From: an uncultured bacterium
Lineage (GTDB): Bacteria > Methylomirabilota > Methylomirabilia > Rokubacteriales > DASRDR01
DNA length: 64,000 bases
NCBI GenBank assembly: GCA_964463175.1
Contig: CAYXBJ010000126.1
Coordinates: 940-64,939, forward strand
Reading direction: 5' to 3'
Shown here: one piece after another, positions 1-64,000 of the stretch
Layout: the number at the start of each line of letters is the position of its first letter
Position numbering within the stretch: the first letter of the stretch is position 1
The notes under the pieces: generated by a model
The model's input: only the letters and a program-made list of their open reading frames with translations
Database searches by the model: none
What the model was told of the DNA's origin: nothing
Made by a program: the position numbers and the translations under genes

Positions 1-55
1 GGGCCACCATGAGGAAGGTCGCGATGAGCAAGAGAATCGCCGTGAGCTTGGCCAT
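1..55 (-). CDS. N-terminus of a probable exported protein (MAKLTAILLLIATFLMVA...), truncated by the window edge
   Basis: ATG at 55-53 preceded by GGAGGAG RBS (about 64-70). Lys followed by a hydrophobic stretch looks like a signal peptide. Sigma54 promoter lies upstream. Not in the ORF track. Confidence 0.7.
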   Translation of the reverse strand, partial: MAKLTAILLLIATFLMVA

Positions 56-120
56 GGACGTGTCTCCTCCATGCGCCCCACCAAGGGGCGCGTTTTGTGG
101 GTGTCGGGAGCAGATGGAAA

Positions 121-135
121 GCAATGGCGGGGCCA
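121..135 (-). promoter_or_regulatory. sigma54 (-24/-12) promoter
   Basis: Minus strand reads TGGCCCCGCCATTGC, matching TGGC-N7-TTGC with exact GG/GC spacing, about 65 nt upstream of the ATG at 55. Confidence 0.75.
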
Positions 136-236
136 CGGCGAATCGGGGACGGAGCTGGAACCCGGAAGTGCGCGCTGCAGCAACGAAATCGTGAGTCCTT
201 CGCCAGGACGCCATGTCGTCTATCGACGGTGGTGAG

Positions 237-349
237 TGCACTGTTTCCTGTGCACTTCCTACCCGGATCCGGGGGGACCTACGTTGATGAGACTTTGAGA
301 ATCAGGTCTTTACCGATCGGTGCACACTGGACTGTGCACACTGCACTGT

Positions 350-359
<10 letters not shown>
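237..359. promoter_or_regulatory. Three palindromic enhancer-binding-protein sites TGCAC-N8-GTGCA (237-254, 321-338, 342-359)
   Basis: TGCAC-TGTTTCCT-GTGCA, TGCAC-ACTGGACT-GTGCA and TGCAC-TGTCTACT-GTGCA. They resemble the NtrC site (TGCAC-N7-GTGCA) and lie 100-225 bp upstream of a sigma54 promoter. Confidence 0.7.
300..312 (+). promoter_or_regulatory. IHF-binding consensus site
   Basis: AATCAGGTCTTTA matches WATCARNNNNTTR exactly and lies between the distal enhancer pair and the sigma54 promoter. Confidence 0.5.
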
Positions 360-1786
<1,427 letters not shown>

Positions 1787-1791
1787 GCGCG

Positions 1792-2463
1792 TCAGCGCGA
1801 CGCCCGGACGGCCCCCGGATCCGGCTCGTAGAGCACGAACCGCATGGGTGTCGGCCGATGGGCGTTGGTCGGAGTGATGTCCGAGGGGCACGCCGAGTTG
1901 GCGGCCACCACGTCCATCTCGGCCAGGAGGTCGACGTAGTCGCCCGCCTGCGAGGGCGCCGCCATCGGGCGGACCGCTCCGTCCGGTTGCACCGGCCACT
2001 GCATGAAGAAGTTGAACGAGAAGGGCACGTCGGCGAGGTCGATGCCCCAGGGCGCGAGCGACTCGGCCAGGTTCGAGCGGCAGCTCCGGTGCGGCCCGGT
2101 GTAGTCGAGCCGGTTCCGGTAGTACTCCTCGCTGCAGGACCCGCAGATGAGGTCGTGCACGCCGACCGTGTCGGCGATCAGCCGCATCATCGGTCGCCCC
2201 CGGTCGGAGACCAGGGCCGCGCCCACCTTCGGATAGATGGTGCGGTTGAAGAGGACCGTGTTCTGCGGCGAATAGCGCTCCCCGAGGTCGTCCCGGTTGA
2301 AGCAGACGAAGTCGCCGACCTGCTGGCCGTCGACGTCGATCACCCGCAGGACGAGCCCGCGCGCCACCTCGATCGCGGCGCCGTGGCGCGCGGCGATCTC
2401 GATCTCGCGGATCACGCGGCCCGGCACCGAGTCCCGTCCGAGAGCGGTCTTGCTCACTCGCAT
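1792..2463 (-). CDS. Urea carboxylase-associated family protein (DUF1989)
   Basis: RVIDVDGQQVGDF, HDLICGSC, HRSCRSNL, FNFFM, GDYVDLLAEMDVVAANSACP motifs. ATG at 2463 after a G-rich RBS. Confidence 0.85.
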   Translation of the reverse strand: MRVSKTALGRDSVPGRVIREIEIAARHGAAIEVARGLVLRVIDVDGQQVGDFVCFNRDDLGERYSPQNTVLFNRTIYPKVGAALVSDRGRPMMRLIADTVGVHDLICGSCSEEYYRNRLDYTGPHRSCRSNLAESLAPWGIDLADVPFSFNFFMQWPVQPDGAVRPMAAPSQAGDYVDLLAEMDVVAANSACPSDITPTNAHRPTPMRFVLYEPDPGAVRASR

Positions 2464-2577
2464 ACCCCCGCAGGCCGGCGTCGCGATACCGCCGGGCGTG
2501 CGGGGCGAGCGTACCACAGCCGGCCACGGTATGATGGCCGCCGAAAATCGGCGGAACGGCTCGCCAGGAGGACGTGG

Positions 2578-3420
2578 ATGGGACGGCTCGAGGGCAAGGT
2601 GGCGATGGTGACCGGCAGCGGCGGACAGAACGGCTTCGGGCGCGCGATCGCGCGGAAGCTGGCGGGCGAGGGAGCGGACCTCGTGCTCACGGACGTCACG
2701 CCGGCGGGCGTTCGCGTGGTGGCGTCGAAGGCCACCGCCGGATGGCGCGGGCTCGAGGCGGTCGCCGACGAGGTCCGCGCCGCCGGCCGCCGCGCCGTCA
2801 CGGCGCTGGTCGACGTGCGCGCGACGGATCAGGTGCAGCGCGCGGTCGAGCTGGCCGACCGGACGTTCGGCCGGATCGACATCCTCGTCAACAACGCCGC
2901 CGCGCCACCCGGCGCCGACCGCGTCCCGGTGGTCGAGCTCGCGGAGGAGGCCTGGCGCACGGTCCTGGAGACCAATCTCACCGGCACCTATCTCTGCAGC
3001 CGGGCGGTTGCCGGGCTCATGGTGGCGCGCGGGACGCGGGGCCGCATCATCAACATGTCCTCGAACTGCGGCAAGGTCGGGTACCCGCGCCTGGCCGCGT
3101 ACTGCGCGTCGAAGTTCGGCGTGATCGGGTTCACCCAGGCCCTGGCCATGGAGCTCGCGCCCAACGGCATCACCGTCAACGCGATCTGCCCGGGCTCGGC
3201 CGACACCGATCGGCTCGACTATCTGGGACGACGGCCCGACGGCACCTACGATCCGGCGCTGCATGCGGGCGGCATCGCCGAGCGCGCGGCCCAGATTCCA
3301 CTCCGCCGCGTCGCGACGGCCGATGACGTCGCGGAGCTGGCGGCGTTCCTCGGCTCGGACGCGGCCGGCTACGTCACCGGGCAGGCGATCAACCTGGCCG
3401 GCGGCGCGATCATGCACTGA
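2578..3420 (+). CDS. Short-chain dehydrogenase/reductase (FabG-like classical SDR)
   Basis: LEGKVAMVTGSGG..GFG, LVNNAA, YCASK catalytic motif, VNAICPG. AGGAGG RBS before ATG 2578. Confidence 0.92.
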   Translation: MGRLEGKVAMVTGSGGQNGFGRAIARKLAGEGADLVLTDVTPAGVRVVASKATAGWRGLEAVADEVRAAGRRAVTALVDVRATDQVQRAVELADRTFGRIDILVNNAAAPPGADRVPVVELAEEAWRTVLETNLTGTYLCSRAVAGLMVARGTRGRIINMSSNCGKVGYPRLAAYCASKFGVIGFTQALAMELAPNGITVNAICPGSADTDRLDYLGRRPDGTYDPALHAGGIAERAAQIPLRRVATADDVAELAAFLGSDAAGYVTGQAINLAGGAIMH

Positions 3421-3495
3421 CGGGTCGCGGCTGGCAGGCCGGCCGGGTTTGCGCTAGGCTGGTGCCCGGCGCTCGTTGATCCGACTCCTCCGGAC

Positions 3496-4536
3496 GTGAG
3501 CCACATGGAATCGGAACCGACCCCCCGCGCTCGGCCGGCCCGGATTCCGGGCCTTGTCGTGCTGCCGTCCCTTCTCGCCCTGGCCGGCTGCGGCCTCCTG
3601 GACTCGCCGGCGACGACGCTCCTGCCGCGATCCGACTTCGGCTGGATCTCGCACCGCATCTTCCTGCAGATTCTCCGGTGGGACACCGTCATCTTCCTCG
3701 TCGTCCAGACGCTCCTGCTGATCGCCGTCTTCCGCTTCCGCGAGCGCGATCCCGGGGCATCGCTCCCCCGGCAGGTGCGCGGCAGCGCGGTGCTCGAGAT
3801 CATCTGGACGCTGATCCCGGCGGTTATCCTCAGCTTCATCGCCTTCCCAACCGTGGCGGCGATCTTCCGGACCCAGGCCATGCCGCCCAAGGACGCGCTC
3901 CGCGTGAAGGTCGTCGGGCACCAGTGGTGGTGGGAGTTCCAGTACCCCGAGCTCGGGATCGTCACGGCGACCGACCTCCATCTCCCGGTCGGCCGCCCGG
4001 TGAGCCTCGAGATCGCCAGCACCGACGTCATCCACAGCTTCTGGGTGCCGGGGCTCGGCGGCAAGCGCGACGCCATCCCGGGCAGCCTGACGCGGATCGT
4101 CCTGACCGCCGATACGCCGGGCGAGTACTACGGCCAGTGCGCCGAGTTCTGCGGCGCGTCGCACGCGAACATGCGTCACCGGGCGGTGGTGGAGACGTCG
4201 GAGGCCTTCACCGCCTGGGTCGCCAAGCAGAAGGAGCCGGCCGCAACGCCGCCGGACGGCTCCCCCGCCGCCACCGGCCTGCGGATCTACCTCATGGGCA
4301 CGTGCGTCGGCTGCCACACGGTGCGGGGGGTATCGGGCGGCGGGATCGGGCCCGATCTCACCCACTTCGGCTCGCGCAAGACCATCGCCGGTGGCATCCT
4401 GCCGAACACCCCGGAGAACCTGGCGCGCTGGGTGCGGCACGCACCGGACGTGAAACCGGGATCCATCATGCCCGAGCAAAAGCTCTCCGACCCGGAGGTG
4501 GCGTCCCTGGTCGCCTACCTCCTGAGCCTCCGGTAG
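3496..4536 (+). CDS. coxB: Cytochrome c oxidase subunit II with C-terminal cytochrome c domain (caa3-type), lipoprotein
   Basis: LALAGC lipobox, LEIIWTLIP, GHQWWWEF, DVIHSFWVP and CAEFCGASHANM CuA ligands, CVGCH heme c motif. Start may be ATG 3505. Confidence 0.95.
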   Translation: MSHMESEPTPRARPARIPGLVVLPSLLALAGCGLLDSPATTLLPRSDFGWISHRIFLQILRWDTVIFLVVQTLLLIAVFRFRERDPGASLPRQVRGSAVLEIIWTLIPAVILSFIAFPTVAAIFRTQAMPPKDALRVKVVGHQWWWEFQYPELGIVTATDLHLPVGRPVSLEIASTDVIHSFWVPGLGGKRDAIPGSLTRIVLTADTPGEYYGQCAEFCGASHANMRHRAVVETSEAFTAWVAKQKEPAATPPDGSPAATGLRIYLMGTCVGCHTVRGVSGGGIGPDLTHFGSRKTIAGGILPNTPENLARWVRHAPDVKPGSIMPEQKLSDPEVASLVAYLLSLR

Positions 4537-7010
4537 TGGCGACCGCGGGCGCGTCCGGGGCGGGTGGTCACGCGGTGCCGGTCTCGATGGCCGCCCACGC
4601 CGCGCCGGCCGCCGAGGCGCGCGGGCTCGTGAGCTGGCTCACGACCGTCGACCACAAGCGGATCGGCCTCCTCTATGGCACGTCGGCCCTGGCCTTCTTC
4701 CTGATCGCGGGGCTGGAAGCCCTCGTGATGCGGCTCCAGCTCGCGCGGCCCGACGGGCAGCTCGTCGGCGCCCAGCGTTTCAACGAGCTCTTCACCATGC
4801 ACGGGACCAGCATGGTGTTCCTCGCCGTGATGCCGCTCTCGGCCGCCTTCTTCAACTACCTCATCCCGCTCATGATCGGCGCGAGGGACGTGGCGTTCCC
4901 GCGGCTCAACGCCTTCTCGTACTGGGTGTTCCTGCTGGGCGGCCTCTTCCTGAACGCGAGCTGGCTCACCGGGACGCCGCCGGACGCCGGCTGGTTCGGC
5001 TACGCGCCCCTCACCTCGCGACCGTTCTCGGTCGGGCCAAACTCGGACTTCTGGCTTCTCGGCCTCGTCTTCCTGGGGACGTCGAGCATCCTGGCGTCCT
5101 TGAACTTCCTGGTGACGATCCTCAACCTCCGGGCGCCCGGCATGACGTTCCTCCGGCTGCCGATCTTCGTCTGGACGACGCTCGTCACCAACGTCCTGAT
5201 CCTGCTCGCGTTCCCGCCCATCACGGTCGCGCTCATCTTCCTCATGTTCGACCGCTTCTTCGGGACCTCCTTCTACATCCCATCCGGCGGCGGCTCCCCG
5301 CTGCTCTGGCAGCATCTCTTCTGGATCTTCGGGCATCCCGAGGTCTACATCCTCATCCTGCCGGCGATGGGGATCGTCTCCGAGGTGCTTCCGACGTTCG
5401 CGCGAAAGCCCCTGTTCGGCTATCCCTCGATGGTCTACGCGACGGCGCTGATCGGTTTCCTGGGCTTCGGCGTCTGGGCGCACCACATGTTCGCGGTCGG
5501 CATGGGGCCGATCGCCGACTCCGCGTTCTCCCTGACGACGATGCTCATCGCGATCCCCACCGGCATCAAGATCTTCAACTGGCTCTCGACCCTGTGGGGC
5601 GGGTCGCTCCGGCTCAGGACGCCCTTCTGCTTCGCGGCGGCGTTCGTCGCCATGTTCACGATCGGGGGCCTGTCGGGCATCATGCACGCCTCGCCGCCAG
5701 TGGACCTCCAGCAGACCGACTCCTACTTCGTGGTAGCGCACTTTCACTACGTGCTGTTCGGCGGCATGGTGCTGGCCCTGTTCGCGGGGGTCTACTACTG
5801 GTTCCCGAAGATGACGGGCCGACTGCTCGACGAGCGGCTCGGTCAGATCCACTTCTGGCTCATCCTGATCGGCTTCAACCTGACGTTCTTTCCCATGCAC
5901 TTCCTGGGGCTGATGGGAATGCCGCGGCGGATCTATACCTACGCGCCGGGGCTCGGCTGGGACTTCTGGAACCTGGTCGCCACCGTCGGCGCCATCACCC
6001 AGGGCGTCGCGATCCTCGTCTTCCTCGCCAACATCGGCCGCAGCCTGCGTCGCGGCGCCGTCGCGGGACCGGACCCGTGGGATGCGCGAACCCTCGAGTG
6101 GGCGCTGCCCTCGCCGCCGCCCGAGTACAACTTCGCGACGCTCCCCACGGTCCGCCGGCGCGACGCCCTCTGGCTGACGAAGCACCCGGACGCGCGAGGC
6201 CCGGGGCTCGCCGATCTCCGCGCCCTCGTCACCCCGGTGGGATCGATCCACATGCCGGCGCCGTCCCACTGGCCGATCCTCACCGCGCTCGCGATCACCG
6301 TCCTGGTGTCCGGCGCGCTCCTGCATCTCGGCGTGGTCATCGTCGGCGCGATCCTGACGCTGCTCGCCGTCCTCGCCTTCGCGACGGAGCTGGTCCCCGC
6401 GCGCGCGAGCGACATCGCGCACCCCGGCGACGCGCACGAGGATCCCCACGTCGGCGCGACCGGCCTGGACCACCGGAAGCTCGGCATCTGGGTTTTCATC
6501 GGCTCGGAGTGCTTGTTCTTCGGCACGCTGGTGTCAACCTACATGGTCTACCGCGGACGGAGCCTCCAGGGCCCCTATCCGCACGAGATCCTGAACGTGC
6601 CGCTCATCACGGTGAGCACGTTCATCCTCCTCATGTCGAGCCTCACGATGGTGCTCGGTGTCGCGGCCATCCAGGGGCGGGACGCGCGCGGCGCGCGCCG
6701 CTGGCTCCTCTCGACCGCCGCGCTGGGAGGCCTGTTCCTCGCGGGCCAGGTGTTCGAGTTCAGCCACTTCGTCCACGAGGGGCTCGGGCTCACCACGAAC
6801 CTGTTCGCCGCGACCTTCTACGTCATGGTGGGCTTCCACGGCGCCCACGTCACCGTGGGCGTGATCTGGCTGTCGACGCTCTGGTATCTCCTGACGCGCG
6901 GGCGTCTGGGCGTGCGGGACGAGGCGCTCGTCGACATGGCCGGGCTCTACTGGCACTTCGTCGACGTCGTGTGGATCGCGATCTTCACCCTGGTCTACCT
7001 GATCCAGTAG
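4536..7010 (+). CDS. ctaD: Cytochrome c oxidase subunit I fused to subunit III (A1-type heme-copper oxidase)
   Basis: TTVDHKRIG (D-channel), TMHG, GHPEVY, WAHHMF, VVAHFHYV, GMPRR, then in the same frame subunit III motifs GIWVFIGSE, GFHGAHV, YWHFVDVVW. Start GTG 4536 (overlaps the coxB stop) or ATG 4587. Confidence 0.95.
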   Translation: MATAGASGAGGHAVPVSMAAHAAPAAEARGLVSWLTTVDHKRIGLLYGTSALAFFLIAGLEALVMRLQLARPDGQLVGAQRFNELFTMHGTSMVFLAVMPLSAAFFNYLIPLMIGARDVAFPRLNAFSYWVFLLGGLFLNASWLTGTPPDAGWFGYAPLTSRPFSVGPNSDFWLLGLVFLGTSSILASLNFLVTILNLRAPGMTFLRLPIFVWTTLVTNVLILLAFPPITVALIFLMFDRFFGTSFYIPSGGGSPLLWQHLFWIFGHPEVYILILPAMGIVSEVLPTFARKPLFGYPSMVYATALIGFLGFGVWAHHMFAVGMGPIADSAFSLTTMLIAIPTGIKIFNWLSTLWGGSLRLRTPFCFAAAFVAMFTIGGLSGIMHASPPVDLQQTDSYFVVAHFHYVLFGGMVLALFAGVYYWFPKMTGRLLDERLGQIHFWLILIGFNLTFFPMHFLGLMGMPRRIYTYAPGLGWDFWNLVATVGAITQGVAILVFLANIGRSLRRGAVAGPDPWDARTLEWALPSPPPEYNFATLPTVRRRDALWLTKHPDARGPGLADLRALVTPVGSIHMPAPSHWPILTALAITVLVSGALLHLGVVIVGAILTLLAVLAFATELVPARASDIAHPGDAHEDPHVGATGLDHRKLGIWVFIGSECLFFGTLVSTYMVYRGRSLQGPYPHEILNVPLITVSTFILLMSSLTMVLGVAAIQGRDARGARRWLLSTAALGGLFLAGQVFEFSHFVHEGLGLTTNLFAATFYVMVGFHGAHVTVGVIWLSTLWYLLTRGRLGVRDEALVDMAGLYWHFVDVVWIAIFTLVYLIQ

Positions 7011-7052
7011 GATCGGCCAATAGGTGGAAGGACGCGGAGGGGGACGACGGAC

Positions 7053-7424
7053 GTGAGCGGACAATCCTCCGGGGGTCAGGGCCATCGCGCGGAGACCGGC
7101 CTCGCGGCCGGCGTCGCGCACACCGGCGCCGGGCCGCGCACCTATCTCGTCGTGGCGGCCTTCCTCGTGGCGATCACCGTCATGGAGGTCTGGATCTTCT
7201 ACGTCCCGGCCCTGGCCCGCGTCCTCGTGCCGGTCCTGCTGATCCTGTCCACCCTGAAGTTCAGCCTGGTCGCGATGTTCTACATGCACCTCCGGTTCGA
7301 TCACGCCTGGTTCTCCTACGTCTTCGTCGGGCCGCTCATCATCGTGATCGGCCTGGCGGTGGCGCTGCTCTGGCTCTTCGGCCACATCGGCACGACGGGC
7401 GTGGTCCCGCCGGGAGCCGGATGA
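7053..7424 (+). CDS. Cytochrome c oxidase subunit IV (prokaryotic COX4/CtaF-like)
   Basis: YLVVAAFLVAITVMEV, LILSTLKFSLVAMFYMHLRFD motif, three TM helices, position in the operon. Confidence 0.88.
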   Translation: MSGQSSGGQGHRAETGLAAGVAHTGAGPRTYLVVAAFLVAITVMEVWIFYVPALARVLVPVLLILSTLKFSLVAMFYMHLRFDHAWFSYVFVGPLIIVIGLAVALLWLFGHIGTTGVVPPGAG

Positions 7425-8248
7425 CGTCGATGACCGAGTTTCACTGGCATCCGGAGATCGCCCTCGGGCTGGAGGTGGTGCTGGCCGGCTACCTCCTGGC
7501 GACGGGCGTCCTGCGGCGCCGCTTCCGCCTCGGACCGCCGCCGGCCCGCGGCCGCGTCGCGGCGTTCCTCGCCGGCACAGGGATCCTGGCCGGCGCGGTG
7601 CTGGGGCCGCTCGCCGGGTGGGCGGAGCACGCCGCGCTGTCGGCGCACATGGTCCAGCACCTCCTGCTCATGCTGGTCGTGCCGCTCCTGTGGCTCCTGG
7701 GCCTCCCGCCCTGGCTGCTCTCGCCGGTCGCGCGCGCGCCCGTGATCGGACGCCTCGGCTGGTGGCTCACCCGTCCGCTCACCGCGCTCGCCCTCGCGTC
7801 CGCGGTCCAGGTGGCGTGGCACGTGCCTTTGGCGTTCGACGCTGCCCTCCGCGTGAACGCCCTCCATGCGCTCGAGCACATCTCGTTCCTCGTCGCGGGG
7901 CTCCTCTTCTGGTGGCCGATCGCCGGCCCGGCGCCGGAGTGGCCGCGGCCAAGCCCGCCCGCCCAGCTCCTCTACCTGTTCCTGGCCACGATTCCGATGA
8001 TGGCGATCGCCGCGCCGATCACCCTCGCCGAGGACGTTCTCTATCCGTTCTACGTGGGCACCAGCCCGGCGTGGCCGCTCGCCCCCCGGGCGGATCAGGA
8101 GGTGGCGGGGCTCCTCATGTGGGTGGGCGGGATGCTCGGATATCTCGCCGCGGGGACCGTGGTGTTCTTCCGGTGGGCGGGGCCCGAGGCGCGCGAGGAT
8201 GGCGAGGCGCCCCTCGCCGGGGCGGAGGCGGCCGCGCATGGCACCTGA
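7421..8248 (+). CDS. ctaG: Cytochrome c oxidase caa3-type assembly factor
   Basis: LSAHMVQHLLLMLVVPLL, QVAWHVP, HALEH, DQEVAGLLMWVGG motifs. ATGA overlap with subunit IV. Confidence 0.9.
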   Translation: MTSMTEFHWHPEIALGLEVVLAGYLLATGVLRRRFRLGPPPARGRVAAFLAGTGILAGAVLGPLAGWAEHAALSAHMVQHLLLMLVVPLLWLLGLPPWLLSPVARAPVIGRLGWWLTRPLTALALASAVQVAWHVPLAFDAALRVNALHALEHISFLVAGLLFWWPIAGPAPEWPRPSPPAQLLYLFLATIPMMAIAAPITLAEDVLYPFYVGTSPAWPLAPRADQEVAGLLMWVGGMLGYLAAGTVVFFRWAGPEAREDGEAPLAGAEAAAHGT

Positions 8249-9200
8249 GAGCCGGATCGTCCGCGAGGGGATCGTGGCGGGCCTGATCGGCGCCGCTGCC
8301 GTGGCGATCCTCATCCTGCTGTTCGACGTGGGGGGCGGCGCGCCGCTCCAGACTCCGGCGATCCTGGGCTCGGCGATCTTGAAGGGCATCCGCGATCCGA
8401 ATCTTGCGACGGTGTCGGCGGGCCCGGTCCTCGGCTACACGATCCTTCACGGTCTCGGGTTCATCGGTGTCGGTCTCGTCGCGGCGTACCTGGTGGCCAG
8501 CGCGGAGCGCGAGCCGGCGATGGTGCTGGCGCTCCTCATCTTCTTCGCGGCGTTCGAGGTCTTCTTCCTGGCACTGATCGCGTTCTGGGCGCTGCCAGTG
8601 CTGGGGGTCCTCGCCTGGTGGGAGATCCTCGCCGGGAACCTCGTCGCCTCCGCCGCGATGCTCTACTACTTCCACCGGCGCCACCGGGGCCTGGCGCGGA
8701 GCCTCATCGGCCGGTGGGTCGACGTCGTTCGCGAGGGCATCGTGGCCGGGCTTCTCGGCGGCTCGGTGGTCGCGGTCTGGTTCCTCCTCTACGACGCCGT
8801 GCGACTCCGCCCGCTCCACACACCCGCGCTTCTCGGCGCCGCGGTGCTCGAGGGACTCCGTGATCCCGAGCTTCTGATCCCGCGCCTGGACGTGGTGGTC
8901 GGCTACACCGTCTTCCACTTCGCGGTGTTCGCCTTCTTCGGGATCGCGGTGGCTGCCTTTCTCATGGCCGCCGAGCGTGAGCCGCGGCTCCTCTTGGGGC
9001 TCCTGGTCCTCTTCCTCTGCTTCCAGGTCTTCTTCTTCGGGTTCCTCCAGGCTCTCGACGCCCTCCTCGCCGGTGCGCTGCCCTGGTGGAACGTGGCGAT
9101 CGGGAACCTGCTCGCGTCGGTCGCCATGATCACGTACTTCTTCCTCGGTCACCGGTCGCTCGGCACACGCCTGATGGAGCGCTGGACCGAGGAGGACTGA
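8238..9200 (+). CDS. Uncharacterised polytopic membrane protein with two internal ~155-aa repeats, last gene of the oxidase operon
   Basis: VREGIVAGL(I/L)G...TPA(I/L)LG.A.L.G.RDP...GYT..H...F...AERE occurs twice. About 8 TM segments. Overlaps the ctaG end. Confidence 0.8.
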   Translation: MAPESRIVREGIVAGLIGAAAVAILILLFDVGGGAPLQTPAILGSAILKGIRDPNLATVSAGPVLGYTILHGLGFIGVGLVAAYLVASAEREPAMVLALLIFFAAFEVFFLALIAFWALPVLGVLAWWEILAGNLVASAAMLYYFHRRHRGLARSLIGRWVDVVREGIVAGLLGGSVVAVWFLLYDAVRLRPLHTPALLGAAVLEGLRDPELLIPRLDVVVGYTVFHFAVFAFFGIAVAAFLMAAEREPRLLLGLLVLFLCFQVFFFGFLQALDALLAGALPWWNVAIGNLLASVAMITYFFLGHRSLGTRLMERWTEED

Positions 9201-9292
9201 CCGGGCGGCTCCTCCGCCGGCCCGCGCGCAGGGGCCGACGGGGCGGCGGCGCGGCGGTTCAGTCGTCGAGCGCCTCCTGGTATCCTGGATGC

Positions 9293-10432
9293 GTGTGGCC
9301 CGCTCCCGTCTGGATCCGGACCGCTGACGAGGCGGAGACGCTCGCCCGGGACCTCCAGGGCGTCGCGGCGATCGCCGTCGACACAGAGGCGGACAGCCTT
9401 CACCACTACCCCGAGCGACTCTGCCTGATCCAGGTCGCGGACCCGCAGGGCCGCGTCTTCTTCCTCGACACGCTCGAGCTCGTCGACCTCGACCCGCTGC
9501 GCCGGCTCTTCGCCGATCCGGGCACGGTGAAGGTGCTCCACAGCGGGGACAACGACGTGGTGTACCTGAAGCGCCGGTTCGGGCTCGCCTTCGCCGGCCT
9601 CTGGGACACGATGCTGGCCGCCCGATTCCTCGGCGTCCGCGAGCTCGGCCTCGAGCGGCTGCTTCTGAAGTACCTCGACGTCCAACCGGCGCGGTCCCAG
9701 CAGAAGACGGACTGGGCCCGGCGTCCGCTGACGCCCGCGCAGGAGCACTACGCCGCCGAGGATGTACGGCACCTCATCACGCTCCGGGAGCGCCTGCTCG
9801 CCGACCTGCGCGCGATCGACCGCGAGAGCTGGCTCGAGGAGGAGTGCGCGGCGCTGGCCGCGCTCGCCGTCCCCGAGCGGCCATCCGAAGAGGATGGATA
9901 CCGGCGGATCCGGGGTGCGTCACGGCTTCCGCCGCGCGGCTTGGCGGTCCTCCGAGTCCTCTATCTCCAGCGCGAGGCGTGGGCGCGCGCCGAGCACCGG
10001 CCACCCTTCAAGGTGTTGAGCCCGGAGACCCTCGTCGCGCTCGCCGAGCGTCCGCCGGCCGAGGCGGCCGCGCTCGTCGGGGTGCCCGGCCTCAGCCCGC
10101 GGCTCGTCGAGCGGTACGGCGAGGGCCTGCTGGCGGCGACGGCCCGGGGGCTCACCGAGCGCTTGCCCGAGCCGCCGCGGACGCCGCGCCCGGTGCGCCC
10201 CATCGTGACCATCGCCAGCCGGCAGCGGGCGGAGACGCTCAAGAAATGGCGGACCGAGGCCGCCGAAGCATCGGGCCTCGATCCGGGGGTCCTCCTCCCG
10301 CAGCGATTGATCGACGCGCTCGCGCTCGACCCGCCGACCGACCTCGCGGGCCTCCGGGACGTGCCCGGGCTCCGGCGCTGGCGCGTCGACGCCTTCGGCC
10401 GCGCGATTCTGGCCGCGCTCCACGCCCCCTGA
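9293..10432 (+). CDS. rnd: Ribonuclease D (DEDD 3'-5' exonuclease + HRDC domains)
   Basis: IAVDTEAD, LCLIQV, KVLH..DND, WDT, TDWARRPL, YAAEDV, C-terminal HRDC-like helices. GTG start 6 nt after a TATCCT -10 box. Confidence 0.9.
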   Translation: MWPAPVWIRTADEAETLARDLQGVAAIAVDTEADSLHHYPERLCLIQVADPQGRVFFLDTLELVDLDPLRRLFADPGTVKVLHSGDNDVVYLKRRFGLAFAGLWDTMLAARFLGVRELGLERLLLKYLDVQPARSQQKTDWARRPLTPAQEHYAAEDVRHLITLRERLLADLRAIDRESWLEEECAALAALAVPERPSEEDGYRRIRGASRLPPRGLAVLRVLYLQREAWARAEHRPPFKVLSPETLVALAERPPAEAAALVGVPGLSPRLVERYGEGLLAATARGLTERLPEPPRTPRPVRPIVTIASRQRAETLKKWRTEAAEASGLDPGVLLPQRLIDALALDPPTDLAGLRDVPGLRRWRVDAFGRAILAALHAP

Positions 10433-10470
10433 CCCCCCGTCCGGCTGAGACTCCTGGGAGGAACCCCCCG

Positions 10471-11532
10471 ATGGCCTCACGGCTCCGCGTCGGCGTGATC
10501 GGTACCGGCTTCGGCGCGCTCGTCCAGATCCCGGCGTTTCGCGCCAATCCGCGCGCCGAGGTCGTCGCGGTCGCGAGCGGAACGCCCGGCAAGGCGAAGA
10601 AAACGGCCGACGGCCTCGGCGTGCCGCACGCCTTCGACGACTGGCGAAAGCTGATCGAGTCCGATCTTGACCTCGTGAGCATCACCACGCCGCCGGCCCT
10701 CCATCATCCGATGGCGCTGGCGGCGTTCGCCACCGGCCGCCACGTCCTCTGCGAGAAGCCCATGGCGATGTCAGCCGCGGAGGCGGAGGACATGCTCGCC
10801 CACGGCGACCGCGCGCGCCGCGCTCACGTGATCGATCACGAGCTCCGCTTCAACCCCAACCGCCGACGGGCGCGGCAGCTGATCCAGGACGGCTTCATCG
10901 GAACCCCGCGCCATGTCCTCCTGACCGTGGTCAACGCGGGCCGCCACGATCCCGCAAAGCCCTGGAGCTGGTGGTTCGACGAGGCGCAGGGCGGCGGCCT
11001 CCTGGGCGCCGTCGGGTCGCACCAAGTGGACCTTCTCCGCTACTGGCTGGGGGACATCGTCGCCGTCACCGGCACCGCCGTCCCCTTCGTCCCGGAGCGA
11101 CCGTCGCCCGACGGGCATGGCCGACGTCGCGTGACCGCCGACGAGTTCTCGACGTTCTCGCTCCGCTTCCGGTCCGGCGCGATCGGCACCATCGTGCTCA
11201 GCGCCGTCGCCACTCACACCGTCGGGCCGCGCATCGAGGTCTGGGGGGACGCGGGCTCGCTCGTCCTCGACGAGGCGGACCGGCTCTGGGGCGGCCGTCT
11301 CGGGGAGCCGCTGGCGGAGCTGACCGAGCCGGAGACCCTGCCGACCCCGCCGGGCATGCAGTACGTCTCGCTCTGGGGTCTGTCGTTCGTCCGGCTGGTG
11401 GACCACCTCGTGCAGTCCGTGCTGGATAGCGCGCCCGTCGCGCCGGCCGCGACGTTCCGCGACGGCCTGGCGGTCCAGCGCGTCCTCGATGCGGTCCGCC
11501 AGTCTCGCCGGACCGGGTGGCTGGCGGTCTAG
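10471..11532 (+). CDS. Gfo/Idh/MocA family oxidoreductase
   Basis: RVGVIGTGFG, HVLCEKP, GGGLLGAVGSHQVD. Confidence 0.92.
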   Translation: MASRLRVGVIGTGFGALVQIPAFRANPRAEVVAVASGTPGKAKKTADGLGVPHAFDDWRKLIESDLDLVSITTPPALHHPMALAAFATGRHVLCEKPMAMSAAEAEDMLAHGDRARRAHVIDHELRFNPNRRRARQLIQDGFIGTPRHVLLTVVNAGRHDPAKPWSWWFDEAQGGGLLGAVGSHQVDLLRYWLGDIVAVTGTAVPFVPERPSPDGHGRRRVTADEFSTFSLRFRSGAIGTIVLSAVATHTVGPRIEVWGDAGSLVLDEADRLWGGRLGEPLAELTEPETLPTPPGMQYVSLWGLSFVRLVDHLVQSVLDSAPVAPAATFRDGLAVQRVLDAVRQSRRTGWLAV

Positions 11533-11662
11533 ACGGAATCGGCGCAGCCCGAGCTTCGGCGTTCGCGCACCCGATGCGAAGGCATCCGGCTCACCGCGGG
11601 CGGCGAGATGCGCTCGGCGGGCGACACCACGAGGCGGACCGCCGGCGCGGCCCGCGCGTCGC

Positions 11663-12460
11663 CTACTCGGTCCGCGCGGCGCGGGCGAGCGCGGCGACGC
11701 GCTCCCGGTCGACGGGCGCCGTCGTGCGACCGTCGCGCTTGATCCAGGTCCCGACGATGGCGCCGTCCGCCACCCGGAGCAGCTCCACCACCGTGTCGGG
11801 CTCGACGCCCGAGCCCACGAGGATCGGCCGCTCGGGGACCGCGGCCCGCACGCGCTTCACGTCGCCGAGCGGCGTCGGCTCGCCGGTCGCGACGCCGGAC
11901 ACGACGAGGGCGTCGGCGAGGCCCCGGTGCGCGGCGTCGCGCGCCACCTGCTCGAGCTCGACCGGGGCGAGCGGGACGGCGTGCTTGCCGCCCACGTCGA
12001 CGAAGAGCCGGGTCGAGGTCCCGAGAAGGCGCCGGTAGCGGAGCGTCCCGTAGGCGTCGCTCTGGAGCACGCCCTGGTCCCCGACCACCGCACCGACGTG
12101 GACGTTGACCCGGACGAAGGCGGCGCCCACCGCCGCCGACACCGCCAGCGCCGACTGGGCGTCGTTCTTGAGCACGTTGATGCCCACCGGCAGCGCCACC
12201 GCGCGGCGCACCTCGGCGGCGGCCACCGAGATCGCCGCGACGCTCGCCGGATCGGCACGCCCCGCGCTGAACGGCGCGTCCCCGAAGTTCTCCACGAGGC
12301 AGGCGTGAAAGCCGCCGGCCTCCATGGCGCGCGCATCGGCGACGGCGCGCTCCACGATCTCGTCCATGGAGCCAGCCCAGCGCGGGCTTCCCGGCAGCGG
12401 GAGGAGATGCACCATGCCGATCAGCACGCGACGGAGGCCCGGGATCGCCTCGTGGCTCAC
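11663..12460 (-). CDS. btpA: BtpA/SgcQ family TIM-barrel protein
   Basis: LIGMVHLLPLPGSP, VENFGDAPF, GINVLKND, FVRVNV, DVGGKHA, ADALVVSGVATG, LVGSGV. GTG start overlaps the upstream stop. Confidence 0.9.
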   Translation of the reverse strand: MSHEAIPGLRRVLIGMVHLLPLPGSPRWAGSMDEIVERAVADARAMEAGGFHACLVENFGDAPFSAGRADPASVAAISVAAAEVRRAVALPVGINVLKNDAQSALAVSAAVGAAFVRVNVHVGAVVGDQGVLQSDAYGTLRYRRLLGTSTRLFVDVGGKHAVPLAPVELEQVARDAAHRGLADALVVSGVATGEPTPLGDVKRVRAAVPERPILVGSGVEPDTVVELLRVADGAIVGTWIKRDGRTTAPVDRERVAALARAARTE

Positions 12461-13233
12461 GACATCCTCCTCGCCCGCGCGGCCCGGGCCCCGCGCATGC
12501 CGTCGTCCCGCTCCATCTCGGGCCCGAACAGCTCCATCCGCCCGGCCAGGAGCGCGAGCGCGCGCCGCCAGGCTCCGGCCTCGCGGTCGGTGAAGCGCGG
12601 CCGTGCGACGCGGTGATCGTGCTTGTCGACGAACTGCTTGAGCTCCTCGGCGAGCGTCCGGAGCTTCTCGCGCGTGAGCGCGACGAGCTGCGCCGTCTCG
12701 GGTCGTCGTCCGCCCCGCGCCACGGCGAGGTCGAGATGCGGGAGGCACAGGCCGTCCGAGACCGCGTAGGCACGGCGAAGGTCCACGACCGCGAGCCCGT
12801 CGAGGAGCCCGTCCAGATAGCCCGCCTCGGCGGTGACGAGCTCCACGCACACGGGGCAGCGCTCCAGACGTGAGCGAGACGCGCGCCCGTTCGAGCGCGA
12901 CCCCCCGACCAGCGCCCGCCAGCCGCGCCGCCGAGCCGGTGTCGCCGTCGCGCGCGCCGCCTCGTCGAGCCACCGGGATGCCTGCTCGACGAGGGCGTGG
13001 TACACGATCGCGGTCCCTAGCGCCGCGTCGGGCATCTCGGACAGCGCCGTCGCGTGGGCGGCGCAGAAGCCCCACGCCGAGGCCAGTCGAGCCCGCGACA
13101 CGGGGTCCGTCACGTGCTCGGCCAGGACTGCCCCGAGATGGCGAGTCGCTGCGTCCCGGAGACACCCGCAGACGGGGCAGCCCGGACGGGCGCACGCGTC
13201 GACGAGGCGGTGGTGGTGGCCGTTCCGACTCAC
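12457..13233 (-). CDS. DUF6062-like protein with duplicated Cys/His motif
   Basis: CPVC...GFCAAH and CPVC...GLCLPH repeats, DKHDHR. Start GTG 13233, 6 nt after a TACGCT -10 box (the track starts at 13365). Confidence 0.7.
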   Translation of the reverse strand: MSRNGHHHRLVDACARPGCPVCGCLRDAATRHLGAVLAEHVTDPVSRARLASAWGFCAAHATALSEMPDAALGTAIVYHALVEQASRWLDEAARATATPARRRGWRALVGGSRSNGRASRSRLERCPVCVELVTAEAGYLDGLLDGLAVVDLRRAYAVSDGLCLPHLDLAVARGGRRPETAQLVALTREKLRTLAEELKQFVDKHDHRVARPRFTDREAGAWRRALALLAGRMELFGPEMERDDGMRGARAARARRMS

Positions 13234-13464
13234 GCGAGGAGCGTACTTCAAACTGCCGCGGTCCGGGGCATCAAGCTGGGGGCCCGGGCGCCCGGCTCGG
13301 AAGTGGTCGAGGCAGGCCCGCACTCGCTCGGGTTCGCATAGCCGAGCCTCGTGGGCGGCGCTCATGGGCCGGGACGCGCGTGCCCTGATCCATCACGAAC
13401 CCGATACCCCTCCCGGCCGCGCGGGCCAAGCGGGAACGCCGCGGCCCTCGCGTATACTCGCGAC

Positions 13465-14505
13465 GTGCGGTCCGGGCTCCCGCTCCTCCTGACCTGCCTT
13501 CCGCTCCTCATGGTGGCATGCCAGGGTACGGGAGGCCCGATGCCCGATGGGCCGACCCACCACCTCGAGCACGGGTACCGAAACCTCAATCCCGAGTACG
13601 CGCGCCCCGACTTCTGGACGCGCTGGAGCTTCGTCATTCCGCGCCTCTTCAAGTCGACGTTCTCCAAGCCCGAGTCGTTCCCTGTCGTCGCGAACGACGG
13701 TCGGGCGCTGCGGGAGAATACGGGCGAGCCGACGGTCACGTGGGTCGGCCACTCGACCCTTCTGGTGCAGCTCGACGGAGTCAGCATCCTGACCGATCCC
13801 CAGTGGTCGGAGCGGGCGAGCCCGTTTGCCTTCGCCGGGCCGCGCCGGGTGACGCCGCCGGGGCTCCGGTTCGAGGACTTGCCACCGATCGACCTCGTGG
13901 TCATCTCCCACGATCACTACGACCATCTCGACGCGCCGACGGTGAAGCGTCTCTGGGACGTGCATCGGCCTCGCTTCCTCGTGCCACTCGGGCTGAAGGC
14001 GTGGTTCGCAGAGCTCGGGATCGACGGAGTGGACGAGCTCGACTGGTGGGAGAGCCGCACCGTCAAGGGCCTGACCGTGGTCTGCCTGCCGACCCAGCAC
14101 TGGAGCGCCCGCACCCCCTTTGACCAGAACCACCGGCTCTGGTCCAGCTGGGCGGTGCTGGGGCAGGACCGGCGCTTCTACTTCGCGGGGGACACGGGCT
14201 ACTACGCGCCGATCTTCCAGGAGATCGGCCGGCGCTTCGGGCCCTTCGACCTCGGGGCGATCCCGATCGGCGCGTACATGCCCCGAGCCATGATGCGCTT
14301 CTCGCACGTCACCCCCGAGGAAGCCCTGCAGGTCTTCGAGGACATTCGCGCGCGCCGCCTGGTCGCGATCCACTGGGGGACCTTCAACCTCGCCGATGAG
14401 CCGCTCGGCGAGCCGCCGGTGCGCACCGAAACGGAGGCGCGGCGCCTCAGTCTCGACTCGGAGCGGATCTGGATCCTGCGCCACGGCGAGACCCGGCCCT
14501 GGTGA
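13465..14505 (+). CDS. MBL-fold metallohydrolase (NAPE-PLD/RomA-like), lipoprotein
   Basis: TWVGHST, ISHDHYDHLD, FAGDTGY, IPIGAY, IHWGTF, LMVAC lipobox. GTG start 6 nt after TATACT. Confidence 0.9.
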   Translation: MRSGLPLLLTCLPLLMVACQGTGGPMPDGPTHHLEHGYRNLNPEYARPDFWTRWSFVIPRLFKSTFSKPESFPVVANDGRALRENTGEPTVTWVGHSTLLVQLDGVSILTDPQWSERASPFAFAGPRRVTPPGLRFEDLPPIDLVVISHDHYDHLDAPTVKRLWDVHRPRFLVPLGLKAWFAELGIDGVDELDWWESRTVKGLTVVCLPTQHWSARTPFDQNHRLWSSWAVLGQDRRFYFAGDTGYYAPIFQEIGRRFGPFDLGAIPIGAYMPRAMMRFSHVTPEEALQVFEDIRARRLVAIHWGTFNLADEPLGEPPVRTETEARRLSLDSERIWILRHGETRPW

Positions 14506-14529
14506 GGCCGTAACGCCCGGCGCGGCAGT

Positions 14530-14919
14530 CTACCGGTGCGGTGGGAGACCCTCGCGCTGGGTGATGACCACCACGCGGCCACGGTCGCTGACGAACCCGT
14601 TCACCGCCCAGCTGAGCGCGCTCACGATCAGCGCCCCCCAGAAGGCCGGCCAGAATCCCCGCACGTCGAACCCCGGCACCACCGCCGAGGTGAGCCAGAG
14701 GCAGATGGCGTTCAGGACGAACAGGAACAGGCCGAGCGTGACGAGGGTGAGTGGTAGCGTCAGCACGAGAAGGACCGGCCGAACGATGGCGTTGACCAGG
14801 CCGAGCACGAGCGCCGCGGCGATGACCGTGGCCGCGCTGGGGGCCTCGATACCGGGGACGACCTCGGTGGCGAGCCAGATGGCCAGAGCGTTGACCAGCA
14901 CCCGGATCAGGAAGCCCAT
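14530..14919 (-). CDS. 4-TM 'phage holin family' membrane protein (YvlD/DUF360 type)
   Basis: LVNALAIWL, LGLVNAIVRPVL..LTLPLTLVTLGLFLFVLNA, GFWPAFWGALIVS. GGAGG RBS. Confidence 0.88.
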   Translation of the reverse strand: MGFLIRVLVNALAIWLATEVVPGIEAPSAATVIAAALVLGLVNAIVRPVLLVLTLPLTLVTLGLFLFVLNAICLWLTSAVVPGFDVRGFWPAFWGALIVSALSWAVNGFVSDRGRVVVITQREGLPPHR

Positions 14920-15033
14920 CCGTGTTCCTCCTCCCGCGGATCGCGCGACGCGGCTCGAAACGTCTCCAGTATGCACCCGGCTCGGCCGTGCCCCCGCGGC
15001 CGGATCCGCCGAGCGCCGGACGGCCGAGCCCGC

Positions 15034-17262
15034 GTGCTGATCCTGTTCGGGGCGACGATCTTCCTCGGCGCCAGCCTCCTCTTCCTGGTCCAGCCCATGT
15101 TCGCGCGGATGGCGCTGCCGCTCCTCGGCGGCGCGCCGGCCGTCTGGAACACCGCCATGGTGTTCTACCAGGCGACCTTGCTCGTCGGTTACGCCTACGC
15201 ACACCTCACCGTGCGGTGGCTCGGCGCGCGCCGCCAGGCGGGACTCCACCTCGCGATCCTCCTGGTGCCGCTCGTCACGCTGCCGATCGCGCTGCCATCG
15301 GGCTGGATCCCGCCCGGGGACTCGAGCCCCATCCCCTGGCTGCTCGCGCTGCTGGCGGTCGCCGTCGGCCTGCCCTTCTTCGCGGTCTCGGCCACGAGCC
15401 CGGTCCTCCAGGCGTGGTTCGCCACGACGGGCCACCCGGCTGCGCGCAATCCCTATGTCCTCTACGCGGCGAGCAACGCGGGCAGCCTGCTGGCGCTCTT
15501 GTGCTACCCCCTGCTCGTGGAGCGGCTCTTCCCGCTGGGGGTCCAGAGCCGAATCTGGGCGTGGGGATACGGCGGCCTGATGGCACTGGCCGCCGGCTGC
15601 GCGCTCGCCCTCTGGCGCACGCGATCCGCGCCGACGAGCGTGCCAATCGGCCACCCCGCGCACACCGCGCTCGACGGGATGGGCGGCGACTTCGCGAGCG
15701 CCCCGATCACCGCTGGCCGCCGGGCCCGCTGGGTCGCGCTCGCCGCCGTCCCATCCAGTCTGATGCTGAGCGTCACGACCTACATCTCGACGGACATCGC
15801 GGCGGTCCCGCTCCTCTGGATCGTGCCGCTGGCGATCTACCTCCTGACGCTCGCCCTGGTGTTCGGCCGGCGGCGGATCGTCCCGCACCGGATCTGGGTC
15901 GAGGCGCTTCCCATCGCCCTCCTCCCGCTCGTGCTCGTGCTGGTCGCCCGCGCAAACGAGCCGCTGGCCCTCGTGATCCCGACGCACCTCGTGGCCTTCT
16001 TCGTGGCCGCCATGGTCTGCCACGGGGAGCTCGCGCAGGACCGACCCGACCCGCGCCACCTCACGGAGTTCTACCTGTGGCTGGCGATCGGCGGCGTCGT
16101 GGGCGGGGCATTCACCGCTCTCGTCGCGCCCATGCTGTTCACGAACGTCCTCGAGTACCCGCTGGTCCTCGCGCTGCTTCCCCTCCTGCCGACCCGGCCG
16201 CGTGCGGCGTGGCAAGGCGGCGTGCGCCAGGTGCTCGACGTGGTCCTGCCCCTGTGTCTCGGGGTCGTCACCGTCGGGCTCCTCGTGGAGCTCGATCGCC
16301 GCGGGTTCGGGCCCGAGGTGATAGGCCCGTCCGTGGGCCTCGTGACGATCCTGTCCGTTGCCTTCTGGCGGCGCCCGGTCCGCCTCGCGCTGGGTCTCGC
16401 CGTCCTCATGGTCGGGGGCGCGGTCTACCGCGGCGATGAAGGCCAGCTCATCTACGCGGAGCGGAGCTTCTTCGGCGTCTCGCGGGTCACCCGCGTCCCG
16501 GGCGACCAGTACCATCTGCTGCTGCACGGAACCACGCTGCACGGGATGCAGGCGCTCGCTCCGGATCGGCGGCGGGAGCCCCTCACCTACTTTCATCGAA
16601 ACGGGCCCCTCGGCCAGTTCTTCGCGGCGACCGAGGGCTCGACCACGCGACGGGCGGTTGCCGTCGTGGGCCTGGGCGCCGGATCGCTCGCGTGCTACGG
16701 AACGCCGGAGCAGCGCTGGACGTTCTACGAGATCGATCCCACCGTGCGCCGCATCGCGGGAAACACGCACTTCTTCACGTTCCTGCGCGACTGCCCACCG
16801 ACGCTCTTCGTGGTCCTCGGCGACGCCCGGCTCACGCTCGCCCGGGCGCCCGACGGTGCCTACGACCTCATCATCCTCGACGCCTACAGCTCGGACGCGC
16901 CGCCCATGCACCTCATCACGCTCGACGCGGTCCGGCTCTACCTGACCAAGCTCGCGCCGGGCGGCGTGCTCGTCTTCAACATCTCGAACCGCCACCTCGA
17001 GCTGGCGCCCGTCCTGGGCGCGATCGCCGGCGCCGCCGGGCTCGTCGCGCGGACCCGCGACGACGCCCACATCGCGGAGGCCGACCGGCGCACCGGGAAG
17101 GTGCAGTCCCACTGGCTGATCATGGCGCGCCGGGAGGCGGATCTCGGGGCGCTCGCGCACGATTCCCTGTGGGCGGCGCCCGTGCCGCCGCCGGATCTCC
17201 GTCCCTGGACGGACGACTTCGCGAGCCTTCTCGGCGCCTTCCGCTGGAGGATCAAGCCCTAG
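15034..17262 (+). CDS. Fused membrane domain / spermidine-synthase-like SAM-dependent methyltransferase
   Basis: LLFLVQPM, YALYAASNAG-like, CHGELA, RSFFGV, LLHGTTLHG, VGLGAGSL, YEIDP, LGDAR, ILDAYSSD, WTDD. Start uncertain (14971 or 15034). Confidence 0.88.
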   Translation: MLILFGATIFLGASLLFLVQPMFARMALPLLGGAPAVWNTAMVFYQATLLVGYAYAHLTVRWLGARRQAGLHLAILLVPLVTLPIALPSGWIPPGDSSPIPWLLALLAVAVGLPFFAVSATSPVLQAWFATTGHPAARNPYVLYAASNAGSLLALLCYPLLVERLFPLGVQSRIWAWGYGGLMALAAGCALALWRTRSAPTSVPIGHPAHTALDGMGGDFASAPITAGRRARWVALAAVPSSLMLSVTTYISTDIAAVPLLWIVPLAIYLLTLALVFGRRRIVPHRIWVEALPIALLPLVLVLVARANEPLALVIPTHLVAFFVAAMVCHGELAQDRPDPRHLTEFYLWLAIGGVVGGAFTALVAPMLFTNVLEYPLVLALLPLLPTRPRAAWQGGVRQVLDVVLPLCLGVVTVGLLVELDRRGFGPEVIGPSVGLVTILSVAFWRRPVRLALGLAVLMVGGAVYRGDEGQLIYAERSFFGVSRVTRVPGDQYHLLLHGTTLHGMQALAPDRRREPLTYFHRNGPLGQFFAATEGSTTRRAVAVVGLGAGSLACYGTPEQRWTFYEIDPTVRRIAGNTHFFTFLRDCPPTLFVVLGDARLTLARAPDGAYDLIILDAYSSDAPPMHLITLDAVRLYLTKLAPGGVLVFNISNRHLELAPVLGAIAGAAGLVARTRDDAHIAEADRRTGKVQSHWLIMARREADLGALAHDSLWAAPVPPPDLRPWTDDFASLLGAFRWRIKP

Positions 17263-17359
17263 ACCGAGTCGGGCTCCGCTTTCGGGACGTTTCCCCGCGG
17301 GTCCGAACCGCCTAGAATTGTCCGGACGGCACAGTCTGACCCCAACCAGAGGAGCCACC

Positions 17360-18700
17360 ATGCGCACATTCGACCGATCCCGAGCCCTTCTCGAGCGCGC
17401 CCGCCGATCCCTGGCCGGTGGGGTCTCGAGCCCAGTCCGCGGGACTGCCCCCGTTCCCCTCTACTTCACCCGCGGCGTGGGCCCGCGGCTGCAGGACGCC
17501 GACGGCCAGTGGTACGTCGACTACGCGGCGGCCTGGGGGCCGGTGATCCTCGGGTACTCGCACCCCGCTCTCGTCGCCGCCGCGCATCGCGCCGCCGAGC
17601 GGCCGTTCACCTACGGCGCCCAGCACGAGCTCGAGATCTCGGTCGCCGAGCGGATCCAGGCCGCGGTGCCCTCCGCGGAGCGGGTGGCGTTCAGCTCGAG
17701 CGGCAGCGAGGTCGTCCAGCTCGTGCATCGCCTCGCGCGGGCCTTCACGCGGCGCAATCTCATTCTGAAGTTCGAGGGGCACTACCACGGCTGGATCGAC
17801 GGCGCGCTGGTGAGCTACCACCCGCGCGAGGGGCTGGGGCCCCGCGAGACGCCGAACGTGATCCCCGGGTCGTTCGGCCAGGTCCCGAACGTGGTGGACA
17901 ACGTGCTCGTCGCGCCGTGGAACGACCTGGCGGTGCTCGAGGGTCTGTTCCGGACGCATCCCGACCGCATCGCGGCCGTCATGATGGAGCCGGTCCTGTG
18001 CAACAGCGGGTGCCTCATGCCGGCGCCCGGCTACCTCGAGGGCGTCCGCGACCTCTGCCGCCGGCACGGCACGCTCTTCATCATGGACGAGGTGATCACC
18101 GGCTTCCGGATCGCGCTCGGCGGAGCCCAGGCGCACTTCGGCGTCACGCCGGATCTCTCGACCTTCGGGAAGGCGGTGGCGGGCGGCGCCGCGCTGTCGG
18201 TGGTGGCCGGCCGCCGGGAGATCATGGAGCAGCTCCACGGCGCGGGCGTCGCGTTCGGGGGCACCTTCAACGGCAATCCGCTGTCGCTGGCGATCGCCGA
18301 CGCGACGCTGGAGGAGCTCGCGAGGGACGGCGGCGTCGCCCTCACGCAGGCGAACCGGACCGGCCAGGCGCTGATGGAGGGCATCCGCGCCCTCGGGCAG
18401 CGGCACGGCTTGCCGGTGCTCGTCACCGGCTTCGGGGCGGCGTTCACCGTCCACTTCACCCGGCGGACCGAGCTGCGCGATTACCGGGACACCCTCGACG
18501 GCGATGCCGAGCTCCTCGGTGAGTTCCTCCGGGGCGCGCTCGACGAGGGCATCTACATCCTTCCCGACGGGCGGTTCTACGTCTCCGCCGTGCACACTGC
18601 GGCCGAGGTCGAGGAGACGCTCGCCGTCGTCGATCGCGTGTTCGCCACGCTCGGCACGCCCGCGCGGCGAACCGACCGGGTCACCGCCAGCCGCTCTTGA
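17360..18700 (+). CDS. Class III PLP aminotransferase, glutamate-1-semialdehyde aminomutase-like paralog
   Basis: LAGGVSS, DADGQWYVDY, SSGSE, KFEGHYHG, MDEVITGFR, STFGKAVAGG, GTFNGNP. GAGGAG RBS. Confidence 0.88.
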   Translation: MRTFDRSRALLERARRSLAGGVSSPVRGTAPVPLYFTRGVGPRLQDADGQWYVDYAAAWGPVILGYSHPALVAAAHRAAERPFTYGAQHELEISVAERIQAAVPSAERVAFSSSGSEVVQLVHRLARAFTRRNLILKFEGHYHGWIDGALVSYHPREGLGPRETPNVIPGSFGQVPNVVDNVLVAPWNDLAVLEGLFRTHPDRIAAVMMEPVLCNSGCLMPAPGYLEGVRDLCRRHGTLFIMDEVITGFRIALGGAQAHFGVTPDLSTFGKAVAGGAALSVVAGRREIMEQLHGAGVAFGGTFNGNPLSLAIADATLEELARDGGVALTQANRTGQALMEGIRALGQRHGLPVLVTGFGAAFTVHFTRRTELRDYRDTLDGDAELLGEFLRGALDEGIYILPDGRFYVSAVHTAAEVEETLAVVDRVFATLGTPARRTDRVTASRS

Positions 18701-18710
18701 GGAGACCGCG

Positions 18711-19073
18711 ATGATCCTGCACCGTCACCAGGAGCTCGAGCGCGCGTCGCCGTCTCCAGGTCTGTTTCGCATCATCTGCATGGACCAGGGTCTCGGGTCG
18801 GGCGCGATCACCCAGGGCATGGTGACCATCGAGCCCGGCAAGCAGACTCGGCCGCACACACATCGCGTCGAGGAGTCGATGACGCTCCTGGAGGGCCGGC
18901 TCCGGGTGCTGATCGGGACCGAGGTGGCCGAGGTCGACGCTCCGGCCACGTTCCTCGCGCCCGCCAATACGGTCCACGGGCTCCGGAACGTCGGAAGCAC
19001 GCCGGCGCGCCTGTGTATCGCCTACCCGAGCGTGAACGTCGGGACGTACTTCGTCGACGGGGTCGAATTCTAG
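18711..19073 (+). CDS. Cupin domain protein
   Basis: RPHTHRVEE and PANTVHG cupin metal motifs. GAGGAG RBS. Confidence 0.85.
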   Translation: MILHRHQELERASPSPGLFRIICMDQGLGSGAITQGMVTIEPGKQTRPHTHRVEESMTLLEGRLRVLIGTEVAEVDAPATFLAPANTVHGLRNVGSTPARLCIAYPSVNVGTYFVDGVEF

Positions 19074-19084
19074 AGGCGAGACGG

Positions 19085-19163
19085 CCGTCGAGCTCGCGGG
19101 TGCGGGCTCGACGGCGATGAACGCAATCCGGCCCGGCTCCCCCGAAGGAGAACCGGGCCGGAT
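19085..19163. terminator. Two adjacent GC-rich hairpins between convergent genes (19085-19114 and 19126-19163)
   Basis: CCGTCGAGC...GCTCGACGG and ATCCGGCCCGG...CCGGGCCGGAT inverted repeats. No clear U-tracts. Confidence 0.5.
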
Positions 19164-19178
19164 GTCAGGAAGCCTTGC

Positions 19179-19379
19179 TCAGACCTTCTTGACGTTCGAG
19201 GCCTGAAGGCCCTTCGGACCCCTGGTCACCTCGAACTCGACGCGGTCACCCTCGGCTAGGCTGCGGAAGCCGCTCGCCTGAATGGCCGAGTAGTGGACGA
19301 ACACATCCTGCCCGTCCTCCTGGGTGATGAACCCGTAGCCCTTCGCGTCGTTGAACCACTTAACCAGTCCCTGCGCCAT
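19179..19379 (-). CDS. cspA: Cold-shock protein (CSD)
   Basis: [12 protein letters not shown] (RNP1), DVFVHYSAI (RNP2), GPKGLQA, 66 aa. AAGGAGG RBS. Confidence 0.97.
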
Positions 19380-19520
19380 ACTCGGTACTCCTCCTTGCTT
19401 AGTTCCCGCCGATGCGGCGGTGCTTCCCCCACATCGGGGGACAAAGCAAAACGCCGCGTGAACCCGGGTTCACGCGGCGTTGCTTTCTCGCGACTGTCCA
19501 GACCACTGAACCACGAAGCT
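19380..19520 (-). promoter_or_regulatory. Long structured 5' leader of cspA containing a perfect 32-bp palindrome (19450-19481)
   Basis: AACGCCGCGTGAACCC|GGGTTCACGCGGCGTT, followed in the transcript direction by TTTGCTTTGT. Further small hairpin CCGCCG-ATG-CGGCGG. Confidence 0.6.
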
Positions 19521-19526
19521 TGCGGA

Positions 19527-19554
19527 AGTATACACTGAGAGACAGGCGGGTCAA
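19527..19554 (-). promoter_or_regulatory. sigma70-type promoter of cspA
   Basis: TTGACC-N16-TATACT on the minus strand. Confidence 0.7.
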
Positions 19555-19717
19555 GGGAAAACACGACTTTGTGGGGCCACTACCCATCCCGAGTCCCGCT
19601 GGGTCGTATCGAGTCGACCACTAGATATAACATATTGTCATAATTGATGAATCCGTCACGGGTCGGTTGGAACAGTCCCCAGGGCGGTCAGGGGGCGTCT
19701 GGGATACCCTGGTCCCC

Positions 19718-20641
19718 ATGACGGGGGCTAGCGGGTATCCTGGGGCGCACCTGCGGGGGTCGCGACGACCTCCCCTGACCCGCGAGATCCTGCCGTTCCT
19801 GCTCGGGCTGGCCTGTCTGGTCGGACTCGTCGGCGGCCCCCGCGCGGCCGCCGCCGGGCACGGCGGCGTGGTGCAGCTGAGCCGCGCCGCGGCGGGCCCG
19901 TACGCTCTCTCCGTGTGGACCCAGCCAACCCCGCCCCGGGCCGGACCCTGGCGCGTGGACGTTGCGGTGATGCGGGCGGGCGGCGTGGCGATCGGCGATG
20001 CCGCGGTTCACGTCCGCGCCGAGGCGCTCGACGGCACCATCCGGCCCGTGGAGACGGATGCCCATCGGGATGAGGATCCGCTCGGGATGCGTTACCGGGC
20101 GACCCTCACGCTGGGCGCCGCCGGCCCGTGGGTCGTGTCCGTCTCGGTGGCGGGGCCCGAGGGCGCCGGCTCGCTCAGCTTCCCCGTCGACGTGGAGCCC
20201 GCCAGCCGTGAGTGGTGGCTGCTGGCCGGCCTCGGAGCGACCGGGCTCGCGGTGGTGGCGGCCATCGCGCTCGCCCGGCGGCGCCGGCTCGCCGTCGCCG
20301 CGCTGGGCCTTGTCCTGCTGCTCCCGGCGACGCTGGCCTGGGCTCATGCCTCGCTGGTGCGGTCGAGCCCGGCTCGTCGCGCCACGCTCACGAGCGCGCC
20401 GGACCGCGTCCAGCTCTGGTTCAACGAGGCCATCGAGCCGAAGTTCTCGACCGTCTCGGTGTGGGACGCGAGCGGCCAGCAGGTGGATCTCGCCGACGCG
20501 CGGGTCGAGCCCGAGGACCCGAAGCGGCTGATCGTCGGCCTGAAGCCGCTGGGCCGGGGCACGTATGTCGTCCGCTTCCGCGTCCTCTCCGTGGACGGCC
20601 ACGTCGTCGAGAGCGACTTCCCCTTCACGCTTCGGCCCTAG
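19718..20641 (+). CDS. copC: Fusion of a YtkA/FixH-like Ig domain, a membrane linker and a C-terminal CopC copper-binding domain
   Basis: C-terminal HASLVRSSP...LWFNE...WDASG...RVLSVDGH...FTL is CopC. N-terminal signal peptide and GPYALSVWTQPTPPRAG domain. Start uncertain. Confidence 0.8.
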   Translation: MTGASGYPGAHLRGSRRPPLTREILPFLLGLACLVGLVGGPRAAAAGHGGVVQLSRAAAGPYALSVWTQPTPPRAGPWRVDVAVMRAGGVAIGDAAVHVRAEALDGTIRPVETDAHRDEDPLGMRYRATLTLGAAGPWVVSVSVAGPEGAGSLSFPVDVEPASREWWLLAGLGATGLAVVAAIALARRRRLAVAALGLVLLLPATLAWAHASLVRSSPARRATLTSAPDRVQLWFNEAIEPKFSTVSVWDASGQQVDLADARVEPEDPKRLIVGLKPLGRGTYVVRFRVLSVDGHVVESDFPFTLRP

Positions 20642-20740
20642 CTGATCGCCCGGCCCGACGCGGCACCGGGAGCCAACTTCCCGACCCGGGCGCGCGCGCC
20701 GCACGGCCGCTGGCCGATGGCGGCGAGGTAGAATGACCCC

Positions 20741-21061
20741 GTGAGGTCGCACCGCGCGCTCCTGGCGCTTCTGCTCTGCGTGCTGCTCGACGCCGCCATG
20801 CCGCTCGAGCCCGCCGCGCGCGGCGGCGTCCAGCTCGAGATCGAGGACCGGAGCGAGGAGGGCGTGTGCGCCCGGCGTCGCCAGACCGACCGGCCGGAGC
20901 CGGCGGACGCGCGGGTGCCGCGCGCGCCGGCCGTGGCGACCGCCTCGCGCGCCCGCGTCGTCCCGATCCGCCCGGCGCGCGTCGCCGACGCGACGCGTGC
21001 CGCTCCGTCGAGGGCGCGGACCTACGCGCCCGATCCCGCATCCCCCGCCGAAGACCACTAG
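20741..21061 (+). CDS. Small hypothetical protein (hydrophobic N-terminus, Ala/Arg/Pro-rich tail)
   Basis: GTG 6 nt after a TAGAAT -10 box. Fills the gap before terC. No recognised family. Confidence 0.55.
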   Translation: MRSHRALLALLLCVLLDAAMPLEPAARGGVQLEIEDRSEEGVCARRRQTDRPEPADARVPRAPAVATASRARVVPIRPARVADATRAAPSRARTYAPDPASPAEDH

Positions 21062-21138
21062 CTCCCCGCGTTCTCCGCCCCGTCGTCGCGGTTCGCTCGC
21101 CCGTAACGCGCCCGGCCCAGGACCCAAGGAGACGCGGC

Positions 21139-21243
21139 ATGACTGTCGATCGATACCGGAGTCTGGCCATCGCCGTGATGGTGGTCGTCGTGGGCAAGCT
21201 GCTGCTCACGCTCGCGCGCTCCGTGCTCGGAGGGACCCCGTGA
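21139..21243 (+). CDS. 34-aa single-TM small protein upstream of terC
   Basis: AAGGAG RBS, MTVDRYRSLAIAVMVVVVGKLLLTLARSVLGGTP*, GTGA overlap with the terC start. Confidence 0.55.
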   Translation: MTVDRYRSLAIAVMVVVVGKLLLTLARSVLGGTP

Positions 21244-21944
21244 CGGCCGTCCTCGATCCGGAGTTCTGGGTCCGGCTGCTCGGCATCGTCGTCATCGACC
21301 TGACGCTCGCCGGAGACAACGCGCTGGTGATCGCGCTCGCGATCCGCACCTTGCCTCCGCGCCAGCAGACGTTCGGGCGCCTGTGGGGCACCGCGGGCGC
21401 CGTCGGGCTCCGCCTCCTCTTCATCGCGGTCGCGACCCCGCTTCTCCGCGTGCCGCTCCTCCAGCTCGGCGGCGGGCTGCTCCTCCTCTGGATCGCGCTC
21501 AAGCTGGTCCGTCAGACGGCGACCCACGATCATCCGGGCCCCGAGGCGGCCCGCGCGGCGACGTCGCTCCGGCAGGCGATCTGGATCATCATCGTCGCCG
21601 ACGCGGCGATGAGCCTCGACAACGTCATCGCCGTCGCCGCCGCGGCGCACGGTGACCTGTGGCTCGTCTTCTTCGGCATCGCGCTGTCGCTGCCGCTCGT
21701 CGTCTGGGGTAGCGGCCTCCTGGCGACGCTGATGGCGCGCCACACGTGGATCATCTGGATCGGCGGCGCGATCCTCGGCTGGGTCGGCGGCGAGATGATC
21801 ATCCAGGACCGGGCCTTCGGCGCGTGGCTGCCGCTCCAGCCCGGATGGGCGAAGGCCGTGCCGGCGACGCTGGCCATCGCGATCGGCGCGCTCGGCTGGC
21901 GGTTCGATCGCCGCGCGCGCCGGGAGGCGCGCGCCTCGGCCTAG
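21240..21944 (+). CDS. TerC family (YjbE-type) membrane protein
   Basis: IDLTLAGDNALVIALA, WIALKL, IIVADAAMSLDNVIAVAAAA, SLPLVVWGS. Confidence 0.92.
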   Translation: MTAVLDPEFWVRLLGIVVIDLTLAGDNALVIALAIRTLPPRQQTFGRLWGTAGAVGLRLLFIAVATPLLRVPLLQLGGGLLLLWIALKLVRQTATHDHPGPEAARAATSLRQAIWIIIVADAAMSLDNVIAVAAAAHGDLWLVFFGIALSLPLVVWGSGLLATLMARHTWIIWIGGAILGWVGGEMIIQDRAFGAWLPLQPGWAKAVPATLAIAIGALGWRFDRRARREARASA

Positions 21945-21990
21945 CTGCCTGCCTCCCGGTCCTGGGCGAGGGCCTCTGCTCGAGAGATGC

Positions 21991-22821
21991 TCAGTCGAAC
22001 GTCGTGAGCTGGGCGGCCGCCTGGCGGTCGTAGCCGAGGCTCGCCCGGAGAAGCTGACGCGTGTAGGGCTCGGTCGGTGACGCCGCCCGCAGCTGCTCGG
22101 CGGTCAGCTCCTCCACGGCCCGCCCCGCGTTCATCACGAGGAGCCGCTCGCAGAGGTGCGCCACCACCGCGAGGTTGTGGCTGACGAGCACGTACGTCAG
22201 GCGGTGCTCGCGGCGAAGCCGGGCCAGGAGGTTCAGGATCTCGGCCTGCACCGACACGTCAAGCGCCGAGGTCGGCTCGTCCAGCAGAAGGATCCGCGGC
22301 TCCAGGATGAGCGCGCGAGCGATCGAGACACGCTGGCGCTGACCGCCGGAGAGCTGATGCGGATACCGGAACCGGAAGGTCGGGCCGAGCCCGACCTCCG
22401 CCAGGGCCCGCTCGATGCGCCGGTCGGCCTCGCCGCGCCGAGCGAGCCCGTGGATGGCCAGCGGCTCGATGAGCACGCGGTCCACGGTGTGGCGCGGATG
22501 GAGCGATCCGTACGGGTCCTGGAAGACCATCTGGCTGACGCGGGCGAAGCGTCGCTCGCGGTGCCGCCCGAGGGTCTGGCCGGCCACCGCGATCCGGCCA
22601 GCGGCCGCCGGGATCAGGCCCGCGATCGCGCGCAGGACCGTCGTCTTCCCCGAGCCCGACTCGCCCACCAGTCCGAACGCCTCGCCCTCGGCGACCCGGA
22701 AAGACACGTCGCGGACGGCGTGGACCCCCTCGAAGCCGTGCCCGAAGACGACGTGCAGGCCGTCGACCTCGAGGATCGCGGCGGCCACCCCCGGGGTCAC
22801 GCCGGATTTCCGTCCTGCCAT
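21991..22821 (-). CDS. dppF: Peptide ABC transporter ATP-binding protein
   Basis: GESGSGKT, QMVFQDP, HQLSGGQRQR, LLDEPTSALD, SHNL. Confidence 0.9.
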   Translation of the reverse strand: MAGRKSGVTPGVAAAILEVDGLHVVFGHGFEGVHAVRDVSFRVAEGEAFGLVGESGSGKTTVLRAIAGLIPAAAGRIAVAGQTLGRHRERRFARVSQMVFQDPYGSLHPRHTVDRVLIEPLAIHGLARRGEADRRIERALAEVGLGPTFRFRYPHQLSGGQRQRVSIARALILEPRILLLDEPTSALDVSVQAEILNLLARLRREHRLTYVLVSHNLAVVAHLCERLLVMNAGRAVEELTAEQLRAASPTEPYTRQLLRASLGYDRQAAAQLTTFD

Positions 22822-23642
22822 GCCGGGTCTCTTTCCAGCACGGCGAGCTCCTCGACGGGCCGATCGATGCGCGGCAGCGACCGCAGGAGCCCCTGCGTGT
22901 AGGGATGCCGCGCGGAGGCGAGCTCCTGCGCCCGGCAGGTCTCGACAATCCGCCCCGCGTACATGATGAGCACGCGGTCGCAGAATGACGCGACCAGGTT
23001 GAGGTCGTGGCTGATGAAGATGAGGCCCATGCCGCGCTGGGTGACGAGATCGTCGAGGATCGCCAGGACCTGCATCTGCACGGTGACGTCGAGCGCCGAG
23101 GTCGGCTCGTCGGCGATGAGGAGATCGGGACCGGCGGCGAGCATCATGGCGATCATGATCCGCTGGCCCATCCCGCCGGAGACCTCGTGCGGGTAGGCCC
23201 GGTACACGCGCTCCGGGTTCCGGATCCGCACGGTCTCCAGCATCTCGAGGGCGCGCCGGCGCGCGGCTCGCCAGGAGGAGCCCGAGTGCACGCGCCACGC
23301 CTCGGCGACCTGGTCGCCGACCGGCATCACCGGGTTCAGCGAGAACTTCGGGTCCTGGAGGACCATCGCAACCCGGTGGCCGCGGATGTCGCGCATCGCG
23401 CCTTCGCTGGCGGCCAGGAGGTCGATCTCCTCGAACTGGAGCCGCCGCGCCGTCACCCGTCCAGGGGGCGGCACCAGACGGAGGATGGCGCGGCCGGTCA
23501 TCGACTTCCCGGAGCCCGACTCGCCGACGATCCCGAGCTTCTCTCGCCCGACCTCGAAGCTCACGCCCCGGACGGCCTCCACGGCCGCGACCCGGCCCGG
23601 GAATCGGACCCAGAGGTCCTCGACCGTGAGAACCGGCGTCAC
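22797..23642 (-). CDS. dppD: Peptide ABC transporter ATP-binding protein
   Basis: GESGSGKS, YPHEVSGGMGQR, IADEPTSALD, HPYTQGLL. Confidence 0.9.
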   Translation of the reverse strand: MTPVLTVEDLWVRFPGRVAAVEAVRGVSFEVGREKLGIVGESGSGKSMTGRAILRLVPPPGRVTARRLQFEEIDLLAASEGAMRDIRGHRVAMVLQDPKFSLNPVMPVGDQVAEAWRVHSGSSWRAARRRALEMLETVRIRNPERVYRAYPHEVSGGMGQRIMIAMMLAAGPDLLIADEPTSALDVTVQMQVLAILDDLVTQRGMGLIFISHDLNLVASFCDRVLIMYAGRIVETCRAQELASARHPYTQGLLRSLPRIDRPVEELAVLERDPAWQDGNPA

Positions 23643-23649
23643 GGGAGGC

Positions 23650-24573
23650 TTACCCCGTCTTGGGATCGAGAACGTCCCGGAGCCCGTCCCCGAGCAGATT
23701 GAACCCGAGACTCACCACGAGGATCGCGATCCCGGGAACCGTGGCGACCCACCACTGGTCGAGGAGAAACCGCCGGCCCGAGGCGATCATCGCCCCCCAC
23801 TCAGGGGCGGGCGGCTGGGCGCCGAGACCCAGAAAGCCGAGCCCGGCGGCGGTGAGGATGATCCCGGCCATGTCGAGACCGACGCGGACGATCAGCGACG
23901 ATGTGCAGAGCGGCACGACGTGCCCAAGCACGATGCGGAGCGGTCCGGCGCCCTGCAGGCGGATCGCCGCGATGAAGTCACTGTTCCGGATCGTGATGGT
24001 CTCTGCGCGCGCCACGCGCGCATACGGCGGCCAGGCGGTACAGGCGATGGCGATGACGGCGTTCTCGATGCCCGGCCCGAGGGCCGAAACAAAAGCCAGC
24101 GCGAGGATCAAACGCGGGAAGGCCAGGAACACGTCGGTGACACGCATCAGCATCGTGTCCGCCCAGCCGCCGAGGTACCCGGCGGCGGTGCCGATGAGGA
24201 GCCCTGTCGGGGCGACCATCACGACGACCAGGCCGACGATCACCAGCGTGATGCGCGAGCCGTAGAGCACGCGCGTGTAGATGTCCCGCCCGAGCTCATC
24301 CGTCCCGAACCAGTACTCGGCGTTCGGCGGCCGAAGACGCTGGCTCAGGTCCTGGGTCACCGGTGATCGGTGAGTCAGGTACGGGACGAACACCGCGATG
24401 AGGACGAGGGCGACTAGGACGCCGAGTCCGGCCATCGCGAGCGGGTTCCGGCGAAAGGTGAGCCACGAGACGTACGTCTGGCCGAGACGGGCCTGCGCGC
24501 GGGACGCGGGCGTCTCGGCGAGGAGCCAGGCTCGCCAGGGGCGACGCGCCGCCACCGTGCCGCCAGTCGTCAT
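23650..24573 (-). CDS. dppC: Peptide ABC transporter permease
   Basis: FGTDELGRD, DVFLAFP, AAGLGFLGLG, PEWGAMI. Confidence 0.92.
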   Translation of the reverse strand: MTTGGTVAARRPWRAWLLAETPASRAQARLGQTYVSWLTFRRNPLAMAGLGVLVALVLIAVFVPYLTHRSPVTQDLSQRLRPPNAEYWFGTDELGRDIYTRVLYGSRITLVIVGLVVVMVAPTGLLIGTAAGYLGGWADTMLMRVTDVFLAFPRLILALAFVSALGPGIENAVIAIACTAWPPYARVARAETITIRNSDFIAAIRLQGAGPLRIVLGHVVPLCTSSLIVRVGLDMAGIILTAAGLGFLGLGAQPPAPEWGAMIASGRRFLLDQWWVATVPGIAILVVSLGFNLLGDGLRDVLDPKTG

Positions 24574-25637
24574 CGGGCGCGCGGGTCCACCAGGCGGTAG
24601 AGAAGGTCGGAGAGAAGGTTCAGCGTGATGAAGATCGTCCCGACGACGATCGTGCCCCCGAGGACGGCGTTCATGTCCGCGTTGAGGAGCGAATTCGTGA
24701 TGTACTGTCCGAGCCCCGGCCAGGCGAAGACCGTCTCGGTCAGGACCGAGCCCTCCAGCAAATTCGCATAGGAGAGGGCGACGACCGTGATCAACGGCAC
24801 CAGCACATTCCCGAAGGCGTGCCTCCACACGACCCGTCGCTCGGACAGTCCCTTGATCCGGCCGGTCGTGACGTACTCCTGTCCGAGCTCGGCCAGCATG
24901 AAGCTCCGGGTCATCCGCGCCAGATAGGCGAGGGAAAAGTAGCCCAGGAGCGATGCCGGCAGGATGACGTGGCGGAACGCGTTGCCGAAGACCTCCCACT
25001 CCCCCGCCAGCGCCGAGTCGAAGAGGATCACGCCGGTCACCGTCGGGACGAGATCGTCGAACGCCACATCGAGCCGCCCCGGTCCAGCCACCCAGTCGAG
25101 TCGCGCGTAGAAGACGAGCAGGCCCATGAGACCGAGCCAGAAGACCGGGACCGAGTAGCCGAAGAGGCTCACCACGCGGATGGCCTGATCGATCCACCGG
25201 CCGCGCCGCACCGCAGCGATCACCCCGAGGGGGATACCGAGCGCCGCGCCGATGAACGTCGCCACCGTCGCCAGCTCGAGCGTGGCCGGGAACACCCGAC
25301 GGATGTCGACGAGGACCGGATTGGAGGTCAGAACCGAGCGCCCGAAATCTCCCGCGAGGACCTTGCGAAGGTAGATCCAGAACTGCTGCCAGAGAGGGAG
25401 ATCCAGCCCGAGCTCGCGCTTGACGCGCTCGTACACCTCGACTGGCGCGCGGTCCCCCACCGCCGCCAGCACTGGGTCGATCGGGACGACGCGCCCGATC
25501 AGAAAGGTGACGAGCAGGAGTCCGAGGAAGGTGAGGGCGACCGTCCCGGCGATCCGCGTCACCAGCCACAGGACGCGAACCGGGAGCGAGGTCGCCCTCG
25601 CTCCCGGCGGAAGCGTCCGGGCCGGCGCGCCGGTCAC
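24570..25637 (-). CDS. dppB: Peptide ABC transporter permease
   Basis: GDFGRS, FPATLELA, HVILPA, EYVTTGRIKGL, TETVFAWPGLG. Confidence 0.92.
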   Translation of the reverse strand: MTGAPARTLPPGARATSLPVRVLWLVTRIAGTVALTFLGLLLVTFLIGRVVPIDPVLAAVGDRAPVEVYERVKRELGLDLPLWQQFWIYLRKVLAGDFGRSVLTSNPVLVDIRRVFPATLELATVATFIGAALGIPLGVIAAVRRGRWIDQAIRVVSLFGYSVPVFWLGLMGLLVFYARLDWVAGPGRLDVAFDDLVPTVTGVILFDSALAGEWEVFGNAFRHVILPASLLGYFSLAYLARMTRSFMLAELGQEYVTTGRIKGLSERRVVWRHAFGNVLVPLITVVALSYANLLEGSVLTETVFAWPGLGQYITNSLLNADMNAVLGGTIVVGTIFITLNLLSDLLYRLVDPRAR

Positions 25638-25663
25638 CGCAGCGCGGTCGCCCGCGGGGTCAG

Positions 25664-27241
25664 CTACTTCTTGATCCCGGCGTACAGGTTGTTCTCGAAG
25701 CTCGGGCCGATGACGAAGCCGTCCACGTTCTTCCCGTGGGCCGCGACCTCGATCTGCTGGAACATGATGATGAATGGTGAAACGCGCTGGTGCTCGCGCT
25801 GGATCGCCTGGTACATGGCCTCACGCTTCTTGGCGTCCCGCTCCCTCGCGGCCGCCGCCGTCTGCTTGGTCATGTCCGGGATGTCCCAGCTGTTCCGCCA
25901 GGCCAGCGTCTTCGACTTCGTCGCGTCGGTGTTGTCGACGTTCATCGCGAATGTCTCGGCGTTGCTGTGGGGATCTTGGTAGTCCGGCCCCCACTGGAGA
26001 AGCATCACGTCGTGGTTGCGAGCTCGGTACTTCGTGATGACCTGCTTGCCGTCCCCGGGAAGCAGCTCGAGCTTGATCCCGGCCTTGGCCCAGCTTGCCT
26101 GGATCGCCTGTGCGATGTCGGTGTTGGGCGACGTGTTGCGGACGTCCATCGTCACGCTGAAGCCATCAGGCAGGCCAGCCTTGGCGAGGAGCGCCTTGGC
26201 CTTGGCGAGGTCGAACTTGTAGGGCTTGTCGTCGATGGCGCCCAGGAAGCCCTTGGGCAGGAAGGACTGATGGACGACGTAACTCCCACGCAGGATGTTC
26301 TCCTCGATGCCAGCGTAGTCGACCAGCCACTTGAGCGCCTCGCGCACCTCGGGCTTGGCGAGGTTCGGGTTCTTCTGGTTGACGCTGACGTACCAGATGG
26401 AGCCCTTCCGGGCCTGTTGGGTCACGATGTTGGCATTGCCCTTGATCGCGTCCAACTGGTCCTTGGTCAGGTCGCGAGCGTAGTCGATATCCCCCTTCTC
26501 GAGGAGGAGCCGCTGGCTGGCGGGCTCGGCCACGTGGCGCACGACGACCCGGCGCGGGATCGCCTTCGTCCCCTGGTAGTTGTCGTTCCGCTCGAGGACG
26601 TAGGAGTCGTTGGCCTTCCAGCTGATCAGCTTGAACGGTCCCGAGCCCGCCGAGTTGGTCTTGAGCCACTCGTTCCCGAAGTCACCGTTCTGCTCGTGAG
26701 CCTGGACGGTCTTCATGTCTACGATGCCGCCGATGACCGCCGTCAGGCAGTAGTAGAAGAACGTCGGCGCGACCTGGTCCCCCGTCTCGACGACGAGCGT
26801 GGAGTCGTCGGTCGCCCGGATCTTCTCCTTGGCGTTGTCCTTGGTGAAGCCGAACTGGGTCAGGATGAACCCGGGCGTCTTGTTCATGATCACGGCCCTC
26901 TGGAGCGAGTAGGCCGCGTCCTGCGCCGTCACCGGATTGCCCGAGGCGAACTTAATGCCCTTCTTCATCTTGAAGGTGTAGGTCTTGCCGTCGGCGCCGA
27001 CTGACCAGCTCTCGGCCAGCTCGCCCTTGAGCTTGCTGACGTCGTTCAGGTCGTACGCGATGAGGCGCTCGTAGATGTTGCCGGTCACCTCGCTACCCGA
27101 GAACTCGAACGACTCGGCGGGATCCAGCGAGATGATGTCGTCGATCTGCTTGGCCATGACGACCGTGTCCTTGGGTGTCGCCGCCAGCGCGGGACCGGCG
27201 AGCAGGACCATCGCCGCGATCAGCCAGGTGAATCTCTTCAT
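25664..27241 (-). CDS. dppA: Peptide/nickel ABC transporter substrate-binding protein (family 5)
   Basis: Signal peptide MKRFTWLIAAMVLLAGPALA, SLDPAES, LAESWSV..DGKTYTF, AGSGPFKL. AGGAG RBS. Confidence 0.93.
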   Translation of the reverse strand: MKRFTWLIAAMVLLAGPALAATPKDTVVMAKQIDDIISLDPAESFEFSGSEVTGNIYERLIAYDLNDVSKLKGELAESWSVGADGKTYTFKMKKGIKFASGNPVTAQDAAYSLQRAVIMNKTPGFILTQFGFTKDNAKEKIRATDDSTLVVETGDQVAPTFFYYCLTAVIGGIVDMKTVQAHEQNGDFGNEWLKTNSAGSGPFKLISWKANDSYVLERNDNYQGTKAIPRRVVVRHVAEPASQRLLLEKGDIDYARDLTKDQLDAIKGNANIVTQQARKGSIWYVSVNQKNPNLAKPEVREALKWLVDYAGIEENILRGSYVVHQSFLPKGFLGAIDDKPYKFDLAKAKALLAKAGLPDGFSVTMDVRNTSPNTDIAQAIQASWAKAGIKLELLPGDGKQVITKYRARNHDVMLLQWGPDYQDPHSNAETFAMNVDNTDATKSKTLAWRNSWDIPDMTKQTAAAARERDAKKREAMYQAIQREHQRVSPFIIMFQQIEVAAHGKNVDGFVIGPSFENNLYAGIKK

Positions 27242-27307
27242 GCACGGCTCCTTTCGGTGTTGACGCCGGTCCAGGAAGGCCCGGTCCCGGGCGAAGTCTT
27301 TTGAGGC

Positions 27308-27336
27308 ATGATCGGGGCGGCCCGACGGCGTGTCAA
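27308..27336 (-). promoter_or_regulatory. Probable sigma70 promoter of the dpp operon
   Basis: TTGACA-N17-GATCAT on the minus strand, about 65 nt upstream of dppA. Confidence 0.5.
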
Positions 27337-27605
27337 GCGCGACGCCCGTCACCCCGTGGCCCGGCCCGCCTGCAGACCATCGGCCATCGCAGCCTCGCGC
27401 GACGGGCCGGAGCCGCCGTGGCCGGGCCTGTCCAGCCATGGACGTGACCCGGGCCGAGAGCGGTCGGGCCGGCAGGCCGCGTCCCACCGGACCGGGCGAT
27501 GCGGCCCCGATGGGCTGCGGTCCTGGCGCGCTTCGCTCGGGGAGCGCATCATGGTTGGGCTGCGCCAACGGCGGGCCGGCGTCCGGCTGGCGGCAGGGGG
27601 AGCCA

Positions 27606-28577
27606 ATGATCACGCAGGACCAGCTCGACCAGGCGCGTGCCGTCATCAAGGGGCACGTCCACCGCACGCCGCTCCTCTCGGTCGCGAGCCTCGGCACGCG
27701 ATGCGGCGTCCGGCTGCACGTGAAGTGCGAGAACCTCCAGAAGACGGGCTCCTACAAGCCGCGCGGCGGGCTCAACCGGATCGCGCGGCTCAGTGCCGAG
27801 GAGAAGCGCCGCGGGGTCATCGTCATGTCGGCCGGCAACCTCGCCCAGGGCGTGGCCTATGCCGCGCGGCAGGCAGGCGTGCGGTGCTGGGTGTCGATGC
27901 TCGAGACGGCATCCGCCGCGAAGATCCAGGCGGTGCGTGGCTACGGCGCCGAGGTCGTCCTGCACGGCGACCGCGCGACCTGGTTCGATCGGGTGGACGA
28001 GCTGCGCGCCCAGTCGGGGGCGGTGCTCGTCGATGCCTGGGCCGACGAGGCCCTCGTGGCCGGTTACGGATCGATCGGCAGCGAGATCCTCGAGGACCTC
28101 CCCGACGTGGAGGCGGTGGTGGTGCCCGTGGGCGGAGGCACCCTGATCTCCGGCATCGCCACCGCGATCAAGCTCAGCCGGCCGGACGTGCGCGTGGTCG
28201 GCGTGGAATGCACGTCGGGGAGGCTCGTGCGCGATTCGGTCGCGGCGGGCCGGCCGCTGCAGATCACGCGGCCGCCAAGCATCGCCGACGGCCTCGGATC
28301 CCCGCGGACGAGCGCCCTGGTCGTGGAGACGGTGAGGCGATACGTCGACGACCTGGCCGTGGTGTCCGACGAGGAGATCCACGCGGCGATGCACGATCTG
28401 CTCGAGCGCGGGAAGCTCCTCGTCGAGGGAGCGGGAGCGGCGGCCGTCGCCGCCCTCCTCGCCGGGCGGACGGAGCGCCAGAGCGGCCGGAGCGTCGTCG
28501 CGGTCCTGAGCGGAGGCAACGTGGACGTCGCCCGCCTCCAGCAGGCGCTCGGGCGGGCCGCGGGCGGCGCTGCATGA
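27606..28577 (+). CDS. PLP-dependent threonine/serine dehydratase (catabolic type, no regulatory domain)
   Basis: RTPLL, KCENLQKTGSYK.RG, SAGNLAQG, VPVGGGTL, IADGL, EGAGA, LSGGNVD. Confidence 0.9.
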   Translation: MITQDQLDQARAVIKGHVHRTPLLSVASLGTRCGVRLHVKCENLQKTGSYKPRGGLNRIARLSAEEKRRGVIVMSAGNLAQGVAYAARQAGVRCWVSMLETASAAKIQAVRGYGAEVVLHGDRATWFDRVDELRAQSGAVLVDAWADEALVAGYGSIGSEILEDLPDVEAVVVPVGGGTLISGIATAIKLSRPDVRVVGVECTSGRLVRDSVAAGRPLQITRPPSIADGLGSPRTSALVVETVRRYVDDLAVVSDEEIHAAMHDLLERGKLLVEGAGAAAVAALLAGRTERQSGRSVVAVLSGGNVDVARLQQALGRAAGGAA

Positions 28578-28665
28578 CGCGCTGGCGGAGGCCGCGGTCG
28601 TAGCCGGACCCGTCGAGCGCGATCACGCTGGCGACGCGCCATCGGCTCGGCTATCCTCCAGGGCC

Positions 28666-29325
28666 ATGCGCGGCCTTCAGCTCGCCGGCGCGGGCCTTCG
28701 TCCCCTGCGCGTGCTGTGCCTCGGCGCCCACTGTGACGACATCGAGATCGGCTGCGGCGGCACGATTCTCACCATGGCGCGCCAGCATCCCCGTCTGGCC
28801 GTGGAGTGGATCGTGCTGAGCGGCGACGACGAGCGCGCCCGCGAGGCCCAGCGCTCCGCCGACGCGTTCCTGTCAGACGTCGCGGAGCGCCGGCTGACGG
28901 TGGAGCGGTTCCGCGACGGCTACCTCCCCTACCAGGGGGAGCGTCTCAAGGACTACTTCGAGTCCCTCAAGAGGCGGGATGACCCCGACCTCGTCTTCGT
29001 GCCCTACCGGAAAGACTGGCACCAGGACCACCGGTTCATCGCCGAGCTCGCCTGGAGCACGTTTCGGGACCACCTGATCCTGGAATACGAGACGCCGAAG
29101 TACGATCCCGAGCCCGATGCGGCGCCAAACCTCCTGGTGCCGATCGACGACGACGTCGCCGAGGCCAAGGTGCGGCACCTGCTCGACGCCTACCCGTCAC
29201 AGGCGAGCCGGCCGTGGTTCGCCCGCGACGTCTTCCTGGGCGCGCTGCGTCTCCGCGGGATCCAGGCCCGGGTCCGGTTCGCCGAGGCGTTCTACGCGCG
29301 GAAGATGGTCCTGACCGGCCGGTGA
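28666..29325 (+). CDS. PIG-L/LmbE family deacetylase
   Basis: GAHCDDIEIGCGG zinc motif, HQDH, LEYE.PKYD, QASR, AEAF. Confidence 0.9.
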   Translation: MRGLQLAGAGLRPLRVLCLGAHCDDIEIGCGGTILTMARQHPRLAVEWIVLSGDDERAREAQRSADAFLSDVAERRLTVERFRDGYLPYQGERLKDYFESLKRRDDPDLVFVPYRKDWHQDHRFIAELAWSTFRDHLILEYETPKYDPEPDAAPNLLVPIDDDVAEAKVRHLLDAYPSQASRPWFARDVFLGALRLRGIQARVRFAEAFYARKMVLTGR

Positions 29326-29373
29326 CTCGCCTCACCGCGCCCGCGAAGCGAGGTGAGACGCGTGGGAACGCGT

Positions 29374-30210
29374 CTACGCGCCCCGATCGCTGCGCGCCAA
29401 CCCGGGCGGCGCCTCAGTGGGCGTGAGCGGACCCTCGCCGGTCGGGCGCCAAATCTTCCAGGGCGTCCTCTGGGCGGCCTCCATCTCCTGCAGCACCTGC
29501 CAGTCCCTCGGCGTGTCCATGCATGCCCAGAACCCGTCGTGCGCGTGGGCGAAGAGCTGCCGCTCGGATACGAGGCGCGGGAACAGACCGTCGACCAGAT
29601 CCTCACCGGGAGCCAGCCACTCGAAGATCTCGGGCCGGAACACGAAGAAGCCCCCGTTGACCCGGAGGCCGCACTCCGCCGCCGAGCGCACGCTCTCCAC
29701 CAGCCCCCGGCGATCCGCGAGGACGAGATGGTGAGTCGAGGGCGGGCGCACCGTGATCAGGCCGCCCAGCGCGCCGCTCGCCTGGAACCGCGCGATGAAG
29801 GTCGGGAGGTCGAGGTCGGACAGCCCGTCGGCGTAGTTGGCGAGGAACGTCGCTCCATCGAGATACCCCCGAACGGCCCGGAGGCGCTCGCCGATGCTGG
29901 CGTGGAGGCCGGTCGGGACGAGGGTGACGGTCGCTTCGCCGTGGACATCGTGCCGGACCCGTACCCGGCGCACGCCGCCGGTCAGCGACTCCACGGCGAC
30001 AGGGTCCAGGTCCCGCAGGAAATAGTCCGCGATCCGGTGCCCGCCGTGCCCCAGGCACACGACGAACTCTCGGTGCCCGTGGTGCGTGTACCAGCGCATG
30101 AGGTGCGTCAGGATGGGCTGGCCACCGATCGGCACGAGAGGCTTCGGCACGCCGGGGAGAGACGCCTGCAGGCGAATCCCCTGCCCGCCGCAGAACAGGA
30201 CGACCGTCAC
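29374..30210 (-). CDS. rfbF: Glucose-1-phosphate cytidylyltransferase-like nucleotidyltransferase
   Basis: LFCGGQG.RL, PKPLVPIG, NYADGLSD, VNGGFFVF, HDGFW.CMDT.RD. Confidence 0.85.
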   Translation of the reverse strand: MTVVLFCGGQGIRLQASLPGVPKPLVPIGGQPILTHLMRWYTHHGHREFVVCLGHGGHRIADYFLRDLDPVAVESLTGGVRRVRVRHDVHGEATVTLVPTGLHASIGERLRAVRGYLDGATFLANYADGLSDLDLPTFIARFQASGALGGLITVRPPSTHHLVLADRRGLVESVRSAAECGLRVNGGFFVFRPEIFEWLAPGEDLVDGLFPRLVSERQLFAHAHDGFWACMDTPRDWQVLQEMEAAQRTPWKIWRPTGEGPLTPTEAPPGLARSDRGA

Positions 30211-30270
30211 GATGCCGTTCGGCGCCTGGAAGTCACCGCGGATTCAGTCGCGCTCGCCTGGCCGCGACGC

Positions 30271-30801
30271 TCAGCCATGGAAATCCGGGAAAGACCGGTC
30301 GCGGTCGGAGACGAGACGGACGCACTCGGGCCACGGAATGGCGAACGCCGGGTCGTCCCAGCGGACGCCCCGCTCGGCGTCCGCCCGGTAGGACTCCGAC
30401 ATCTGGTACGTGACCTCGGTGCCGTCCAGGAGCGTCTGGAAGCCGTGTGCCATTCCCTCGGGGACGTACAGCATCCGGTAAGATCCCTCGCGGAGCTCCA
30501 CCGCGAAGTGCTGCCGGAAGGTAGGCGAGTGAGGCCGGAGGTCGATGATCACGTCGTGGACGGCGCCACGGACACAGCGCACCAGCTTCGCCTCCTGATG
30601 AGGCGCGCCTCGATAGTGCATCCCGCGCACCGTGCCCCGGTGCTCGGTGAAGGACACGCTGCACTGCACGAGGGCCGGGTTGAGGCCCCGCGCGGCGAAC
30701 TCCTCGCGGCACCACGTGCGCGCGAAGAATCCTCGGACGTCCCGATGCGGCTCGAGCTCCACGGTGAACGCCCCGGTCAGCGGGGTCGGCGTGAACACCA
30801 C
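30271..30801 (-). CDS. rfbC: NDP-4-keto-6-deoxyhexose 3,5-epimerase (RmlC family)
   Basis: DVRGFFART, RGMHY, KLVRC.RG, DLR, GMAHGFQTL, GVRWDDP. Start GTG 30801, 7 nt after TATGCT (the track starts at 30813). Confidence 0.92.
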   Translation of the reverse strand: MVFTPTPLTGAFTVELEPHRDVRGFFARTWCREEFAARGLNPALVQCSVSFTEHRGTVRGMHYRGAPHQEAKLVRCVRGAVHDVIIDLRPHSPTFRQHFAVELREGSYRMLYVPEGMAHGFQTLLDGTEVTYQMSESYRADAERGVRWDDPAFAIPWPECVRLVSDRDRSFPDFHG

Positions 30802-30881
30802 GGCTGCGAGCATACACCGAAGCCCCTCCGCGCGCCGCGAGGTGGACGCGCGCGCGCTGCGGCCGGCTCCGCGGCCGTGCG

Positions 30882-32435
30882 GTGACGGCGATCGGGCCCC
30901 CCGGCGAGCTGAGCGAGCCGCTCTCCGGCCGCACGTGGGAGCCGGCGACGATTCGCCGCCAGTGGCAGCGACGCGCCGCCGTCTATGGAGGCGCCGGCGT
31001 CGGGCGGGGCGACCTGGTTTTCCTGCACCACGGCAACACCCTCGAGTTCTTCGCCGACCTGCTGGCGCTCTGGTCGCTCGGAGCCGCCGCCGCGCCCGTG
31101 GACCCGCGACTCACGGGCTTCGAGATCGAGGCGCTGGCGCGGGCCACGCGGCCGCGGGCGACGCTGTGGCCGTCCCGGCCGCCGGCCGCCGTCGCGGCGA
31201 CGCTCGACGGGCTCGGCGCCGCGATCCTGGCAACGCCCAGGGCTGACGATCTCGGGGACGCTCCCGCTGACGCGGGCCATGCGCTCGAGAGCCTTGCCCC
31301 GGATGCGGATGCGCTCGTTCTGTTCACGTCCGGGACGACGGGCTCGCCGAAGGCCGTGGTCCACACGCACCGGTCGCTCCAGGCTCGGTGGACCGCCCTC
31401 CGGGCGCACGTCGGCCTGGACGACCTCCGTCGCACCCTCTGCCTCCTGCCCACGCACTTCGGCCACGGGCTCATCTGCAACGCCCTCTACCCCTGGCTGG
31501 GCGGGCAGCGCGTGGCTCTGCTCCCGCCCTTCAGATCCGACGTGATCCTCCAGCTCGGCGCCGTCGTGGACGAGCACGAGATCACCTTCCTCTCGTCCGT
31601 GCCGGCGCTCTGGCGGCTCGCCCTTCGCGTCGCCAGAGCGCCGCGCCGCGGGACCCTGAGGCGCGTCATCTGCGGGTCCGCGCCGCTGCCGGCCGTGATG
31701 TGGCGCGACATCGGCGAGTGGACGAGGACGGCGGCCGTGTCCAACGTCTACGGTCTCACCGAAACGGCCAGCTGGGTGGCGGGATCCGCGCCCGGCACCG
31801 CGCCGGAGGACGGCCTCATCGGCCATCCGTGGGGCGCGACGGTGCGAATCGGCGCCGAGCCGCCGACAGCCGCCGATGATCCGCGCGGCCGCGAGGCGGG
31901 AGCGCCCGATCAGGTGGGGCTCGTCTGGCTCCAGACGCCCGCGCTCATGCGCGGCTATCTCGGGCGCGACGATCTCACCGCCGACACGGTTCGACACGGG
32001 TGGTTCAGGACCGGCGACCTCGGATGCCTGGATTCCACGGGACGCCTCCATCTCCGGGGGCGAGAGCGAGATGAAATCAACCGCGGCGGGCTCAAGGTGT
32101 ACCCGTCGGACATCGAGGCCGTGGTGGAGCAGTTCGATGGCGCGCTCGACAGCTGCGCCTTCGGCTACGCGGGCGAGACCGGGGGCGACGAGGTGGCGCT
32201 CGCCGTCGTGCTGCGCGCCACCGACGTCGCCACGCTGCGCCGTCTCCACGCCTGGGTCCGGGAACGCCTGGCCGCGTACCAGCTGCCGCGGCGCTGGTTC
32301 GTCGTCGACGAGATCCCGCGCACCTCCCTCGGCAAGCCCCGGCGCGCCCAGATGGCGGCGCGCTGCGCGGATCTCCGGGCCGTGGATCCTCGCGATCTCG
32401 AGATGGACCACAGCGGAGGGCCGTGTGGCGCCTGA
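30882..32435 (+). CDS. AMP-forming acyl-CoA/acyl-ACP ligase
   Basis: FTSGTTGSPK, NVYGLTE, FRTGDLG, INRGG.KVYP..IE, TSLGK. Followed directly by an ACP. Confidence 0.9.
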   Translation: MTAIGPPGELSEPLSGRTWEPATIRRQWQRRAAVYGGAGVGRGDLVFLHHGNTLEFFADLLALWSLGAAAAPVDPRLTGFEIEALARATRPRATLWPSRPPAAVAATLDGLGAAILATPRADDLGDAPADAGHALESLAPDADALVLFTSGTTGSPKAVVHTHRSLQARWTALRAHVGLDDLRRTLCLLPTHFGHGLICNALYPWLGGQRVALLPPFRSDVILQLGAVVDEHEITFLSSVPALWRLALRVARAPRRGTLRRVICGSAPLPAVMWRDIGEWTRTAAVSNVYGLTETASWVAGSAPGTAPEDGLIGHPWGATVRIGAEPPTAADDPRGREAGAPDQVGLVWLQTPALMRGYLGRDDLTADTVRHGWFRTGDLGCLDSTGRLHLRGRERDEINRGGLKVYPSDIEAVVEQFDGALDSCAFGYAGETGGDEVALAVVLRATDVATLRRLHAWVRERLAAYQLPRRWFVVDEIPRTSLGKPRRAQMAARCADLRAVDPRDLEMDHSGGPCGA

Positions 32436-32724
32436 TCGGGCGGCGCTCCTGCGAGACCTCCGCGGGCTCATCACCCGGAGCACGCCGAGCCTGACCGGGA
32501 TCCTCGGGGACAATGCCCTGCTGATCAGCTCCGGCGTACTGGAGTCGGCGACGCTGGTCGACGTGGCCCTGTGGGTCGAGGACCACGTCGGCACGGAGAT
32601 CGATCTGGGAGCGTTCGATCTGGCCACCGAATGGGACTCGCTCAACGCGATCGTGGACTTCGTCGAGCGACGCACCGGACGGGCGGCACGATCGGCGGCC
32701 GAGGGCGCGTCCGACCGTGTATGA
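32425..32724 (+). CDS. Stand-alone acyl carrier protein
   Basis: LISSGVLESATLVDVALWVEDHVG.EI four-helix carrier pattern, Ser at 32545 (LES instead of the usual LDS), WDSLNAIVDFV. Overlaps the ligase stop. Confidence 0.8.
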   Translation: MAPDRAALLRDLRGLITRSTPSLTGILGDNALLISSGVLESATLVDVALWVEDHVGTEIDLGAFDLATEWDSLNAIVDFVERRTGRAARSAAEGASDRV

Positions 32725-33820
32725 GGTCGTGCCGTATCGTCGCGAATTCCGCGCCCAGGTCACCACGCTCCAGCACCATCTGTGGCGTGGCGGCCGGACC
32801 CGGAACACGGCGTATCTGGCGTGGAAGTACGAGCAGAACCCGTACCTGCCCGATCCCCTCATCTATCTGGCTCTCTATCGAGGACGTGTCGTGGGCATGC
32901 GCGGCGCCTTCGGATCGTGCTGGGAGGCCGGCCCGGATCGCCTCGTCGTGCCGTGCGCGGACGACTTCGTCATCGCGCCGGCACACCGCCAGCGCGGCCT
33001 GGTCGGACAGATCATGAGCGCGACGCTCGCCGATCTGGCCGCGCGGGGCCATCGCGTGGCGTTCAGTCTCAGCGCAGGTCCCGCCACGCTCGCGGGCTCC
33101 CTGGTCGGCGGGTGGAGATCCGTCGGCTCCGTCCGAGAGGTCTGCCGGGGCGGGCCGCCCCGCGCAGGCGTCCGGCGTCAGGCGAGCCGCGTGATCGCGT
33201 GGCTCGCGAGCCGCGGCTGGGACGGCGGCGTCGCCCGCCTCTGGCAGCGACCGTTCCGACGGCTTGATCGCGCCGCGCCACGCACGCCGTCCGGCGCCGT
33301 CTGGTGTGCCGCCGCGCCACGCCCCGAGGCAATGGCGGACGTCGTGGCCCGACAGTCCTACGACGGCCGGATCCGTCACGTGCGCGACGCGCGGTATCTC
33401 GCCTGGCGATTCGCGAATCCGCTCCACGAGTACCGCTTCCTCTTCGCGGGGGCGGACCGGCTCGCGGGCTACCTGGCTCTGCAGGCGTACCGGCCGTTCC
33501 CCGATCGGGGCGTCAACATCGTGGACTGGGAGGCGAGTGACCCCGCCGTCCGGCGCGATCTCCTCCGCGCGGCCATCGACTGGGGTGGCTTCGGCCAGCT
33601 GAGCCTGTGGTCCATGAGCCTCGATGCCGACACCCGAAGGCTGGTGGAGCACGCCGGCTTCGTGCCGGCCGCCCGCGAGCGCCTGGTCCGTCAAGGCCCG
33701 GCCCTCCTCGTGCGCGTGATCGGAAGCCCCCCGGACCGGGGCGCGCCCACGCTCGGCGCGCGGCCCCTCCTGGATCCAGGCGCGTGGGACCTGCGCATGC
33801 TCTACTCCATGGCGGGCTGA
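32717..33820 (+). CDS. GNAT-family acyltransferase (tandem GNAT, FemAB/Acetyltransf_6-like)
   Basis: [23 protein letters not shown] acyl-CoA motif A, second domain YLAWRF.NP..EY. Overlaps the ACP. Confidence 0.8.
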
Positions 33821-33824
33821 GCCT

Positions 33825-34907
33825 ATGGGTTCCACTCCGCGCCGACCGGGCCGCCTGCTCGTCACTGGCCATCGCGGCTACATCGGGGCCGTGCTGGTGC
33901 CCATGCTGGAGAGCCTCGGTCACGAGGTGGTCGGCGTCGATTCGGAGCTATACCGCGGCTGCGACTTCAGACCCGTCGCCGCGGACCGGATCCCGATGCT
34001 CGCGGCCGACGTGCGCGATCTCCGCGCGGCGGATCTCGGCGGCGTCGAGGGCGTCATCCATCTGGCCGCCCTCTCCAACGATCCCCTGGGCGATCTCGAT
34101 CCCGCGGTGACCGACGAGATCAACCGCGCCGCCTCGGTGCGCCTGGCCCGGCTGGCCCGCGACGCCGGGGTCGCCCGCTATCTCTTCTCGTCGTCCTGCA
34201 GCAACTACGGGGCGGCCGGCGACACGCCGCTGGACGAGGACGGCCCTCTTCGGCCACTCACGCCCTACGCGATCTCCAAGGTCCAGGTGGAGCGCGAGGT
34301 CGCCGAGCTCGCCGACGCGGGGTTCAGTCCGACCTTCCTCAGGAACGCGACCGCCTACGGGGTCTCCCCGCGGCTCCGCCTGGATCTGGTCGTCAACGAT
34401 CTGACCGCCTGGGCCACGGTCACCGGACGCGTGCGCGTGCTCAGCGACGGCACGCCCTGGCGGCCGCTCGTCCACGTCGAGGACATCGCGCGCGCCTTCG
34501 TCGCGATCCTCTCGGCTCCTCGCGCGGCAGTCCACAACCAGGCGTTCAACGTGGGCCCTCCGGGCGAGAACTATCGGGTCCGCGACCTGGCGGAGATGGT
34601 CCGGAGCGAGGTGGCCGGCTCCGAGATCGAGTACGCGCCCGGCGGCGGGCCGGATCCCCGGAGCTATCGCGTCGACTTCGGGCGGATGGCCCGCGCCGTC
34701 CCGGACTTCGCGCCGCGGTGGACGGTGCGGGACGGCATCGCCCAGCTCGTCCGCGCTTTCCGGCACGCGGACCTCACCGCGGACGACCTCGAGTCCCCGC
34801 GCTACCGGCGGGTCCGCCGGGTGCGGCAGCTCCTGACCGACGGGACGCTGGACGCCCGTCTCCGCCGGCGTCATCCCGCACCGGCGACCTCGGGGGGCGC
34901 GCCGTGA
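33825..34907 (+). CDS. NAD-dependent epimerase/dehydratase (extended SDR)
   Basis: [50 protein letters not shown]. Confidence 0.92.
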
Positions 34908-36160
34908 GCGCGACGACGGCGACGAGCAACGGCGGCGCCTGCCGCTTCTGCCGCGAGCCGCTGCGCCACACGCTCGTCGACCTGGGGGTCTCGCCGCTCT
35001 GCGAGTCCTTCGTCTCGCCGGGGGGGCTCAACGCGATGGAGCCCTTCTACCCGCTGCACGCCTACGTCTGTCATGGCTGCTGGCTCGTCCAGGTCCACGA
35101 GTACGTGCGCCCCGAGACCATCTTCACGGAGTACGCGTACTTCTCGTCCTACTCGGACTCCTGGCTTGCCCACGCCGCCGCCTACGTCGACCGGATCGTG
35201 TCGCGACTCGGGCTCGGGCCGCAGAGCCTGGTGATCGAGGTCGGCAGCAACGACGGATACCTGCTCCAGTACGTCGTCGCCCGCGGCATCCCGGCGCTGG
35301 GCGTCGAGCCGGCGCGGAACGTGGCCGCCGCCGCGATCGTGCGGGGCGTGACGACGATCACCGAGATGTTCGGGCGGCGGCTCGCCGAGACGCTGGTCGC
35401 CGAGGGACGGCGGGCGGACCTCCTGATCGGCAACAACGTGCTCGCCCAGGCGCCCGATCTCGACGACTTCGTCGGGGGCCTGGCCCTCGTGCTGGCCCCC
35501 ACCGGCGTCCTCACGCTGGAGTTCCCGCACCTCCTGCGCCTTCTCGAGGAAACCCAGTTCGACACCATCTACCACGAGCACTTCTCGTACTTCTCCCTGG
35601 GGACCGCGGCGCGGATCCTCCGCGCCCACGGGCTCGAGGTGTTCGACGTCGAGGAGCTCCCGACCCACGGAGGCTCGCTGCGCCTGTACGTCCAGCGCGC
35701 CGGGCTGGGAAGCCGTCCCGTCACGGACCCCGTGACGGCCCTGCTCGAGCGGGAGAAGGCCACGGGGCTCGAGGGGCTCGCGCCGTACGCCCGGTTCCAG
35801 GCTCAAGTCCGGGAGGCCAAGCTCGCGCTGCTCGAGTTCCTCATCGGCGCGCGACGGGCCGGGAAGCGGGTGGCCGGCTACGGGGCGCCCGGCAAGGGCA
35901 ACACCCTCCTGAACTACTGCGGGATCGGCAGCGATCTCGTCGAGTACACGGTGGATCGCAATCCTTACAAGCACGGGAAGTTCCTCCCGGGGAGCCGGAT
36001 CCCGATCTTCGCGCCCGATCACGTCATGGCGACGCGACCCGATTACCTCCTCATTCTCCCGTGGAACCTGCGGGCCGAGATCATGGCGCAGATGGCCGGG
36101 ATCCGCGCCTGGGGCGGACGCTTCGTGATCCCGATTCCCCGCGCGACCGTCTACCCATGA
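34904..36160 (+). CDS. NDP-hexose C-methyltransferase (Zn-binding, TcaB9/NovU-type)
   Basis: CRFC...CHGC zinc ligands, EVGSNDG SAM motif, [28 protein letters not shown]. Confidence 0.93.
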
Positions 36161-37440
36161 CGGGGAGCGTCGGCGCGGAGCTGCACCGCTGGATCCGGGA
36201 TCTCTACCCGATCGGGCGGAGCCTGACCGGGGACGGCGTCCGGGAAACGCTCCGCCGGCTCGGCGAGCTCCTTCCCCTCACGGTGCGCGAGGTGCCGTCG
36301 GGAACGCCGGTCCTCGACTGGACCGTGCCCTCCGAGTGGAACCTGCGGGACGCGTGGATCGAGAACTCCCGGGGCGAGCGCGTCGTCGACGCGCGCCGCT
36401 CGACGCTTCACGTGGTCGGCTACAGCCGGCCGGTGCGCGCGCGTCTCAGCCTGGCCGAGCTCCGGCCGCACCTGTTCTCGCTGCCCGCGCATCCCGACTG
36501 GATCCCTTACCGCACCTCGTACTACGCGGACGGCTGGGGGTTCTGCCTGAGCGAGCGACAGCTCGCCGCGCTTACCGACGACCGGTACGAGGTCTGCATC
36601 GACGCGACACTCCAGCCCGGTAGCCTCACCTACGGCGAGTGCGAGCTCCCGGGCGAGATCGGGGACGAGGTCCTCGTCTCGACGCACGTGTGCCATCCGT
36701 CCCTGTGCAACGACAACCTCTCGGGCATCGTGATCGCCGCGTTCCTCGGGCAGCGCCTGGCGGCCCGACGGCGGCGCCACACCTACCGCCTCCTGTTCGT
36801 CCCCGGCACCATCGGGTCCATCACGTGGCTCGCGCTGAACGAGTCCCGGCTCGACCGGATCGCGCACGGCCTGGTGCTGACCTGCCTCGGCGACGGCGGA
36901 TCGCCCACCTACAAGCGGAGCCGGCGGGGTGATGCGGCGATCGACCGGGCCGCCGCGCACGTGCTCGGCGCGCGAGGGCCCCATCAGGTCCTCGAGTTCA
37001 CCCCGTGGGGCTACGACGAGCGCCAGTACTGCTCGCCCGGGTTCGATCTGCCGGTCGGCTGCCTGATGCGCACGCCCCACGGGCAGTTCGCGGAGTACCA
37101 CACCTCCGCCGACGATCTCGACTTCGTGCAGCCGGAGGCCCTCGCAGACTCCCTCGAAGTCGCGACGGCCATCCTCGACCTGGTCGACCGGAACCGGGTC
37201 CTCGTGAACCGCCAGCCGAAGGGCGAGCCTCAGCTCGGCCGCCGCGGCCTCTATCCCGCGGTGGGCGGAGGGCCCCAGCGAGCCGAGCAGCTCGCCCTCC
37301 TGTGGGTCCTCAATCTGTCCGACGGACGGCACAGCCTGCTGGACATCGCCGAGCGCGCGGGAATTCCGTTCGATGCCGTCGACCGGGCCGCGGGCGCGCT
37401 CCTCGCGCACGGTCTTCTCGGCGAACGGCCCTCCGCGTGA
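36157..37440 (+). CDS. DUF4910/DUF2172 aminopeptidase(M28)-like protein with C-terminal wHTH
   Basis: RSLTGDGVR.TL, VP.EWN, HVVGYS, PY.TSYY, HVCHPSLCNDNLSG, PGTIGSI, DERQYCSPGFDLP, EYHTS.D, PQLGRRGLY. Confidence 0.9.
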   Translation: MTGSVGAELHRWIRDLYPIGRSLTGDGVRETLRRLGELLPLTVREVPSGTPVLDWTVPSEWNLRDAWIENSRGERVVDARRSTLHVVGYSRPVRARLSLAELRPHLFSLPAHPDWIPYRTSYYADGWGFCLSERQLAALTDDRYEVCIDATLQPGSLTYGECELPGEIGDEVLVSTHVCHPSLCNDNLSGIVIAAFLGQRLAARRRRHTYRLLFVPGTIGSITWLALNESRLDRIAHGLVLTCLGDGGSPTYKRSRRGDAAIDRAAAHVLGARGPHQVLEFTPWGYDERQYCSPGFDLPVGCLMRTPHGQFAEYHTSADDLDFVQPEALADSLEVATAILDLVDRNRVLVNRQPKGEPQLGRRGLYPAVGGGPQRAEQLALLWVLNLSDGRHSLLDIAERAGIPFDAVDRAAGALLAHGLLGERPSA

Positions 37441-37479
37441 CGAGAGGGCGCGCCCGCCGGCGGGAGGCGGGGGCGCGCG

Positions 37480-40134
37480 TCAGGAGATCGCGGTCCCGTC
37501 CAGGCAGCGCATGATCATCGCGGCCGACGCCGTCGTCTCGCGCGTGAGGCACGTGATGTGGGTGCCCGGGACCACGTGCACATCGACCCGAGGCGCAACG
37601 GACCGCCACCACGCGGCCGCGTCGTCCGCGGGGATCGGGTCCTCCGCGGGCCAGAGGAGCGTCACCGGCCCGCCATAGGGACGCGGGACGTACTCCGCGT
37701 CGATCCGGAGATAGTCGGCTCGCAAGCGCTCGCGGAGCCGCTCCGACTCGGCCTCGGGGCCCGTCTCCGCGGCGGCGGCGTTCGATCTTCGTCGCCACGG
37801 CATGCGACGCGCGCCCCGGCGCATCCCATCCCGGAGGACGCGCAGCCGGTCCCGCGGCGGGGTCGCGCGGAGCCGGAGGAATCCGTCCCGCAGCACGGCG
37901 AACAGATCCGCCTCGCGCGCCGGCCCCCCGCCAGCCAGCGCGCACGCGCCGCCCACGATCCGCCGGAGCCAGCCGAATCCGACTCCGATCGGGAGCGCGG
38001 CCACCACAAGCACGCGCTCGACCTCCCCGCCGGTCGCCGCGAGGAGGCGCGCGGTCTCGAGGGCCACCAGTCCGCCGTTGCAGAGACCCCCCAGCCGGTA
38101 CGGACCCTGCGGGCGCGCCCGAAGGATGTCCCCCAGGTGTCGCGTGGCCATGGCCTCGTAGGTCGGCGGGGTCGGGCTCCCATCGGCGCCGCAGGGCGGG
38201 AGCGCCAGGAACGGCTGGTCCGCTCCCAGGCGGCGCGCGAGGTTCTGGCAGTAGAGGCCCCCGCTCAGGTAGTCGCCGTGCAGGAAGAAGAGCGGCGTCC
38301 GACCCCCCGCCGGCTGGACCGGCACGAGCGTGTGGCGCGGAAGGCCGGCCTCGCGCTGCACCTCGTCGGCGAGCCGCCGGATCGTCGGGCTCCCGAGGAC
38401 GGCCGAGGCCGCGATGCCGCGCCCCAGCAACGCCTCGGCCTCCTGGAGCATCTCGACGCAGAGCAGCGAGTCGCCACCCAGGTCGAAGAAGTCGTCGAGC
38501 ATGCCGATCGGGCGCACGTGCAGGATCTCCGCCCAGAGGCTCGCGAGCTGGGCCTCGAGCAGCGAGCGTGGCGCGACCAGCGGCACGTCGAGGGATGGCC
38601 GGTGGCCACCCGGCGCGGGGAGCGCGCGCCGATCGAGCTTTCCGTTGGCGGTGAGCGGGAGGGCGTCGAGCAGCACGTAGGTCTCGGGAACCGCGAAGGC
38701 CGGCAGGCGCGCGGCCAGACGACGCCGCAGGGCGGAGACGGTGGGAGCCGGGCGCGTCGACGGGACGACGTAGGCCACGAGCGTCGGCTCGCCGTCCCGC
38801 TCCACCGGAGCCACTGCGGCCAGCTCCACGCCGTCGAGCTCGAGGAGCGCGCGCTCGACGTCCGCGACGGCCACACGATGTCCGTGGATCTTCGTCGCCG
38901 CGTCGACGCGCCCCAGGTGCTCGAGGCCACCGTCGGACCGGAGCCGGCCGAGGTCACCGGTGCGGTAGAGGCGCCGGCTCGGGTCGCGCGGATCGGGCGA
39001 GAACGCCGTGGCCGTGGCGTCCTCGCGGTGCCAGTACCCGACCGCGAGGTACCGGCTGCTGACGACGATCTCCCCCACCTCCCCCACCCCGCACGGCGCG
39101 GCGTCGGCCGCGAGGACCCGCACGTCCATGTCCTCGACCGCGTATCCTACGGGCACGACCCCGGCGGGCACGGGCGTCAGGGCGCCGACGAAGAACTGCC
39201 GGACGAGACCGCACTCCGTGGCGCCCAGTCCGTTCACCAGGCGCGCGTGAGAGGCAAATCGCTCCCGGTAGAGCTCGAGGTCGCGGACCGACGCCCGGTC
39301 ACCCTCGAGGCGGATGAGCCGCAGGGCGGGAAGCGCGACCCGGCTCGTCGCCACGCGACGGAACAGCGCGGGCACCGAGTGATAGATGGTGATCGCGCGC
39401 TCCCGGAGCCACGGCGCGATCGTCACGGCGCCCTCGCGCGTCACGTCCAGCGGGAACACGGCCGCGCCGTTCAAAAGAGCCCCGAAGAGGCTCGAGACGG
39501 CCCCGCTGAAGCTTGGCCCCTGGAGGAGAGTCAATCGGTCCTCGGCGGCGATCTCCAGGCTGTTCGTGTAACGCATGACGTTATGGAGGACGTTGCGATG
39601 GGCGTCGACGACGCCCTTCGGCCGTCCGGTGGAGCCCGACGTGTAGTAGATGTAGGCTCGCGCATCGGGGGCGATGGGAAGGGCGAGGTCCTCGTCGGAC
39701 GCGCTCCCGACCCGATCGAGGTCGAGCACCGGCACGGTTGGCGGGGTGACGGCGGCCGCCGTCCTCCCGGCGCGCGCATCCGCCAGGACTAGCCCCGCCC
39801 GGGTGTCCTGGACGAGGTCGGCGAGCTGCGCTTCCGGGTCCGCGGGGTCGAGTGGCGCGTAGAACTTCCCGGCCTTTAGAACCCCGAGGATCGCCGCGAC
39901 GAGCGGAGCGCCCTGGTTGACCAGGAGCGCGACAGGCTCCGGCTCCGTTCCCCGCGCGTCGACGATCGCGCGGGCGACGCGATTCGCCATGCGGTTGAGC
40001 GTCTCGTAGGACCAGGCATGCTCTCGGGTCGCGACCGCCAGTCGGCCCGGACCGCGGCGCACCTGCGCCTCGAAGCGGCGCGGGATGGACTGCTCGATGG
40101 CTTCCCGGCCGAACCGGACGAACGACGGCGCCAT
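37480..40134 (-). CDS. Stand-alone NRPS-like enzyme A-T-TE (no condensation domain)
   Basis: YTSGSTGRPKG, YRTGD, NGKLDR adenylation motifs. DFFDLGGDSL carrier (Ser codon 38467-38469). Thioesterase GPYRLGGLCNGG and distal His (PGTH). Confidence 0.92.
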   Translation of the reverse strand: MAPSFVRFGREAIEQSIPRRFEAQVRRGPGRLAVATREHAWSYETLNRMANRVARAIVDARGTEPEPVALLVNQGAPLVAAILGVLKAGKFYAPLDPADPEAQLADLVQDTRAGLVLADARAGRTAAAVTPPTVPVLDLDRVGSASDEDLALPIAPDARAYIYYTSGSTGRPKGVVDAHRNVLHNVMRYTNSLEIAAEDRLTLLQGPSFSGAVSSLFGALLNGAAVFPLDVTREGAVTIAPWLRERAITIYHSVPALFRRVATSRVALPALRLIRLEGDRASVRDLELYRERFASHARLVNGLGATECGLVRQFFVGALTPVPAGVVPVGYAVEDMDVRVLAADAAPCGVGEVGEIVVSSRYLAVGYWHREDATATAFSPDPRDPSRRLYRTGDLGRLRSDGGLEHLGRVDAATKIHGHRVAVADVERALLELDGVELAAVAPVERDGEPTLVAYVVPSTRPAPTVSALRRRLAARLPAFAVPETYVLLDALPLTANGKLDRRALPAPGGHRPSLDVPLVAPRSLLEAQLASLWAEILHVRPIGMLDDFFDLGGDSLLCVEMLQEAEALLGRGIAASAVLGSPTIRRLADEVQREAGLPRHTLVPVQPAGGRTPLFFLHGDYLSGGLYCQNLARRLGADQPFLALPPCGADGSPTPPTYEAMATRHLGDILRARPQGPYRLGGLCNGGLVALETARLLAATGGEVERVLVVAALPIGVGFGWLRRIVGGACALAGGGPAREADLFAVLRDGFLRLRATPPRDRLRVLRDGMRRGARRMPWRRRSNAAAAETGPEAESERLRERLRADYLRIDAEYVPRPYGGPVTLLWPAEDPIPADDAAAWWRSVAPRVDVHVVPGTHITCLTRETTASAAMIMRCLDGTAIS

Positions 40135-40171
40135 CAGCGGGCGACGCCGCGGTGACCGACGGCAGGGACGG

Positions 40172-40918
40172 TCACCGCCGGCCCACGAGACCCAGGCTGC
40201 GCTTCACGATGCGGTAGCCACCGTCACGCTCGATCCGTGACCGAAAGAGCGCCGCTGCCTCCGCGCGCCGGTCTTCCCGGCAATACGGGGCGCAGGCGTC
40301 GTAGTAGCGCATCACGGCCTCGAGCGTCGGGAGGTGGATCGTGCTCCAGAAGGTTGAGCACGCGACGCACCGGAACGTGTCGAGGAACGCCGGGAGAATG
40401 ACGCCCCGGCCCGCGCCCGGCACGTCGAGCACGTCGGCGGACAGCGGGTAGAGTCGTCCGAGGTCCTCGAACCAGCCGGCGTTGTTCCCGATGTCCGGCG
40501 TCACCACCACGAACCGAGCGCCGGCGCCGTCGAGCAGCCGACTGACCGCCGCGACCACGTGCGCCGGCCGGGCCGAGTAGTAGAGCGAGTACACGGCGTA
40601 GACGAGCGTGAAGGGGCCCGGCAGCCGGAGGTCGGCGAGGTCGTCCATGTCGCCGACGACGACCTCGGCGTTCGATCCGGGGAGCTGCGTCTCGAGGGCG
40701 CCGGCCATCTCGGCTGACGTGTCGAGGCCCACGATGCGCCGGACCGCGCCAGCAAGCGGGATCATCTGGCGTCCGAGGCCGGGCCCGATGTCCAGGACCA
40801 CGTCGCCCGCCACCGGCTCGAGCAGTTGGAGGATGAACTGGTCGAAGTCCGCCGATGCCGCGCGGTTGCACGCTGTCCGCTCGCTCAGCCGCTCCGGCGT
40901 GTTGATCCGGTTCAGCAC
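40172..40918 (-). CDS. Class I SAM-dependent methyltransferase
   Basis: VLDIGPGLG, GLDTS, VGDMDD, VYSLYY. Start uncertain. Confidence 0.82.
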   Translation of the reverse strand: MLNRINTPERLSERTACNRAASADFDQFILQLLEPVAGDVVLDIGPGLGRQMIPLAGAVRRIVGLDTSAEMAGALETQLPGSNAEVVVGDMDDLADLRLPGPFTLVYAVYSLYYSARPAHVVAAVSRLLDGAGARFVVVTPDIGNNAGWFEDLGRLYPLSADVLDVPGAGRGVILPAFLDTFRCVACSTFWSTIHLPTLEAVMRYYDACAPYCREDRRAEAAALFRSRIERDGGYRIVKRSLGLVGRR

Positions 40919-40958
40919 GTGGAATCCCGAAGTCCTCGGCGCGCCTCGTCCGGCGGGA

Positions 40959-41888
40959 TCAAGCGCCGGCGTGCGCCCGCCGGTACCAGGCGATCGTGTC
41001 CACGAGGCCCTCCTCCAGCATGACCCGCGGCGTCCATCCGGTGAGCCGCGTGGCGCCTTCGACGTCGGCCATGACGGCACGCTCGAGCGGCCGGTCGGGC
41101 AAGGCCCCCCACCGCGGAGCGACGGCCACACCCATCAGCCCGAAGATCCGCTCCACCACCTCGCGGATCGTCAGCAGGCGCCCCGAGCCCAGCTCGACCG
41201 TCAGGCCCTCGAGGCCCGGCGACGCGGCCACCGCCTCGAGACCACGGGCGACGTCCGCGATGTGGATCCAGTCCACGGCGCGGGCGCCGCTCGAGAGCGG
41301 CGGGGACTCGCCCCGGAGCAGCGAGGTGATCACGAACGGAACCAGCTTGGTCGTGTCCCGCTGGCCCGGCCCGTACACCATCGACAGCCGCGCGATGACG
41401 ACGGGAACCCCGTAGAGCGCGTGGTACATCCGCGCCACGGCGCTGCCCGCCCACTTGGCCGCGGCGTACGGCGACGACGGGGTCGCGATCGCCGGCTCGC
41501 CGGCCCCCGGCTCCTCCATCGAGCCCGCGATCACGAGACGCTGGCATCCCTCGCGCGCCAGCGCCGTGACGACGTGGACAGTCTGCGCCAGGTTCTCCAG
41601 CACGAGCGAGTCGGCGTGATCGAGCTGCCGATCGCCCGTCACCCGGCCCCCAAGGTGAATGACCCACTCCGGCCGCACGGCTCGCACGAGACGAAGGACC
41701 GACTCGGCATCGGTGAGGTCCACCAGATGGGGCTCGACGTGGGCCGGGCCAGTGCCCCGCCCGCCCGGCCGGAGCACCCCGTGCACTCGATGCCCCGCTT
41801 CCGCGAGGCGTGTGGCGAGATGGTATCCGATGAACCCGGCCGCGCCGGTGATCAGGACGCGACGAAGCGAGGAGGCCGTCAGCGCCAT
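40959..41888 (-). CDS. NAD-dependent epimerase/4-ketoreductase (CDP-abequose/paratose synthase-like SDR)
   Basis: ITGAAGFIG, SPYAAAK, VYGPGQ, DWIHI.DV, LEEGL..TI.WY. Confidence 0.88.
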   Translation of the reverse strand: MALTASSLRRVLITGAAGFIGYHLATRLAEAGHRVHGVLRPGGRGTGPAHVEPHLVDLTDAESVLRLVRAVRPEWVIHLGGRVTGDRQLDHADSLVLENLAQTVHVVTALAREGCQRLVIAGSMEEPGAGEPAIATPSSPYAAAKWAGSAVARMYHALYGVPVVIARLSMVYGPGQRDTTKLVPFVITSLLRGESPPLSSGARAVDWIHIADVARGLEAVAASPGLEGLTVELGSGRLLTIREVVERIFGLMGVAVAPRWGALPDRPLERAVMADVEGATRLTGWTPRVMLEEGLVDTIAWYRRAHAGA

Positions 41889-42901
41889 GGTCGGTACCGC
41901 CAGTATGCGCGCGCGCAGGCCGCAAGGGGCGCGTCGACTCCCAGCGCCTGGGCCCAGGAGACGGTCCGGAACCATCCGCGGCGCCGGAGGCGCGATGCCG
42001 CGGCCGGGCTGAGTCGGTCGAGAGAGGCCAGGATCGCCTGGAGCTCGCTCGGGCCGAGCCTCCCCGTGCTCGCGGCGACGTCCACCAGCGTGAACAGGAT
42101 CACGACGCGGTAGCGCTGCTCGAGAAAGGTCGGGGCATGCGCGCGCCACACCTCGCGCACATCGGCGTGGCTGCGGCCGAGTTCCTCCACGAAGCCCGCG
42201 AATTGCTCGACTCCCGTGATCGCCCCGCGCCACGGCTGTGTGTAGAACACGCTCCGGCGCTGCAGCCGGTACGAGAACGCCTCGTCGGGCGCGGCTGCCT
42301 TCCACCGGCCCGGGCCGTCCAGAAGCGTGAGCCACAAGGCGTCGTCGGCGTGGGTCAGGCCCTCGAAAGCCGGGATGCCGCCCACGGCGTCATACGCCGA
42401 GGAGCGCATCACGACGCCCACCACGGTCATGTCCCTTCGATTGGTCAGCCGAGCCTGCAGGAGCTCCGCCGCCGTCTCACGAGCGGCGATGGGTCGGCAC
42501 GGTCGCACGAGTCGTCCACCCTCGTCGACCAGGCGGTGATGGGTCGTATACAGCGTCGCCTCCGGGCATCGCCGGATCAGATCGTCGACGATCGCGAGGT
42601 AGTCGCGATCCAGCCGGTCGTCGTGGGTGACGAACAGCATGAACTCGCCCCGCTCTGACGCCCTCACCCGTCGGAAGTTCTCCTCGATCGTCAGCTTGCG
42701 ACGCTCGGACCGAACGCGGACCCTCGGGTCGCGGACCGTCCCCAGCCATTCGGCGGAGCCGTCCGTGCTGGCGTTCTCGAGAATCTCGAAGGCGAAGTCG
42801 TCGTGCGACTGGGCGAGGACGCTGTCGACGAGCTCCCGGATGTAGTCGCCGCCGTTGTGGACGGGGAGCACGATCGTGAACCGCGGCAACCGAGGGCTCA
42901 T
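41879..42901 (-). CDS. Glycosyltransferase family 2
   Basis: IVLPVHNG, ENASTDGS, THDD (DxD-like), ADDALW. Confidence 0.9.
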   Translation of the reverse strand: MSPRLPRFTIVLPVHNGGDYIRELVDSVLAQSHDDFAFEILENASTDGSAEWLGTVRDPRVRVRSERRKLTIEENFRRVRASERGEFMLFVTHDDRLDRDYLAIVDDLIRRCPEATLYTTHHRLVDEGGRLVRPCRPIAARETAAELLQARLTNRRDMTVVGVVMRSSAYDAVGGIPAFEGLTHADDALWLTLLDGPGRWKAAAPDEAFSYRLQRRSVFYTQPWRGAITGVEQFAGFVEELGRSHADVREVWRAHAPTFLEQRYRVVILFTLVDVAASTGRLGPSELQAILASLDRLSPAAASRLRRRGWFRTVSWAQALGVDAPLAACARAYWRYRPWR

Positions 42902-43122
42902 GCCGGGCAGGTCCAGCGCGCGCCCGCCGTGACGCACACACCTGCGAGCCGGCAGGACGAGGCGGCCCGGAGGTCACGAGCGGAGTCAGCCAGATCGAAG
43001 CCGATCCCCACGATCAGGCTGACACGTTAGGGGCGGACGGTCAGTGGAGTCAAGGTCGCAGCCGCAGGTCCCTTGACGGAGCCTCACGGGTCAGAAAGGA
43101 TCGGCCAGGAGCGAGGTCGACC

Positions 43123-44685
43123 GTGTTCACCGATGGCCGGACGCTGCCTGACGCCGACACCCTGACGGCGGATCTCTGCGTCGTGGGCGCCGGCGCCGCG
43201 GGGCTCACCCTGGCGCTCGACCTCGCGGACTCTCCGGTCCGGGTGCTCGTGCTGGAGCAGGGCGGAGCGACCCGAGACGAGGGCGGCGACGGGCTCTATC
43301 GCATCGTCCGCGGGCCGCGGCCACGGCTCGTGCGTGACGCCGGGCGCATCTGGCACGTCGGCGGTAGCACCAACTACTGGTTCGGAAACTGCCGGCCTCT
43401 CGACACGGGTGACTTCGGGCGCCGTGACTGGATCCCGGAGAGCGGCTGGCCGATCCGCCGCGACGAGCTCGCGCCTTTCTACGCTCGCGCCCAGCAGCTT
43501 TGCGGCCTCGGCGACTTCCGTCTGTACGATGTCGACGCCTGTCGCCCGCATCTCCTTCATCCTCCGCTCGACATCGGGTCCCCGATTCTCGTCCACCGTG
43601 TCGTGCAGACCTGCCCCGAACCGCGCCTCGTCGTCCTGCATGGCCGGCGCCTCCGGGATGCCGCCAATATCCAGGTCGCCACGGGCGCGCGGGTGACCCA
43701 AGTGGAGACGAACCCACGCGGAGACGAGGTGACCTCGGTCCACGGCGTCATGCATGGTGGGCGGCAATTCCGCGCGACGGCGCGCGCGTTCATCCTGGCG
43801 ACCGGAGGGATCGAGAACCCGCGGCTCCTGCTCGGGTCACGCGGCGCCAACCCCGCCGGGCTCGGGAACCGCCACGATCTCGTCGGCCGGTTCTTCATGG
43901 AACACGTTCACGTGGATCTCCCGGTCGGCGCCTGGAGTGACGGCCAGGATCTCCGCTTCTACACGACCCGACAGCCGGTCGAAACGGCGATGGTCGGGGG
44001 GCAGCTGTCGCTATCCGAAGACTTCATGCGTGCGGAGCGGGTCCCGGGACAGGCACTGTGGTTCTGGCCAGCCTCAGTCCGCGGAGAGGCGGCGGCCGCC
44101 GCGATAAGGGTCAAGCGACTGCTGCTGGGACGGTCGCGGCTCGATGCGCCGGCCGAGGATCTGCGGGCCGTGCTCGCGGCGCCCGGCGAGATCATGCGCC
44201 TGGCGTGGCGCAGCGTGGCCCGACGGACCGCGGCTGGGCGGAGCACCTCCGTACTCCGAGTCCTGCTGGAACAGACGCCGGAATCTCGGAACCGGGTCCT
44301 TCTCTCGACGGCCTGCGATCGAGCCGGTCAGCCGCAAGCCGAGCTCAGGATCTCCTGGACCGACGAGGAGATGCAGCGCCAGGCCGGTTCGCTCGAGATG
44401 GCCGCCGACGCGATCGGCCTCGATGGCCGACGGCTGGCGACCACGATGCGCGCGATGCTTCGCAGCGGACAGTGTGGCTATCTCTGGCACCACACCGGCT
44501 CCACGCGTATGCGAGAGGATCCCCGGGAGGGCGTGGTCGACGCGGACTGTCGGGTGCACGGCGTCTCGAACCTCTTCATCGCCGGCAGCTCCGTCTTCCC
44601 CACCGGAGGGACAGCCGGGCCGACGCTGACGATCGTCGCGCTCGCGCTCAGGCTGGCGGCGCACCTCCGGCTCCGTTACGGATGA
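43123..44685 (+). CDS. GMC-family FAD-dependent oxidoreductase
   Basis: VVGAGAAG, VGGSTNYW, LATGGIENPRLLL, VGRFFMEH, HHTGSTRM, NLFIAGSSVFPT.G...PTLTI.ALA.RLA. Confidence 0.92.
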   Translation: MFTDGRTLPDADTLTADLCVVGAGAAGLTLALDLADSPVRVLVLEQGGATRDEGGDGLYRIVRGPRPRLVRDAGRIWHVGGSTNYWFGNCRPLDTGDFGRRDWIPESGWPIRRDELAPFYARAQQLCGLGDFRLYDVDACRPHLLHPPLDIGSPILVHRVVQTCPEPRLVVLHGRRLRDAANIQVATGARVTQVETNPRGDEVTSVHGVMHGGRQFRATARAFILATGGIENPRLLLGSRGANPAGLGNRHDLVGRFFMEHVHVDLPVGAWSDGQDLRFYTTRQPVETAMVGGQLSLSEDFMRAERVPGQALWFWPASVRGEAAAAAIRVKRLLLGRSRLDAPAEDLRAVLAAPGEIMRLAWRSVARRTAAGRSTSVLRVLLEQTPESRNRVLLSTACDRAGQPQAELRISWTDEEMQRQAGSLEMAADAIGLDGRRLATTMRAMLRSGQCGYLWHHTGSTRMREDPREGVVDADCRVHGVSNLFIAGSSVFPTGGTAGPTLTIVALALRLAAHLRLRYG

Positions 44686-44739
44686 GGCGACCGGGCGCGA
44701 TGCGCCGGCGAGCGCCCACGACGGGACAGGAGCGGGAAT

Positions 44740-46044
44740 CTAGCCGCCTTCCTTGCGGAGGTCGAGGACGCGCTTGGCCTTGCCCGCGCTCCGCTCGATC
44801 GTCTTCGGGGCGACGAGGCTCACCCCCGCCGAGACGCCGAGGGACTCGAGGAGCCGGCGCCGGACGCGCGCGGCGAGCGCGTCCACCGCCCCCGGCCCGC
44901 TCACGGGCGCGCCCGGCTGCCATTCCACCCGCACCTCGAGGGCGTCGAGCGCGTGCTCGCGCCGGACCACCAGGAGATAGTGCGGCGCGAGCTCCGGCAC
45001 CTGCAGGAGCGCGTGCTCGATCTGCGACGGATAGACGTTGACGCCGCGGATGATGAGCATGTCATCGGACCGCGCCATGATCCGTCCGAGGCGCACCAGC
45101 GTTCGCCCGCAGCGGCAGGGCGTTGGATCGATGGACGTGAGGTCACGCGTGCGGTATCGGAGGAGCGGCATCCCCTCCTTGCTGAGCGTCGTGAGCACGA
45201 GTTCGCCGGTCGCGCCGGCGGCCGCCGGCTCGAGCGTCGTGGGATCGACCACCTCCGGCAGGAAGTGGTCCTCGGCGACGTGCATGCCCTGGCGCTCGGG
45301 ACATTCGACGGCAACTCCCGGGCCCGTGATCTCCGAGAGCCCGTAAACGTTGAGCGCCATCAGGCGGAGCCGGCTCTCGATGGCCGTCCGCATCGCCTCC
45401 GTCCACGGCTCCGCGCCGAAGAAGCCGACGCGAAGGCGCAGGGCGTCGGCCGGCAAGCCGGCCTCCTCGATCGCCTCGGCCAGGTGGAGCGCGTAGGACG
45501 GCGTGCAGCAGAGCACGGTGCTGCCGAGATCCTGGAAGGCGACGAGCTGCCGCTCGGTGAAGCCGCCCGAGATCGGAATGACCGCCGCCCCGAGCGCCTC
45601 CGCGCCGTAGTGGAAGCCCAGGCCGCCGGTGAACAGGCCGTACCCGTAGGCGTTCTGCACGACGTCGCCCGGACGCACCCCGCCCGCGCGGAGCGTCCGT
45701 CCCATCACCTCCGTCCAGACGTCCAGGTCGCTTCGCGTGTAGGCGACGACGGTCGCCTTCCCCGTCGTTCCGGAGGAGGCGTGGATGCGCACGACCTGGT
45801 CCATCGGCACGGCAAGGAGACCGAAGGGGTAGGTGTCCCGGAAGTCCGCCTTCGTCGTGAACGGCAGACGCCGGAGATCGTCGAGCGTCCGGATCGCATC
45901 CGCGCTCACCCCCGAGGCGGCCAGCCGATCGCGATGGAGCGGCACGCGGCCGGCGCGAGTCACCAATGCGCGCAGGCGCTCGAGCTGGAGTCGCTCGAGC
46001 GCGCCGCGCGGCAGCGTCTCGACCGCCGTCGTCAGCTCGCTCAC
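44740..46044 (-). CDS. paaK: Phenylacetate-CoA ligase
   Basis: PFTTKAD.RD.YPFG, HASSGTTGK, YGYGLFTGGLGFHYG, YGLSE..GPGV, RYRTRD, IRGVNVYPSQIE, GKAKRV. Confidence 0.93.
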   Translation of the reverse strand: MSELTTAVETLPRGALERLQLERLRALVTRAGRVPLHRDRLAASGVSADAIRTLDDLRRLPFTTKADFRDTYPFGLLAVPMDQVVRIHASSGTTGKATVVAYTRSDLDVWTEVMGRTLRAGGVRPGDVVQNAYGYGLFTGGLGFHYGAEALGAAVIPISGGFTERQLVAFQDLGSTVLCCTPSYALHLAEAIEEAGLPADALRLRVGFFGAEPWTEAMRTAIESRLRLMALNVYGLSEITGPGVAVECPERQGMHVAEDHFLPEVVDPTTLEPAAAGATGELVLTTLSKEGMPLLRYRTRDLTSIDPTPCRCGRTLVRLGRIMARSDDMLIIRGVNVYPSQIEHALLQVPELAPHYLLVVRREHALDALEVRVEWQPGAPVSGPGAVDALAARVRRRLLESLGVSAGVSLVAPKTIERSAGKAKRVLDLRKEGG

Positions 46045-46115
46045 GGTGTAGCCCTCCCCAGGCTGGTCCGCGGCCGGGCTCGAGTCCGGCCGGCGTTCGT
46101 CATTCTCCCACGCCG

Positions 46116-48818
46116 TCAGGGCGCCAGGAGCCGCAGCTCGGCCACCGACCACGGGTAGAACGCGTCCTGGCCGGTCTGCAGGACCCGCACCGCTCGCACG
46201 CGCGTCGGCGGGAAGCGCACCACCACCCGCTCGACGCCCGCCCGGAGGACATGGGTCCCCGTCCACACGAGCGGCCCGATCCAGTGCACCGTCGCGGCCA
46301 CGTCGCGCCAGCCCCCCTCCCCCGCGGTCTGGACCGTCAGGCCGCGCGGGTACTCCAGCCCGGCCGCGCCGAGGTCCAGCTCGATCCCGGCCAGGTCGGT
46401 TGGCGCCGAGAGCTCCACCTCGAGCCACTGACCCGGCGCCTGGGGCACGCGCGTCGACCACCGGGTCTCGATGCGGCCGTCCATGGCCGCACGGGGATCG
46501 TCGCCGGCCGGCGCCGCGGTCACGCGCGCCGGCGCCGCCGCCGCGGCGCGCTCGGGCCGCGGGGCCGGCTCGAGCCGCCCGAGCACCCGATAGCCCCCCG
46601 CGTCCACCGCGGTGAACCCGACGCCGGCAGACCGCAGCGCGGCCTCGATCGTCGGGCCCGACGGCGACCCCGCGGGATACACCACCGCCGCGTCCGGCAC
46701 CGGCACGAGGAACGGCAGCCGATCGAGCGGCGGCAGGAGACCGTAGAGGTCGACGCGAACGTTGTCGGGCAGCGCGAGAAGCGGAGCGCGCGCCGCCTCC
46801 ACGAGTCGCGGTCCCTCGCCGTGGTCCGCGTAGACGCGCCGGGCGCCCATCGACACGAGCGCCTCGGCCGCCGTGGCGGCGTCAATCGTGCCCGCCGGCG
46901 GAGCGTCGTCGGCCTCGTAGACGAAGAGCTCGCGAACGGTCCACGGGAACCGCTCGTCCCGGCCGAGGTGCGTGATCCGCACGAAGCGCGCCGGCCGGAC
47001 CGGGAAGCGCGCCTCGACGCGGCCCCAGCGGACACGCCCCATCGGGTGGCCGGCGGCCCAGTAGAGCGGCCCGTAGTATTGCGGGACTTCGCGCTCGGCC
47101 GTCCACCGGACGCCGTCGAGCGAGGTCTCCACGCGAAAGCCCACCGGCACTTCCTGGTAGGCGCCGGGCAGCCACGCCACCATGCCCACCGGGTGAACAC
47201 GGCCGAGGTCGACCTGGAGCCAGGCGTCCGGCGATCGAGTGGTCGTTCGCCAGCGCGTCCCCGCGTCCCGATCGATCGCGTGACCGGCGAGCTCGGGCCG
47301 GGGCGACGCGGTGGCCGTCCAGCCGGCCGGCGGGATCTCCCGAAGCGCCAAGGGCTCTACCCGGAAATTGGTGAGGAGCGGGCCCATCGCCGTCTCTACC
47401 CGGTCGAACCGGATCCCGGCGGCGGTGAGGCTCTCGACGACTCCGGGGAGAACCTGCCCCGCCGCGAGATAGCCGACGCGCGGCGATGCGTCGACACGCG
47501 CCGCGCGCCGGGGATCGTCGGCGAGGTAGAGGTGCGAGACCGTGACACGGCCGGCGCCCACGAAGTTGAGAACATCCGGATCGTGCGTGTAGACGGCCGA
47601 CAGGCCATGCTCGAGGAGCGTCGCGACGACCGCCGCCGGACGACCAAACGCCGCCCGCCCGGCCTGCCAGGCCTCCCGCGAGTGAAGCGGCGGGTGCGCC
47701 ATCACGGACGCCGCGCCCTGGGCGAGGACGAGGACCGCGCCGACTGCCGCGCCCACCGTCCCGTGTCGGCGCGAGAGTCGCGACACCGCGCCGGCGAGCA
47801 GGACGGGAAGCACGCCCAGCACCGTGAGGAGGTAACGGGGGTCCTCGGTGGCCAGGGCCTGGCCTCTCTCCGAGACGAGCACCGTCGCGAGCGGGATCGC
47901 CGTGGCGAGTCCGAGGACCAGCCGGCCGGCTCCGCCTGCGCGATGATCGCCGAGCGCCAGGACCAGCGCCACGGCGACGACGCCGAGCACGACGAGGCTG
48001 ACGGGTCGTGCGGCCACCAGGCCGAGGGGCACGCCGGCGGTCAGCGGGAGCGCGTTCACCAGGAGGTGGCCGGCGTGCTCGACCATCTGTCTCGGCGTGG
48101 CGCGCGCCACGGACAGGATCGGCACGCGGAGATAGATCACCGCGAACAGCCAGATGGGTGCGCAGCCGAGGGCGAACGCCAGCGGCGCGACCAGGGCCGC
48201 CCGCCCGACTCGGGGACGGAGAAGCGCGAGCGCCAGCGCGCAGGCGAGGAGTACCGGGGCGAACAGGAGGTTGATCCACCAGCAGAGGCCCGCGACGAGC
48301 GCCAGGACGATGAGCGCGCGCGTCCGTCCCGCGCGCGATCGCTCCGCGTCCGTCGCGGCGAGGGTGAGGAGGAGGCAGAGCGGCGTCAGCCCGAGCAGCA
48401 GGCTGTAGACCAGGCGCGCATCGCCGGCCCACTTGAGAAGGTAGGGGGACGGCACGAGCGCCAATGCCGCGGTCCATCGCCAGGCGCCAAAGACGCGGCG
48501 CCCCAGGAGCGCGGCCAGCGCGACGTGGCCCAGGACCACCACGACCGCCCCAAACCGCAGGGTCGCCAGCGAGTCGCCGAGAACCGCGAAGGGGACGGCC
48601 TGGAGGTAGCCGTCGACCGCTCCCATGAAGGTCTGCCCGTAGAAGAAGAGCGGGAACTGACCCCGGAGCACGTCCTGGGCCATGAGGCCCATCGTGGCCT
48701 CGTCGAACCAGGTGGGAACGGTGGCCGCCGTGCCGACCCGGATGGCCAGGCCAGCCGCGAGCGCACCGATCAGCGCGAGGCTCCCCGGCGTCCGGTCACT
48801 CTCGCGAACCATCATCAC
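46116..48818 (-). CDS. GT-C fold (PMT/ArnT-like) membrane glycosyltransferase with two discoidin (F5/8 type C) domains
   Basis: N-terminal WFDE luminal loop and FYGQ.FMG, about 11-13 TM segments, then AID...TRW...WLQVDLG and AMDG...TRWS...WLEVEL repeats. Confidence 0.8.
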   Translation of the reverse strand: MMMVRESDRTPGSLALIGALAAGLAIRVGTAATVPTWFDEATMGLMAQDVLRGQFPLFFYGQTFMGAVDGYLQAVPFAVLGDSLATLRFGAVVVVLGHVALAALLGRRVFGAWRWTAALALVPSPYLLKWAGDARLVYSLLLGLTPLCLLLTLAATDAERSRAGRTRALIVLALVAGLCWWINLLFAPVLLACALALALLRPRVGRAALVAPLAFALGCAPIWLFAVIYLRVPILSVARATPRQMVEHAGHLLVNALPLTAGVPLGLVAARPVSLVVLGVVAVALVLALGDHRAGGAGRLVLGLATAIPLATVLVSERGQALATEDPRYLLTVLGVLPVLLAGAVSRLSRRHGTVGAAVGAVLVLAQGAASVMAHPPLHSREAWQAGRAAFGRPAAVVATLLEHGLSAVYTHDPDVLNFVGAGRVTVSHLYLADDPRRAARVDASPRVGYLAAGQVLPGVVESLTAAGIRFDRVETAMGPLLTNFRVEPLALREIPPAGWTATASPRPELAGHAIDRDAGTRWRTTTRSPDAWLQVDLGRVHPVGMVAWLPGAYQEVPVGFRVETSLDGVRWTAEREVPQYYGPLYWAAGHPMGRVRWGRVEARFPVRPARFVRITHLGRDERFPWTVRELFVYEADDAPPAGTIDAATAAEALVSMGARRVYADHGEGPRLVEAARAPLLALPDNVRVDLYGLLPPLDRLPFLVPVPDAAVVYPAGSPSGPTIEAALRSAGVGFTAVDAGGYRVLGRLEPAPRPERAAAAAPARVTAAPAGDDPRAAMDGRIETRWSTRVPQAPGQWLEVELSAPTDLAGIELDLGAAGLEYPRGLTVQTAGEGGWRDVAATVHWIGPLVWTGTHVLRAGVERVVVRFPPTRVRAVRVLQTGQDAFYPWSVAELRLLAP

Positions 48819-48996
48819 CCGTCCATCGGTCCGCCGTCGGCCCGCCTACTCTGCCCGCCGCGCGCGGCCGGCCGCGACGAAGCCTCCAGACGATGAAGCA
48901 GCCTGGGGCGCCGCGGCCAGCAACCCAGGTCCAGCGGTCACCATTCGGATATTCTCGGGCCGCCCGGAGAGCCTCGAAAGCAAACTCTGACCCCGA

Positions 48997-50184
48997 TCAG
49001 CGGAGGTACGGGCCCAGGTCGACGCGCCGGCCCTCCGCGGCCGACAGGTAGGCGCCGTAGGTCACCGCCAGGACGTCGCGCGCGAGAGGGCCGCCCGACA
49101 GAGGCTCGCGACCGAGGGTCACGCTCTCGACGAAGTCCTGGAGCTCGCCCGGATAGCCGGTCATCCAGTCCTCGTCCGGCTGGGGGAACGTCCAGCCGGC
49201 CTTCGTCTCGATCTTCTCGGTGATGTACTCGGTGCCGAACACCGCGGGGTCCGGCGCGTAGGCCTGCACCGCGTCGTTCGGATTGATGTTGCAGAAGATC
49301 ACCGACTTCGCGGCGTAGATCTGGAGCTGATTCCGGATGCCGCCGAGGACCACGTCGGCGGCGGAGACCTGCGCGACGGTCCCGTCGTCGAAGCGCAGGA
49401 GCATGCTGCCCCAGTCCTCGACGTCCGCGCCCTCCACGGTGTTGAGGTAGCGCGGCGCCGTGGCGCGGAAGGTGTCGGTCTCGGCAAGCTGGGCGACCTC
49501 CGCCAGGACCGATACCGGCCGGACCGGGCGACCGCGGAGCCGCTGGCCCTCGTCGGCCTTGAGATAGAGGATGCCGCCGAGGGGATGGCAGCCCTTGCCG
49601 AGCAGGGATCCGCCGCCGGCCGTGACCCAGCGCTTGTTGGCCGGCGCGTGGGTCCCCGAGTGGCTCTCCTCGCCCACGAGACGGAGGATGGGGCCGCCCC
49701 CGGCGGCGAGGAGCCGGCGCGCCTTCTGGATCGGCGGCGCGTAGACCCAGTTCTCGGCGTAGCAGAGCCGCACGCCTGCCGCGTGGCACGCGTCGATCAG
49801 CGTGTCCGCCGTGGCGAGCGCCGCGCGGAGCATCTCGGGGCGCGGCGTCGATGGATCGCCGAAGAATCCGGTCAAGGGCTTCTCGACGATGACGTGCTTG
49901 CCCGCGCGCGCGGCCTCGAGGCCGAGGGAGGCGTGGACGGCGTTCGGGACGCACAGGTCCACGAGATCGACCGCCGGGTCGTCCAGGATGCGCCGGACGT
50001 CGGTGGCCACGTCCCCGACACCGAACTCGTGGGCGAAGGCGCGCGCCCGATCGGGCCGGCGGGCGGTCACCCACCGAAGCTCGACATCCACTCCCCGGAG
50101 GTGCCGGTAGGCCTCGGCGTGAACCCGCGCCACGAATCCTGCTCCAACCAGGCCCACTCGAACACGCGGCCGCTCCCCTGCCAT
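48997..50184 (-). CDS. Gfo/Idh/MocA family oxidoreductase
   Basis: VGLVGAGF, HVIVEKP, GGGSLLGKGCHP. Confidence 0.9.
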   Translation of the reverse strand: MAGERPRVRVGLVGAGFVARVHAEAYRHLRGVDVELRWVTARRPDRARAFAHEFGVGDVATDVRRILDDPAVDLVDLCVPNAVHASLGLEAARAGKHVIVEKPLTGFFGDPSTPRPEMLRAALATADTLIDACHAAGVRLCYAENWVYAPPIQKARRLLAAGGGPILRLVGEESHSGTHAPANKRWVTAGGGSLLGKGCHPLGGILYLKADEGQRLRGRPVRPVSVLAEVAQLAETDTFRATAPRYLNTVEGADVEDWGSMLLRFDDGTVAQVSAADVVLGGIRNQLQIYAAKSVIFCNINPNDAVQAYAPDPAVFGTEYITEKIETKAGWTFPQPDEDWMTGYPGELQDFVESVTLGREPLSGGPLARDVLAVTYGAYLSAAEGRRVDLGPYLR

Positions 50185-50273
50185 CTCACCCTCCCTGGGT
50201 CACGCCTCGATGTGGAGACACGTCGCGGCGTCCGGAGACATGCGGTCCCCCCTTGGCGACGTCTCGTCTGCCG

Positions 50274-50783
50274 TCACTCGGCGGAGCCGAAGTTCCATTC
50301 GATCGCGCGGACGCCCCCGTCGCGCAGGTGGAAGTGCACCGTCTCGGGAAAGCCGTCGGAGTAGAGGTACATGAGGTAGCCGTCCGTCGCCTCCTGGGGC
50401 TCGCCGAGGACGCGCTCCACCTCCTCCCGCCGGCTGCCGACGTCGAGCCCGAAGAGCAGACCCCGGCCCGGCGCGGCGATCCGGACCCGCCGGATCTTCC
50501 CCGTCGCCAGCACATCGATCACGAGCCCGGGATAGCTGAGCCTCCGCGTGGGCCGGAGATCGGCGGGGTCGAGATAGCTCGCCACCGCGCCCGGCTGCGT
50601 GTCGAGCGGCGGGCCGAGCGCGCGCTCCGCATCCGCCTCGGTGCGGCCGAAGAGGACCCGGGGCGCCCCGATGTAGTCGTCGACGCGCACGATATCGGTG
50701 GGCCCCACCGTCCCCGCGGCGGCGAGCCCCGAGACGACGAGACTCGCGAGTCCCGCGGCGGCGCCGCGCAGTCCTCGGATCAC
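50274..50783 (-). CDS. Hypothetical exported protein
   Basis: Signal-like N-terminus and two similar segments (EADAERALGPP / SRREEVERVLGEP). Start estimated at GTG 50783. Confidence 0.6.
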   Translation of the reverse strand: MIRGLRGAAAGLASLVVSGLAAAGTVGPTDIVRVDDYIGAPRVLFGRTEADAERALGPPLDTQPGAVASYLDPADLRPTRRLSYPGLVIDVLATGKIRRVRIAAPGRGLLFGLDVGSRREEVERVLGEPQEATDGYLMYLYSDGFPETVHFHLRDGGVRAIEWNFGSAE

Positions 50784-50819
50784 GCCCTGCACTGTGCCAC
50801 AGGCCGGCGCGCCGCGCCT

Positions 50820-50848
50820 TTGACGGGGCGACGGCCCGGTCCGACAAT
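50820..50848 (+). promoter_or_regulatory. Probable sigma70 promoter
   Basis: TTGACG-N17-GACAAT, 8 nt before the GTG start at 50857. Confidence 0.55.
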
Positions 50849-50856
50849 GAGGCCCC

Positions 50857-51621
50857 GTGGAGCCCGACACGGCCAGACCCATCTACGATCGGATCGGACG
50901 GGGCTACACGACGACGCGCCGACCCGATCCCCGCATCGCCGCCGCCATCGGCGCGGCGCTCGGCAACGCGCGCACGCTGGTCAACGTGGGCGCGGGCGCC
51001 GGCGCCTACGAGCCGCGAGACCGGCGCGTCGTCGCAGTGGAACCGTCGACCGCGATGGTCCGCCAGCGCCCGGCCGGCGCCGCCCCGTGCATGCGGGCGA
51101 TCGCCGAGCAGCTGCCATTCCGCGACCGGGCGTTCGACGCGAGCCTCGCCGCGCTCACCCTGCACCACTGGACGGACCGAGCTGCGGGCCTCGCCGAGCT
51201 CCGCCGGGTCGCGCGGCGACGCGTGGTCATCCTCACGTGGGATCCTGGCCCTGGTGGCGAGTTCTGGCTCATGCGCGACTATTTCCCGGAGATCCTCGCC
51301 CTCGACATCCCGCGCTTTCCGTCAGTGAGCTCGATGGAGCGGAGCCTGGGCCCGATCCAGATGGCCCCCGTTCCCGTTCCACATGACTGTCAGGACGGCT
51401 TCCTCGGCGCGTTCTGGCGCCGGCCCGAGGCCTACCTCGACCCCGACGTGCGCGGCGCGATATCCGCGTTCGCGCTGCTCGACCCCGAGCGCGTCGGGGC
51501 CGGGGTGGCGCGCCTCGCCGACGATCTCGCCTCGGGACGGTGGGAGGCGCGACACGGGGCCCTCCGGCAGCAGGAAAGCCTCGATCTCGGCTACCGTCTC
51601 ATCGTCGCCGAGCACGGATAG
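50857..51621 (+). CDS. Class I SAM-dependent methyltransferase (Methyltransf_11)
   Basis: YDRIG.GY...RRPDPR, VNVGAGAG, AEQLPF, LTLHHW, DGFLGAFWRRP. Confidence 0.9.
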   Translation: MEPDTARPIYDRIGRGYTTTRRPDPRIAAAIGAALGNARTLVNVGAGAGAYEPRDRRVVAVEPSTAMVRQRPAGAAPCMRAIAEQLPFRDRAFDASLAALTLHHWTDRAAGLAELRRVARRRVVILTWDPGPGGEFWLMRDYFPEILALDIPRFPSVSSMERSLGPIQMAPVPVPHDCQDGFLGAFWRRPEAYLDPDVRGAISAFALLDPERVGAGVARLADDLASGRWEARHGALRQQESLDLGYRLIVAEHG

Positions 51622-51633
51622 CCGGATCCGGCG

Positions 51634-52074
51634 TCAGCGGAGCCGGCTTCCGGGCTCGTAGCGCGTCTCGAGGCGGTTCGCATGGCGATGGACCAGCCGC
51701 CACTCCCCGTCCTCGAGACGGAAGACGTGCGTCACGCGATTCGACCACTCGGTCGCCCGATCGGTGCCGGCGAGCCGGACGCGCGTGCTCTCGATGTGCG
51801 TCGTCACCGCCAGCCCCGGCGCGGCCACCGCGGTGAGGTGCTCGTAGCGAACCGGGCCGCCGCCCTGGAACTGCTGAGCCGCCCAGTCCCAGCGCCGGCT
51901 CACGTCAGCCCACCCCTTCTCGTACCCGCCCCAGCCGAAGAAGGCGGTCACGTCGTCCCGGTGCGAGTAGAGCGACTTGATCGCGCTCGCGTCGCCCGCC
52001 ATCAGCGTGTTCATCGCGGCCTCGAGGCGCTCCAGCGCCCGGCGCCAGCCGTCTCCCGCGGCGTCCTCGATCAT
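51634..52074 (-). CDS. NTF2/SnoaL-like (DUF4440) protein
   Basis: GDASAIKSLYS, RVTHVFRLEDGEWRLVHRH. GGAGG RBS. Confidence 0.82.
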   Translation of the reverse strand: MIEDAAGDGWRRALERLEAAMNTLMAGDASAIKSLYSHRDDVTAFFGWGGYEKGWADVSRRWDWAAQQFQGGGPVRYEHLTAVAAPGLAVTTHIESTRVRLAGTDRATEWSNRVTHVFRLEDGEWRLVHRHANRLETRYEPGSRLR

Positions 52075-52237
52075 GGCTTCCCTCCTGTGTCCTCAGGCCC
52101 GTTCCGACGGAGCAGCACGAGTCGGATCCACCGCCGCGCGCCGCAAGGACCGGCGCTGCAACGCCACGGCTGGGACAATGCCTGCCGTGGAGTGATGCGC
52201 GCCGCTCGGCCGACGCCACGGGAACCGCCGCCCGCCA

Positions 52238-52936
52238 TCACGGCCGCGGACGGTTGCGACGGGCGCCGGTCGTGGCCGGACGCCGACGACGTCGGCCCGC
52301 GGGCGCTTCTCGCCCGGGCGCCGGCACGATTCGGTCGAGGCGTCCCCACAGGTCTTCAATCGGGAGGTGGCGGAGATCCCCCTTGAGCTCGACCTTCCTC
52401 AGCCGCTGGCCCTCCAGGGGGCGCGGGACAACCGTGAGCTGGAGGCCGCCACTGTCCCGGCCACCGCGGCCGCCTCCACCTCCCCCGCCGGAACCGTTGC
52501 CCGGGCCGGGCACCACCATCCCCGCGGCGGCGATGTGGCGCGTGGCCACGTCCGCGACGGTCCACATCGACCGGCGGGCAGTGATCGCCCGCGTTTGCAG
52601 GAGCTCACTGCCCCCCGACGGCGGTGACAGGAGGAGATAGGGCTGCACGATGACGTTGGCGTCCCCGGGGTTCCTCCAGTGCACCCAGTGCCACACTCGA
52701 TCCCGCGGGCCGAGATTCTCCCGCTCGGGCCACTGGGACACGATCTGTACGACGCCGATGAAGCTCGCGACGGCGCCCGTGAACCAGACCCAGCGCTCGT
52801 TGCCGAAGAGCTCCCACCCGTCGTTGACCCGGATGGAGTAGCCGATCTGGACCTCCCGGTGCGCCCCGAGCGAGAAGACCCACTCCGTGAAGGTGATGTG
52901 CGTGACCATCGTCTCGGGATAGCCTCTCCATGCCAT
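52238..52936 (-). CDS. Hypothetical protein (Trp-rich N-domain, Gly-rich linker)
   Basis: Strong AAGGAGG RBS, 232-aa ORF filling the gap between two same-strand genes. No family recognised. Confidence 0.65.
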   Translation of the reverse strand: MAWRGYPETMVTHITFTEWVFSLGAHREVQIGYSIRVNDGWELFGNERWVWFTGAVASFIGVVQIVSQWPERENLGPRDRVWHWVHWRNPGDANVIVQPYLLLSPPSGGSELLQTRAITARRSMWTVADVATRHIAAAGMVVPGPGNGSGGGGGGGRGGRDSGGLQLTVVPRPLEGQRLRKVELKGDLRHLPIEDLWGRLDRIVPAPGREAPAGRRRRRPATTGARRNRPRP

Positions 52937-53023
52937 CGCGTTCCTCCTTCTTCCGGCGTCCGGTCCGAGAGTGCGCGAAGGGCCCGCGGTCAGTCGGACA
53001 GGCGTCGGCGACGCACGGCGTGA

Positions 53024-53596
53024 TCAGGCTGAGCCACTGCTCCGCGCATCCTTGCCGCTCTCCCGCCGCGCGGCGGTGGACTCGAGGATCTGCTTGAGGC
53101 GTCGCACGGCCTCCGCGGACTCCCGCTCGACCTCGGCGCGGACGCTCACCCGGTTCAGCACTGCGAAGAGCAGGCTCGGCGACGTGTAGACGAACTCCCG
53201 ATCGAACCGCGTGCCGGCGCCGGACGGCGTCAGCGTGTAGGTGATCGCGCCGGCCTTCCGCCCGTTCACCTCGCCCGCGATCACCCAGCGCTCCGGGGCC
53301 TCGCGCTCGAGCACCGTCCACACCGCGCGACCACGGTGGCCCGCCACCAGGAAGTCCTCGGTCACCTGCTCGCCCAGCTCCAGCGGGTGGTCCGTCGCGC
53401 CGCGCACCCCGAGGGACGAGGGATGCCACTTCGGCCAGTTGGCGGGTGTCGTGACGTAGTCGAAGACCAGATCAGGATCGCGGGCGATCTCGACCGTGCT
53501 CCGGATCCGCGTCGCGTCGTCCCACGGCGGGGGCAGGAACAGCCCGGCGGCCACTCCCGCGACCAGGATCGCGAGGCCGATGATCCATCGCCTCAC
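53024..53596 (-). CDS. SRPBCC (polyketide cyclase/dehydrase) family protein with N-terminal anchor
   Basis: IARDPDLVFDYVT.PANWPKWHP, YTLTP...GTRF.R. Confidence 0.82.
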   Translation of the reverse strand: MRRWIIGLAILVAGVAAGLFLPPPWDDATRIRSTVEIARDPDLVFDYVTTPANWPKWHPSSLGVRGATDHPLELGEQVTEDFLVAGHRGRAVWTVLEREAPERWVIAGEVNGRKAGAITYTLTPSGAGTRFDREFVYTSPSLLFAVLNRVSVRAEVERESAEAVRRLKQILESTAARRESGKDARSSGSA

Positions 53597-53611
53597 CGCG
53601 GGCGCGCCCGT

Positions 53612-55876
53612 CTACGTGCGCAGCGTCGCCAGCGCCGCCTTGACGCGCTCCGGCCGGAACGGCACGACCCGGAGCCGGACGCCGGTGGCGTCGAACACGG
53701 CGTTGCCGAGCGCCGCCGGGACGGGCGCGGCCGCCGCCTCGCCGACGCCGAGCGGCGGCTCGTCGACGCGCTGGATCATCTCGAGCTCGATCGTGGGCAC
53801 CTCGTCGAATCGGAGGATCGGGTAGCTCGCCCAGTTGAGACTGGTGACCCGGTCCCGATCGAAAGCGATCTCCTCGTGGAGCGTGCGCGAGATCGTCTGG
53901 AGGATGTTCCCCTCGAGCTGGCTCGCCACGTTGTCGGGGTTGATCATGAGCCCGCAGTCCTGGGCGCAGACGACCCGGGTCACGCGGATGACGCCGGTCA
54001 CGCGCTCCACTGCCACCTCCATGCCGATCGCGACGTGGGTCTCGGCCTGCTTGTAGTGCACGTACGCGATGCCGCGCCCGGTGAGCACGGCGGCGCCCGG
54101 ATCGGGCGGGCGCGGCGACGGCCGCGGCTGCCAGCTCATGCGCGCCGCCGCCCGCCGCAGCACTTCCTGCCCCTTCGGGTTCGGGGTGCGCGTGAGCCGG
54201 AACTCGACCGGGTCCACCTTCGCGAGCGCGCAGATCTCGTCGACGAACGACTCCACGGCGAAGCTGTTCGCGACCTTGCCCGGCGCCCGGATGTTGGAGG
54301 TGCGGAACGGCGAGTCCTCGACCCAGTGGACGACCGCGTGAACCGCGCCCGCGCGGTACGGGGGATCGATGTTCTGCGAGATGAGGCCGGTCGCGCGGCC
54401 GAGCGGCTGGGCGAGCCCCGCCTCGGTCGGCGCGAGCAGCGGAATGTTCGGCAGCCCCTGCGTCGAGATCGGGAGCCACGCCTGCGTCTCCCAGGCCACG
54501 ACGTCGCCGCCCTCGCCCACCGCCGCCCGGAGGTCGAGGAGCTGCGGCGGCCCCTTCGGATCCCACCCGTGCTCGTCCTCGCGCATCCACTGGACCCGCA
54601 CGGGCCGGCCCACTGCCCGCGACAGGAGCGCCGCGTCGCACGCGGCATCCTCGGCACCGTTCTGGCCGTAGGACCCTGCGCCATCCAGGTATATCAGCCG
54701 GACTTTCTCCCGCGGGAGTCCGAGGATCCGCGCAAAGGCCTCGCGGTGCCGGTGCGTGGACTGGGACGGCGTCCAGATCGTCGCGCCGTCCGGACGGACG
54801 TCCGCGACGCCGCACGACGGCCCGATCGAGCCGTGGGTCTGAACCGGCCACCAGTAGGTCGCGCCGAGCGTCTGCACGCCCGGTCCGGGAGCGCCGAGGG
54901 GAGCGAGGTCGCCCTGCTTCGCGACGTCCTGGTCGCGCACGACCTTCGTCGCGCGCACCGAGTCCGCGAGCGTGAGATAGTCGGGCAGCCCGGTCCCCGC
55001 CGACCACTGGGCCTTGAGGAGCCGCGCCGCGCGCACCGCGTCCCACTCCCGCTCGGCGACGATCCCGAGGAAGCCGCCGATCCGGACAACGCGCGCGCCG
55101 GGCACCGCCGCGATCGACGCCTCGTCGACGGACTGAAGCGTCGCGCCGAGCGCCGGCGGACGGATCACGCGTCCGTGCAGCATGCCCAGGAGCGACAGGT
55201 TCTGGACGTAGAGGTGCCGACCGGTGACCTTCTCGGGCACGTCGGGCCGCGGCACCGACTGCCCGATGTAGCGAAAGGCGCTGGGCGGCTTGAGCGGCGC
55301 GTTCGCGTCGATCTTGAGGCCGAGCTGACGGTCGCCGATGAGCTCGCCGTAGGAGACGCCCGCGCCGCCGCCCTTCGGGCGGACGACACCGTCGACGACC
55401 TCGAGGTCCGCGACGGGACGGCCCAGGCGCTGGGCCGCAAGGCCGAGCAGCGCCTGGCGCGCGGTCGCGCCGGCGCGGCGCAGCTCCTGGCCGCCGCGCG
55501 AGATTCCCGTGCTGCCACCGGTTCCACCCTGATCGGGGCACACCGCGGTGTCCGCCTCGATCAGCTCGGTGATGCGCTCGATGGCGACGTCCAGCTCCTC
55601 GGCGACCATCTGGCGCATCGCGGCGCGACCGCCCGTGCCGAGATCAACCTTGCCCGTGAAGACGGTGACCGTGTTGTCAGCGTGGATCGCGAGGAAGGCG
55701 TCGACCTGGTCGGGCGCGACCGTCTTGCCGAGATACCGATCGGTCGGCCATGTGGTCGGCGGCAGCAGTTGCGCCGCCTGACCGGCCGCCGGGCGAGGCA
55801 TCCGCACGGCGAGCCCGAGCCCAACGACGAGGGCGCCCCCCGTACCCAGGAACGCGCGGCGCGTGATGGGGACCAT
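53612..55876 (-). CDS. iorB: Xanthine dehydrogenase family molybdopterin-binding subunit (IorB/NicB-like), Tat-exported
   Basis: TRRAFLG twin-arginine motif, GKVDLGTG, EKVTG, HGSIGPS, GAGSYG, RAPG...N.FA.ESF.DE, VCAQDCG..INP, LGVGE, GNAVFDATG.R. Confidence 0.9.
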   Translation of the reverse strand: MVPITRRAFLGTGGALVVGLGLAVRMPRPAAGQAAQLLPPTTWPTDRYLGKTVAPDQVDAFLAIHADNTVTVFTGKVDLGTGGRAAMRQMVAEELDVAIERITELIEADTAVCPDQGGTGGSTGISRGGQELRRAGATARQALLGLAAQRLGRPVADLEVVDGVVRPKGGGAGVSYGELIGDRQLGLKIDANAPLKPPSAFRYIGQSVPRPDVPEKVTGRHLYVQNLSLLGMLHGRVIRPPALGATLQSVDEASIAAVPGARVVRIGGFLGIVAEREWDAVRAARLLKAQWSAGTGLPDYLTLADSVRATKVVRDQDVAKQGDLAPLGAPGPGVQTLGATYWWPVQTHGSIGPSCGVADVRPDGATIWTPSQSTHRHREAFARILGLPREKVRLIYLDGAGSYGQNGAEDAACDAALLSRAVGRPVRVQWMREDEHGWDPKGPPQLLDLRAAVGEGGDVVAWETQAWLPISTQGLPNIPLLAPTEAGLAQPLGRATGLISQNIDPPYRAGAVHAVVHWVEDSPFRTSNIRAPGKVANSFAVESFVDEICALAKVDPVEFRLTRTPNPKGQEVLRRAAARMSWQPRPSPRPPDPGAAVLTGRGIAYVHYKQAETHVAIGMEVAVERVTGVIRVTRVVCAQDCGLMINPDNVASQLEGNILQTISRTLHEEIAFDRDRVTSLNWASYPILRFDEVPTIELEMIQRVDEPPLGVGEAAAAPVPAALGNAVFDATGVRLRVVPFRPERVKAALATLRT

Positions 55877-55877
55877 G

Positions 55878-56351
55878 TCAGGCGCCTCCCATCGTCGCGG
55901 CGGCGCGCATCACCGCGCGGATCACCCGGACATGGCTCCCGCAGCGGCAGAGGTTCCCGGCCAGCGCCTCCTTCACCTCGGTCTCCGTCGGTCGGCGATT
56001 CTGCTGGAGGAATGCGCGGGCGGTCATGACCAGGCCCGCAGTGCAGTATCCGCACTGCGGGGCCTGCTCCGCGATGAAGGCGGCCTCGACCGGATCGGGC
56101 CTGTCGGGCGAGCCGAGGCCCTCGATCGTGGTGATCGGTCGGCCGACAGCGGCGCTCACTGGCATCGAGCACGAGCGGATCGCCTGGCCGTCCAGGTGGA
56201 CGGTGCACGCGCCGCACTGGGCGAGCCCGCAGCCGAACTTCGCCCCGATCAGCCCGAGGTCGTTCCGGAGGACGTAGAGCAGCGGCGTCGCGGGATCGTC
56301 GACCTCGACGTTGCGTGTCGCACCGTTGACTTGGAGCGTCAGGGTCGCCAT
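55878..56351 (-). CDS. iorA: (2Fe-2S)-binding small subunit
   Basis: KFGCGLAQCGACTV, RSC, QCGYC, NLCRCG. Confidence 0.93.
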   Translation of the reverse strand: MATLTLQVNGATRNVEVDDPATPLLYVLRNDLGLIGAKFGCGLAQCGACTVHLDGQAIRSCSMPVSAAVGRPITTIEGLGSPDRPDPVEAAFIAEQAPQCGYCTAGLVMTARAFLQQNRRPTETEVKEALAGNLCRCGSHVRVIRAVMRAAATMGGA

Positions 56352-56478
56352 CGCTTCACCTCGCGCGCGTCGGATCCGATCGCCGCTCGTCTACGGTCGA
56401 GTGTCCCCCTCGCCCCGCGGCGCCGTCAAGCGGCGACCGCCTGCATCGCGCTTCTGGTAGGATCGAGCACGACGATCG

Positions 56479-57669
56479 ATGGATTTCGCCGACGTCCGCC
56501 GGCTGTTTCCGGGTGCCACCGAGCGCGTCTTCCTGGACGCGGCCGCCATCTCGCTCACATCGACCCGGGCCGCCGAGGCGGTCGCCCGGTTCGTCGAGCT
56601 CGTCACCCGGGACCCGCGGGCCGCGCACCACGGCGGCGACGCCGCGCGAGCGCGCGAGGCGGCAGCGCGGCTCATCGGCGCCCGGCCCGATCAGATCGCG
56701 CTGAGCCCCGCGACCACGCTGGCGCTCAACGTCGCCGCGGACGCCGTGCCATTGCGCCGGGGCGACAACGTGGTGACGACCGATCTCGAGTTCATGTCCG
56801 TGGTGGTGCCGTGGCTCGAGAAGTGTCGCGCCGTGGGCGCCGAGCTCCGGGTGGCGCGGCACGAGGGAGGCCGGATCACTCCGGAGGCCGTCGCCGCCCG
56901 AATCGACGAGCGCACCCGCGCCGTCGTCCTGAGCTCCGTGCAGTGGACGAACGGGTTCCGGCTCGACGTCCGGCAGATCGGCGAAGAGTGCCGGCGCCGG
57001 GGCATTCCCTTCGTGGTGGACGCCATCCAGCAGCTGGGAGCCCTGCCGCTCGACGTCGAGGCGTCCGCGATCGACTACCTGGCGTGCGCCGGTCACAAAT
57101 GGCTCGCCTCGCCGACCGGCCTCGGCTTCGCCTACGCGAGCGACGCCTTCGTGGAGCGCTTCCGGCCCAGCCTCACCTACGTCGCGACGGCGGTCCCGCC
57201 GCGCGGCGACTGGCAGGAGAGCTGGACCGACCCCGACTACGATCCGATCCAGACCTACGCGCTGCCGCGGACCGCGGCGCGCTTCGAGATGGGAGTGCAC
57301 CACGGGGCCGCGGGCGCCGGAGGGCTCGCCGCCGCGCTCGACATCTTCGCCGAGCTCGGGCCGGAACGGATCGCCGACCACGTCACGGCGCTGGGCAACC
57401 GCGCGGCGGCCGGCCTGCGGGCGCTGGGTCTGGAGCTGGTCACTCACTTGGATCGCGCGCACCGCTCAGGCCTGACCGTGTTCCGGGCCGGCCCGTCGCC
57501 CAAGGACGACCTGGCCCTCCGCGACTACCTCCAGGGGCGGGGCGTCGTGGTCTCGGTGCGCTACACGTCCGGGGTGGGCGGCGTGCGGGTCTCCACCCAC
57601 GTCTACAACGACGAGTCGGACGTGGACCGCCTGCTCGAGGCGGTCCGCGCCTGGCTCAAGTCCCGCTGA
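56479..57669 (+). CDS. Class V PLP aminotransferase (cysteine desulfurase/isopenicillin N epimerase-like fold)
   Basis: FLDAAA, DLEF.S, VDAIQ, AGHKWL, VRVSTHVYN. Confidence 0.88.
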   Translation: MDFADVRRLFPGATERVFLDAAAISLTSTRAAEAVARFVELVTRDPRAAHHGGDAARAREAAARLIGARPDQIALSPATTLALNVAADAVPLRRGDNVVTTDLEFMSVVVPWLEKCRAVGAELRVARHEGGRITPEAVAARIDERTRAVVLSSVQWTNGFRLDVRQIGEECRRRGIPFVVDAIQQLGALPLDVEASAIDYLACAGHKWLASPTGLGFAYASDAFVERFRPSLTYVATAVPPRGDWQESWTDPDYDPIQTYALPRTAARFEMGVHHGAAGAGGLAAALDIFAELGPERIADHVTALGNRAAAGLRALGLELVTHLDRAHRSGLTVFRAGPSPKDDLALRDYLQGRGVVVSVRYTSGVGGVRVSTHVYNDESDVDRLLEAVRAWLKSR

Positions 57670-57678
57670 GGCGCCGCC

Positions 57679-58836
57679 TCAGGGCACGACGGCCCGGACC
57701 AGGACGAAGTCGTCGCCCTGGACCTTGAAGATGTTGATGGGGGCCGCGGCGATGTCCCCCTTGGCGTCGAAGGTGATCGGGAGACCGAGCACCCCCTTGT
57801 AGCCCTTGACCGCCTTGATCGCGGCGACCACGTCGGCGCGGTGGATCGTCCCGCCCTTCGCCCCTGCGGTCTTGATCGCGTTCAGGAGGATCATCGTCCC
57901 GTCGTACGCCTGCGGCTCGTAGGCGCTGACGCTCTTGTGGTACTTCGCCTCGAACTTGGCGATGAAGTCCTTCGCCTCGGGCACCATGCGGGGGTCCTGC
58001 GCGTTGTAGCTCACGAACACGCCTTCGGCGTCGCCGCCGGCCGCCTTCACGAACGCCTCGCGCTCCCGCAGCGATCCGTTCCCCAGGCCGCGGACCTTGA
58101 GTCCGCCCTGGGCCGCTTGCCGCATGAAGAGCGCCGCCTGGGGCGCGGTCATCCCGATGTAGATGAAGTCGGCGCCGCTGGCCTTGATGCGGGTGATCAG
58201 CGGGCTGAGGTCGCGATCCTGGTCGCTCACTTCCTCCAGCGTCGTGTCGCCGACGCCTCGCTGCTTGAGGGTCCGCTGGACCTCTTGGACGATGCCGGCC
58301 TGGAACGCGGTCTTGTCGCTGATCAGCAAGACCTTCTTGGGCTTGATGTCCTCGGCGATGAAGATGGCCGAAGCCGGCCCCTCGCGATCGTCACGCCCCG
58401 CGAGCCGGTGCGCCATCTTCCAGCCCTGCTCGGTGACCCGCGCGTTGGTCGCCGTGGGCGTGATGAAGGGCAAGCCGTCGCGCTCGTAGATGGACCCGGC
58501 GGCGAGGACCGCGCCGCTGTTCATCGGGCCGATCACGCCCAGCACCGCGGGATCGTCCGCCATCCGCTGGGCGACCAGGGTACTCTTCTCCGGCACGCCC
58601 TCGTCGTCACCGATGACGACGTCCACCTTCACGCCGCCGATGCCGCCCGCGGCGTTCAGCTCCTCCACGGCCATCTTGACCGCGCTGGCCACCCGCTCGC
58701 CGTTCTCGGCGCCGCGACCGGAGAACGGGCCGACGACGCCGATCTTGATCGGGCCCTGCACCGCAGGCTGCGCGCCGACCGACCCGCTCATCACCACTGC
58801 CGCCACCGTGACGGCCAGGAGCCAACGTCTCGTCAT
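57679..58836 (-). CDS. Branched-chain amino acid ABC transporter substrate-binding protein (LivK/LivJ family), orphan
   Basis: IKIGVVGPFSG, AVEELNAAGGI.G, GDDEG.P, VIGPMNSG, YDGTMIL, ITFDAKGD. AAAGGAG RBS. Confidence 0.92.
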   Translation of the reverse strand: MTRRWLLAVTVAAVVMSGSVGAQPAVQGPIKIGVVGPFSGRGAENGERVASAVKMAVEELNAAGGIGGVKVDVVIGDDEGVPEKSTLVAQRMADDPAVLGVIGPMNSGAVLAAGSIYERDGLPFITPTATNARVTEQGWKMAHRLAGRDDREGPASAIFIAEDIKPKKVLLISDKTAFQAGIVQEVQRTLKQRGVGDTTLEEVSDQDRDLSPLITRIKASGADFIYIGMTAPQAALFMRQAAQGGLKVRGLGNGSLREREAFVKAAGGDAEGVFVSYNAQDPRMVPEAKDFIAKFEAKYHKSVSAYEPQAYDGTMILLNAIKTAGAKGGTIHRADVVAAIKAVKGYKGVLGLPITFDAKGDIAAAPINIFKVQGDDFVLVRAVVP

Positions 58837-58952
58837 GGGAACGATCTCCTTTCGCTGGGAACCGATTCGTTCATCGAGGCACGGGAGAGCTGTCCAGAGG
58901 CTCGAGACCGATGCTCGTCGCCGGTCGGGCCGAGGGGGGGCGAGCGGGGAGC

Positions 58953-59612
58953 CTACGAGCCGCGCCGGAGCGTGAGATCGGCCTCCAGCTTGATGTCGTC
59001 CTCGACGCTGAGCACCACGGACACCCGGGGCTGGCGCAGGCCGAAGTCGCCGAAGTGGAACGCGGTGCGCGCGCTGACGGTGACCTTCGGTCCGTCGAAG
59101 GTGGCCGTCGACTGCCACGCGATCCGGCGCGTCACGTCCTTCACGATCAGGTCACCCACCAGCTCGAATGGCACCGAGCCGCTCGCAGGCAGCGGGAACG
59201 GCAGACCCCGCGCCTCGGCCGGCACGAACGAGACGGCCGGATACGTGTCCGTCTCGAGCGTGTTGCGGCGGAGGTAGTTGTCCCGCCGGGGTTCGTTGCT
59301 CTTGAGCGCCCGCAGGTCGACCGTGAAGCGGGACTCGCCCGGAACGACGCGGCCCTGCGCGTCGAAGACGATCGTGCCCTCGATGACGCTCGTGGCGCCC
59401 ACCGCATCGTTGGGAAAGTTGAGCCCGACGAGCTGCTCGCGCACCCGGTAGCGGACCTCGCTGCCCTCCGCCAGGATGGCGTACCGGATCGCCCCCGATC
59501 CCTGCGCGAGCGCCGCGACGGGCGACCGGAGCGCGCCGGCAACGGCCAGGGCGGAAAGCAGAAGGGCGCCGACGGTCACTCGCACGGGAGCACGCAGCGC
59601 GGGATGGCTCAC
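58953..59612 (-). CDS. YceI-like (polyisoprenoid-binding) periplasmic protein
   Basis: SEVRYRVRE, VDLRAL.S...RRDNYLR, YP...F, GDL..KDVTR, DFGL..P. Start uncertain. Confidence 0.88.
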   Translation of the reverse strand: MSHPALRAPVRVTVGALLLSALAVAGALRSPVAALAQGSGAIRYAILAEGSEVRYRVREQLVGLNFPNDAVGATSVIEGTIVFDAQGRVVPGESRFTVDLRALKSNEPRRDNYLRRNTLETDTYPAVSFVPAEARGLPFPLPASGSVPFELVGDLIVKDVTRRIAWQSTATFDGPKVTVSARTAFHFGDFGLRQPRVSVVLSVEDDIKLEADLTLRRGS

Positions 59613-59993
59613 CAGATCCTCAAAGCGATCGTACCATCGCCCGCGCGCGGGCGCCCGCGCTCGACCGGGGCACGAGACTTCGCGGCGTGGCGAATCCCGC
59701 CACCGATTTCGCGGCATGCATCCGGCCGAGCGCCCGCGTCCGTTCCATGGCGGGGCGGATCTTCCGGACCGGGACCGACGAGAGCAACGAGGACCAGCGG
59801 CTCGGATGGCGCCCCGGCCGCCGGAGTCCGGAGCGATCGTGGGCGACGCGTCCCGGGTGGGCGCCGGCTCCGGCCGGTCCGCGCGCGGCGCGTGGACGGA
59901 CGCCCGGTCCCGCGACCCCGCGCTGCCACCCCTGCCAGCCGAGGGGCCACCGGCACGCGAGTGTCTCTGACGTCGGTCCCGGCCGAACCGCCC

Positions 59994-60023
59994 TTGACGC
60001 TGCCCGACGGCCAGCGTTAGGCT
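59994..60023 (+). promoter_or_regulatory. Probable sigma70 promoter of the LacI operon
   Basis: TTGACG-N18-TAGGCT immediately upstream of the operator palindrome. Confidence 0.55.
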
Positions 60024-60024
60024 C

Positions 60025-60052
60025 ACCGAACCGATTGCGCAATCGATTGCGC
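60025..60052. promoter_or_regulatory. LacI-family operator (perfect 16-bp palindrome GCGCAATCGATTGCGC at 60037-60052, with an overlapping weaker copy upstream)
   Basis: Central CG and A(A/T)xCG pattern typical of LacI/GalR operators. Lies between the promoter and the LacI gene. Confidence 0.75.
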
Positions 60053-60103
60053 CGAGGGAACATGGCTCAGTTCGCTGCCTTACCGTCCGTGTAGGGGGGG
60101 CTC

Positions 60104-61105
60104 GTGGCCACCATCCGTGAGGTCGCCGGGCGCGCCCGCGTGTCGCCGACCACGGTCTCCCACGTCGTCAACGCCACCCGCTTCGTCTCTCACGAGATTC
60201 GCGCGCGTGTCATGGAGGCGATGACGGAGCTCGGCTACCATCCGAACGCCGTCGCGCGGTCGCTCCGGCGGGGCCGGACCCACACGCTGGGTCTGGTGCT
60301 CCCGGACAGCGCGAACCCCTACTTCGCGGAGCTGGGGCGGGGCATCGAGGCTGCCGCCTTCGGACGGGATCACAGCGTGGTCCTGTGCAACACGGAGGGC
60401 GAGGAGCTCCGGGAGCGCGTCTACGTCGACCTCCTCACGCGGCGGCAGGTCGACGGTCTCCTGTACGTGCCGGCGGGCAATCGCGTCGACATCCTTCGCG
60501 ATCTCCTGCGCCAGCCGCTGCCGGTGGTCCTGGTCGACCGGGACCTTCCGGACGCGCCCATCGACGTCGTCCTGAGCGACAAACGCGGCGGCGCGTATCT
60601 CGCGACTCGCCACCTCATCGCGCTCGGTCACCGGCGCATCGGCTGCATCGGCGGCCCGTCGAGCCTCGTCGTGAGCGGCCAGCGTCTCCAGGGCTATCGC
60701 GACGCGCTCGCCGAAGCCGGGCTCCCGGTCGACGAGAGCCTCGTGCTCCGGGGTGACTACCACCCCCAGTCCGGGTGGGCGGCGGCGCGCAGTCTGCTGG
60801 CCTCGCCGGGCCCGCCGACCGCCATCTTTGCCGCCAACGACCTCATGGCGATCGGTGTCCTGCGGGCCGCCGGCGAGCTCGGGCGCCGCGTCCCGGATGA
60901 CCTGGCGGTGGTCGGGTTCGACGACATCGAGCTCGCGTCCTACACGACCCCGCCGCTCACCACGGTGAGCCAGTCCGCGACCGAGGTCGGGCGGGCCGCG
61001 GTGGATCTGCTGCTCCAGCGGCTGGCGGACCCCTCGCGCCCCCCGGTCCGCCGGACGCTCGAGACCCGGCTGGTCGTGCGCGCCTCGTGCGGGAACCAGA
61101 AGTGA
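60104..61105 (+). CDS. LacI family transcriptional regulator
   Basis: [49 protein letters not shown]. Confidence 0.95.
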
Positions 61106-61127
61106 ACCGTCCCCGAAGGGAGACTCG

Positions 61128-62207
61128 ATGACCACCAGAGCCCACCGGAAGCCCGTCCCCATCACCGCCGAGCTCCGCGAGCGGGCCGCGGCGGTCCACC
61201 GCTCCGCGATCGTGATCGACGGCATGTGCACGGACCACATCGAGGATCCCCACAACAAGCTCCGCTGGAACGAGCCGTACCTGCAGCGCCTCTTCGACGG
61301 CGGCATCACCGCGCTGAACCGCGGGGGCGCCCACTATCAGCGCTTCGCCGACGGCGTGAAGGCAATCCGCAAGTTCCAGCTGCGGGCCCAGCACTGCCCG
61401 GAGCGGACGCTCTTCGTGCGCACCGCCGACGACATCCGCCGGGCCAAGCGCGAGGGCAAGATCGGGATCATCGCGGGCTTCCAGACGTCGGTGGTCATCG
61501 AGGACGACGTCGACTACGTCGAGGCCCTCTACCAGGTCGGCGCCCGCTGCATGCAGATCACGTACAACGAGCGGTGCTACGTCGGGGACGGGTGCCAGGA
61601 GCGGAATCCGGCAGGGCTGAGCCACTTCGGCGTCGACGTCGTCAAGGAGATGAACCGGATCGGCCTCGTCGTCGACCTGGCCCACGTGAGCGACGCCACC
61701 GCGCGCGAGGCCGCCGCCCTGTCGACCAGGCCCGTGATCATCTCCCACTCGGCGTGCGGGGGGCTCCGCCCGAATCCGCGGAGCGCGACCGACGAGCTGA
61801 TCCGCCTGGTCGCCAAGACCGGCGGCGTCATCGGCATCTGCTTCCTGCCGTTCCTCCTCGATCCCGACGGGCGCACCAAGTGCACGTTCGAGGACTTCCT
61901 GCGGCACATCGACCACGTGGTCGACATGGTCGGCGTCGACCACGTCGGCTTCGGAACCGATCTCACCGAGGAGATCAACCCGACCGAGATGATGACGGAG
62001 ACCGGGGAGCTCGGGAACTGGCCCAACAAGCCGTACCGGCCCGTCGTGTACCCGCCCCTGCCGTGGATCTTCCCGCCGGAGATCGACTCCCTGTCCAAGA
62101 TGGGCAACATCACGCTCGGCCTCCTGGCTCGCGGCTACTCGGACGACGACGCCCGGAAGATCATGGGCGGCAACTTCCTCCGGGTCTTCGGCGAGGTGTG
62201 GCGGTGA
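61128..62207 (+). CDS. Membrane dipeptidase family (peptidase M19) amidohydrolase
   Basis: MQITYN, GLSHFG..VVKEMN..G..VDLAH, ISHS, HIDHVV...G.DHVGFGTD, KIMGGNFLRV. Confidence 0.9.
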   Translation: MTTRAHRKPVPITAELRERAAAVHRSAIVIDGMCTDHIEDPHNKLRWNEPYLQRLFDGGITALNRGGAHYQRFADGVKAIRKFQLRAQHCPERTLFVRTADDIRRAKREGKIGIIAGFQTSVVIEDDVDYVEALYQVGARCMQITYNERCYVGDGCQERNPAGLSHFGVDVVKEMNRIGLVVDLAHVSDATAREAAALSTRPVIISHSACGGLRPNPRSATDELIRLVAKTGGVIGICFLPFLLDPDGRTKCTFEDFLRHIDHVVDMVGVDHVGFGTDLTEEINPTEMMTETGELGNWPNKPYRPVVYPPLPWIFPPEIDSLSKMGNITLGLLARGYSDDDARKIMGGNFLRVFGEVWR

Positions 62208-62235
62208 CGATCCGGGCGGGCGCGGAGCGGCGCGG

Positions 62236-63153
62236 GTGACGAAGTACCTCGTGACGCGCGTGATCCGCCTGATCCTCGTCTGGATCGGGATCACGCTCGG
62301 CACGTTCGCCCTGCTCCGGCTCTCCGGCGACCCGGCCCGGCTGATCCTGGGCGAGCTCGCCAGCACCGAGGCGGTCCGGGAGTTCCAGCATCTTCACGGG
62401 CTCGACCGGCCGTGGCCCGCGCAGTACCTCGCCTTCGTGGGCGGCGTCGTGGTGGGAGACTTCGGCCGCTCGCTCCGGTTCGAGCAGCCGATCCTGCCCA
62501 TCATCCTCGAGCGGCTGCCTGCCACGCTCGAGCTGGCCGGCGGCAGCCTGGCCCTGTCCGTGCTCGTCGGCGTGCCGCTCGGCGTCGCCGCCGCGCTCGG
62601 CCGCGACCGCCCGGTCGACTACCTGGCCCGCAGTCTCGTGGTGGTCGCGCAGGGCATCCCCAACTTCCTGCTCGCCATCCTGCTCATCCTGCTCTTCGGC
62701 GTCCGGCTCCGGTGGCTGCCGACCGGGGGGCGCGGGACCTGGGCGCACCTGATCCTGCCGGCCGTCGTGCTGAGCTTCGTCCTCCTCCCGCTCACCGTGC
62801 GGGTGACCCGGGCGACGATGCTCGACATCCTGGGACGCCCCTACGTCCGCACGGCGCGGAGCAAGGGCCTCCGCGAGCCGACGGTGGTCGGCCGGCACGC
62901 GCTCCGGAACGCCGCGCTCCCCGTGCTGACCATCCTGGGCGTCCAGGCCGCGACGCTGCTCGGCGGCTCGGTCGTGACGGAGACGGTCTTCTCCTGGCCC
63001 GGCGTGGGGCGCCTCATCGTGAGCGCGATCTTCGCCCGCGATTTCCCGCTCGTGCAGGGCGCGGTGCTGGTCGTCGCCACCGCGGTCGTGCTGGTGAACT
63101 TCCTCGTCGACTCGCTCTACGGGGTCCTCGACCCCCGTATCTCGACCACGTGA
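62236..63153 (+). CDS. Peptide/nickel ABC transporter permease (DppB/NikB-like)
   Basis: GDPA, GDFGRS, RLPATLELA, HLILPA, YVRTARSKGL, TETVFSWPGVG, RDFPLVQG. Confidence 0.92.
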   Translation: MTKYLVTRVIRLILVWIGITLGTFALLRLSGDPARLILGELASTEAVREFQHLHGLDRPWPAQYLAFVGGVVVGDFGRSLRFEQPILPIILERLPATLELAGGSLALSVLVGVPLGVAAALGRDRPVDYLARSLVVVAQGIPNFLLAILLILLFGVRLRWLPTGGRGTWAHLILPAVVLSFVLLPLTVRVTRATMLDILGRPYVRTARSKGLREPTVVGRHALRNAALPVLTILGVQAATLLGGSVVTETVFSWPGVGRLIVSAIFARDFPLVQGAVLVVATAVVLVNFLVDSLYGVLDPRISTT

Positions 63154-63217
63154 CCCCGTGGGGCCCATCGCCCTGTCCGTCGAGACGTGGGGCCGAGCGC
63201 CCCGCCGGTCCGTCCCG

Positions 63218-64000
63218 ATGAGCGCGCCGTCCCTCCTCCGGCTTCGCGCGCGCGCCTACTGGCGGAATCCGGCGAGCCGCGTGGGATTGCCGGTGGCCCT
63301 GGCGATCGCGCTCATGGCGTGCATCCCGAGCGCCTGGCTGCCGCACGATCCCGTCCTCATCAACCTCGGCGAGGCGAAGCAGCCGGGGTTCTGGGCGGGC
63401 GACTTCCGGCATCCGCTGGGAACCGACTTCCTCGGGCGCGACCTCGCGTCGAGGATCGTCCACGCCGCCCGCCTCACCCTCGTGATCAGCGGCGGTGCGG
63501 TGCTGATCGCCACCGGGATCGGGATCGTGCTCGGCATGGTCGCCGGCTTCTACCGGAGCTGGGTCGACGAGGCGATCAGCTGGCTCGTCGACGTCCAGCT
63601 GGCGTTCCCGGTCATCGCGCTCGCCGTTGCCATCGTCGCCATCGTCCGCGGCGGCCTCCTGACGCTCGTCGCCGTGCTGGCGTTCACCAGCTGGTCCACG
63701 ATGGCCCGCGTCGTCCGGGCTCAGACGCTCAGCGCCCGGCAGGAGCCGTACGTCGAGGCCGCGCGCGCGCTCGGGGTGCCCACCGCGGGGATCCTGGGCC
63801 GGCACATCCTGCCGAACGTGCTCTCCCCGCTCCTGGCCGTCGCGACCTACGAGACCTCGCGCCTCGTCCTGACCGAATCGGCGCTGAGCTTCCTCGGGCT
63901 CGGGGTCTCGCCGCCCGCCGTCACCTGGGGCGGCATGATCGGCGACGGCCGCAACTTCATCTACGACGCCTGGTGGACCGCCGTCGTCCCCGGACTGATG
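63218..64000 (+). CDS. Peptide/nickel ABC transporter permease (DppC/NikC-like), truncated by the window edge
   Basis: My translation from ATG 63218: HPLGTDFLGRD, DVQLAFP, EPYVEAARALG, HILPNV, ESALSFLGLG, TWGGMI. Not in the ORF track. Confidence 0.9.
   Translation, partial: MSAPSLLRLRARAYWRNPASRVGLPVALAIALMACIPSAWLPHDPVLINLGEAKQPGFWAGDFRHPLGTDFLGRDLASRIVHAARLTLVISGGAVLIATGIGIVLGMVAGFYRSWVDEAISWLVDVQLAFPVIALAVAIVAIVRGGLLTLVAVLAFTSWSTMARVVRAQTLSARQEPYVEAARALGVPTAGILGRHILPNVLSPLLAVATYETSRLVLTESALSFLGLGVSPPAVTWGGMIGDGRNFIYDAWWTAVVPGLM

Follow-up and report, generated by a model that had tools for sequence, protein, structure and literature searches.

Enzymes for a methyl-branched sugar lie together with two separate carrier-protein systems at positions 28666-44685 of the 64,000 nucleotide stretch of DNA analyzed here (the window), from an uncultured soil bacterium that probably belongs to Rokubacteria (Methylomirabilota). 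This raises the question of whether they form one pathway for an acylated surface sugar, as a first-pass annotation had proposed, or modules that merely share a locus. The locus contains three separable modules: a sugar core; a triad of ligase, carrier protein and tandem GNAT; and an NRPS-like A-T-TE protein. We favor, with about even confidence, a composite envelope-glycan tailoring cluster built from these modules, each of which also exists separately. Carrier-dependent glycan decoration is known as a kind; here a methyl-branched sugar core is joined to two separable acyl modules. No characterized homolog of the system was found, and none of the cluster's parts is biochemically characterized.

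Gene content and operon layout

GC3 frame analysis together with Pfam and NCBIfam scans identified 14 real genes within 28666-44685, with the content originally described. They do not form one co-linear run, but are split over both strands in approximately 5 transcription units. The genes for the ligase, carrier, GNAT, a first extended SDR (SDR1), C-methyltransferase and DUF4910 protein form one operon, because their start and stop codons overlap or abut (the ligase and carrier genes share 11 nt); the triad thus shares a single overlapping operon with three core genes. The A-T-TE gene is the last in a second operon, following those for GT2, a second extended SDR (SDR2) and a SAM methyltransferase. 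All 14 proteins are predicted to be soluble, and housekeeping genes lie on both flanks of the cluster. The domain scans bore out the earlier report that condensation (C), ketosynthase (KS), Wzx/Wzy and transporter domains are absent from the interval; PPTase, flippase, priming transferase and exporter genes were likewise not found in the whole window.

The gene order recurs in four loci from other genomes (L001-L003 and L169, 55-87% protein identity), so the arrangement is not due to chance. The conserved syntenic unit probably extends to 48818, adding two reverse-strand genes. The first, outside the interval originally reported and an uncertain member of the cluster, encodes a 434 aa PaaK/CapK-like adenylate-forming ligase (44740-46044; TIGR02155, 530 bits against a cut-off of 646) that is 84-89% identical in L001, L003 and L169. 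The second encodes a 900 aa ArnT-like GT-C membrane glycosyltransferase (46116-48818), recognized by hydropathy and F5/8 type C domains, with a polytopic GT-C portion of ~470 aa fused to two CBM32/discoidin domains; it adjoins the cluster in the same three loci, and in L169 a single co-directional run comprises GT-C, PaaK, SDR2, methyltransferase and A-T-TE. Eight of 10 remote homologs match PF13231 (PMT_2), and a Foldseek search with the AF2 model (pLDDT 94) returned ArnT as best match (5f15/5ezm, TM 0.63-0.64), then STT3, PglB, AglB and PMT. The enzyme, an ArnT-fold GT-C with CBM32 domains, is a candidate for the last transfer step on the outer side of the membrane.

The C-methyl sugar core

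The core comprises a cytidylyltransferase, RmlC, 3-C-methyltransferase, DUF4910 protein, PIG-L and SDR, and is very common across soil metagenomes. In the window the sugar-1-phosphate nucleotidylyltransferase (NTase; 278 aa, 29374-30210, reverse strand) is glucose-1-phosphate cytidylyltransferase-like, and its best solved relative is a G1P cytidylyltransferase (CDP-glucose synthase; 1tzf, E=3e-38). Specificity for CDP-glucose is presumptive, because the TIGR02623 score of 162 bits is below the equivalog cut-off of 300. The RmlC-type NDP-4-keto-6-deoxyhexose 3,5-epimerase (180 aa, 30271-30813, reverse; PF00908, E=2e-60) scores 148.8 bits on TIGR01221 against a cut-off of 155.75. SDR1 (360 aa, 33825-34907, forward; PF01370, E=5e-45), which accompanies the core in other loci, has GalE as its top NCBIfam match (92 bits) and, as read off its sequence, a motif SSSCSNYG without the dehydratase Asp-Glu pair; it is annotated as a GalE-like epimerase or 4-ketoreductase. 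SDR2 (309 aa, 40959-41888, reverse) is 4,6-dehydratase-like, with dTDP-glucose 4,6-dehydratase as its top NCBIfam match (104 bits, under the cut-off), and occurs in just a subset of core loci. The Zn-dependent NDP-hexose C-methyltransferase (418 aa, 34904-36160, forward; Methyltransf_13 and Methyltransf_14) aligns at 300 bits with the D-mycarose 3-C-methyltransferase MtmC, 257 with KijD1 and 220 with TcaB9, and probably acts at C-3. These form a coherent enzyme set, as had been proposed, for a C-methyl deoxyhexose.

The DUF4910/DUF2172/HTH_47 metallopeptidase-like protein (427 aa, 36157-37440, forward; Pfam E=6e-109) aligns with the CA_C2195 structure 3k9t (E=2e-136) and keeps its zinc-site residues (CHPS...NDN...YHTSAD); association of this family with sugar loci has been described (PMC4000134). 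A PIG-L/LmbE-family deacetylase (219 aa, 28666-29325, forward; PF02585, E=5e-14) is a conserved core member, present in 18 of the 35 core loci that span >=10 kb and in 10 of 81 GNAT-anchored loci; the cluster contains no aminotransferase, so the pathway itself offers this deacetylase no evident amino-sugar substrate. The class I SAM methyltransferase (248 aa, 40172-40918, reverse; Methyltransf_25/11), suited to O- or N-methylation, has orthologs in L001-L003, L009 and L054. A GMC-family FAD oxidoreductase (520 aa, 43123-44685, forward; GMC_oxred_C, E=3e-23) has homologs adjoining GNAT genes in L004/L082 and L063. The GT2 glycosyltransferase (340 aa, 41879-42901, reverse; PF00535, E=1e-11) is soluble, with no transmembrane segment, and among solved structures comes closest to chondroitin synthase and other glycan GT2s. 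It was accordingly rejected as an ArnC/GtrB-like enzyme, which, with the missing membrane anchor, leaves the route to the GT-C incomplete.

In the pathway we infer from these assignments, the NTase would activate a hexose-1-phosphate, probably as the CDP sugar; the 4,6-dehydratase-type SDR would yield a 4-keto-6-deoxy intermediate for epimerization by RmlC; the Zn methyltransferase would add the branch methyl; and another SDR would reduce C-4. The whole module (NTase, SDR2, RmlC, C-methyltransferase, SDR1, PIG-L and DUF4910, with GT2 and the SAM methyltransferase) would thus supply a nucleotide-activated 6-deoxy-C-methyl-hexose, which GT2 would build into a glycan once it is decorated. It would then be delivered to the outside of the membrane, where the adjacent ArnT-like GT-C/CBM32 enzyme would probably be the last transferase to act.

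Two acyl modules

The triad begins with a 517 aa ANL-superfamily acyl-AMP ligase (30882-32435, forward; AMP-binding and AMP-binding_C), which among solved structures is closest to oxalate-CoA ligase, FadD13 and malonyl-CoA synthetase. The stand-alone 99 aa protein that follows (32425-32724, forward) had been called an ACP. Its carrier nature was upheld through a profile of 34 orthologs, which matches type-II PCPs and DltC (E=3e-6 to 1e-4), although the protein itself has no Pfam or NCBIfam match, even at E<=10. Ser41 is invariant across that profile and is the predicted phosphopantetheine site (32545-32547, motif GVLES); the window carrier has E-S in place of the canonical D-S, while most orthologs keep G-x-L-D-S-L. 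Third is a soluble tandem-GNAT acyltransferase (367 aa, 32717-33820, forward), with weak Acetyltransf_9/17 matches, whose AF2 model (pLDDT 85) resembles Eis, the clavulanate tandem GNAT 2wpx and N-myristoyltransferase by Foldseek (TM 0.5-0.6).

In 50 of 51 loci a ligase ortholog lies immediately 5' of the GNAT gene. Together with carrier-GNAT fusions in at least 7 loci, this supports the earlier reading of the triad as a genuine carrier-dependent acyl-transfer unit. The predicted acyl donor of the GNAT is the holo-carrier. GTDB genomes contain 189 relatives of the GNAT family, with the triad reported in 189 species genomes; all 80 triad genomes among the matches listed (80 of 189) are uncultured MAGs. 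On the preferred explanation the ligase would adenylate a small non-amino carboxylic acid and load it onto Ser41, and the tandem GNAT would transfer this group from the carrier's phosphopantetheine arm onto the sugar or glycan, at an amine or a hydroxyl. The proposal that the sugar bears two different acyl groups stays inferential; only one candidate transferase, the GNAT, is present.

The A-T-TE protein (884 aa, 37480-40134, reverse; Pfam domains) has the specificity code S-G-S-H-R-E-G-L-V-K, without the amino-binding Asp235, and a Cys thioesterase nucleophile (GLCNGG); both code and Cys are invariant in 116 homologs of 44-100% identity. This pattern suits a single fixed substrate other than an amino acid, released by unusual chemistry, and it is possible, if clearly less probable than our preferred explanation, that the protein is an autonomous synthetase that dimerizes or cyclizes a 2-oxo or hydroxy acid, a recent insertion beside a triad that alone decorates the sugar. 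This alternative bears on gene 10 alone; for the remaining genes it can stand alongside the preferred explanation. It is consistent with the unrelated contexts of most A-T-TE homologs examined, where the sole partner is an Sfp-type PPTase, and with the presence of A-T-TE, among syntenic clusters, only in the window and at the equivalent position in L002 and L169; L001 and L003, syntenic in other respects, lack it. Against it, A-T-TE closes the GT2-SDR2-MT operon in the window and adjoins this tandem-GNAT family in three distinct GNAT clades, in two cases with no other acyl donor possible. In L063 and L057 it neighbors the GNAT with neither ligase nor carrier present, and in L170 and L171 it is accompanied by a PPTase, GT2 genes and an ortholog of the window methyltransferase, which in L171 (59% identity) adjoins the A-T-TE/GNAT pair. 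On the preferred explanation the protein would be a second, optional acyl donor serving the same GNAT family.

Linkage of the modules and the fate of the sugar

Sugar cores lacking acyl genes, and acyl genes in unrelated contexts, had been named beforehand as findings that would speak against an acylated sugar. On the sugar side this is largely what was found: neither triad nor A-T-TE occurs in any of 80 homologous core loci (found through DUF4910; 35 of them >=10 kb), and the core is therefore not dependent on either. The acyl genes also lie mostly elsewhere, the triad being mostly free-standing: at approximately 40 of 51 triad loci, recognizable sugar genes are lacking within 10 kb, and among 116 flanking proteins from the sugar-less loci only 5 are GT2 and 2 Wzx, so the usual acceptor may not be this C-methyl sugar. 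Yet the only GNAT neighbors kept across phyla are GT2 (16 loci, the most frequent), extended SDR (15), C-methyltransferase (9-10) and PIG-L (9-10). Core and triad are paired in 10 of 81 GNAT-anchored loci, in at least 5 gene orders and several phyla, with the paired GNATs at no fewer than 4 places on the GNAT tree. These cross-phylum neighbors, with the recurrent A-T-TE/GNAT adjacency, rescue a functional link between sugar core and acyl modules. The acylated C-methyl surface sugar first proposed is plausible and supported in part: the pathway, triad and surface context are supported, and its attachment to the acyl modules is weakened by their absence from the other cores.

The same counts bear on a mosaic of independent modules, in which an unacylated C-methyl sugar would serve a surface polysaccharide while triad and A-T-TE act on another, widely available acceptor (for instance a lipid, a small amine, a peptide or the N-terminus of a protein) or liberate a small N-acyl compound, the modules sharing merely one variable envelope or accessory island. 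We consider this rather unlikely, a shade more so than an autonomous A-T-TE. It would account for the bare cores, for the A-T-TE gap in L001 and L003, for the unrelated housekeeping genes around most triad and several A-T-TE loci, and for the nearest GNAT folds, those of Eis and N-myristoyltransferase, whose acyl acceptors are proteins or small amines. It sits poorly with the operon uniting triad and core genes in the window, with the varied gene orders of the pairing, and with the restriction of cross-phylum GNAT neighbors to sugar genes; GT2, SDR and methyltransferase genes also recur at A-T-TE/GNAT loci.

That the product of the composite cluster is instead a soluble specialized metabolite (for example an acyl-sugar, an acylated nucleotide sugar or a glycoside of what A-T-TE makes) is improbable: the soluble proteins, the lack of Wzx/Wzy, Wzm/Wzt, priming transferase and flippase in the window, and typical natural-product tailoring parts (NRPS-like enzyme with Cys thioesterase, GMC oxidoreductase) would suit it, but no scaffold-forming enzyme (C, KS, terpene, RiPP) is present and the conserved neighbor is an ArnT-fold GT-C with carbohydrate-binding modules. 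Homologous cores, moreover, form part of export loci of the O-antigen type, with Wzm/Wzt (9 of 35), Wzx, priming transferase (Bac_transf) and polysaccharide deacetylase genes present in core-only loci, and GT2 is the most frequent neighbor of the core (20 loci). The surface destination originally suggested fits both this context and the adjacent GT-C.

Gene content and operon structure of the cluster

At 72% G+C, the window yields raw ORF lists full of shadow frames, and genes were mapped by third-position GC (GC3) analysis together with Pfam and NCBIfam scans, giving 14 genes between 28666 and 44685. Those on the forward strand encode a PIG-L deacetylase; an ANL ligase; a 99-aa carrier protein (32425-32724); a 367-aa GNAT-like protein; an extended SDR, SDR1; a Zn-dependent sugar C-methyltransferase; a DUF4910/DUF2172/HTH_47 protein; and a GMC oxidoreductase. 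Those on the reverse strand encode a glucose-1-phosphate-cytidylyltransferase-like nucleotidyltransferase (NTase); RmlC; an NRPS-like adenylation-thiolation-thioesterase protein, A-T-TE (37480-40134); a class I methyltransferase, MT; a second extended SDR, SDR2; and a GT2. GC3 shows long forward-strand ORFs such as 29353-30885 and 31876-32724 to be shadow frames; the true genes at these places are shorter or run on the reverse strand. This map bears out the gene inventory of the first-pass annotation, and domain scans agree with its observation that the block is devoid of condensation, ketosynthase, Wzx/Wzy and exporter domains. The genes scanned over the full 64 kb likewise include no Wzx/Wzy, Wzm/Wzt or priming phosphoglycosyltransferase.

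The start and stop codons of the genes from the ligase through carrier, GNAT, SDR1 and C-methyltransferase to DUF4910 overlap or abut (overlaps of 11 and 8 nt, then a gap of 4 nt, then two overlaps of 4 nt each), and these genes therefore form one operon. GT2, SDR2, MT and A-T-TE constitute a second operon on the opposite strand. A promoter and terminator scan of the window was uninformative in DNA of 72% G+C. Housekeeping genes flank the block (an Opp-type transporter, threonine dehydratase, cytochrome oxidase and others). One long forward-strand ORF (3678-7010) contains both COX1 and COX3 domains, an apparent cytochrome oxidase I/III fusion whose true start is probably later, its N-terminal 320 aa matching nothing. 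Two other forward-strand ORFs, of 763 aa (14971-17262) and 333 aa (8199-9200), have a strong coding signal and no Pfam match.

The C-methyltransferase contains an N-terminal Zn-binding domain (PF08421, E=4e-23), a SAM domain (PF13489, E=9e-13) and a C-terminal Methyltransf_14 domain (PF08484, E=5e-65). It aligns over ~410 residues with each of MtmC, a D-mycarose 3-C-methyltransferase (4rv9, 300 bits), KijD1 (5t64, 257 bits) and TcaB9 (220 bits), a full-length similarity to characterised members; the position it methylates on an NDP-4-keto-hexose, C-3 or C-5, would presumably follow these nearest relatives. The NTase matches TIGR02623 over its full length, at 162 bits against an equivalog cut-off of 300 bits, and its best PDB match is the Salmonella CDP-glucose synthase (1tzf); judged by this similarity, it likely makes CDP-glucose. 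Neither SDR reaches the CDP-glucose 4,6-dehydratase equivalog (TIGR02622, 22-31 bits), and SDR2 is closer to dTDP-glucose 4,6-dehydratase (104 bits, under the cut-off). The DUF4910 protein, with DUF4910, DUF2172 and HTH_47 domains in Pfam, aligns with the CA_C2195 structure (3k9t, E=2e-136), including conserved His/Asp/His zinc-site residues (CHPS, NDN, YHTSAD). Although PIG-L and DUF4910 are constant members of the core, the sugar pathway of the window contains no aminotransferase to create an N-acetyl substrate.

The ligase-carrier-GNAT triad and its association with the sugar core

Direct family scans were insufficient for two proteins of the triad, whose identities rest on orthologue profiles (carrier) and structure prediction. 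The 99-aa ORF itself has no Pfam match even at E<=10 and no NCBIfam family match. Related loci provided 53 orthologues, mostly with a canonical G-x-L-D-S-L motif, and a profile of 34 of them, in all of which Ser41 of the helix-II motif is invariant, has its best matches in type-II peptidyl carrier proteins and D-alanyl carrier proteins (E=3e-6 to 1e-4), with ACPs also matched; the protein is thus a carrier nearer to PCP/DltC than to fatty-acid ACP. Its phosphopantetheine-site motif reads L-E-S in the window and the closest relatives (loci L001-L006 and L008), as opposed to L-D-S in the other orthologues. The GNAT gives weak matches to Pfam and NCBIfam and marginal ones to PDB sequences (Eis2 and MshD, E=0.03-0.75). 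Its AlphaFold (AF2) model (pLDDT 85) has a tandem-GNAT fold related to Eis, a clavulanate tandem GNAT and N-myristoyltransferase (Foldseek E ~1e-11, TM 0.5-0.6, 10-16% identity), and the R-x-R-G pantetheine-pyrophosphate loop is kept. For the ligase, the closest matches are oxalate-CoA ligase, FadD13 and malonyl-CoA synthetase, not amino-acid adenylation domains. Carrier and GNAT are fully fused in at least 7 loci (L038, L047, L050, L052, L059, L062, L066) as a single protein of 468-491 aa, an arrangement that supports direct hand-over of an acyl group.

More than 355 GNAT homologues were found, nearly all metagenomic. Scanning each GTDB species through a single genome returned 189 relatives, and all 80 of those listed are from uncultured MAGs. 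Hosts among these 80 include Rokubacteria/Methylomirabilota (the closest, 73% identity), Acidobacteriota, Gemmatimonadota, Binatia, Chloroflexota, Myxococcota, Latescibacteria, Planctomycetota and several proteobacterial groups; more than 10 phyla are represented among them. By this similarity, a Rokubacteria-like organism is the most likely source of the window. Two loci, L007 and L087, come from an assembly labelled Nitrosotalea sp. (GCA_035519555.1) and carry bacterial, Rokubacteria-like genes (GNAT 51% and A-T-TE 58% identity); the presence of these contigs in a thaumarchaeon-labelled MAG looks like mis-binning.

Searching the window's proteins against 81 GNAT-anchored loci by tblastn located a ligase orthologue in 51, directly upstream and on the same strand in 50 of these, and a carrier in 52, with ligase and carrier together in 45. 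The constant position of the ligase, the recurrence of the carrier and the carrier-GNAT fusions together indicate that the triad is a coherent autonomous unit. Most triads stand alone. At least two sugar-core genes accompany the GNAT in 10 of the 81 loci; three loci (L001-L003) share the window's synteny throughout, with proteins 55-87% identical, and the core occurs in at least four other gene orders (L009, L012, L027, L030, L034, L052, L014, L084). Once shadow ORFs are removed, the neighbour families that recur across phyla are GT2 (16 loci), extended SDR (15), PIG-L (9), C-methyltransferase (9), NTase (7) and RmlC (5), and ORF clustering attributes all GNAT neighbours other than sugar genes to lineage-specific synteny. 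A rough NJ tree scatters the core-associated GNATs over at least four separate positions. When 116 proteins flanking the triad in triad-only loci were compared with Pfam in one batch, no family dominated (GT2 5, Wzx 2), and at one such locus the triad lies beside Wzx, a phosphodiesterase, a GT2 and a GMC enzyme. Frameshifts interrupt a number of cluster genes (C-methyltransferase, DUF4910, GMC, PIG-L, RmlC) in L001 (12529-14743 and 17773-19349) and L009 (2800-7173), and assembly errors are a likelier cause than pseudogene formation.

Viewed from the sugar side, the association looks different. A DUF4910 profile search of JGI metagenomes gave at least 600 matches, of which the best 80 (57-67% identity) were fetched as core loci. 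NTase, SDR1, RmlC, C-methyltransferase, DUF4910 and often PIG-L travel together in these 80 loci, and none of the 80 contains the triad or A-T-TE, although 35 of them span 10 kb or more and 11 have complete 10-kb flanks. Their other recurrent neighbours are GT2, a ~307-aa protein, a short-chain dehydrogenase, Wzm and Wzt (with Wzt_C), Bac_transf, polysaccharide deacetylase and Wzx. The lack of acyl genes, together with these export-type neighbours, indicates that the core is a very common O-antigen/capsule-type module that works without carrier-protein partners. The ~307-aa protein, a weak 2OG-Fe(II) oxygenase match, directly follows DUF4910 in 17 of the 80 core loci (L097, L101, L125, L145, L151 and others) and is absent from the window.

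The first-pass annotation proposed that its linkage of sugar and acyl genes would fail if homologous cores in related genomes consistently lacked the acyl-carrier genes and these lay in unrelated contexts, and the 80 core loci do lack them; this is, however, half the picture, since GNAT-anchored loci are reciprocally enriched in sugar genes. The key functional link of the cluster, between sugar core and acyl transfer, is only partly supported.

A-T-TE and the membrane glycosyltransferase beside the cluster

A-T-TE consists of adenylation, thiolation and thioesterase domains only (Pfam), the first being a true NRPS-type A domain; no gene of the block contains a condensation domain, which places it outside peptide-forming NRPS. 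Its specificity positions were assigned tentatively, by hand mapping against GrsA motifs. On this mapping the code is S-G-S-H-R-E-G-(I/L)-V-K (L in the window), a Ser occupies the Asp235 position in 116 of 116 homologues from a large family (44-100% identity), and the Asp that binds the alpha-amino group is absent; the code matched no assignable substrate. The thioesterase nucleophile is a Cys (GLCNGG), invariant in the 116 homologues.

Presence of A-T-TE varies even among the closest relatives of the cluster. Orthologues occupy the same position in L002 (71% identity) and L169 (80%), a further locus that keeps the window's gene order, and are missing from the otherwise identical L001 and L003. 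Homologues of 48-58% identity are often found in unrelated contexts, with only an Sfp-type PPTase following; the window itself has no Sfp-type PPTase by tblastn with queries from L171 and L086. Other relatives adjoin GNATs. In L063 and L057 an A-T-TE adjoins a gene of the GNAT family in divergent orientation; GT, SDR, phosphodiesterase and GMC genes are present there, and ligase and carrier are not, and L171 has the order A-T-TE, PPTase, DUF6298-like lipoprotein, GNAT, GT2, methyltransferase, GT2, its GNAT and methyltransferase being 51 and 59% identical to the window's proteins. The L170 arrangement is as in L171 with a frameshifted GNAT, and L087 keeps a GNAT remnant. These A-T-TE-associated GNATs belong to three different clades, and we therefore take A-T-TE to be an optional second donor serving the same GNAT family. 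It may alternatively act autonomously.

Two genes adjoining the block may extend the cluster. A PaaK/CapK-like adenylate-forming ligase (44740-46044, reverse strand; 530 bits, below the PaaK equivalog cut-off) and a 900-aa protein (46116-48818, reverse strand) are kept beside the cluster in L001, L003 and L169, and in L169 both are co-directional with SDR2, MT and A-T-TE. The PaaK-like ligase, 84-89% identical in these three loci, is better conserved than all other proteins close to the cluster, and could be either a third acid activator for the system or plain housekeeping. In the 900-aa protein, a polytopic N-terminal half (~470 aa) precedes two C-terminal discoidin/CBM32 domains. Its membrane half has no Pfam, NCBIfam or PDB match from its own sequence, and a first homologue search gave 7 matches only; 8 of 10 remote homologues from a representative library match PF13231 (PMT_2), four of them above the gathering score. 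A structure model (pLDDT 94) has ArnT as its top Foldseek match (TM 0.63-0.64), then STT3, PglB, AglB and PMTs, and model and remote homologues together identify it as a GT-C enzyme with an ArnT fold. Enzymes of the GT-C class move sugars from polyprenyl-phosphate donors outside the membrane, and this neighbour thus supports an envelope destination for the product. The route to the GT-C is incomplete, because the cluster's own GT2 is a soluble protein unlike ArnC/GtrB and no flippase turned up; this GT2 was considered as a polyprenyl-phosphate sugar synthase of the ArnC/GtrB type feeding the GT-C and rejected, having no membrane anchor and glycan GT2s as its nearest structures.

Proposed role and relation to characterised systems

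Around the observed gene content, folds, operon structure and co-occurrence, we propose a mechanism whose chemistry is inferred throughout, in which the locus would be a composite glycan-tailoring cluster. The core would produce a nucleotide-activated 6-deoxy-C-methyl-hexose; the ligase would load a small non-amino acid onto the carrier, from which the tandem GNAT would pass the acyl group to the sugar or glycan; A-T-TE could provide a second acyl group; and GT2 and GT-C would place the product on the envelope. More broadly, and tentatively, the triad may represent a widespread class of carrier-dependent glycan acyltransferase systems in uncultured soil phyla, with the Cys-type A-T-TE as an interchangeable or additional donor. 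In Rokubacteria both would converge on a CDP-type C-methyl deoxyhexose, from a pathway that also needs DUF4910 and PIG-L, and the doubly decorated branched sugar would be put on the envelope by the ArnT-like GT-C.

Should this model hold, it would give a first function to a tandem-GNAT/carrier system of at least 189 species-level genomes, a testable context to DUF4910, whose structure is solved and whose function has been lacking since 2014, and a tie between an NRPS-like family and glycan decoration rather than peptide synthesis. Rokubacteria, Acidobacteriota and Gemmatimonadota dominate soils and are biochemically almost unknown, and part of their envelope chemistry would be described. If the modules are independent, the value falls to a catalogue of three conserved gene sets. 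The system is real, widespread and biochemically untouched, yet made of familiar enzyme families.

Sequence and literature searches turned up no characterised homologue or named BGC, and the literature on vinelose, on tandem GNATs with a carrier protein and on Rokubacteria BGCs offered no characterised counterpart. The system differs from known ones in its tandem GNAT as a carrier-dependent transferase, in the alternative pairing of this GNAT with a Cys-thioesterase A-T-TE, and in its fixed six-gene core. DltABCD catalyses D-alanylation of teichoic acids and AlmEFG adds glycine to Vibrio lipid A. As in these systems, where the acyl group ends on an envelope glycopolymer, an adenylating ligase and a small stand-alone carrier are adjacent here. 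Here, however, a soluble tandem GNAT takes the conserved third position in place of an MBOAT (DltB) or LPLAT (AlmG), and no MBOAT- or LPLAT-type membrane acyltransferase domain was found; DltA activates an amino acid, whereas the ligase here is nearest to oxalate, malonate and fatty-acid ligases. Eis, MshD, the clavulanate GNATs and N-myristoyltransferase share the two-GNAT-domain fold but use acyl-CoA, whereas the window's GNAT family is tied genetically, and in at least 7 fusions physically, to a carrier.

The sugar core resembles the MtmC/TylC3, KijD1 and TcaB9 pathways in combining a two-domain Zn C-methyltransferase with an NTase, an RmlC-type epimerase and extended SDRs. In contrast to known C-methyl sugar pathways, its NTase is cytidylyltransferase-like instead of a dTDP or GDP enzyme, 2,3-dehydratase and aminotransferase genes are lacking, and its constant partners PIG-L and DUF4910 find no equivalent among characterised pathways. 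CDP-vinelose of Azotobacter vinelandii is the product of a C-methyl branched-sugar pathway. A C-methyl branched sugar occurs in a surface glycan as the virenose of Coxiella burnetii (PMC3539893). Das et al. (2014, PMC4000134) connected DUF4910/CA_C2195 neighbourhoods with epimerase/dehydratase, NTase, GT and methylase genes, and less constantly with ACP and acyltransferase genes. The Clostridium CA_C2195 locus is a nonulosonic-acid/flagellin-type island with other ACP and acyltransferases than those of the window, and that study (PMC4000134) describes neither the fixed six-gene core, which includes C-methyltransferase, RmlC and PIG-L, nor the tandem-GNAT triad.

The N-terminal 470 aa of the 900-aa neighbour share the ArnT fold, and 8 of 10 remote homologues match PMT_2; unlike ArnT it bears two C-terminal CBM32 domains, and the partners expected of an Arn system (an ArnC-like GT2, a flippase, ArnD) did not turn up. 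ObiF1 is an NRPS with a Cys thioesterase and is among the sequence matches of A-T-TE. The window's protein shares an architecture lacking a C domain with NRPS-like A-T-TE proteins, and Cys as the thioesterase nucleophile with ObiF1; unlike them, its family has PPTase, tandem GNAT and GT2 genes as genomic partners.

Follow-up and report, generated by a model that had tools for sequence, protein, structure and literature searches.

In a 64,000-nucleotide stretch of DNA from an uncultured bacterium of the Rokubacteriales (the whole analysed stretch, hereinafter the window), comparison across genomes supports the grouping of an adenylate-forming ligase, a small carrier protein and a tandem-GNAT acyltransferase into one carrier-protein-dependent acyl-transfer unit. 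By the same kind of comparison, the PIG-L deacetylase encoded upstream of this trio is a member of a sugar core and not of the trio. A sequence-only reading of this DNA had proposed that the four proteins form a deacetylate-then-reacylate module; the trio does appear to act as a unit, but the PIG-L is not its dedicated partner. We consider it marginally probable that two separable modules stand side by side here, an A-T-GNAT acylation cassette (30882-33820) and the sugar core, with the cassette providing an optional tailoring step at this locus.

Organization of the locus

The gene at 28666-29325 (plus strand) codes for a 219-residue PIG-L/LmbE-family (CE14) metal-dependent de-N-acetylase (Pfam PF02585, E=5e-14; 53.3 bits, cut-off 28.2), to which the BshB-type deacetylases 6p2t and 2ixd stand closest among solved structures. 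Its AHCDD (residues 21-25) and HQDH (residues 119-122) motifs are invariant in 7 orthologues (alignment A3), bearing out the earlier recognition of an intact AHxDD/HxDH deacetylase about 1.5 kb upstream of the ligase (1,557 nt from the end of the PIG-L gene to the ligase start). A 510-residue plus-strand ORF in this gap (29353-30885) was rejected as a shadow ORF by third-position GC. The gap is occupied by two minus-strand genes, of which the one at 29374-30210 (GC3 frame plot) codes for an RfbF-like sugar-1-phosphate cytidylyltransferase that scores 162 bits with TIGR02623, under the cut-off, and has as its best solved match the glucose-1-phosphate cytidylyltransferase 1tzf (2.9e-38, full length). 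The other (30271-30813) codes for an RmlC-like NDP-4-keto-sugar epimerase (PF00908, E=1.7e-60; TIGR01221, 148.8 bits, barely below the cut-off). With these two opposite-strand genes between the PIG-L and the ligase, the PIG-L falls outside the transcription unit of the trio.

Downstream of the trio, the plus strand encodes an extended SDR of the sugar-nucleotide epimerase/dehydratase type (33825-34907; PF01370, E=5e-45; nearest structure 6vo6), an NDP-sugar C-methyltransferase with Zn-binding, methyltransferase and C-terminal domains (C-MT; 34904-36160, start approximate; PF08421, PF13489, PF08484), and a DUF4910/DUF2172/HTH_47 peptidase-like protein (36157-37440; PF16254, E=6e-109) of a kind found in the context of modified-polysaccharide loci (PMC4000134). 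Further on, the minus strand encodes a soluble GT2 glycosyltransferase (41879-42937; PF00535) without a transmembrane segment. The best match of the RfbF-like protein, a glucose-1-phosphate cytidylyltransferase, points to a nitrogen-free NDP-hexose, and, as had been remarked earlier, no sugar aminotransferase is encoded between about 27 and 52 kb of the window.

A conserved ligase-carrier-GNAT trio

The ligase (30882-32435, plus strand; 517 aa; TGA stop codon at 32433-32435) matches AMP-binding (PF00501, 2.5e-53) and AMP-binding_C (PF13193) and is placed in the ANL superfamily by its intact core motifs TSGTTGSPK, YGLTE, FRTGD and GK (within SLGKPRR), the catalytic lysine among them. Structurally it comes closest to oxalate-CoA ligase, FadD13 and MatB. 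Alignment to the oxalate-CoA ligase 5ie0, in which the LLPTHFGHG region of the window protein pairs with LPLFHVHG (THFGHG vs LFHVHG), reveals that it lacks the FDxS aspartate that binds the alpha-amino group, so that it does not qualify as an amino-acid-activating adenylation domain of the DltA/NRPS type. The enzyme is predicted to activate a carboxylic acid other than an alpha-amino acid.

The next gene (32425-32724, plus strand) opens with a GTG codon at 32425, 5 nt downstream of a GGAGG ribosome-binding site read directly from the sequence within the 3′ end of the ligase gene (32415-32419, plus strand), and closes with a TGA codon at 32722-32724. It codes for a 99-residue stand-alone PCP/DltC-like carrier protein. 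The window protein itself has no Pfam match and only weak matches to DltC and OlsHI-ACP; among its orthologues 20 of 23 match PP-binding (PF00550), and the family profile matches type II PCP and DltC structures (3.5e-7 to 1e-5). In the AF2 model (pLDDT 88.5), a four-helix bundle, helix II starts at residue 41 and so has the conserved serine, Ser41, as its N-terminal residue. Ser41 is thus predicted to be the phosphopantetheine attachment site: it is invariant in 47/47 orthologues, and the genome encodes a PPTase (PF01648, 73.7 bits). The sequence-only reading had singled out an atypical LES motif, and the serine does lie in VLES (within SSGVLESATL). The glutamate is no oddity of one protein, as the residue before the serine is D in 39, E in 7 and N in 1 of the 47 orthologues; the seven E-S carriers make up a Rokubacteria/Methylomirabilota clade with a D-to-E variant of the usual D-S.

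The third gene (32717-33820, plus strand; GTG start at 32717) encodes a 367-residue acyltransferase whose AF2 model (pLDDT 84.5) shows two GNAT folds in succession within a single polypeptide. The top Foldseek matches are all tandem GNATs, namely Eis-family proteins, the clavulanate tandem GNAT and NMT (TM about 0.5-0.58; E about 1e-12 to 1e-10; identity 10-16%). Sequence matches to Acetyltransf_9 and Acetyltransf_17 are weak and sub-threshold, and the family profile matches Eis2 with E=0.005 over 43 residues. The chain ends after the second GNAT domain, without an SCP2-like third domain; given this and the sub-threshold matches, we do not assign it to the Eis family proper. It retains the R-x-x-G loop, compatible with CoA binding, and its C-terminal end, ...M-x-G, is invariant. 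The GNAT family comprises 781 clusters (50% identity) at E<=1e-30; apart from a distant Streptomyces match, the relatives stem from uncultured MAGs, nearly always of soil or sediment bacteria. We found no characterised member of this family or of its ligase and carrier partners.

As noted earlier, the ligase and carrier genes overlap by 11 nt (32425-32435) and the carrier and GNAT genes by 8 nt (32717-32724), both confirmed by direct reading of the sequence. Of 67 assessable loci, 43 have an orthologous ligase next to the GNAT, 40 have a carrier there and 36 have both. The ligase-carrier-GNAT order recurs in more than 10 phyla (including Methylomirabilota, Acidobacteriota, Gemmatimonadota, Myxococcota, Binatota and Pseudomonadota), with a median of 5 nt between carrier stop and GNAT start. 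With order and tight spacing repeating across phyla, the genomic coupling is far above chance. Gene fusions provide further evidence: carrier and GNAT form a single ORF at five loci (L032, L043, L048, L051 and L057); about 19 of the top 150 GNAT family representatives bear an N-terminal extension of ~100 residues, which matches PP-binding in 3/3 representatives checked (P0135, P0224, P0144); and the 922-residue protein P0167 unites AMP-binding, AMP-binding_C, PP-binding and GNAT in a single chain. The conserved order, the invariant serine, the modelled carrier fold and these carrier::GNAT and ligase::carrier::GNAT fusions together support a single acyl-transfer unit. Some core-linked GNATs have no ligase (L011, L029, L052), suggesting that other sources of the acyl group may serve this family as well.

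The PIG-L deacetylase and its sugar core

Metagenome loci seeded with the PIG-L have the RfbF-like gene directly upstream and C-MT, RmlC, DUF4910, SDR and GT2 genes around it, GT2 being the top recurring family; adjacency to the RfbF-like gene holds in nearly all seeded loci, from metagenomes and from the phylum alike. Of the 33 metagenome loci that span 6 kb or more, none contains the trio, and the same is true of 18/20 same-phylum PIG-L loci, the other 2/20 having it. The co-occurrence check on PIG-L and trio therefore went against the proposed partnership: PIG-L accompanies the RfbF/C-MT core regardless of the trio (33/33 metagenome and 18/20 phylum loci), so that a dedicated PIG-L/trio pairing is not supported. 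Conversely, a PIG-L orthologue occurs in just 4/24 well-flanked trio loci. In a survey of 251 genomes of the phylum, in which MAG incompleteness blurs absences, 32 have a PIG-L orthologue and 13 the GNAT; 25 of the 32 PIG-L-positive genomes are without the GNAT.

The two modules do nevertheless meet. Both proteins occur in 7 genomes, within about 5 kb of each other in 6 of these, and the genome-level association is significant (Fisher odds ratio 9.9, p=3e-4). On the GNAT tree, core linkage entails at least 9 changes, a number as low being obtained in 3/500 label shuffles; this clustering counts against an incidental position. Compact 10-gene clusters consist solely of the core, GT2 and the trio, and one locus (L013) is an RfbF-PIGL-ligase-carrier-GNAT operon on one strand. 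Another (L007/L166) keeps PIG-L, GT2 and the trio without RfbF-like or C-MT genes, and at L059 a distant PIG-L::GT4 fusion lies directly upstream of a GNAT of the trio's family. The association of PIG-L and trio, as judged from these genomic counts, is positive and non-random but facultative. Most trio loci have heterogeneous neighbours without sugar-nucleotide genes, and most lack PIG-L and aminotransferase genes alike within 10 kb; serA/serC adjoin the acidobacterial ones. Glycosyltransferases, most commonly GT2, are the sole recurrent neighbour class of core-less GNAT loci.

Proposed function and alternatives

Which acyl group is moved, what accepts it and how the steps follow one another we infer as follows. 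The ANL ligase would adenylate a non-alpha-amino carboxylic acid and load it as a thioester onto the carrier's Ser41-bound phosphopantetheine; for the tandem GNAT the acyl donor would then be the loaded carrier and not free acetyl-CoA, and the recipient a nucleophile, most likely an amine on a glycoconjugate produced by the neighbouring glycosyltransferase and sugar genes. The sugar core (RfbF-like, PIG-L, SDR, RmlC-like, C-methyltransferase, DUF4910 and GT2) would make and install a C-methylated hexose-type sugar, with its PIG-L stripping an N-acetyl (or related amide) group whether the cassette is present or not. In the window genome the cassette would have been recruited to this core, and the amine unmasked by the PIG-L, as the most obvious acceptor, is a plausible recipient of its acyl group, allowing facultative re-acylation. 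Deacetylation followed by reacylation is accordingly a candidate optional step at this locus and not a built-in module; at trio loci lacking both PIG-L and aminotransferase the acceptor need not be a sugar amine. A more specific version, which we regard as rather doubtful, is that an undescribed A-T-GNAT system (free-standing or as the 922-residue fusion) of Rokubacteria and several other soil phyla N-acylates the PIG-L-exposed amine on a C-methyl-hexose glycoconjugate, following a lipid-A-like logic that relies on unrelated folds and has a carrier and an acid of its own.

The original proposal in its strict form, in which the four genes constitute one pathway and PIG-L frees a sugar amine specifically for GNAT re-acylation with the carrier-borne acyl group, seems to us unlikely. 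With no aminotransferase in the cluster, the one amine in evidence is that of a deacetylated HexNAc, and the compact core-plus-trio clusters, the L013 operon, L166, the L059 fusion and the genome-level odds ratio all speak for such an obligate module; yet the core retains PIG-L without the trio at nearly all PIG-L-seeded loci, the GNAT is missing from most PIG-L-positive genomes, PIG-L is rare at trio loci, and in the window itself it belongs to another transcription unit. The rarity of PIG-L at trio loci also weighs against a mitomycin-like scheme, in which a glycosyltransferase attaches GlcNAc to the acid while this is bound to the carrier, PIG-L removes the acetyl group there, and the product is then freed or cyclised by the GNAT. 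All four classes of protein in the MitE/MmcB/MitB/MitC set (PMC8621148) have counterparts here, and L166 unites PIG-L, GT2, ligase, carrier and GNAT; however, PIG-L and GT2 accompany the core in most loci with neither ligase nor carrier, and the locus has no AHBA- or mitosane-type genes, making this scheme very improbable.

At the other extreme, the trio might have nothing to do with the sugar genes and make an N-acyl amine, N-acyl amino acid or lipid, or acylate a protein amine in the manner of Eis or NMT, its position being incidental. The heterogeneous surroundings of most trio loci, the adjoining serA/serC and the nearest folds, Eis and N-myristoyltransferase, both acylators of protein or small-molecule amines, fit this idea, as does the fixed C-terminal end of the GNAT, reminiscent of the catalytic C-terminal carboxylate of NMT. 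We nonetheless hold it to be improbable in view of the glycosyltransferases recurring as neighbours, the clustering of core linkage on the GNAT tree, the co-location of the modules in 6/7 genomes having both, and the GNATs that stand alone within core operons (L011, L029, L052). Hardly credible, finally, is an ordinary acetyl-CoA-dependent N-acetyltransferase next to a small ORF that encodes no functional carrier: the weak matches of the window carrier and the retained R-x-x-G loop would suit it, but the invariant serine, the PP-binding matches of the orthologues, the confidently modelled carrier fold and the fusions all contradict it.

On the favoured reading of two separable modules, the trio would represent a simple system of three proteins in which a GNAT draws on a carrier protein for acylation; to our knowledge, a carrier-protein acyl donor is rare in the GNAT superfamily. 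The cassette is widespread and unstudied. In practical terms, PIG-L belongs with the core for study, and the trio can be treated as a portable tailoring cassette. Their separation sharpens a second problem, the role of PIG-L and DUF4910 in an apparently nitrogen-free CDP-hexose pathway.

Comparison with known systems

In lipid A synthesis, LpxC removes a sugar N-acetyl group and LpxD N-acylates the free amine from an acyl-carrier-protein thioester, a chemical logic shared with the pathway proposed for the window. LpxC does not have the PIG-L fold, LpxD is a left-handed beta-helix and not a GNAT, and the donor, the ACP of the housekeeping FAS, is served by no dedicated ligase; also unlike LpxC/LpxD, the window-type deacetylase is mostly found without the acyltransferase. 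In teicoplanin and A40926 biosynthesis, the PIG-L-family deacetylase Orf2*/Dbv21 unmasks a GlcNAc amine that the acyltransferase Orf11*/Dbv8 re-acylates, using acyl-CoA with no ligase or carrier and a glycopeptide as acceptor. Such an obligate pairing does not hold here (trio at 0/33 and 2/20 PIG-L loci; PIG-L at 4/24 trio loci).

The mycothiol and bacillithiol pathways (MshA/B/C/D, BshA/B/C) deploy a glycosyltransferase and a PIG-L deacetylase before an amide is formed at the amine of GlcN, and they include a tandem GNAT, MshD. Among solved structures the window PIG-L is most closely related to those of the BshB type, and the GT4::PIG-L fusion beside a family GNAT adds to the likeness; MshD gives a weak tandem-GNAT sequence match (E about 1). 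In contrast to these pathways, the window ligase is of the ANL type with a carrier, is not a Cys-tRNA-synthetase homologue and has no amino-acid-binding aspartate, and no inositol or malate genes are present, nor is a thiol implied. In mitomycin synthesis the acyl ligase is MitE and the ACP is MmcB, while MitB is a glycosyltransferase that depends on the ACP and MitC a proposed deacetylase (PMC8621148). This pathway differs in glycosylating an ACP-tethered acid and in having no GNAT, whereas the window-type PIG-L and GT2 mostly occur without a carrier.

The two-GNAT fold links the window GNAT to the Eis family and to NMT, whose catalytic C-terminal carboxylate is similar to the fixed C-terminal end conserved here; it differs in its predicted donor, an acyl-carrier protein in place of acyl-CoA, and it has no SCP2-like third domain. 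DltA/DltC D-alanylation likewise pairs a stand-alone ANL ligase with a small dedicated carrier, and the window carrier profile matches DltC structures; unlike in the Dlt system, the ligase is not of the amino-acid type, transfer is predicted to be by a cytoplasmic tandem GNAT, and neither DltB (MBOAT) nor DltD is present in the window's cluster or its annotated relatives. AsbC/AsbD/AsbE (petrobactin) and BtrJ/BtrI/BtrH (butirosin) pass an activated acid through a dedicated carrier to an amine, of spermidine and of an aminoglycoside, respectively. AsbE and BtrH fall outside the GNATs, BtrJ belongs to the ATP-grasp enzymes, and we know of no A-T-GNAT-type fusions in either system; what these sets share with the proposed function of the trio is the scheme of acid, carrier and amine.

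Gene content of the cluster

Since long spurious ORFs are common at the 72% G+C of the window, we assigned its genes by third-position GC (GC3) in combination with Pfam and NCBIfam, and those in the loci of relatives by the GC3 rule and tblastn. The resulting map runs from peptide ABC transporter genes (up to 27697, minus strand) through a Ser/Thr dehydratase-like PLP enzyme (27330-28577, +), a PIG-L deacetylase (28666-29325, +), an RfbF-like cytidylyltransferase (29374-30210, -) and an RmlC-like epimerase (30271-30813, -) to a trio comprising an ANL ligase (30882-32435, +), a small carrier protein (32425-32724, +) and a tandem GNAT (32717-33820, +). These are followed by an SDR (33825-34907, +), a sugar C-methyltransferase (C-MT; ~34904-36160, +; start approximate), a DUF4910 protein (36157-37440, +), an A-T-TE enzyme (37480-40134, -), a methyltransferase (40172-41131, -) and a GT2 glycosyltransferase (41879-42937, -), beyond which lie a GMC oxidoreductase, a PaaK-like ligase and a polytopic protein with F5/8-type C domains. 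The nearest relatives of the window are MAGs labelled Candidatus Rokubacteria/Methylomirabilota; its own genome comprises 5.73 Mb in 193 contigs and is 98% complete.

Every statement that the sequence-only reading had made about the sequence itself proved correct on direct reading of the window: the ligase and carrier genes overlap by 11 nt (carrier GTG at 32425, ligase TGA at 32433-35) and the carrier and GNAT genes by 8 nt (GNAT GTG at 32717, carrier TGA at 32722-24); the VLES motif of the carrier and the AHCDD and HQDH motifs of the deacetylase are all present; and no sugar aminotransferase was found from 27 to 52 kb in the window. In addition, a GGAGG is located 5 nt ahead of the carrier start codon. 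Two genes on the opposite strand separate PIG-L from the trio, so that the two are not co-transcribed. A 510-aa ORF without a family match (29353-30885, +) was rejected as a shadow of these RfbF-like and RmlC-like genes, as third-position GC fits the frame of the minus strand, on which the ORFs match NTP_transferase and RmlC; a reading in which PIG-L through GNAT form a single co-directional operon would be misled by this shadow ORF. Three loci (window 22797-27697; the relative loci L081, 16458-20879, and L084, 13118-20461) have Opp/Dpp-type peptide ABC transporter genes (SBP_bac_5, BPD_transp_1, ABC_tran/oligo_HPY) at most ~10 kb from the trio. The GNATs of the three share only 50-59% identity, and the proximity may reflect synteny or hint at a function.

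The ligase, carrier and GNAT as a unit across phyla

With an alignment of the GNAT as seed, we scanned the prokaryotes at one genome per species and recovered 80 loci, 67 of them with enough upstream sequence. Among these 67, an orthologous ligase (45-76% identity) occurs in 43, a carrier in 40 and both in 36, in the same order. The MAGs that contain the trio loci belong to Methylomirabilota, Acidobacteriota, Gemmatimonadota, Myxococcota, Binatota, Pseudomonadota, Latescibacterota and others. A median of 5 nt separates the stop of the carrier from the start of the GNAT, and the called genes on annotated contigs of relatives show the same 4-14-nt overlaps. Five loci (L032, L043, L048, L051 and L057) encode carrier and GNAT in a single ORF, giving natural carrier::GNAT fusion proteins of ~470-490 aa. 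An exhaustive profile search placed 781 representative clusters in the GNAT family (E<=1e-30); ~19 among the best 150 of these have an N-terminal extension of ~100 aa, with PP-binding in all three of the three checked, and one 922-aa metagenome representative (P0167) combines AMP-binding, AMP-binding_C, PP-binding and GNAT in one chain. The carrier::GNAT and ligase::carrier::GNAT fusions constitute an NRPS-like A-T-GNAT architecture. As Rosetta-stone fusions, they argue strongly for an acyl-carrier, rather than free acetyl-CoA, as the predicted donor for the GNAT. Given the conserved order, tight spacing, invariant carrier serine and fusions, the trio is, on comparative evidence, a real functional unit, as the sequence-only reading had proposed for ligase, ACP and GNAT.

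When the ORFs of the 80 loci were clustered all-versus-all in search of more partners, nothing but shadow ORFs and synteny specific to lineages emerged apart from the trio, GT2 and a core of sugar genes (RfbF-like, PIG-L, SDR, RmlC-like, C-MT, DUF4910 and GT2). In the literature we found no publication on the trio, and nothing directly relevant on V. cholerae tetronate genes or on acyl-ACP-dependent GNATs acting on amino sugars. Several acidobacterial loci (L012, L015, L016, L018, L019) have serC-like (phosphoserine aminotransferase) and serA-like (phosphoglycerate dehydrogenase) genes downstream of the GNAT, probably as lineage synteny. On the GNAT tree (rows L004, L005, L006), the GNATs of MAGs labelled Verrucomicrobiia and Methylomirabilia are almost identical (branch lengths ~0.03) and are neighboured by that of a 'Nitrosotalea' (archaeal) MAG, a sign of either recent transfer or contig mis-binning.

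Sequence and structural features of the three proteins

The carrier serine is invariant in 47/47 orthologues, preceded by D in 39, by E in 7 (the clade of the window) and by N in one. Thus, the LES motif, described earlier as atypical, is present but is a conservative clade variant rather than an oddity. The carrier of the window itself falls below the Pfam threshold, and 20 of 23 orthologues match PP-binding; the family profile matches type II PCPs and DltC, and in an AF2 model (pLDDT 88.5) helix II begins at Ser41. A phosphopantetheinyl transferase (PPTase) is encoded by the same genome, as the only PF01648 match found there (L168; G000:C160:21419-21697), on which the FAS ACP, the A-T-TE enzyme and the trio carrier would all have to depend.

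The ligase retains all ANL core motifs, its nearest solved structures being oxalate-CoA ligase, FadD13 and MatB. THFGHG takes the place of the FDxS motif of amino-acid adenylation domains and aligns to LFHVHG of 5ie0; the predicted substrate of the ligase is thus a carboxylic acid lacking an α-amino group. Substrate prediction pointed only in general terms to ligases for oxalate, malonate and fatty acids, with no assignment.

The GNAT model (pLDDT 84.5) shows a two-GNAT fold with the third domain absent. Its closest folds are Eis-family proteins, the clavulanate tandem GNAT and N-myristoyltransferase (TM ~0.5-0.58, identity 10-16%). At its C-terminus (33800-33820), all 18 of 18 aligned homologues end at one column, W-D-x-R-M-L-Y-S-M-x-G, with model confidence low over the last three residues. 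In N-myristoyltransferase the C-terminal carboxylate is catalytic, and by analogy the fixed end suggests a functional terminal carboxylate in the GNAT.

PIG-L and the sugar core

A metagenome scan seeded by an alignment of PIG-L orthologues gave 33 assessed loci of >=6 kb. In these, PIG-L (46-56% identity) lies nearly always directly downstream of the RfbF-like gene, surrounded by C-MT, RmlC, DUF4910 and SDR genes and often by GT2 and a Wzx-type flippase; a ligase, carrier or GNAT was found in 0/33. Within the phylum of the window, the GNAT occurs in 13/251 genomes and the PIG-L orthologue in 32/251, absences of either being soft because nearly all relatives are MAGs, some with taxonomic labels that look wrong. 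In the 20 kb around 20 phylum PIG-L genes, the core is present but the trio missing in 18, and the remaining two, which have the trio, are from GNAT-positive genomes. Viewed from the other side, of the 24 trio loci flanked by >=8 kb in each direction only 4 hold a PIG-L orthologue, and a subfamily PIG-L HMM found no additional ones at the GNAT loci. PIG-L hence occurs with the RfbF/C-MT core regardless of the trio, the very pattern by which the sequence-only reading had said its proposal would be refuted, and PIG-L as a dedicated partner of the trio is not supported.

In the same genus, one genome has PIG-L orthologues at two loci separated by 21 kb (G241:C11, ~280.7 kb and ~302.0 kb; L171 and L172), one adjoining an RmlC-like and the other an RfbF-like gene, with the trio at neither. 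Two core-only loci (L152, 6862-7785; L141, 6807-7784) have a ~310-aa gene with a weak 2OG-Fe(II) oxygenase match between DUF4910 and the C-methyltransferase, which may be a further tailoring enzyme for the core sugar. DUF4910 has been tied to modified-polysaccharide loci, some with an ACP and aminosugar acyltransferases (PMC4000134).

As to where PIG-L would find an acetamido group, the RfbF-like nucleotidyltransferase matches the Glc-1-P cytidylyltransferase 1tzf over its full length (2.9e-38), so that the NDP-sugar of the core itself probably lacks one. A HexNAc-nucleotide route, hinted at only by a weak LegB match of the SDR, is accordingly not favoured. The SDR most resembles PDB 6vo6 ('putative sugar-nucleotide epimerase/dehydratase') along with GalE- and LegB-type models, and not CDP-glucose 4,6-dehydratase; therefore, the first committed reaction following the cytidylyltransferase may be something other than an RfbG-type dehydration. 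An ArnC/ArnD-like reading, with the GT2 producing a polyprenyl-P-HexNAc for PIG-L to deacetylate, is disfavoured, as the GT2s adjoining PIG-L or the trio are soluble proteins without a transmembrane segment.

Meeting of the cassette and the core

Seven phylum genomes have both GNAT and PIG-L versus ~1.7 expected by chance (Fisher odds ratio 9.9, p=3e-4), and in six of the seven the two genes lie within ~5 kb. A maximum-likelihood tree of the GNATs requires at least 9 changes of the label 'core nearby' among 13 rows (only 3/500 shuffles as low); linkage to the core must therefore have arisen or disappeared repeatedly. The arrangements vary correspondingly: compact clusters consist solely of GT2, C-MT, RmlC, DUF4910, SDR, RfbF and PIG-L, transcribed divergently from ligase, carrier and GNAT; in L013, RfbF-PIGL-ligase-carrier-GNAT share a strand; L166 keeps PIG-L, GT2 and the trio, with the RfbF-like and C-MT genes absent; and in L011, L029 and L052 the GNAT is inside or beside the core, with the ligase absent. 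In the alphaproteobacterial Kiloniellaceae MAG (L059, 6669-11005), a class I/II aminotransferase, a 638-aa fusion of a distant PIG-L to GT4 (found by motif scan) and a family GNAT are consecutive, without a ligase, in a row resembling a mycothiol/bacillithiol-type layout. In the surroundings of 50 core-less GNAT loci, glycosyltransferases are the only recurrent neighbour classes (among 130 neighbours, GT2 9, GT1/GT4-type families 3-4 each and Glyco_trans_1_2 3).

The picture best supported by these genomic associations is a modular one, in which the A-T-GNAT cassette would be a portable tailoring unit of glycoconjugate loci, and RfbF-PIGL with C-MT, RmlC, SDR, DUF4910 and GT2 a widespread core predicted to function, PIG-L included, without it. 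Where the two coexist, the cassette would most likely acylate a product of the core; for the cluster in the window, we lean towards such action on its product. Because this cluster is without an aminotransferase, the PIG-L-exposed amine is the obvious acceptor; yet the NDP-sugar of the core probably lacks an acetamido group and a visible amine source is absent at most trio loci, both of which count against over-reading it, and we consider its acylation a tentative and rather doubtful proposition. Of the deacetylate-then-reacylate module envisaged earlier, the trio thus survives as a unit, whereas its coupling to PIG-L is facultative and not that of a dedicated module.

Comparison with known systems

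In its parts, the trio is nearest to DltA/DltC, AsbC/D/E, BtrI/J/H and the mitomycin set MitE/MmcB/MitB/MitC used for the comparison (PMC8621148). In logic, the nearest systems are LpxC/LpxD, the teicoplanin deacetylase/acyltransferase pair and MshB-MshC-MshD of mycothiol. To our knowledge, the A-T-tandem-GNAT architecture is found in none of the LpxC/LpxD, teicoplanin, mycothiol, Dlt, Asb, Btr or mitomycin systems compared. The trio is, as predicted from its architecture, a new variant of carrier-protein-dependent acylation.
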